A stretch of 62,031 nt of DNA, filler included, from Syncephalis fuscata S228 (lineage: Eukaryota; Fungi; Zoopagomycota): assembly GCA_025786725.1 (NCBI GenBank). It is 3 parts of 3 records of this genome, joined end to end, with 100 filler letters (N's around TTAATTAATTAA, not from the genome) between each part and the next. Parts side by side here need not be neighbours in the genome. Positions count along the whole stretch, not along the records: positions 1 to 25,290 come from JAHLTZ010000121.1; 2 more parts are not named here. One strand, 5' to 3'. Positions 1-62,031 of the stretch are shown here, in pieces. The position numbers and the translations under genes were made by a program. Below the pieces are notes generated by a model, which saw only the letters and a program-made list of their open reading frames with translations, was not told the origin of the DNA and did no database searches. How positions within the stretch are numbered: the stretch's first letter is position 1; each line of letters begins with the position of its first letter.

Positions 1-258
1 GTGGCAGAACGGTGAATGTGGTGGCAGAACGGTGGACTGATGGTGGCAGAACGGTGAAATGGTGGTGGCAGAACGGTGGACTGATGGTGGCAGAACGGTG
101 AAATGGTGGCAGAACGGTGGACTGATGGTGGCAGAACGCTAAAATGGTGGTGGCAGAACGGTGGACTGGTGATGGCAGAACAGCGGTATTCCACCATCTC
201 ACCGTTTTGCCAGTTCACCGTCCTGCCACTACCATTCTGCCATTCCGCCATTCTGCCT
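1..258. repeat. 22-bp tandem repeat array, G-rich strand on + (partial, runs off window start)
   Basis: Units CAGAACGGTGAAATGGTGGTGG and CAGAACGGTGGACTGATGGTGG from 1 to ~180, then degenerate units in the opposite polarity at ~191-258. Reverse complement of the 14177-14433 part of the main array. Confidence 0.95.
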
Positions 259-3200
259 TGACAGTCTCTGACTATCGACTATCAGTCTACATTTAAAGCA
301 TTTGCCGTTTCTTTGAAGCTACAGGTAAGCATTGTTATGTTTTATTAAATATGTATTATTGTGCGGACAAAGACGGTGTAGCACAAATAGCCATGTACGC
401 TTTTATAATCGGCTGTTTACTATGGTAAGACAACTGGCGCTGCTATGTAATAAATACTTGCTTATTTTTACTTCAAACTACTTACCATTTAATCAACTGT
501 TATTTTTACATAGATATTTAGGTATGCAGTGTTAGTGTTGCTGTTTGCATTCATGCACTGTGTTTTGTTTTCAAATAATACTAGCTTTTAACAAGATCAC
601 AAGTCTTCTTCCTTGCCGTGTTATAATATGGAATAATATAGATTCAAATGAATGGTCAAATAAAGTGTAAAATAATGGCAATAAAGGTATAGTATGCGTA
701 TTGCACAAGCAATCAAGTAAAATATACAAACAATACGGCGAGTAACAAATAAACGAGTTTTATCAATAAGACATGATGAGTATAGTTTAGAATAGAATTA
801 ATGGATAAAATAATAGTGAAGATATACATAGACGATTAGGTAAGTACAATAAATTGAACCTATAGCAATAAAGCTAGCGGCAATAAAATACCTGCTGTAA
901 ATGGGTTGTGCTTATTATATGACGATCGATATATGACTTAATAAATACAGAATAGTAATGATATGGGTGGATAGAAGGCATATGCATACTAAATACTAAA
1001 TCTATAATGACGAGTATTTTAATGGCTAATGCCATCCACCACACAGTTTCATGCCCAATAGATTGGATGTTGTTAAATTTAGCCATTTATCTTTCAAATC
1101 ATACTAGATCATTAGCAAATTGTTTAATATTATTATACTAGGCTTAACACAATCAAACCAATCAAACGAACCACTATTGCTATTATTAAAATGACCAGTG
1201 TGGGTGTAGCTTTATAGAATGTAACTATTTTTAGTATACTAGCAGTATAGTACAATTCAAATAATTGAATGGCATAACAAAGCTACTAGACACTATACTA
1301 ATGTTGATTTATAGCATATTTATTTAGTTAAAGGATGCTAAATGTTAAAGCGTTTATAAAAAAGTAGCTGTATTTGCTACTACCTATAATCACGTTAGGC
1401 ATGGCATTACAATGGGAATCAGCACTATGATATAAGCATCATGTCAAATAGTTGACCTCCATATACACACACATTCAACGATACAAGAAGGCAACAGCAA
1501 TGGCAATGTATATCAGCGAGTATAAGTACGACAACCACCGCTCGTTATAGTTGCAATGTTGGTGGTAATATTCAACTGACATCAGCGGCGATCAATGTCA
1601 ATACACGCCAGCAAGCTGCACATATTAGCTACTGTATTAATAAGCAGTATAGTTAAGCAACATACAGCAGCATACAGCAGCATACAGCTGTTGAAACGCA
1701 TGTTAGTACGCATGCAACACCAGCGATTGATTCTATGCTATAATTACAAAATAAATAGTAGCGTCATTATGGTTGATTGTAATCAAAATACGTGCCGACG
1801 GCCAATATATATTAAATATTGTTAATATTTAATGCTAATATTGCCATTTCTATTTGTGGTGCCTTTTCACGATTTTTCCAACATATGTCAGTTATATGCG
1901 CCAATGCGTCAACGCCATGCGGTTATAGTAGATGCTATTACGTATTTCTAGCTGTATGATTGATAGAATCAAGAATTGGTAAAGTTAATTAATAAAGGCT
2001 ATAATAGTCCTTTTTTTGTTATTTTGACAATAAAAGCCCACACAAATACTAATTAAAAAATGTATCGATTGCTTAATAGATAGCCAATTGCAACTTGACA
2101 GTATCAATCCCTGTAGCCATAATTGACCGTTAACAATTGCCGTCGATTTGCTAGTTATGTCGGCCAACCAACAGCGTCGGTGACATGATATAATTAATAA
2201 ATATATTAATGATTGGTATTGCATATAGCTACAGTATGTGTGTAATAGCACAATAGCACGCAATGGTACACCGTTAGCCACACGTGCTGTGAACGGTATG
2301 CTAATCATGTACATTGGTTGTTTTATTAGCATTGGTGGTGGCGTGTATCAAGTATAACCGGCATCATTGGTAGATCATGTTATGTGGCATTGCCACTGGC
2401 AACTATACAGATGCTATCAGTCATCCGTAATAGTACTGACAATGTTAATGGCTGTGAATGTGTTATACAGACAATGGCGATTTTGGCTACATACCGTATA
2501 CAATTATGTAGTGGAGTGTATAACAATAACAGCCATTGGTATAGTATTGTCCATTGGTGCGCACACCATACTGTTGCTGGTATACAAAAGCAAATCTTAT
2601 GCATAGTCATCAGTTAGTAACAGTGCATATTATGCTGCCACTTGCTAAACGAGCAGACGTTAACTGTCCATGTTATTTGTAGATATGTTTCAAATTGGCA
2701 AGTACCAACACTAGGTTTACTACTTGTGTCGCCAATTACCCAGTAACAACTGGCATGACAATTCTCAATAGCCAGCATTAGTATACATGTTTATATTGAC
2801 GATCGGTAATCTTCAACAGTAATTTCAATTGTGGCATTTATTAAACACAGCTCACTACTGTCGTTGGCAATACAAATAGCAACTATTTTGCCAATTCCTA
2901 GTTGTTGCACTGCAATACATAGCATTGGTTTACAATGGTAGTAAGCTGTATAAATAGCGCTCACTAACTGTTAGTATCGGTAGCTATATCATGCCAATGA
3001 TGCACGCAGTATATTCAACACTAACTGTCGACCAGTAACCAGCAATACACAATAACAGATAGCACTAATGTAGCCATATGATTAACTGATACCCATGTTA
3101 CATGTCTATTAACCTATAGCCGGCTATGGAAATAATCAAATATCCATACTTTATCGGTGTTGACGCGCGATTACTAGCATATTGCTTAACAGAATATTGC

Positions 3201-6004
3201 TATACTATTATATTGGCTATTGTTAATCAGTTGATACAGCTAATCAGCAGGTATCCGTAAATACTATGCAACCAGCTAGTCGGTAAACAACATGGATTAA
3301 TAGCGTTTGGCCAGCTATATATATATATTGAAAACATGCATGGTGCTTAGTTGTCCATTTGCTAATAGCGCTTGCTATTAATTTCTACTATTTAGATAGA
3401 TATTAACAATACGATCTTGTCAATAGAATAATGCTAATTTCTATAGTAATCATGAGCAATATTACAATGTTGCCATTGCCAGCTAACTAATATAGCTGGC
3501 TATACGTTGATGGCAACAGTAATTTAATGTTTTCATGTTCACTACTGACCATTGACGGCTGCTTGATTGTTTATTAATGCTTATATATATATTATACAAT
3601 TATCCGTGTTAGTAATGTAGCTGTTTATATATTATAATCGACACATATTCATTATATAGCGCTCTGTAATAACGTTCATTGGCACTATTCCAGCGTCAAA
3701 ACTATTAACTTTGTCATAACATCGTTGAAACTTTAAATAGCTGTATTAGCTCAATATCGATCTGTACCAAAATAGTTGCATGTACATGCACAATAGTCTT
3801 TTTGTAATGCTCTATAGTCTGCAATACATTAATCGAATGATCTATGTCAAAGTATCACTATCATATCTATATGCTAAATATACTCATACATGTTTTGGTT
3901 ATTGCCAAGGTATGAGCCAATTTCACTGTCGACTCGTTTATTGCACCGTTTAATCAATTTACCCATCACATCGGCTTTAATACTAAGAAGCCGTCCCAAT
4001 CTTGTTGCCTTCTTTTGAATATGCTTAATTCAACGGAACATTTTACTTTGTTCTGTTTACTTACAAATCAACAACAGCTCATCAATACTACCAATTCCCA
4101 GTTGTAGACTGCCAATAAGCAGTGCAAATCCATCAGATATATCGTCGAAATTACATAATCGATTACGCCAGGTAGAACAACAACATAAGCGATCAGCTAC
4201 TGAATACAACGTAATATGCTGTGTGCATGTGACGCTAATCGATGATGAAATAAAATGATACCTTTACGCATCAATGCCACAAATACTGACATTGGTTCTA
4301 AATAATTAGCACTCTGTGTATTAGTATAGAATGAACGGAAACAGAATAGATCATAGCTACAAGGTAGCTAGCATTTCTTACGTGTATCCTCGAGCTTAAT
4401 AGCATCAGTCGTCAATGGATGTATACGGAATATCTAGTATTCAATGTACTTTAATTCTGATTAATTGTCTATTCTATATCATTCATTAACAAATGCACGT
4501 ATTTCTGAATCAGTGGATGTTATTGCATCCACTTGGAACAAAGCTTTGCGCAATAGATTGGCTGTCTAGTGTATATCCATTAATATTATGGCTTCATTTT
4601 TCGCAGAAGCAATGCAGCTTTTCAATAATGCTGTCGCCGCATATTTGAACTAATATCAACCGACATTGCTGAAGCAAAGCTGTTACACCGGTCAGCTGTA
4701 CTTAATAGCGCTAAATCAAATTCAACATCCTCCAGTCATAAATCCAATTTTCAGCGCTTGTATACAAATTTAATTGAGCAGTGCCGCGTATTGTATAGAA
4801 GTGGTCGCTGATCTAGCCGTTATTGGCATATTACGCCATAAATAAGCTGACAGTCTAAATTAACCACCAACAAAAGCTGTCGATTGAATAATCCTTGTAA
4901 CTTCAAAATAAACAAAACACGGATTTACCAGAATATACAATATACAATACAGTTTAATGATTTGTAGCGGCGTGTAGCAATAGCTGACGGCGTAATAAAA
5001 ACTCGACCCAATTAACAAGCATGTTTATATACCACAAAAGGCTATGTAGCCGCTGCAACAACTGTAGCTTGCTATTTACAAATATTCAACAGCATAGAAG
5101 AAAGCCATGCTGAATAGACTGAATGAAAGTAGACATGAACGACAAGCGGCAGATCTTACAACAAATAAAGCTACTAACAAGTGAACCACTGTAACAAACT
5201 GCGCACGTTTATTAGAAAACAAAGCACTACGCAATAAGACGAGTAGACACGCTAAAGTGTATAGACAGGAAAGTAACTGCTGCAGTGTATATGGACCAAT
5301 GAGAGATAAAAAAGGAATGAGCTGAGCTTTACAACCAATAGACCTAGCGCCAAATAAACAGCAGTTTTGAGTAGCGCATGGCTATCATATGACAGAACGA
5401 TACAGAATGAAACGAATATATAAAGTAAAAAGTATGAATAGCAGTGGTATAGCTACTAAGCATATATGCATGAGTGAATGAGCGACATTAGTCGACATTT
5501 ATAAATAATAAAGCTAGAACAGAAATAAACATATTTTTGGATAGAGCAAGGCTATACGAGTATAGAGTGATGTATAGAATGATAAATGTACGGTAAGAAA
5601 GCATGTAAAACGACATCAAAGCTATAGTGTATATAGCGCAATGAATGGAGAGAGAAAAGTGTATTGGGACAAACAGATGATAGAATGTACCTAGTATGTT
5701 ATAAAATGGTATATAGAGGTGTGGGATATAAAAGAATGGTATACGTGAATAGAGGATATATGCATACTGGATAATGAATCTATAATGATGAGTATTTTGA
5801 TGATAGACGTCACTCACCGCCCATCATCATGTTCAATAGACTGGATGTTATTAAAAATAGTCATTTGACCACCAAGCAAACAACAAATGCGATGATGTGA
5901 TAATTAAATAAAACTCACCATTTGTCCCTATCTTTAGTAGAATAGATGTCTAGTTCAGTTACGCGATTATTATTAAAAAGTCATTTAACACAAATTATAA
6001 TAAA
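1..6004. repeat. Left arm (A) of giant interrupted palindrome 1
   Basis: Reverse complement of ~8433-14433. Mirror ORF pairs 332..535/13899..14102 and 5488..5817/8620..8949 give coordinate sums 14434-14437. Near-identical up to ~5949, then about 5 mismatches to 6004, where homology ends. Confidence 0.97.
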
Positions 6005-6212
6005 GCTATAGCGCACTGAGTGGACTGAGTGAAGCTGATTGAAATGCATAATAAATATAAAGTGTTCAACCTGTCATTGACTAATAGTAGGATGTAAAGA
6101 TACAATTTTAATGATATTATTAGATTAAAAATATATGCATACTAAATAATAAATCTATGATGGCGGTATTTTGGACCCTGACGTCAGGTACTTTTAATTT
6201 CATGTTCACTAG
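5400..6212 (+). repeat. Copy of a dispersed AT-rich repeat family (core ATATGCATACTGGATAAT...CACTCACC...ATGTTCAATAG)
   Basis: Aligns by eye with ~22065-22892 (same strand) and ~15245-16075 (reverse). The ~110-bp core also occurs at ~979-1090, 8567-8682, 13345-13455, 18195-18312, 19826-19940, 24010-24120, 59166-59265 and 59431-59534. Confidence 0.85.
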
Positions 6213-6607
6213 AACGTGTGTGTAGGTCAGTTGCGCGAATACTATTAAATGTAGTCATCTAACACTAAATTGCAATTATCATTTAATTAAAAAACATTTT
6301 TTTTATAAACATTCAAATTATTCTGCCCACTTAACCGGCTTAGAAGTCAAAGAACACCAACTGTAAATATGCTGTACCCTTTATTATGTTTTGAGGTTTT
6401 AAAGCTGTCTTTATCTTCAATTAATCTCTAAAAATTTTAAAGTAATTATGGTTTTATAAGCTTAATATTTGCTAATTCGACGCATTTATAAAGTCGAATT
6501 TTAAACAAAAGCAATGCCATTTGCTAGTGCATAAACTATATTTTTGGAATAAAACTAGTATTTTTGTGAATAAAGAAACTAATCAAACAGTTATTCTTCT
6601 AAACATC

Positions 6608-8278
6608 ATGACCGCGAATAAATCACGTTGTCCAACGTGTGGAAAGGGTTTTCCGTCGTTAGCCAGCCGTAGGAAGCACGACTTTGAAGAACACAAGGCA
6701 CAAATAAACGTATGGAAAGGTGAAGGTAAGTAATGTAGCTTACGCTGAATAAATCAATCCACTTAACGATCTTCTACGACAGAACTACTTTTTGTTTGTA
6801 CTAAACAAGATGGGCGTTTTGGATGTCCGTTTAAAAATTGCACTGGCAGTTGCGCTACAACGGAAGGATTCAAAAAGCATCTAAAAAAGCACGAAGCTTA
6901 TATTACTTATTTCGAGATGGAAAACAAGGAAGCTCAAGTCGGAGCAAAACGACTTTATCAAGATGATAAAAAAGCGACAAGCTTTAAAAACAGTGATGAC
7001 GACGTATCACTGTTCACCAAAAAAAAGCAGAAGATTGGAAAGGAGCTATATTCTACTCCTACTCCTACTCATAGCACACCACTGGCGGATGCATCGCTTT
7101 CCTACGATGATGCAATTCTTAGTGCATTCAACGCGCTTCAAGCGTCGCCAAAATGCCAACAGAAGGCAAAACTAGTTGCAAAATCTAGCAAGTTACATCC
7201 TCTGTCGCTCACAACTGGAGATGGGCGTTCAACGTTTCACGTGCTGGCTGTCTCTGAAGCAATCTCACGGATTCTCTTTGCTCAGCCAAAAGGGGAAATT
7301 ATTGCACCACTGATTACACCCTCAGCAGCAGACAATGCCTGCCTTAATAGTAGCAAGACAGCTGACAACCGTTTACGTCATTGCTTGCAACATGGGCTGT
7401 TTGGTGAAAAACTGAAACAATGTGACATCATTGAAATGAACGATGAAATCGCCGAGCTATTACAAAGAGACTGGCATATTTGGCCACAAATGCGCTACGT
7501 ATCAGCGCAATTATTCAGCAATGCTATACTTGTTGAAGATAAGCAAATTCTACTGATCAACTGCGTGGAGGCGTACGGCCGCAGATGTACCATCGATGTA
7601 CATCATGAGACAGCGTGGCGTTCACCATCTGTGCCAGATGATGACGACCTTCGCTATAATGGAATTAAAGTTGTGGTGGACACATACAACAACTCAAAAA
7701 GACTGTTAATAGGAACGCATTCTTCAAATCTTCTTGTGACGTCGAGTGTCCTATTAAGAAATAATCAACAGATTATCCAGCTCGGGCCCAGTACAAAGGA
7801 CATTAGTCTAAAAGATCCACGGGTTTATTTGGACTCTAAAAGCATTGAAAAATCAATATGCCTTTTCAATAAGGGCAATAAATGTTGTCACATTGATTAT
7901 CTTGATTTCATGTCACAGTTACGCCAGGTTCGGTCGAAGTTCCATTGTCCTTCGACATACACACTTTGCCGCTCAAGCTCAGCGGCAACCAATTCTGTCA
8001 CTCGCCGCCCTTTTACCATTTGGACATTGGCGGACTATGAAATTTCTCGATTAACACAAGCAAAAATCGGATCGCAGTTGTTCCAAACAATTGCAACTGC
8101 TGTAATCAATAATGGGCGAAAGGCCAAGCTTCAAATGTCAGATGTGCAAAACATTGCAAACCAATGCAAAGAAGATAAAGTCTTGGTGTTCATAAAGCTT
8201 ATTCTTAAACAGTTCGACGGCCAAGATCATATTCAATTATCGGCAACAAGATATTGGACACACATCTGCAAGGCTTAG
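6608..8278 (+). CDS. C2H2 zinc-finger protein with large C-terminal domain of unknown function (2 exons: 6608-6725, 6783-8278)
   Basis: Exon 1 encodes CPTCGKGFPSLASRRKHDFEEH. The GTAAGT...TTAAC...CAG intron at 6726-6782 joins in frame to CPFKNCTGSCATTEGFKKHLKKH and the 453-aa ORF (537 aa in total). A probable lost T at ~8232 would extend the protein to 8355 (…DHISIIGNKILDTHLQGLANIVTGSLSDANKAVKKELSKIFQK*). Confidence 0.85.
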
Positions 8279-8432
8279 CAAACATTGTTACAGGAAGTTT
8301 AAGCGATGCAAACAAGGCGGTAAAGAAAGAACTGTCTAAAATATTTCAAAAATAATTAATGCAATGCTATCTTATTCAGCTGTCTTGTTTGTATTAAAGC
8401 TATCGCATTAACATTAAACGACTTATTGACCA

Positions 8433-11400
8433 TTTATTATAATTTGTGTTAAATGATTTTTTAATAATATTCGCGTAATTGGACTACACATCTATTCTAC
8501 TAAAGATAGGGACAAATGGTGAGTTTTATTTAATCATCACATCATCGCATTTGTTGTTTGCTTGGTGGTCAAATGACTATTTTTAATAACATCCAGTCTA
8601 TTGAACATGATGATGGGCGGTGAGTGACGTCTATCATCAAAATACTCATCATTATAGATTCATTATCCAGTATGCATATATCCTCTATTCACGTATACCA
8701 TTCTTTTATATCCCACACCTCTATATACCATTTTATAACATACTAGGTACATTCTATCATCTGTTTGTCCCAATACACTTTTCTCTCTCCATTCATTGCG
8801 CTATATACACTATAGCTTTGATGTCGTTTTACATGCTTTCTTACCGTACATTTATCATTCTATACATCACTCTATACTCGTATAGCCTTGCTCTATCCAA
8901 AAATATGTTTATTTCTGTTCTAGCTTTATTATTTATAAATGTCGACTAATGTCGCTCATTCACTCATGCATATATGCTTAGTAGCTATACCACTGCTATT
9001 CATACTTTTTACTTTATATATTCGTTTCATTCTGTATCGTTCTGTCATATGATAGCCATGCGCTACTCAAAACTGCTGTTTATTTGGCGCTAGGTCTATT
9101 GGTTGTAAAGCTCAGCTCATTCCTTTTTATCTCTCATTGGTCCATATACACTGCAGCAGTTACTTTCCTGTCTATACACTTTAGCGTGTCTACTCGTCTT
9201 ATTGCGTAGTGCTTTGTTTTCTAATAAACGTGCGCAGTTTGTTACAGTGGTTCACTTGTTAGTAGCTTTATTTGTTGTAAGATCTGCCGCTTGTCGTTCA
9301 TGTCTACTTTCATTCAGTCTATTTAGCATGGCTTCTTCTATGCTGTTGAATATTGTAAATAGCAAGCTACAGTTGTTGCAGCGGCTACATAGCCTTTTGT
9401 GGTATATAACATGCTTGTTAATTGGGTCGAGTTTTTATTACGCCGTCAGCTATTGCTACACGCCGCTACAAATCATTAAACTGTATTGTATATTGTATAT
9501 TCTGGTAAATCCGTGTTTTGTTTATTTTGAAGTTACAAGGATTATTCAATCGACAGCTTTTGTTGGTGGTTAATTTAGACTGCCAGCTTATTTATGGCGT
9601 AATATGCCAATAACGGCTAGATCAGCGACCACTTCTATACAATACGCGGCACTGCTCAATTAAATTTGTATACAAGCGCTGAAAATTGGATTTATGACTG
9701 GAGGATGTTGAATTTGATTTAGCGCTATTAAGTACAGCTGACCGGTGTAACAGCTTTGCTTCAGCAATGTCGGTTGATATTAGTTCAAATATGCGGCGAC
9801 AGCATTATTGAAAAGCTGCATTGCTTCTGCGAAAAATGAAGCCATAACATTAATGGATATACACTAGACAGCCAATCTATTGCGCAAAGCTTTGTTCCAA
9901 GTGGATGCAATAACATCCACTGATTCAGAAATACGTGCATTTGTTAATGAATGATATAGAATAGACAATTAATCAGAATTAAAGTACATTGAATACTAGA
10001 TATTCCGTATACATCCATTGACGACTGATGCTATTAAGCTCGAGGATACACGTAAGAAATGCTAGCTACCTTGTAGCTATGATCTATTCTGTTTCCGTTC
10101 ATTCTATACTAATACACAGAGTGCTAATTATTTAGAACCAATGTCAGTATTTGTGGCATTGATGCGTAAAGGTATCATTTTATTTCATCATCGATTAGCG
10201 TCACATGCACACAGCATATTACGTTGTATTCAGTAGCTGATCGCTTATGTTGTTGTTCTACCTGGCGTAATCGATTATGTAATTTCGACGATATATCTGA
10301 TGGATTTGCACTGCTTATTGGCAGTCTACAACTGGGAATTGGTAGTATTGATGAGCTGTTGTTGATTTGTAAGTAAACAGAACAAAGTAAAATGTTCCGT
10401 TGAATTAAGCATATTCAAAAGAAGGCAACAAGATTGGGACGGCTTCTTAGTATTAAAGCCGATGTGATGGGTAAATTGACTAAACGGTGCAATAAACGAG
10501 TCGACAGTGAAATTGGCCCATACCTTGGCAATAACCAAAACATGTATGAGTATATTTAGCATATAGATATGATAGTGATACTTTGACATAGATCATTCGA
10601 TTAATGTATTGCAGACTATAGAGCATTACAAAAAGACTATTGTGCATGTACATAGCAACTATTTTGGTACAGATCGATATTGAGCTAATACAGCTATTTA
10701 AAGTTTGCAACGATGTTATGACAAAGTTAATAGTTTTGACGCTGGAATAGTGCCAATGAACGTTATTACAGAGCGCTATATAATGAATATGTGTCGATTA
10801 TAATATATAAACAGCTACATTACTAACACGGATAATTGTATAATATATATATAAGCATTAATAAACAATCAAGCAGCCGTCAATGGTCAGTAGTGAACAT
10901 GAAAACATTAAATTACTGTTGCCATCAACGTATAGCCAGCTATATTAGTTAGCTGGCAATGGCAACATTGTAATATTGCTCATGATTACTATAGAAATTA
11001 GCATTATTCTATTGACAAGATCGTATTGTTAATATCTATCTAAATAGTAGAAATTAATAGCAAGCGCTATTAGCAAATGGACAACTAAGCACCATGCATG
11101 TTTTCAATATATATATATAGCTGGCCAAACGCTATTAATCCATGTTGTTTACCGACTAGCTGGTTGCATAGTATTTACGGATACCTGCTGATTAGCTGTA
11201 TCAACTGATTAACAATAGCCAATATAATAGTATAGCAATATTCTGTTAAGCAATATGCTAGTAATCGCGCGTCAACACCGATAAAGTATGGATATTTGAT
11301 TATTTCCATAGCCGGCTATAGGTTAATAGACATGTAACATGGGTATCAGTTAATTATATGGCTACATTAGTGCTATCTGTTATTGTGTATTGCTGGTTAC

Positions 11401-14400
11401 TGGTCGACAGTTAGTGTTGAATATACTGCGTGCATCATTGGCATGATATAGCTACCGATACTAACAGTTAGTGAGCGCTATTTATACAGCTTACTACCAT
11501 TGTAAACCAATGCTATGTATTGCAGTGCAACAACTAGGAATTGGCAAAATAGTTGCTATTTGTATTGCCACGACAGTAGTGAGCTGTGTTTAATAAATGC
11601 CACAATTGAAATTACTGTTGAAGATTACCGATCGTCAATATAAACATGTATACTAATGCTGGCTATTGAGAATTGCCATGCCAGTTGTTACTGGGTAATT
11701 GGCGACACAAGTAGTAAACCTAGTGTTGGTGCTTGCCAATTTGAAACATATCTACAAATAACATGGACAGTTAACGTCTGCTCGTTTAGCAAGTGGCAGC
11801 ATAATATGCACTGTTACTAACTGATGACTATGCATAAGATTTGCTTTTGTATACCGGCAACAGTATGGTGTGCGCACCAATGGACAATACTATACCAATG
11901 GCTGTTATTGTTATACACTCCACTACATAATTGTATACGGTATGTAGCCAAAATCGCCATTGTCTGTATAACACATTCACAGCCATTAACATTGTCAGTA
12001 CTATTACGGATGACTGATAGCATCTGTATAGTTGCCAGTGGCAATGCCGCATAACATGATCTACCAATGATGCCGGTTATACTTGATACACGCCACCACC
12101 AATGCTAATAAAACAACCAATGTACATGATTAGCATACCGTTCACAGCACGTGTGGCTAACGGTGTACCATTGCGTGCTATTGTGCTATTACACACATAC
12201 TGTAGCTATATGCAATACCAATCATTAATATATTTATTAATTATATCATGTCACCGACGCTGTTGGTTGGCCGACATAACTAGCAAATCGACAGCAATTG
12301 TTAACGGTCAATTATGGCTACAGGGATTGATACTGTCAAGTTGCAATTGGCTATCTATTAAGCAATCGATACATTTTTTAATTAGTATTTGTGTGGGCTT
12401 TTATTGTCAAAATAACAAAAAAAGGACTGTTATAGCCTTTATTAATTAACTTTACCAATTCTTGATTCTATCAATGATACAGCTAGAAATACGTAATAGC
12501 ATCTACTATAACCGCATGGCGTTGACGCATTGGCGCATATAACTGACATATGTTGGAAAAATCGTGAAAAGGCACCACAAATAGAAATGGCAATATTAGC
12601 ATTAAATATTAACAATATTTAATATATATTGGCCGTCGGCACGTATTTTGATTACAATCAACCATAATGACGCTACTATTTATTTTGTAATTATAGCATA
12701 GAATCAATCGCTGGTGTTGCATGCGTACTAACATGCGTTTCAACAGCTGTATGCTGCTGTATGCTGCTGTATGTTGCTTAACTATACTGCTTATTAATAC
12801 AGTAGCTAATATGTGCAGCTTGCTGGCGTGTATTGACATTGATCGCCGCTGATGTCAGTTGAATATTACCACCAACATTGCAACTATAACGAGCGGTGGT
12901 TGTCGTACTTATACTCGCTGATAGACATTGCCATTGCTGTTGCCTTCTTGTATCGTTGAATGTGTGTGTATATGGAGGTCAACTATTTGACATGATGCTT
13001 ATATCGTAATGCTGATTCCCATTGTAATGCCATGCCTAACCTGATTATAGGTAGTAGCAAATACAGTTACTTTTTTATAAACGCTTTAACATTTAGCATC
13101 CTTTAACTAAATAAATATGCTATAAATCAACATTAGTATAGTGTCTAGTAGCTTTGTTATGCCATTCAATTATTTGAATTGTACTATACTGCTAGTATAC
13201 TAAAAATAGTTACATTCTATAAAGCTACACCCACACTGGTCATTTTAATAATAGCAATAGTGGTTCGTTTGATTGGTTTGATTGTGTTAAGCCTAGTATA
13301 ATAATATTAAACAATTTGCTAATGATCTAGTATGATTTGAAAGATAAATGGCTAAATTTAACAACATCCAATCTATTGGGCATGAAACTGTGTGGTGGAT
13401 GGCATTAGCCATTAAAATACTCGTCATTATAGATTTAGTATTTAGTATGCATATGCCTTCTATCCACCCATATCATTACTATTCTGTATTTATTAAGTCA
13501 TATATCGATCGGTCATATAATAAGCACAACCCATTTACAGCAGGTATTTTATTGCCGCTAGCTTTATTGCTATAGGTTCAATTTATTGTACTTACCTAAT
13601 CGTCTATGTATATCTTCACTATTATTTTATCCATTAATTCTATTCTAAACTATACTCATCATGTCTTATTGATAAAACTCGTTTATTTGTTACTCGCCGT
13701 ATTGTTTGTATATTTTACTTGATTGCTTGTGCAATACGCATACTATACCTTTATTGCCATTATTTTACACTTTATTTGACCATTCATTTGAATCTATATT
13801 ATTCCATATTATAACACGGCAAGGAAGAAGCTTGTGATCTTGTTAAAAGCTAGTATTATTTGAAAACAAAACACAGTGCATGAATGCAAACAGCAACACT
13901 AACACTGCATACCTAAATATCTATGTAAAAATAACAGTTGATTAAATGGTAAGTAGTTTGAAGTAAAAATAAGCAAGTATTTATTACATAGCAGCGCCAG
14001 TTGTCTTACCATAGTAAACAGCCGATTATAAAAGCGTACATGGCTATTTGTGCTACACCGTCTTTGTCCGCACAATAATACATATTTAATAAAACATAAC
14101 AATGCTTACCTGTAGCTTCAAAGAAACGGCAAATGCTTTAAATGTAGACTGATAGTCGATAGTCAGAGACTGTCAAGGCAGAATGGCGGAATGGCAGAAT
14201 GGTAGTGGCAGGACGGTGAACTGGCAAAACGGTGAGATGGTGGAATACCGCTGTTCTGCCATCACCAGTCCACCGTTCTGCCACCACCATTTTAGCGTTC
14301 TGCCACCACCATTTCACCGTTCTGCCACCACCATTTCACCGTTCTGCCACCATCAGTCCACCGTTCTGCCACCACCATTTCACCGTTCTGCCACCATCAG

Positions 14401-14433
14401 TCCACCGTTCTGCCACCACCAGTCCACCGTTCT
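8433..14433. repeat. Right arm (A') of giant interrupted palindrome 1
   Basis: Reverse complement of 1-6004 with scattered substitutions and 1-bp indels. Confidence 0.97.
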
Positions 14434-15172
14434 GCCACCACCATTTCACCGTTCTGCCACCACCATTTCACCGTTCTGCCACCACCATTTCACCGTTCTG
14501 CCACCACCAGTCCACCGTTCTGCCACCACCATTTCACCGTTCTGCCACCATCAGTCCACCGTTCTGCCACCACCATTTCACCGTTCTGCCACCATCAGTC
14601 CACCGTTCTGCCACCACCATTTCACCGTTCTGCCACCATCAGTCCACCGTTCTGCCACCACCATTTCACCGTTCTGCCACCATCAGTCCACCGTTCTGCC
14701 ACCACCATTTCACCGTTCTGCCACCATCAGTCCACCGTTCTGCCACCACCATTTCACCGTTCTGCCACCATCAGTCCACCGTTCTGCCACCACCATTTCA
14801 CCGTTCTGCCACCATCAGTCCACCGTTCTGCCACCACCAGTCCACCGTTCTGCCACCATCAGTCCACCGTTCTGCCACCACCATCCACCGTTCTGCCACC
14901 ACCATTTCACCGTTCTGCCACCATCAGTCCACCGTTCTGCCACCACCATTTCACCGTTCTGCCACCATCAGTCCACCGTTCTGCCACCACCATTTCACCG
15001 TTCTGCCACCACCAGTCCACCGTTCTGCCACCACCATTTCACCGTTCTGCCATCACCAGTCCACCGTTCTGCCACACCATTTCACCGTTCTGCCACACCA
15101 TTTCACCGTTCTGCCACACCAGTCCACCGTTCTGCCACCACCATCACCATTTTGCCACCACCATTTTACCGT
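14177..15172. repeat. Minisatellite array of roughly 40 22-bp units, C-rich strand on +
   Basis: Units CCACCACCATTTCACCGTTCTG, CCACCATCAGTCCACCGTTCTG and CCACCACCAGTCCACCGTTCTG, often alternating as a 44-bp dimer. The first ~65 bp (14177-14243) are degenerate units in the opposite polarity. Confidence 0.97.
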
Positions 15173-18100
15173 TGAACAATTGAACGGTTGAACCGTCGGA
15201 CTCACTTCCACCACTTTTGACTCCACTCTCTTTTCATTCCTTTTAGTGAACATAAAATTAAAGTACCTGACATCTGGGTCCAAAATACCATCATCATAGA
15301 TTTATTATCCAGTATGCATATATTTTTAATCCAACAATATCATTAAGATGTATCTTTACATCCTACTCTTAGTCAATGACAGGTTGAACACTTATATTTA
15401 TTATGCATTTCAATCAGCTTCACTCAGTCCGCTCAGTGCGTTATAGCTTTATTATAGTTATTTTTATTATTAATAACTGTTTATTACAATTATTAACCAT
15501 TTAATGTGATTTGTGTCAAACGGCTACTTTTGATATTCGCGCAACTGGCCTGCACATTTGTTCTATTGAACATGGGGACGGGTGGTGAGTTTTATTAACG
15601 ATCAAATCATCACATTTGGTGTGATTTGGTGGTTAAATGGCTATTTTGATTATTTACGCGTTTGAACTAAACATTCAACCTATTGAACATGGAGCTGGGT
15701 GGTGAGCGACATCAAAGTTTAAAACACTTGTCATTATAGATTTATTATCCAGTATGCATATATCTCTATCTACCTACACCACTCCCTTTTATTCCGCACT
15801 TCTATGTATCATTCTACGACATACTGGACACATTCTGTTCATTAAGCACACCAGCACACTCTACTCATTCCCTCCTTGCGTTATATGCACTATAGTTTGA
15901 CATCGTTTTATATGTCATTTTACACTCGCCCATCTATGCTCAATCCAAAACTGGTTTTATTTTTGTTCTAGCGTTATTATTAACAACTGTCGACTAATGT
16001 CGCTCATTGATCATGCATATATGCTCAGTAGCTATACCACTGCTGTCCATACTTTTTACTTTGTATATTCGTTTTATTATCCAGTAAATACGCGCTAGCT
16101 ATTACCGTTGTCTGTTTGGTTCTAGCACCATTATTAGAAAAGTTCACGCAAGTTGCTTATCTGCTCATGCATATATGCTCGATAGCTTTAACAAAGCTAG
16201 TTGTCTTTTAACTAGCATAGCTGATAGCTGTTATGCTATTTTACCGTACAGTTACTATGCGCCATCAATAACTACTGTCAGCTTGACGCCAGCTTAATAT
16301 TGACAAGTTTGACTCGTTCCGCTTAGTCATTCCTTCCAAGGCGCACTATAGCTTTAATGCTGCTACTCACACAATTACTTTTGGTATTTTATTTGCTCCA
16401 TATTATTGTATGCTTAATGGCTATGCTTTATTTGCAGAAGCTATACGTTCCTTGTTAGCTGTTTGTTGCAAAGTTTAGCTCTGAGCACTTCTTTTACTCT
16501 TTGCACACAAACGCGCAAGTAGAATAGCCTTCTTACACTGCTAGTGCTCTTTTTGCTGTTTTCCAGTGCTGATATGTTGCAATGGTATCGAACGGGCCAG
16601 CGATGAACTGGTATAAGCTATTATACCAAATAAAGCTTGTTATTACAAAATAGATATTCGCTATGGGTGTTATGTATACGAGCTTTAAAAGTGTCGTATA
16701 GCTTATTGCAGGGTAATCATGTATTGCGCTATAGCTACTTGAGCACAAGGACAAAGTGTACGTATATTTACCATGTGGCCGTAGACAGTGCTGGCTACTC
16801 TATTCGACACAGTTAAAAGCAATAATAAACTTGGCCAAAAACAATTTGCTTTAAAGATTTTATTAGATGGATTGCATTAGTATTCAACATATAAGCCATT
16901 GGTATTTACTGTAGCTACAAGCTTGAAACTGGTCCCATTTAGCTGCTTTGCGTGCCGCCTAAATGATCGGCATTGTTTGAAATAAAGCCATAGCTGTATT
17001 GCCAAATAGACAGATTTACTTGCTATGCTACATGTAAAGTTTAGCATAGATCATTTTTACGCTTAGTCGGTTAAGCCGTGTAATCTAGATTTAATCCATC
17101 AGCTTATTGCGTTGTAAAGAGCTTACCAATATTAATGTTCAGACAATATAATGACAGTAATAAAGACTGTTTTGCAATAAGTGTACAAGAAAACACACGG
17201 TTTACTACATATTACACTAATAGTTACATGTACTGAAGATTCTACTGGAATGGTTGTAGCTGCTTATACGGAAGACTAAGAGCAATTGCGTAGTACATTG
17301 GTCATAGACGGTTTTAGACGACTCATGTTTTATTACGACATTTTCCACAACTATCACAATACATAAGCTGGCTTTACCGCTCCTCCGAACCAACACTGCA
17401 CCTTTATCTTCTCTTTCTACTCTTTACCACTCGATATACACTACACTCATTCGCCCTTACTGCCATTTGTTGTCCAATATGCTTTGCACTTGCTAGCCGT
17501 CTAATGATTACAAGATCACTGCTGGTTGCTGCTATATGTACTAAGGTCGGTAAACGGGCGTGGGAGGTGCGATGCAGTTGTGCCTTTTGGCTATGAAGCA
17601 CTGGATATGCAGTGTTCTAGAAGCTATATATCACGCAGTGTGTACCCCAGCATGCTGTAGAAGGCGCTTGTCTGCACATAGTTGATTGGTCTTTTGTATA
17701 GTAACATTGGTACGCTTACCGTGTGTTTGTTTGCGAGGTTGCCTTGCTGAGTATCTGGCTGTTGAGGCGACATAAGGTTTGCGCTTGAAGATATCTGATA
17801 TCTGATGGTGCAGAGCAAATGTTGTTTGGACAACCACTACTTATTGCGGTGTAGTCAAGCAGCAAACATCATTGGCACATGTGGCTCATCTCGTTTACTG
17901 ACCCTCTTCAATAGATATAGATTTAAGCGATATTTAGATTTGGCAAGAACAGGGCCACAATATGCTGTACAGTCATCCGGTTTGTACTAGTCTATCATTA
18001 TTTATGTATTTCTTGTTTAAATAAATAAATGTAGCATTTCTTATTTATTAACATACTACTATTAGTTGCGTTCATATAAATACAGACATCTTCCCATTTA

Positions 18101-18404
18101 ATAATAGTACTAGTTGTTTCTGCTATTGTTATTACACTGATAATAAACAACCTATTAAGCCATTGAATGTGCTTTGAAGGCAAACGATTAAATTTGATGC
18201 ATCCATGCAGTTGAGCTAGACAATTGCTCTGTTGAACATAATAACGAGTGGTGAGTGAATCAAAGTTTAAAATATTTATTGGCATAGATGTATTATCCAG
18301 TACGCTTATATCCAACATTTACTTGTATCATTCGTCTATTATCGCATACTATTATGTATTATTCTACAATACACTAGCCGCATTCTGGTTATTACATGCG
18401 GCAA
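15125..18404. repeat. Left arm (B) of giant interrupted palindrome 2
   Basis: Reverse complement of 19733-~23010. Mirror ORFs 16533..16754/21383..21604 give coordinate sum 38137. Near-identity ends at 18393/19744. Confidence 0.97.
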
Positions 18405-19732
18405 TATACTTTGCTCATTACGCTATATACACTGTTTGACACTGCTTTTATGTTTTTTACCGTACATTTGCTATTCTACATATCATTTTATTATCGTCCA
18501 TCCTTCATCTATCCAACCATATTTATTTTTGCACTAGCTTTATCATTAATAAAATTAAACTATTTTGCTCATGCACATCCACGCTGTTTAACCTTCTGGT
18601 AGACAAACCAGCTGTTGTCAATTAGCAATGGCTTTGGTGCTGATCAACGGAACAATGCGTATTCACAGCAATGGCAAGGCCAACCGGAAATGGTGCAATG
18701 GTTGGCTCACAGCTTTAAACCTTGGGTTTATCTCAACTTAGCTTTTGATGCTGTTATATATTCATATCAAAAAGTGGGACTGTTGGGAAGGTACTGAGCG
18801 ATATACAGTGTGGACTGAGGCCAACATAAGTGAAATGGAGCAAGTATGGTGTGCAGTGCACTATTACATAGACAAATACGTAGAAGCAACGCAGGGAAGC
18901 AAGTGATGCGTAAACTACGTAAAACTACGTAAAATAAACAAAATACAGTAGCTGAAATACAAGTAATGACCTGCGAGGACCATACTAAGCGGCCCTTAGC
19001 TGAAATGGCTACAGTGGCTACAGTGGCTGCACTAGAATAGGCTGAATTGATAGCTAATAGCCAATATACCATACACTGATCAATGCACTATCATAATAAA
19101 CAAACTACATCAGTAAATAAACAAATTTATCTGTATACTTATTATTTATACCAATATTTAACCAATATTACTCTGATATGCATGTACAATTCTGGATAAA
19201 ATACTAAGTATTTGCACATCTCATTTTATTGGCTTAGTATGGCCATAATTGTCGTTTGAGTAGGCAGAATCAATTGGACTGCAGTATATTTTTAGTTAAT
19301 TTACTGTTAATTTTCTAGTATGTCTAATTGTAACCGTGTAACATGGGCATTAGCAAAATGAGTGTAATAAGTGGCCAACTTTAAAGATAAAGCTAGGGTA
19401 AAATGGACAACGCCAATCGATGTAGTGTGGCCAATATACTGTATAACAATATATAACAACACTCTATAAATATAAAGTATATAATATCTATGTCAAATCT
19501 ACAGTACTAAAGCTACAGTGTACCAATATGGCCATTCAAGCGCCCGCACAAATGGTGTTAATGCTACAGCGCCTTTCCGATGCCAAAAGCGCTAAAACAT
19601 AAAAGAGCACTTATTTAATAATAGATCTGGAATCAAAACAACAATGGCGTTGCATAGCTCTTATGCGTTATACAATAAACAGCATACAATTTAGTGAATG
19701 TACAGCGTAATAGTTGGGATGAGTGAGGTGTG

Positions 19733-22700
19733 TTGCCGCATACAATAACCAGAATGCGGCTAGTGTATTGTAGAATAATACATAATAGTATGCGATAATA
19801 GACGAATGATACAAGTAAATGTTGGATATAAGCGTACTGGATAATACATCTATGCCAATAAATATTTTAAACTTTGATTCACTCACCGCTCGTTATTATG
19901 TTCAACAGAGCAATTGTCTAGCTCAACTGCATGGATGCATCAAATTTAATCGTTTGCCTTCAAAGCACATTCAATGGCTTAATAGGTTGTTTATTATCAG
20001 TGTAATAACAATAGCAGAAACAACTAGTACTATTATTAAATGGGAAGATGTCTGTATTTATATGAACGCAACTAATAGTAGTATGTTAATAAATAAGAAA
20101 TGCTACATTTATTTATTTAAACAAAGAAATACATAAATAATGATAGACTAGTACAAACCGGATGACTGTACAGCATATTGTGGCCCTGTTCTTGCCAAAT
20201 CTAAATATCGCTTAAATCTATATCTATTGAAGAGGGTCAGTAAACGAGATGAGCCACATGTGCCAATGATGTTTGCTGCTTGACTACACCGCAATAAGTA
20301 GTGGTTGTCCAAACAACATTTGCTCTGCACCATCAGATATCAGATATCTTCAAGCGCAAACCTTATGTCGCTCAACAGCCAGATACTCAGCAAGGCAACC
20401 TCGCAAACAAACACACGGTAAGCGTACCAATGTTACTATACAAAAGACCAATCAACTATGTGCAGACAAGCGCCTTCTACAGCATGCTGGAGTACACACT
20501 GCGTGATATATAGCTTCTAGAACACTGCATATCCAGTGCTTCATAGCCAAAAGGCACAACTGCATCGCACCTCCCACGCCCGTTTACCGACCTTAGTACA
20601 TATAGCAGCAACCAGCAGTGATCTTGTAATCATTAGACGGCTAGCAAGTGCAAAGCATATTGGACAACAAATGGCAGTAAGGGCGAATGAGTGTAGTGTA
20701 TATCGAGTGGTAAAGAGTAGAAAGAGAAGATAAAGGTGCAGTGTTGGTTCGGAGGAGCGGTAAAGCCAGCTTATGTATTGTGATAGTTGTGGAAAATGTC
20801 GTAATAAAACATGAGTCGTCTAAAACCGTCTATGACCAATGTACTACGCAATTGCTCTTAGTCTCCGTATAAGCAGCTACAACCATTCCAGTAGAATCTT
20901 CAGTACATGTAACTATTAGTGTAATATGTAGTAAACCGTGTGTTTTCTTGTACACTTATTGCAAAACAGTCTTTATTACTGTCATTATATTGTCTGAACA
21001 TTAATATTGGCAAGCTCTTTACAACGCAATAAGCTGATGGATTAAATCTAGATTACACGGCTTAACCGACTAAGCGTAAAAATGATCTATGCTAAACTTT
21101 ACATGTAGCATAGCAAGTAAATCTGTCTATTTGGCAATACCAGCTATGGCTTTATTTCAAACAATGCCGATCATTTAGGCGGCACGCAAAGCAGCTAAAT
21201 GGGACCAGTTTCAAGCTTGTAGCTACAGTAAATACCAATGGCTTATATGTTGAATACTAATGCAATCCATCTAATAAAATCTTTAAAGCAAATTGTTTTT
21301 GGCCAAGTTTATTATTGCTTTTAACTGTGTCGAATAGAGTAGCCAGCACTGTCTACGGCCACATGGTAAATATACGTACACTTTGTCCTTGTGCTCAAGT
21401 AGCTATAGCGCAATACATGATTACCCTGCAATAAGCTATACGACACTTTTAAAGCTCGTATACATAACACCCATAGCGAATATCTATTTTGTAATAACAA
21501 GCTTTATTTGGTATAATAGCTTATACCAGTTCATCGCTGGCCCGTTCGATACCATTGCAACATATCAGCACTGGAAAACAGCAAAAAGAGCACTAGCAGT
21601 GTAAGAAGGCTATTCTACTTGCGCGTTTGTGTGCAAAGAGTAAAAGAAGTGCTCAGAGCTAAACTTTGCAACAAACAGCTAACAAGGAACGTATAGCTTC
21701 TGCAAATAAAGCATAGCCATTAAGCATACAATAATATGGAGCAAATAAAATACCAAAAGTAATTGTGTGAGTAGCAGCATTAAAGCTATAGTGCGCCTTG
21801 AGAAGGAATGACTAAGCGGAACGAGTCAAACTTGTCAATATTAAGCTGGCGTCAAGCTGACAGTAGTTATTGATGGCGCATAGTAACTGTACGGTAAAAT
21901 AGCATAACAGCTATCAGCTATGCTAGTTAAAAGACAACTAGCTTTGTTAAAGCTATCGAGCATATATGCATGAGCAGATAAGCAACTTGCGTGAACTTTT
22001 CTAATAATGGTGCTAGAACCAAACAGACAACGGTAATAGCTAGCGCGTATTTACTGGATAATAAAACGAATATACAAAGTAAAAAGTATGGACAGCAGTG
22101 GTATAGCTACTGAGCATATATGCATGATCAATGAGCGACATTAGTCGACAGTTGTTAATAATAACGCTAGAACAAAAATAAAACCAGTTTTGGATTGAGC
22201 ATAGATGGGCGAGTGTAAAATGACATATAAAACGATGTCAAACTATAGTGCATATAACGCAAGGAGGAATGAGTAGAGTGTGCTGGTGTGCTTAATGAAC
22301 AGAATGTGTCCAGTATGTCGTAGAATGATACATAGAAGTGCGGAATAAAAGGGAGTGGTGTAGGTAGATAGAGATATATGCATACTGGATAATAAATCTA
22401 TAATGACAAGTGTTTTAAACTTTGATGTCGCTCACCACCCAGCTCCATGTTCAATAGGTTGAATGTTTAGTTCAAACGCGTAAATAATCAAAATAGCCAT
22501 TTAACCACCAAATCACACCAAATGTGATGATTTGATCGTTAATAAAACTCACCACCCGTCCCCATGTTCAATAGAACAAATGTGCAGGCCAGTTGCGCGA
22601 ATATCAAAAGTAGCCATTTGACACAAATCACATTAAATGGTTAATAATTGTAATAAACAGTTATTAATAATAAAAATAACTATAATAAAGCTATAACGCA

Positions 22701-23010
22701 CTGAGCGGACTGAGTGAAGCTGATTGAAATGCATAATAAATATAAGTGTTCAACCTGTCATTGACTAAGAGTAGGATGTAAAGATACATCTTAATGATAT
22801 TGTTGGATTAAAAATATATGCATACTGGATAATAAATCTATGATGATGGTATTTTGGACCCAGATGTCAGGTACTTTAATTTTATGTTCACTAAAAGGAA
22901 TGAAAAGAGAGTGGAGTCAAAAGTGGTGGAAGTGAGTCCGACGGTTCAACCGTTCAATTGTTCAACGGTAAAATGGTGGTGGCAAAATGGTGATGGTGGT
23001 GGCAGAACGG
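19733..23010. repeat. Right arm (B') of giant interrupted palindrome 2
   Basis: Reverse complement of 15125-18404, with a handful of substitutions (e.g. at ~15521, ~17125, ~17646, 18249) and 1-bp indels. Confidence 0.97.
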
Positions 23011-23172
23011 ATGGACGGTGTGGAGATGGCGTGGTGGTGCAGAACGGTGAAATGTGGTCGACATTGCAGAACGGTGATGGTGTGGCAGAACGGTGACTGG
23101 TGGTGCAGAACGGTGGACTGATTTGGCAGAACCGGTGAAATGGTCGGCAATATGTGGTGGCTGAACGGTGAC
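22966..23172. repeat. Short, garbled copy of the 22-bp array (G-rich strand on +)
   Basis: GGCAGAACGGTG-type units with many indels; appears collapsed or unpolished relative to 14177-15172. Confidence 0.85.
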
Positions 23173-23174
23173 AT

Positions 23175-25290
23175 CTCTGACTATCGAACGTATCAGTCTG
23201 AGCATGTAAAGCATGTGGTGCAAACGTTGACTTTTGGGATGCTACAGAAGCATGTATTCCACATCTCACGTTTTCCAGTTCACGTCTGCTATTCTCCATT
23301 CCTTCTCTTGCAGTCTCTGCTATCGACTTCAGCTACATTTAAAGCATTTCCGTTTTGAAGCTAGGTAGCTTGTTTGTTTTATTATATGTATTTTGTGCGG
23401 ACAAAGACGGTGTAGCACAAATAGCCATGTACGCTTTTATAATCGGCTGTTTTACTATGGTAAGACAACTGGCGCTGCTATGTAATAAATACTTGTTATT
23501 TTACTTCAAACTACTTACCATTTAATCAACTGTTATTTTTACATAGATATTTAGGTATGCAGTGTTAGTGTTGCTGTTTGCATTCATGCACTGTGTTTGT
23601 TTTCAAATAATACTAGCTTTTAACAAGATCACAAGCCTTCTTCCTTGCCGTGTTATAATATGGAATAATATAATTCAAATGAATGGTCAATAAGTGTAAA
23701 ATAATGGCAATAAAGGTATAGTATGCGTATTGCACAAGCAATCAAGTAAAATATACAAACAATACGGCGAGTAACAAATAAACGAGTTTTATCAATAAGA
23801 CATGATGAGTATAGTTTAGAATAGAATCAATGGATAAAATAATAGTGAAGATATACATAGACGATTAAGTAAGTACAATAAATTGAACCTATAGCAATAA
23901 AGCTAGCGGCAATAAAATACCTGCTGTAAATGGGTTGTGCTTATTATATGATCGATCGATATATGACTTAATAAATACAGAATAGTAATGATATGGGTGG
24001 ATAGAAGGCATATGCATACTAAATACTAAATCTATAATGACGAGTATTTTAATGGCTAATGCCATCCACCACACAGTTTCATGCCCAATAGATTGGATGT
24101 TGTTAAATTTAGCCATTTATCTTTCAAATCATACTAGATCATCAGCAAATTGTTTAATATTATTATACTAGGCTTAACACAATCAAACCAATCAAACGAA
24201 CCACTATTGCTATTATTAAAATGACCAGTGTGGGTGTAGCTTTATAGAATGTAACTATTTTTAGTATACTAGCAGTATAGTACAATTCAAATAATTGAAT
24301 GGCATAACAAAGCTACTAGACACTATACTAATGTTGATTTATAGCATATTTATTTAGTTAAAGGATGCTAAATGTTAAAGCGTTTATAAAAAAGTAGCTG
24401 TATTTGCTACTACCTATAATCAGGTTAGGCATGGCATTACAATGGGAATCAGCACTATGATATAAGCATCATGTCAAATAGTTGACCTCCATATACACAC
24501 ACATTCAACGATACAAGAAGGCAACAGCAATGGCAATGTATATAGCGAGTATAAGTACGACAACCACCGCTCGTTATAGTTGCAATGTTGGTGGTAATAT
24601 TCAACTGACATCAGCGGCGATCAATGTCAATACACGCCAGCAAGCTGCACATATTAGCTACTGTATTAATAAGCAGTATAGTTAAGCAACATACAGCAGC
24701 ATACAGCAGCATACAGCTGTTGAAACGCATGTTAGTACGCATGCAACACCAGCGATTGATTCTATGCTATAATTACAAAATAAATAGTAGCGTCATTATG
24801 GTTGATTGTAATCAAAATACGTGCCGACGGCCAATATATATTAAATATTGTTAATATTTAATGCTAATATTGCCATTTCTATTTGTGGTGCCTTTTCACG
24901 ATTTTTCCAACATATGTCAGTTATATGCGCCAATGCGTCAACGCCATGCGGTTATAGTAGATGCTATTACGTATTTCTAGCTGTATGATTGATAGAATCA
25001 AGAATTGGTAAAGTTAATTAATAAAGGCTATAATAGTCCTTTTTTTGTTATTTTGACAATAAAAGCCCACACAAATACTAATTAAAAAATGTATCGATTG
25101 CTTAATAGATAGCCAATTGCAACTTGACAGTATCAATCCCTGTAGCCATAATTGACCGTTAACAATTGCCGTCGATTTGCTAGTTATGTCGGCCAACCAA
25201 CAGCGTCGGTGACATGATATAATTAATAAATATATTAATGATTGGTATTGCATATAGCTACAGTATGTGTGTAATAGCACAATAGCACGC
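23175..25290. repeat. Third, direct copy (A'') of arm A, truncated by the gap
   Basis: Matches ~265-2261 on the same strand at offset ~23029 (ORF 1595..1825 = 24624..24854). Confidence 0.95.
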
Positions 25291-25390
25291 NNNNNNNNNN
25301 NNNNNNNNNNNNNNNNNNNNNNNNNNNNNNNNNNTTAATTAATTAANNNNNNNNNNNNNNNNNNNNNNNNNNNNNNNNNNNNNNNNNNNN
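25291..25390. other. Artificial assembly gap (N44-TTAATTAATTAA-N44)
   Basis: Exactly 100 positions with a six-frame stop linker in the middle; identical construction at 46377-46476. Confidence 0.98.
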
Positions 25391-25765
25391 CTGCTATGAT
25401 TGCTGTATTATTGACATGCATCTATTATTATCATGCATATATTTTCAGTTAATAGACCTTATTGCATAACATTTTCCCATCCCTTCATGTAGCTCCTTTA
25501 GCTGCAATAAATTAAATTTTGTTTAACTAGAATGGTTGTACACTTTATTTAGTTTAAATATTTAAATAAATTTATATTTACGTTTATTTTTATAAAACTA
25601 AAAAAATATTATTTAATATATAGTAATTAAAGTACTTTTATAAATAAAATAACGCTAGAAGTTACGCCATTACAAAACAATGTTAAAAAGCAACGTATAT
25701 TTGGTAGTTCTAAAAAAATAGGTATAAATAATTAATTTTACTATAATTTTTATAGCTAGTAGCAC

Positions 25766-25836
25766 GCCATGGTAGTGTAGTGGCATCACAAGACGTTGTG
25801 GCCGTCTTAACCCTGGTTCGATTCCAGGCCATGGCA
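25766..25836 (+). tRNA. tRNA-His(GTG)
   Basis: Acceptor stem GCCATGG/CCATGGC+A; D-arm TAGTGTAGTGGCATCAC; anticodon arm AGACG-TTGTGGC-CGTCT (GTG at 25798-25800); T-arm CCTGG-TTCGATT-CCAGG; no encoded CCA. Confidence 0.96.
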
Positions 25837-25838
25837 TA

Positions 25839-25844
25839 TTTTTT
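25839..25844 (+). terminator. RNA polymerase III terminator (T6)
   Basis: TTTTTT two bases after the tRNA discriminator base. Confidence 0.8.
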
Positions 25845-25940
25845 GCTACAGTAATGTGCATTATTTTTTGGTAATAGCAAGTAGCACGCTTGTATTTACT
25901 TTATTTTATACATGAATGATGTGCGTTAATTCACATATCA

Positions 25941-26354
25941 TGTCGTCAAAGTCACTACTTTCTGACTATCGTAGGACTTGATCAATAGAATGTGTGTGTT
26001 AGATAAGACAGTTCAACAATTGGATGTAAGATATCGTTTATTAGTTAATAAAATGAGTTGGTTTTTATACTAAAATAATTAGTATAGCCGTGTGATAATA
26101 GTAATAATAATAATAATAGTAATAATAATAATAATAGTAATAATAATAATAATAGTAATAATAATAGTAATAATGATACTATGACGTCGGCGATCATCGT
26201 CATAAGATCATGGGTTAGTCAGGAGTGAGTTCATATGGCTAGTCATCGGATTGATCATATGAATAGATAATTCATATGACTAGTCATATGGTGAATATTT
26301 GGTGCCGGGTGGAGTGGTGTGTAATTTAGTCAGGCAAAAATTCAAAGTCCGACA
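25941..26354 (-). repeat. 3' LTR (414 bp)
   Basis: TGTCG...CGACA termini; matches 32210-32622 except within an internal (TAA/TAG)n tract. Confidence 0.96.
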
Positions 26355-26367
26355 TTACCCTTCCGTT
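26355..26367 (-). other. Polypurine tract
   Basis: Minus-strand AACGGAAGGGTAA abuts the 3' LTR; its last TAA is the integrase stop codon. Confidence 0.7.
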
Positions 26368-27668
26368 AGATTAGCGTCCGTCCTCGGTCGCCGTAATCGA
26401 CTATCTTCAGTATACCATCGTCGTAGTCGGTCTCGATGTATAACTCGATACTTCTCTTTATGTGGTTCTTTCAACTTATACGAACCATTATTCAAATCAT
26501 CGTAAACAATCCAAGGTTGTTCTTCCCATTTTGGTTCAAGTTTACGTGATGTTGGTCGTAATATAGTTACCAAATGTCCAATACTAAACTCATAATCATT
26601 ATTAGATGCATGTCGTTTGCTATTAAATACATTGGCATGCGATTGTTGTGTTTGTATGATGCGTTGTCGAACAGTAGGTACTTCCGCTTGTAACCAATAC
26701 AACTTATTGCTGCGTTTAAGTATTGATTCGCGTAATTTAATTTGTCGATCGTCGCTAGGTAATCGTGGTACTACAATATCGGCAGGTGCACGTGGTTGAA
26801 AGCCGAATAATAATTCTGCGGGTGAATAGCCAGTTGTCTTTTGTCGATTGGTGTTGTAGGCGAATGTGATGGCTGGTATGTGTTCTGGCCAAGCTAGCAT
26901 ATCTCTGCCGGCTAAGACAAATCGAGTAAGTGCTTCACCAAGTGTCTTATTCAGTCGTTCTGTAAGACCATTAGTGCGTGGATGATATGGTGTTGTAAAC
27001 TGTTGTTTTATACCCAATCTTTTTAATACATCTCTAACTACCTGATTACGAAATTCTTTTCCTCCATCTGATAAAATAAATTGAGGACATCCAAATATAC
27101 AAATGACTTGTTTGAATAAAAAGTCGGCTACTGCTGCTGAGTCTTTCTTGATAATAGGTTGAGTAATTGCCCATTTTGTTAAATAGTCTGTTGCAACTAC
27201 TAAATAGCGTGGGTCAGTATCTGCATCGTAATACGGTAAAGGTCCCATTAAATCAATACCGATGCGATAAAAGGGTGTATGTACAGGGATAGAATGTAAA
27301 GGTTCAATATGACGTGGTGGTGCACGTAATTGACATTCGCGACATCCTCGAATATAAGAGCGTGCATCATCTTCTAAGTTGGGCCAATAATAAGACTGTC
27401 GTAACCGTCGAATAGTGGATCCAATACCCATATGACCTGCTTGGTCATGACACATAGCTAATACTTCGGTGGCTTCACGAAAGGTAAGTACGCGTAAAAA
27501 GCCTTCTGGAAAGCGTTTTCCAGGTGCGGGGAAATAAAGTAAGTCGTTGTATAATACATATCGGTTAGCTTCTTTTCTGAAAGCAATTGTTTGCTCATCA
27601 GACAAGCCAGTGGGTGTAGTGTGATTGTTGAGAAAGTTGATAATTTGTTGGTGTTTTGTTGCATCCAT
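26355..27668 (-). CDS. Retrotransposon integrase (stand-alone ORF, 437 aa)
   Basis: HHCC zinc domain (HDQAGH...CREC), DDE core (IGIDLMGP, ILSDGG, NGLTERLN), degenerate GPY/F-like C-terminus; no chromodomain seen. Confidence 0.95.
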   Translation of the reverse strand: MDATKHQQIINFLNNHTTPTGLSDEQTIAFRKEANRYVLYNDLLYFPAPGKRFPEGFLRVLTFREATEVLAMCHDQAGHMGIGSTIRRLRQSYYWPNLEDDARSYIRGCRECQLRAPPRHIEPLHSIPVHTPFYRIGIDLMGPLPYYDADTDPRYLVVATDYLTKWAITQPIIKKDSAAVADFLFKQVICIFGCPQFILSDGGKEFRNQVVRDVLKRLGIKQQFTTPYHPRTNGLTERLNKTLGEALTRFVLAGRDMLAWPEHIPAITFAYNTNRQKTTGYSPAELLFGFQPRAPADIVVPRLPSDDRQIKLRESILKRSNKLYWLQAEVPTVRQRIIQTQQSHANVFNSKRHASNNDYEFSIGHLVTILRPTSRKLEPKWEEQPWIVYDDLNNGSYKLKEPHKEKYRVIHRDRLRRWYTEDSRLRRPRTDANLTEG

Positions 27669-27752
27669 AGTGATTTGTGAGTAGAAAAATAAGTAAGCAA
27701 TAATAAAGTTAGTAATGAAATAGTGTTAAGTAGTAATGTTAATGATAGTAAG

Positions 27753-30700
27753 TTACATCTGTCCAGTGGATCCAAATCCTGCTTGTTGACGTGTGGTTGA
27801 TGATAATGAAGCTACTTCTACGAAGTTAATATCGGCAATTTTTTCAATAATAAGTTGAGCTGCTCGTTCGCCTTCGTTTATAGTTACAGGTTGTTTGCCG
27901 TGGTTGATTATAACAATTTTAATTGATCCACGATAATCAGCATCAATTACTCCAGCTAATATATTAATACCATGTTTAACAGCTAAACCGCTTCTTGGTG
28001 CTACTCTTCCATACGTTCCTGCTGGTAAGGCAATGGCAAGGTCGGTGTTGAGTAGTTTATATTGACCCGGTGGAATATTAATTGTTTCCGCAGCGTATAA
28101 ATCGTATCCAGCTGCTTCTTTAGTACCTTGTGTAGGTATTTTAGCACGTGGACTTAATAAATTCACTTTCACCTCTTTCTTAATTTTTTCCGTATTTTCC
28201 ACACTTGCTGTATAAGTTTCTACCACATTACTCTCACTTTCTACAAATGGTGGTCTAGATAGTGCATCAGCTACTACATTGCTAATACCTTTCTTATACT
28301 CCATTTCATAATTATACTCAGATAATTGTAATGCCCATCTCGCCAACTTCCTGTTTAAAGTCTTATTCTTCGTAATATACGGTAGTGCTTGATGATCAGT
28401 TCGAATAATAACTTTTGTGTGCAAAATGTAGTGTCGAAACATTTCCAACGCCCATATAACTGCGGCTGCTTCTAATTCAGTTGCACTTAAATTCTTTTCT
28501 GGCTTGTATAAACTTCTGCTTGCATAACATACTGGATGAGTTGTTCCTTCTGCATCAACTTGCGCTAAAACTGCTCCCATTCCACTATAAGCTGCATCAG
28601 TTTCTAATATAAACGTATCTTCAAAATCTGGATACATTAATATTGGTGTTGTTGCTAACGCCATTTTTAAATCTTCAAATTCCTTTTGTCGTTCCGCGTT
28701 CCATTCGTAAATAGCTCCTTTCTTTAGTAGACTTCTTAGTGATTCAGTTCGTTTAGCGTAATTATCGACAAATCTTCGATAATAAGATGTTAGTCCTAAA
28801 AATGACCGTAATTCTGATACATTTGCTGGTGCCTTGCAGTTGATCATTTTCTTCACCTTTTCTGGATCTGTCATTAATCCTTCTTTGCTGACTTTGTATC
28901 CTAAAAATATAATTTCGCGTTCAGCGAATCGACATTTCTTCAATTTCAATTTTAAGTTAGCCTTTTCTAATCGTTCTAATGCTGCTTCTAAACGACTTAA
29001 ATGTTCTTCAAAATTGCTAGCAAATATTTGTACGTCGTCCAAATAACAAAATACTGATGACCATATTAATCCAGCGAATACTTGTGTCATAAGTCGCGAA
29101 AATGTTGATGGTGAATTTGATAATCCCATTGGCATAGCGATGCATCGATACATTCCTTCTCTGGTAATAAATGTTGTTTTATCGCGGTCAGCTGCGTCTA
29201 CTTGTACTTGATAATAACCTGCTGCTAAATCAAGTGATGTGAACCAACTTGCGCCTTTTAGTGAATCAAATATTTCATTTATCCGTGGCATTGGATAAAC
29301 GTCACGCTTAGTTACTTTGTTCAGCTTACGATAATCTTGACAAAGACGATGTGTACCATCCTTTTTCTTCACTAAAACAATAGGAAACGCCCATGGTCCA
29401 TTGGCTGGTTCAACAATTCCTTGTTGTAACATTTTGTTGACTTCTTGTGCAATTATTTCGTTATCTTTGGGTGAATATCGGTATGGCGGCATGCTGATTG
29501 GTGCTGCATCTCCAGTATCGATTCGGTGTGTAACTAAATTGGTATGGCCAACATCGTATGAATCTTTAGCGAATAGATGTTTCTTCTTCTCTAGTAATTC
29601 CACTAATTGTTGCTGTTGCGTATTGTTGAGTTCAGTGCTGATACTGGCTAATAAATCGTCTCGTGTAATAGGTGATTTATCCACTTCAGCTGTATAACAT
29701 TCATTGTTCTTCATTTGTTCCATCATATTTATACATGCTTTAACAGGTGCTGGTTTATCATCTACATTACTAGCATGGCACATTACTGTTCCAACTGGTA
29801 TAATTACTTCATCATTAGTTGTATTAATTAATCGTAATTTCACCTTCTTATTTGGACCATAACTTGGTAATGCTGCTATTCCTTTAGGTACCAATTCCAT
29901 ATGTTCTGGTTCTAGTAAAATTGTACCTTTTAAAACTTCCTTGTGATTTGGTTTCCACTGTACCGACTCATTGGGTGGGATAATTACTTCTTCTCTTGTT
30001 GATACGGCCACATAACTTTCCAATGTTGGTATTATTTCTTCTTCTGTTTCGTTGAATAGGCTGAGTATTTCTTCATGCGTCCATGGCGATGCTATGGCGG
30101 CTATTGGCTTGTCAGCGCGTATTGCTGGCATTGCGTGTTGTCGTCTTGCTATAGCTGCTTCAATTTCGGTTGACCATACTTGAGCCATATATTCTTCTTT
30201 CTGACGTAGTAAGCTCATATGATTGTCGCGAATATTGATAACGGCATCCATTTCTTTTAGCCATTCCATTCCTAGCACTATTGAAAACGATCCTCTTGAC
30301 ACATATGGTGAAATAGTACATTCCATACCTCCAACGATAATAGGTAACTCGCGTACCATTCCTAGTACTGGTTGCGCATCACCGTGAATACCTGTGATAG
30401 CTACATCTGCTTCGCAGTCAATTTCAATACCATTTTCCTTTAGAAATTCCGCGCCTGCAATTGTAAATGCTGAACCTGTATCCACAATAACTTCTATCGG
30501 CTTTCCTTTAATATGTATAATTGCTCGTAGTGCTTGCGTTTCATTCTTTACTGATAAAAATCCTTCTGCGGTCGTTTTTGCTTGTCTGGCTGCTCTTTTA
30601 CTGGCATGTGTTGCTTTATTATCGTTCTGTTGCGCTAGAACTAATTTAGCCAATTCAATTGCTTTTAGTGTTACTTCTGCATTAGCCAGCTCATCTACAG

Positions 30701-32147
30701 GTGAGAAGGCATCCGACCCTTTGGCTCTGGGTGACTGTAACAAAGCCAACATTAAATCTCTATTAAGGTTTGGTGTAACCTTATCCTGTTCACTAATTTC
30801 TCTCTCTTTCCCATTACTCTTTTCTTCCTTTACCATTCGTGGTTTTTCCTCGTCCATTAGTACCGGCTGTACTCTATCCATTTGCATCAACTCTGTATTT
30901 TGCAATACTGTAGACTCTTTTCTAGCTGTTTTAGTCTTACGTGAGTGTGGCGTTGCTGCTTTCCTCTTTTCTGCCATTAAAGCTAGTGTTTGAATCTGTT
31001 TAGTGATGTTTTCGAGTTCTTCGTCCGTGTCCTCCCCCTCCTCTGATGACTCTACGTCCTCGTGGCGTCTTCCATAAGCGTAAAATCCATCTGCTGTTCG
31101 TTGACTGCACGTATTCCATCTGTGGTTTTTATCGACAAGGCCACAATGTGGACATGCTCGTTGCATTGGTCTTTCTTGCCTCTTGTTTAGTGCTGCAAAG
31201 CTGATTTTAAGCTTGTTAAGTTCTTCTGCTAGTTGATCGACTACTGGGTCATATTGCTCCTTTGGACGCGGCTGGCGTGTGTACTGCTGCGTTCTTGTCG
31301 GCGTGCGGTACGTTGGTCCAGTTGACTGCGTTTCCATTGAGTAATTTTTCTTGTAATCATCACCTAAATTACGACGTCTATGGTATTCAAAACGTAGTGC
31401 AATTTCTACACGTTCCTCAAATGTCATAGAATCGATATCTTTGTTTACCTCAAAGTCGCTTATTGCGTCCTTTAAAGGTGTAGTTAGACCTTGTTTAAAT
31501 TTCTCACTTACCTCGTCGTCTTGAATCAGGCGGCACAAGCTGATCCTTTTTACCAATTCGCGTAAACGGTCGGCAAAATTGGCCACATCTTCTTTTCCTT
31601 GTAATCGGCATTGACTGTATTGTCTGTTCCACAAATCGCGCATTTCTGGTGTAACAAACCGTTGCACAAACGCGTGTACAAAACAACCAGGCTCAAATCC
31701 TCTGTGTTTTTCACCTGAACACCATCGGTAGATGCGTGTTCTAATACCTGTCCACCATGCCAATGCGGCATCTGATAAATATGTTTCTACTGCTACTAAG
31801 CAGTCTTGATCGGTCCAGCGGTTCCTTCTCGCTGCAGTGTTAAAGTGTTCAAATAGCCAGTTTACTGGGTCTTCGCGGCCAGTAAATGTTTCAATAAATT
31901 TGTCGAATTTCATATCTTGATTTCTTGAATTCGGTTCATATGCTTGCCAGGCCGACCATGATGTCGGGGAATAAATTGCTTGATTTATTGGTAATTTCTG
32001 CGTATTCAGGTACGCCCTTGCTTGTTCTTCCAGTATCGACCTTACATGCTCCGGTACCAAATCGAGCGGATTGGAGGTCCCTTGCTCCTTAAGTCCGTAC
32101 GTAGCCTCTTGGCCTCGACTTTCCGGCAATTGCTGATTTTTATCCAT
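27753..32147 (-). CDS. Gag-Pol polyprotein: Gag, zinc knuckle, aspartic protease, RT, RNase H, dUTPase (1464 aa)
   Basis: CPHC-X6-H-X4-C knuckle; IVDTGS protease; RT LDLAAGYYQ, MPMGLSNSP, YLDD; RNase H LETDA, ELE, TDH, ADALSR; dUTPase AAGYDL, APRSGLA, GVIDADYRG, AQLII, RQQAGFGSTG. Confidence 0.97.
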   Translation of the reverse strand: MDKNQQLPESRGQEATYGLKEQGTSNPLDLVPEHVRSILEEQARAYLNTQKLPINQAIYSPTSWSAWQAYEPNSRNQDMKFDKFIETFTGREDPVNWLFEHFNTAARRNRWTDQDCLVAVETYLSDAALAWWTGIRTRIYRWCSGEKHRGFEPGCFVHAFVQRFVTPEMRDLWNRQYSQCRLQGKEDVANFADRLRELVKRISLCRLIQDDEVSEKFKQGLTTPLKDAISDFEVNKDIDSMTFEERVEIALRFEYHRRRNLGDDYKKNYSMETQSTGPTYRTPTRTQQYTRQPRPKEQYDPVVDQLAEELNKLKISFAALNKRQERPMQRACPHCGLVDKNHRWNTCSQRTADGFYAYGRRHEDVESSEEGEDTDEELENITKQIQTLALMAEKRKAATPHSRKTKTARKESTVLQNTELMQMDRVQPVLMDEEKPRMVKEEKSNGKEREISEQDKVTPNLNRDLMLALLQSPRAKGSDAFSPVDELANAEVTLKAIELAKLVLAQQNDNKATHASKRAARQAKTTAEGFLSVKNETQALRAIIHIKGKPIEVIVDTGSAFTIAGAEFLKENGIEIDCEADVAITGIHGDAQPVLGMVRELPIIVGGMECTISPYVSRGSFSIVLGMEWLKEMDAVINIRDNHMSLLRQKEEYMAQVWSTEIEAAIARRQHAMPAIRADKPIAAIASPWTHEEILSLFNETEEEIIPTLESYVAVSTREEVIIPPNESVQWKPNHKEVLKGTILLEPEHMELVPKGIAALPSYGPNKKVKLRLINTTNDEVIIPVGTVMCHASNVDDKPAPVKACINMMEQMKNNECYTAEVDKSPITRDDLLASISTELNNTQQQQLVELLEKKKHLFAKDSYDVGHTNLVTHRIDTGDAAPISMPPYRYSPKDNEIIAQEVNKMLQQGIVEPANGPWAFPIVLVKKKDGTHRLCQDYRKLNKVTKRDVYPMPRINEIFDSLKGASWFTSLDLAAGYYQVQVDAADRDKTTFITREGMYRCIAMPMGLSNSPSTFSRLMTQVFAGLIWSSVFCYLDDVQIFASNFEEHLSRLEAALERLEKANLKLKLKKCRFAEREIIFLGYKVSKEGLMTDPEKVKKMINCKAPANVSELRSFLGLTSYYRRFVDNYAKRTESLRSLLKKGAIYEWNAERQKEFEDLKMALATTPILMYPDFEDTFILETDAAYSGMGAVLAQVDAEGTTHPVCYASRSLYKPEKNLSATELEAAAVIWALEMFRHYILHTKVIIRTDHQALPYITKNKTLNRKLARWALQLSEYNYEMEYKKGISNVVADALSRPPFVESESNVVETYTASVENTEKIKKEVKVNLLSPRAKIPTQGTKEAAGYDLYAAETINIPPGQYKLLNTDLAIALPAGTYGRVAPRSGLAVKHGINILAGVIDADYRGSIKIVIINHGKQPVTINEGERAAQLIIEKIADINFVEVASLSSTTRQQAGFGSTGQM

Positions 32148-32196
32148 GGTCCTTACAAGAGACTTTAACTATGTAAAGTTGGTCTTGTAAACGGGT

Positions 32197-32204
32197 GCTC
32201 GCCA
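32197..32204 (-). other. Putative primer-binding site
   Basis: TGGCGAGC starts 5 nt inside the 5' LTR; complementary to a tRNA 3' end ...GCTCGCCA (tRNA-Arg(ACG)-like, identity not verified). Confidence 0.55.
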
Positions 32205-32209
32205 AATAA

Positions 32210-32622
32210 TGTCGTCAAAGTCACTACTTTCTGACTATCGTAGGACTTGATCAATAGAATGTGTGTGTTAGATAAGACAGTTCAACAATTGGATGTAAGA
32301 TATCGTTTATTAGTTAATAAAATGAGTTGGTTTTTATACTAAAATAATTAGTATAGCCGTGTGATAATAGTAATAATAATATAATAGTAATAATAATAGT
32401 AATAATAATAATAATAATAATAGTAATAATAATAGTAATAATGATACTATGACGTCGGCGATCATCGTCATAAGATCATGGGTTAGTCAGGAGTGAGTTC
32501 ATATGGCTAGTCATCGGATTGATCATATGAATAGATAATTCATATGACTAGTCATATGGTGAATATTTGGTGCCGGGTGGAGTGGTGTGTAATTTAGTCA
32601 GGCAAAAATTCAAAGTCCGACA
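32210..32622 (-). repeat. 5' LTR (413 bp)
   Basis: Direct repeat of 25941-26354, followed by the TSD TATCA. Confidence 0.96.
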
Positions 32623-34073
32623 TATCACTTTTAGCACGCTATTTTATCTTTTTGAGTATTACTTTTACATATCAGTAATGTACCAAATGGAATTTATTAC
32701 TGTTAACACGTTGCGTTGTTTACATATTCTTTCACACTTATTTTAACTAAAGGTGAAGTGCTAACCATTGCACATCATTGAAGTGTTTGTCGGCGGAGTA
32801 ACGATTGTCATAGTGCAATAGTTAAACAATTTATTGATCAATTAGCCGACTGCATTGCTATTAATGTGTTACGTAGCCAAGTATTGCTATAGTCATTCAA
32901 ATACTTATTTTCATTTTTTATATTTATTAAAAAACAAACACTAGCCTACGCAACGTATCTATATATTGCGCTATCTTATATAGTAATTTATATTTATTAT
33001 TTTACCTGCATAAGTGTAATAGTTTAATTATTCGTAAGAATTACACACCCACATCCACTTCTATTTTTGTCCTTGCATGCTACAGCTTCATACTAGCTAG
33101 AGAGCAAGACAATAATATCATGGTATATAATAGCCAATAAATTATATTTACGCTAAATACAACTAGTGATAAACGAGCAGTTTTTATTAATAGTATGTAA
33201 CCGGTGGACAGTACATTAATAGACAATACAATAAATGAATATAGTCCAATTGAAAAAATGAGAATATATGATAGAATGGCATTACCATGGTAAATAGAAT
33301 GTAGAATACAAGTATAATGATTATATGATATTGCTTAGTATTTCTTCTAAAAATGCTTTATTGTTTGAATAAGTTATAGCAACACGAATACAGTCAATAA
33401 TATTAATATTCTACCTTTAAATCTATACGACATAATATCTATAAAAATAGTAATTGAACAAAATGCAAATAGTTTGGGGCAGGAAATAAAATTTCATTAT
33501 TCGGCAATAGTCATGCAAAATAATAATTTGCTGTTAGTTGCCAGTGTTATCATCAAGTAGTTGAATAAGAAACTATTATAATCAATTTAATGATGATGTA
33601 TGAAAGATTTTCTGACATGTATGCTATAAATGCATAGTAACTTTTATAGAATCGTTTTATAATTGCTGAAAGTATGCGTATTTAAATAACATATAGTGAT
33701 ATATGTTATCAAGTGTGAAGAAAAAGAGAGGGAGAATGTGATGACGTAAATTGTATATCGTGTTGCTGAGCGTATTAAATAATGATGCCAGTTGACACTA
33801 GAACTACCCATTATCATAGAGCATGTTTATCAGTATTAAGCAGTGTATTAAAGTACTTGCATATAATAAAGTTATTTTATCTAAAAGACAAGTGTAATAA
33901 TAATGTTGTTGGTAAAATAGCAAATGTGGCGCAGTTAAAATAACAAGTAATTTATTGTTCAAGTTTATTATCCTATCTAAAATAGCAAATTCAAATTCAA
34001 ACTTTTTATAATATTTTAAGTAAATTTTAATTCTGTTTTTTATTTACTGCTGGTAACGAATAGTAAAGCAACT

Positions 34074-36613
34074 ATGGCGTTACCAGCACCGCACAAAACA
34101 CTTTGGCAGCTGGCTAACGGGTGTTTGGATCACGCTAAGCAGCTTGCTCCTTTTCTAGTCACTCATGGCGAATCGGCCCTTAATGAGTATAGACGGGACA
34201 TTATAGCGGCCATTGCGCTTTTTAGAGCGGTACTTGTAAACAGTACTGACCACAAGACAACGGCCAATGGGCCGGTTAAACAACAGCAACAATTAGCCTC
34301 TATTCAGACTATACCGTCGCTTTGTAGTTTGCCTCTTGATAGTGGACTTTCCATTGGAGTTGAGGCTAAAACAAGATACATGCTTGCACGGGTTCTTCTA
34401 GAGCATACTGACAACGATAATGAAGCAATCACACAGGCTAGAAAAGTGGTAATATACCGATATAATCATTTGTCAGTCATACTAACGCTTTACAATAGAT
34501 TCATCTTACTCAACGTGTAAGTAGACCGATGAAAATGCAAATGTGATAGGTCGTTGAACGCTGGATATAGACATTAGGCATGAAGAGTATTCGTATGGGC
34601 GCGTATGAAATTCAAATTCAAATTCAAATACGTATGGGCCAGTTTCGAGTAGCCAGAGCGTCGCTTAAAGATGCGCAAAACGAAGCAGAACGGCAAGTGT
34701 TGCTAAGTGCAATTAACTGAGGTACTGACAATCTATTATAGCTTAAAGCTACACGGCTGGTATTATCATTTTATTATGCAACAACTGAAATTATTACGCA
34801 GTGATATGCTAGCCAGAAATAAGCCAACGTTTACAGCCCAACTTGCTATTCTTTTGGATACAATTGAGTATGCACGGGAAAATAAACATGAGGATGTTCA
34901 GGTAAACGATACGCGTTGAATAATAGCCAATAGCTAACGTTTATCATAAACAGATTTGTTTCTTATTGCTAAGGGCACAATATGCCTTACTAGCTAACGA
35001 TTCATCAACTGTAAAACAATCGCTTCTTGGCGCTGAAAACTGTTTAGCAGGCTGGCAATATGTAGATGTATACCTCGAGCTATCAAATGACGTACAGGTG
35101 GCCCGGCCTAATGTTGGAACGTCCATACTCCATGCGCGTTACCATTTATTGCATGTATTAAATGGTTTACATTATGGCAATACACAGTCTGCATTCACTT
35201 CTTTCCATCAGCTTCAAGATATTCTTAGCTGGTGGACATTAGTGGACACTGAGCTGACAGGACAGAATAAATATACCAATTATATGATATCTAATGAGGT
35301 AAGTACGTGTAATATATACTATATTCTAGCTAATTTTTTAATGGCTAGGACGTAATGCAGCATGTGCGTATACAATGGTTATCTAGACGACAGATAGCGT
35401 CAATCAGCATCTACTTGTTTGCAACTGTCTACCACAGACAAATGAGTACAGTGACCGCTCGGGAGCTAACATTAGATGGAATCAAGCAATTAATAAGTAT
35501 GCACAGTATGCTATATGTATTGATGTATTTCTAATCTTTGCCAATGTGCAGTTATGTCAAATGGTATTCAAGGTATGAGCTTATTTACAATGTGGATATA
35601 ACATGTATAACTGTATAATAACTAGATTCCAATGCTACAAGTATGCGTCAATCTGTGGCATGGTATGATCAGATGAGAGCACGATATTGGCTATTGTTGG
35701 TGGATACGTATTTAGCAAGTAATGACATCGAGCAGGCCAGTATTGTACGTAAATGTAATCTAAACAAAAAAATACAAAGGCTCTAAGCACGTTATAACAG
35801 GCTTGGGAGGCTGTGACACTCTGGTGTCGTTCTCGGAACATTTGGACATTGTTTATTGAAGACTTGGTATTACGGCACGCATGGATAATGCAACTATCTG
35901 GTCAATCAGCCGAAGCCAAAAAATGCTACAAAATACTGGTAAGTAAATTTTATGTTGTTAAATAATTAATAATAAGCCATTATTTCATACAAAAATGGCC
36001 AAAGATGCAACATGATCATCATGCTATTACTGCTACAATTGGCCTTTCTACGTTAGAGCTAGAGAAAGAAGATACCGATGAAGTTGAATCGAGATTAGAT
36101 TTAGATGCTTTATCGTTAACATTAGTTCAAGATATGGCAGCCAATTTACTTGCTAGCTTTCAGAATCTATCTCGTCAAGAGAAAAAGTAAAGTAAAAAAA
36201 GATTTGATTAAAATAGACTAATTTAATTGTATGTACAGACAACGATTATCAAATGCACTACGGCTGGCCAATAGAGCAGAAAACGGTCAATTGCACCGAT
36301 TCATACTGGCTCGACTTGCCGAAATATACTATTCTGTGGCGGATGAACAATGTGAGATCATGCTCGATACTGCCTATCATCTAGCGCGAGAAATAAATGA
36401 TCACTTCTTGGCCATAGTTGTAGGAGGTCGATTGGCCGGTAAGCGATAATATAATTATATAATTGAAATTATTGTACAATTAATATAAACATTATTCTTA
36501 TTATTAATCTAGATCTCTATCGTCGTCATGGTCGAAAGGAAATGGCAGATCATTTGTATAAAGAAGTGAATACACTCAAACAGCGTGCATATCAACCAAT
36601 AACAGATGTATAA
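34074..36613 (+). CDS. SCC4: Cohesin-loader subunit Scc4/MAU2 (multi-exon, TPR-like)
   Basis: N-terminal IIAAIALFRAVL...EAKTRYMLARVLLEHTDNDNEA and C-terminal LSNALRLANRAENGQLHRFIL...EQCEIMLDTAYHLA resemble fungal Scc4/Ssl3/MAU2. Many short GT..AG introns; last exon 36513-36613. Internal exon boundaries not all resolved. Confidence 0.75.
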
Positions 36614-36715
36614 TGAAAATAAATTGTTTATAAAAGTCCATATTCTTGATCAAAAAACCACGCTTAATACGTGTTAAAGCCACGTAAAACTGAATCTACT
36701 GAATAATGACCAGTA

Positions 36716-37368
<653 letters not shown>

Positions 37369-62031: not shown

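Follow-up and report, generated by a model that had tools for sequence, protein, structure and literature searches.

To our knowledge, large near-identical palindromes, which are hard to assemble, have rarely been described apart from those of animals and model yeasts. Inverted-repeat centromeres are found in S. pombe, Candida tropicalis and Komagataella phaffii, and the Foldback elements of Drosophila possess long inverted arms with variable-length tandem arrays of short repeats. Inverted triplication in yeast has reportedly been attributed to ODIRA by Brewer et al.; the junctions of such amplicons, which include a replication origin, are short inverted repeats with a few to tens of bp between them. 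Ampliconic palindromes of mammalian sex chromosomes include P1–P8 of the human Y chromosome and the primate X palindromes (PMC3723533, PMC8327919). In yeast, palindromes are formed after telomere loss or at hairpin-capped breaks (PMC4981268; reviewed in PMC7999016). Here we describe two alternating, spacer-containing palindromes in the genome of the zoopagomycotan fungus Syncephalis fuscata S228 and compare them with these systems.

Layout of the palindromic contig

The window, that is, the whole stretch of DNA analysed (62,031 nucleotides, filler included), begins with a contig of 25,290 bp, denoted C26, which occupies positions 1–25290. Repeat search and BLAST confirm the quadripartite order U'-S1-U-S2-U' that was proposed in the initial annotation, with U at 8433–18404, U' at 1–6004 and again at 19733–25290, and recurrence of the pattern at 23,029 bp; the direct repeats lie at an offset of 23029/23030 bp (663–2261 corresponds to 23692–25290). 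Arm complementarity across C26 amounts to 98.8–99.3%: the pair 1–6004/14438–8433 is 99.3% identical over 6,012 columns and the pair 14989–18404/23144–19733 is 98.8% identical, whereas the value of 94% for the pair 12173–14563/25290–22964 is due solely to a degraded, collapsed copy of a satellite array at 22964–23250. The same searches detected no second copy of S1 or S2 within C26. U' and U are of unequal length, the array of U' measuring ~0.1–0.2 kb and that of U 0.92 kb.

The contig thus comprises two palindromes (Table 1), P1 (A-S1-A', with 5.8-kb arms) and P2 (B-S2-B', with 3.2-kb arms), with arms that are 99.3% (P1) and 98.8–99.6% (P2) identical and spacers of 2,428 and 1,328 bp, respectively. 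Over 5.8 kb, arm A is 99.3% reverse-complementary to 8433–14256 (24 substitutions, 10 indel events), and over 3.2 kb arm B and its counterpart are distinguished by 6 substitutions and 7 indels of one base each; further copies of arm B, with 87–98% identity, are present on many other contigs. Arms of 3–6 kb that are 99% identical cannot be of chance origin. The resemblance of the layout to an inverted triplication is supported, as is the connection of the two palindromes via the array.

Table 1. Coordinates of the features of contig C26 (positions in the window).
Feature	Position	Strand	Basis or remark
Array R (G-rich strand), truncated by the contig start	1..181	+	22-bp units; TRF
Arm A, left arm of P1	182..6004	+	Sub-blocks a1 = 182-2261, a2 = 2262-6004
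Dispersed repeat E (~0.8 kb), straddling the A/S1 boundary	5406..6214	+	Sequence comparison
Spacer S1	6005..8432	+	Single copy within C26
Putative C2H2 zinc-finger gene, ~528 aa	6608..8278	+	tblastn with S. fuscata P0001 and Mucor P0002
Arm A', right arm of P1, first part of U	8433..14252	-	Repeat search, BLAST
Array R' (C-rich strand)	14253..15173	+	TRF; 42 units of 22 bp, 921 bp
Arm B, left arm of P2, last part of U	15174..18404	+	Reverse-complementary to 19733-22964
Spacer S2, dispersed or satellite-type repeat	18405..19732	+	9 contigs have copies of 99-100% identity
Arm B', right arm of P2	19733..22964	-	Repeat search, BLAST
Collapsed low-quality copy of array R	22965..23253	+	Compared with 1-230: many one-base deletions
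Third copy of a1, stopping at the branch point	23254..25290	+	Variant pattern CCTAG

In array R', variants of the 22-bp unit alternate with a higher-order period of 44 bp, and the ORFs of 319 and 330 aa found there are artefacts of the repeat. Reverse-complement remnants are located at 1–181 and at 23066–23149, the latter being the only part of the third array that is recognized by TRF. Genome-wide, the unit occurs 356 times, and all the places listed are on contigs of the same repeat family as C26; the internal arrays on the contigs of this family are of at least seven distinct lengths, from 0.3 to 1.8 kb. No evidence was obtained for the iteron-like nature that had been suggested for the array. 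C313 and C99 likewise start within array R. The identification of the array as a telomere was rejected because it is internal and its G-rich strand is wrongly oriented at the contig starts; no TTAGGG arrays were found anywhere in the assembly.

The dispersed repeat E has full-length copies with 73% identity at 15241–16078 and 22060–22896, a copy with 69% identity across the B/S2 boundary (18228–18576) and fragments at 957–1088, 13346–13477 and 23987–24118; its final 210 bp retrieved 234 first-look candidates genome-wide. The three breakpoints (6004/6005, 18404/18405 and position 1127 of a1) are all located within copies of E or at most 40 bp from them.

The gene in spacer S1 is modelled with exon 1 at ~6608–6724, an intron at ~6725–6808 and exon 2 extending to the stop at 8278. 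The S1 ORF is a 100% match to an NCBI protein of S. fuscata, and C26 and C217 both carry an uninterrupted reading frame. Two C2H2 finger motifs (C-x2-C ... H-x3-5-H) are visible in P0001, in line with the original proposal that a zinc-finger gene is the only clear gene of the unit. The Pfam C2H2 matches of this gene and its homologs are weak (15–25 bits, under the gathering score); Pfam assigned no family to the S1 protein, including its C-terminal 450 aa, an ESM Atlas feature search gave scores below 0.9, and Foldseek against the PDB with an AlphaFold model (pLDDT 57) returned nothing at E ≤ 0.001. Since the named homologs all belong to Mucorales, horizontal transfer from a mucoralean host was considered, but the idea was dropped in view of a paralog on C35 that is likewise intact and equally distant (35% identity). 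Among 17 ORFs of at least 70 aa from C26 (15 from the arms or S2, the S1 finger ORF and an array ORF), Pfam detected only weak finger matches, no internal LTRs or TIRs were found inside U, and Rfam and tRNA scans of the entire C26 piece yielded no RNA gene, so that C26 is neither an rDNA palindrome nor an organelle genome. The putative zinc-finger gene in the middle of P1 would thus be the sole functional cargo.

Related contigs, chromosomal anchoring and arm variation

The first 25,139 bp of C313 (150,201 bp) have the structure R-A-S1-A'-R'-B-S2-B'-R-a1, with a1 limited to 954 bp and followed by unique DNA that occurs elsewhere only on C267, with an identical junction; this assembly-level evidence shows the palindrome structure to be embedded in chromosomal DNA. 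The reverse complement of C99 extends the C313-type chain to the left by one more B' arm, with B'-R followed by full A and S1. Blocks of C26 recur in other arrangements on ~20 contigs. These include a-X-B-S2-B'-X'-a' with a 16-bp satellite (C159, C225 and C237), single copies of U (C350, C82 and C123) and the large contig C304, which opens with P2, where the contexts on C350, C123 and C304 are those given by match tables.

S1 is present on C26, C217, C263, C99 and C313, and the differences between these copies are almost solely homopolymer indels, errors of a kind that the assembly retains. S2 shows at least four variant patterns, and many large contigs carry additional copies of it, partly in tandem, with 72–82% identity. 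The same arm/spacer junctions are found on five contigs for S1 and on nine for S2, all of them from one assembly, so that the common junctions do not represent fully independent support. Compared with C26, C313 carries S2 in inverted orientation, and C313 and C304 do not agree in how S2 is oriented towards the outer flank. S1 and S2 thus occur in both relative orientations among the contigs; orienting them to each other requires reads of >11 kb, and the differences may stem from different loci or from assembler choices.

C26, C220 and C206 all end at coordinate 2261/2262 of arm A, where C237 starts, and this shared end marks a repeat-graph branch, that is, an assembler break. At the variable positions, the third arm of C26 has the same pattern as C220 and C206 (CCTAG), whereas arms 1 and 2 have TTTAG and TTCCG, respectively. 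Between the first and the third arm there are 5 substitutions over 2 kb, mostly transitions, so that the recurrence at ~23 kb represents a third copy rather than one DNA read twice. Arm-to-arm differences are in general mainly transitions, and 6 of the 24 A-arm substitutions lie in the last 100 bp beside S1, so that arm identity decays at both boundaries. Informative sites with mosaic patterns number 29 in nine copies of A and 24 in sixteen copies of B, with none in S1, as expected from conversion among many arm copies, although repeat consensus sequences can mix copies, which would inflate the apparent number of variant patterns and could mimic gene-conversion mosaics.

In the Logan contigs of two DNA runs, the k-mer depth is ~10–13 for the arm and ~5–6 for S1, a ratio of ~2:1; among the matches listed, none bridges an arm/spacer junction of the exact C26 copy. 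The apparent absence of the element from run X6 is meaningless because this run is bisulfite-converted (every C appears as T in the loose ends).

Origin of the palindromes and alternative explanations

The probable and, in our view, best explanation is that C26 is one assembler path through a multi-copy chromosomal cluster of large spacer-containing palindromes, i.e., recent inverted segmental duplications in a repeat-rich region. The palindromes would have originated by inverted duplication at copies of the dispersed repeat E, either via recombination between inverted copies or, following a break, via fold-back or template switching. Gene conversion, both between arms and between copies, would then hold the arms 99+% alike, crossing-over between arms could flip the spacers, and P1 and P2 would be connected via the variable 22-bp satellite. 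The region is gene-poor, built of repeats and assembly-breaking, features that suggest heterochromatin, probably of the subtelomeric or pericentromeric type.

A rather unlikely alternative is that P1 and P2 are genuine but were concatenated on C26 by an erroneous walk of the assembler, giving rise to the third arm and the periodicity of 23 kb; the assembler would have entered P2 by one arm and exited along reads of the same side, so that no accordion exists beyond that on C313. P2 together with its flanks is resolvable only with reads of >12 kb, the join at 22964–23250 is raw-read-like in quality with a collapsed array, and three contigs, including C26, end at the branch coordinate; moreover, P2 variants outnumber P1 variants, which implies that not every P2 precedes a P1. 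Nevertheless, B'-R-a1 joins with well-formed arrays are found on C313, C220, C206, C216 and C304, the chain on C99 proceeds from B'-R into complete A and S1, and three arms are present on C313 itself.

The initial annotation suggested that the unit may be self-contained and extrachromosomal. It would then be an inverted-dimer circle of ~23 kb or a linear palindromic episome, existing as flip-flop isomers in the manner of a plastid genome or the 2-micron plasmid, with an integrated copy on C313; we consider this improbable. The self-overlap of C26 at an offset of 23,029, seven small contigs that would be sub-paths of such a circle, the two relative orientations of S1 and S2 and the sequence identity of S1 on five contigs are all compatible with an episome, and a weak hint of raised copy number comes from noisy runs in which S1 and the arms assemble even though only 4–5 Mb of the 29-Mb genome does. 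However, on C313 and C267 the unit continues into unique DNA and on C304 into other sequence, and its blocks are also found as single copies or within other palindromes elsewhere. The first arm of C26 is not the same copy as the third, its end is a graph branch common to C220 and C206, and array length differs between the contig ends. One kind of circle would have two arrays, as opposed to the seven or more array lengths found, and the unit encodes neither a replication or partition gene nor rRNA or tRNA.

There is also a slim chance that P2 and the satellite arrays on either side of it, perhaps together with P1, form a foldback-type transposable element multiplied by transposition. P2 is found in at least five contexts and encodes no protein, and the inverted satellite arrays around it vary in length, a trait shared with Drosophila Foldback elements; yet no defined element termini or target-site duplications were found, the C159-type palindrome continues past P2 into further blocks, and the neighbouring blocks are common to different loci, which is a better fit to segmental duplication.

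We give very little credence to a self-propagating amplicon, in which a 23-kb inverted-dimer episome or hairpin-ended linear molecule would be copied onto broken ends and the zinc-finger protein might bind the 22-bp array. Break-induced, rolling replication would generate terminal accordions of alternating palindromes which, in this fungus with no canonical TTAGGG arrays in its assembly, would help to cap the chromosomes. Hardly tenable, finally, is an artefact of library preparation or amplification (fold-back chimeras from MDA, or a hairpin adapter missed in PacBio reads), which covers the whole-genome-amplification alternative raised initially: such processes do produce inverted duplications, and the assembly derives from noisy long reads, but artefact junctions are random and spacerless, whereas here they are fixed around centres of 2.4 and 1.3 kb that are identical on five and nine contigs, the arms differ by transitions, and the ~2:1 depth ratio of arm to spacer is seen in two runs.

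The present evidence does not support a new kind of replicon. The two palindromes provide a documented case of such structures from Zoopagomycota that combines breakpoints at a dispersed repeat, a variable-satellite link between palindromes and an intact gene at a palindrome centre. It offers a concrete locus for studying the origin and homogenization of inverted duplications in early-diverging fungi, and ~20 redundant small contigs of the assembly can be understood as one unresolved repeat cluster.

Comparison with known palindromes and inverted repeats

C26 resembles the products of ODIRA in that there are three copies, the middle one inverted, and two different junctions. The ODIRA mechanism that had been invoked is nonetheless disfavoured: its defining short-inverted-repeat junctions were not seen at the two breakpoints, where the loops are 1.3 and 2.4 kb compared with ≤~100 bp under the ODIRA criterion, the arms are unequal, and the third arm that adjoins unique DNA on C313 is only 954 bp long. 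Plastid inverted-repeat genomes and the 2-micron plasmid share with C26 the IR-spacer-IR-spacer order and perhaps the occurrence of both spacer orientations, but the unit of C26 is chromosomally joined and lacks a replication or recombinase gene, and the circle is hypothetical. Foldback elements likewise have long inverted arms that include tandem arrays of variable length, whereas the arms of C26 are largely non-satellite and show no element termini or target-site duplications.

The inverted-repeat centromeres contain, like the palindromes of C26, a centre of a few kilobases between inverted repeats of a few kilobases; the repeats are homogenized across loci and the centre can flip, as may be the case here. 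However, their cores are gene-free and chromosome-specific, in contrast to S1, with its intact gene and its identical sequence on five contigs. The palindromes that follow chromosome breakage in yeast are, similarly to those described here, big inverted duplications located close to the end of a chromosome or contig; they originate at inverted repeats already in place, as is proposed for C26, but come from laboratory mutants, whereas C26 represents a stable wild-type feature with several copies and a candidate terminal position.

Sex-chromosome palindromes have far longer arms (10 kb to 1.4 Mb versus 3–6 kb in C26), and their genes are in the arms rather than in the spacer; in C26, the arms are made of dispersed repeats, two palindromes alternate via a satellite, and the host is an early-diverging fungus. 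The arm-to-arm conversion and occasional spacer inversion of sex-chromosome palindromes may also take place in C26. Common to both are long arms that are >99% alike around a unique spacer, a palindrome-associated gene, and recent origin in multiple copies.

Layout and repeat composition of the contig

The contig, which comprises 25,290 bp and belongs to the 29.36-Mb assembly of Syncephalis fuscata S228 (371 contigs), was resolved by repeat search and BLAST into the block order R-A-S1-A'-R'-B-S2-B'-R-a1. Here A and A' are the arms of the first palindrome (P1), B and B' those of the second (P2), S1 and S2 the respective spacers, R and R' the two orientations of a 22-bp satellite, and a1 the outer part of arm A (a2 being the remainder). 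The arm pairs, spacers and direct offset described in the initial annotation were all recovered, and its linkage of the two palindromes in an inverted-triplication-like layout holds. The segment 22964-23250 is of raw-read-like quality: its array is collapsed, and single bases are missing at dozens of places.

Features of the palindromic unit (positions along the window unless another contig is named)
Feature	Position	Properties
Arm pair of P1	1-6004 vs 8433-14438	reverse complement, 99.3%; repeat search, BLAST
Arm pair of P2	19733-23144 vs 14989-18404	reverse complement, 98.8%; repeat search, BLAST
Third arm	22964-25290 vs 12173-14563	reverse match, 94%; repeat search, BLAST
Direct repeat	663-2261	again at +23,029/23,030
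S1	6005-8432	spacer; no second copy within the contig
S2	18405-19732	spacer; no second copy within the contig
22-bp-unit array	14253-15173	921 bp
Reverse-complement array remnants	1-181 and 23066-23149	
Element E	5406-6214	dispersed; crosses A/S1 boundary
E relative	18228-18576	69%; crosses B/S2 boundary
S1 zinc-finger gene	~6608 to 8278	one ~84-bp intron; ~528 aa
16-bp satellite, unit TTGAACCGTTGAACAT	L024 (G000:C159) 445-911 and 8659-9134	flanks P2 on both sides in the C159/C225/C237 variant

Much of A, B and S2 has copies of 70-93% identity on many large contigs, so that the entire unit except for the S1 gene consists of dispersed or satellite repeats. Relatives of the right-hand 0.9 kb of S2 are also arranged in tandem on large contigs, repeating every ~845 bp at ~81% identity (C35, C168, C50 and C266; one such array is G000:C35:655802-659234). 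The A family is present in diverged form (86-88%) on C89 and C320. Between two such copies, the 22-bp satellite at G000:C89:2991-3281 changes strand at ~3100-3128, so that its arrays face each other head to head; this is an older palindrome whose centre lies within the satellite.

The zinc-finger gene of S1

The contig has a single long ORF (6917-8278), which matches a Syncephalis fuscata protein at 100% identity, and the zinc-finger protein remains, as originally proposed, the only clear gene: nothing else in the unit is gene-like, with no Rfam or tRNA match in the unit and no Pfam match among the arm ORFs. The protein shows two C2H2 finger motifs at the N-terminus, followed by a conserved C-terminal region of ~450 aa that matched no Pfam family and no recognisable fold. 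An intact paralog (35%) is encoded at G000:C35:469176-470327, and a decayed copy, a pseudogene with many stops, lies at G000:C304:90438-91678. Named homologs come from Mucorales only (31-39% identity); Syncephalis fuscata is a zoopagomycete mycoparasite, and Mucorales are hosts of Syncephalis. Contigs of the public run X1 cover the gene (6711-8280), with the depth climbing from ~3 to 36 toward the 3′ end, which suggests transcription if X1 is, as we guess, an RNA run. The S1 copies on C99, C263 and C313 differ from the present one almost exclusively by one-base, frame-breaking homopolymer indels, indicating that the assembly retains long-read indel errors; frameshifts seen in its genes are not to be taken at face value.

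Chromosomal anchoring and multiple copies

The first 25,139 bp of C313 (150,201 bp) read R-A-S1-A'-R'(0.93 kb)-B-S2-B'-R(1.15 kb)-a1(954 bp), with S2 inverted relative to the present contig, and continue into sequence otherwise found only on C267, with an identical junction. The structure thus continues into ordinary chromosomal DNA. C99, read as its reverse complement, adds one more B' arm on the left of the chain, so this locus includes at least three to four arms. The k-mer depth in two DNA runs is ~10-13 for the arm and ~5-6 for S1, the 2:1 ratio that a palindrome predicts; among the Logan contigs listed from public runs, none bridges the arm/spacer junctions of the present copy.

The copies are diverse. 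Arrays contained wholly within contigs come in at least seven lengths (0.31, 0.36, 0.36, 0.89, 0.93, 1.15, 1.33 and 1.83 kb), the variants of S2 fall into at least 4 patterns, and 16 copies of B differ at 24 informative sites. In an alternative palindrome, a2-X-B-S2-B'-X'-a2' (C159, C225 and C237), a 16-bp satellite replaces R. The unit A'-R'-B occurs as a single copy on C350, C82 and C123, and the large contig C304 opens with P2 beside diverged sequence (for C350, C123 and C304, the contexts come from hit tables only). Arm coordinate 2261 is the common end of the present contig, C220 and C206, whereas C237 begins at 2262 and C159 stops nearby; this coordinate marks a branch point of the repeat graph and no biological end.

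Taken together, the anchoring, fixed junctions, arm variants, shared end and variety of copies and arrays indicate that the contig is probably one path through a multi-copy palindrome family that the assembler did not resolve, located in chromosomal repeat-rich DNA; all structural evidence derives from a single long-read assembly with homopolymer indel errors, in which the repeat consensus may blend copies. Telomeres provide no landmark, given that (TTAGGG)4 is absent from the whole assembly and (TTAGGG)3 with 2 mismatches gives one chance-level match; the telomere repeat is either non-canonical or unassembled.

The self-contained circle suggested in the initial annotation is not supported in view of the junctions on C313 and C267. 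Nor are the contig ends the same DNA: at five informative sites of a1, the three arms read, in order, TTTAG, TTCCG and CCTAG, the last being the pattern of C220 and C206, so that, unlike in a circular contig, the terminal overlap is not one sequence read twice. A simple 23-kb circle is accordingly unsupported, although an episomal form might conceivably exist besides the chromosomal copies. Random fold-back chimeras or missed-adapter reads are made unlikely by arm/spacer junctions that are constant across all carrying contigs (five for S1, nine for S2) and by differences between arms that are mostly transitions.

In the run X6, whose contigs total 33 Mb and which is likewise labelled as this species, each C reads T in the loose ends, CpG included; these data are therefore bisulfite-converted, and the apparent absence of the element (4500-9900) from them is uninformative. 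The converted CpGs hint that the dispersed repeat in this interval is unmethylated there.

Probable origin at a dispersed repeat and comparison with known systems

At both boundaries crossed by E or its relative, the opposite-arm copy is cut off exactly at the palindrome end, and a further E fragment (957-1088) is separated by 40 bp from where, on C313, the third arm switches to unique DNA. E copies make up roughly an eighth of the unit, yet all three breakpoints fall at E, an unlikely coincidence (~0.2-0.3% by our own rough estimate), which suggests that inverted duplication began at E copies. Inverted E copies might have recombined with each other, or a break might have been followed by template switching or by fold-back within one strand; both routes are established sources of palindromes (PMC4981268, PMC7999016). 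Arm identity drops in the last 40-100 bp, the arm copies display mosaic variant patterns, and no S1 substitution is common to two contigs; this fits ongoing gene conversion among many arm copies and a P1 that was duplicated very recently. Human Y and primate X palindromes provide documented cases of similar conversion and of rare spacer inversion (PMC3723533, PMC8327919). S2, inverted on C313 relative to the present contig, also faces the outer flank differently on C313 and on C304. This is compatible with spacer flipping, but different loci or choices of the assembler would explain it equally well, since relating the orientations of S1 and S2 takes reads of more than 11 kb.

The best explanation, which we favour with some reservation, thus appears to be multi-copy segmental duplications of palindromic form, located in chromosomal DNA and seeded by a dispersed repeat. 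The present structure matches neither an inverted-repeat centromere, whose core lacks genes and is particular to its chromosome, nor a closed inverted-dimer circle, in which the overlapping ends would have to be identical and the arrays two in number. ODIRA, invoked in the initial annotation, requires short-inverted-repeat junctions and equal copies, and the structure departs from it on both counts. A foldback-type transposon is conceivable as well, although no element termini were found and the palindrome on C159 extends past P2. In its workings the structure resembles sex-chromosome ampliconic palindromes and the break-induced palindromes of yeast, and it belongs to a known kind, the large palindromes (inverted segmental duplications) of genomes, among which its unusual trait is that two palindromes alternate via a satellite.
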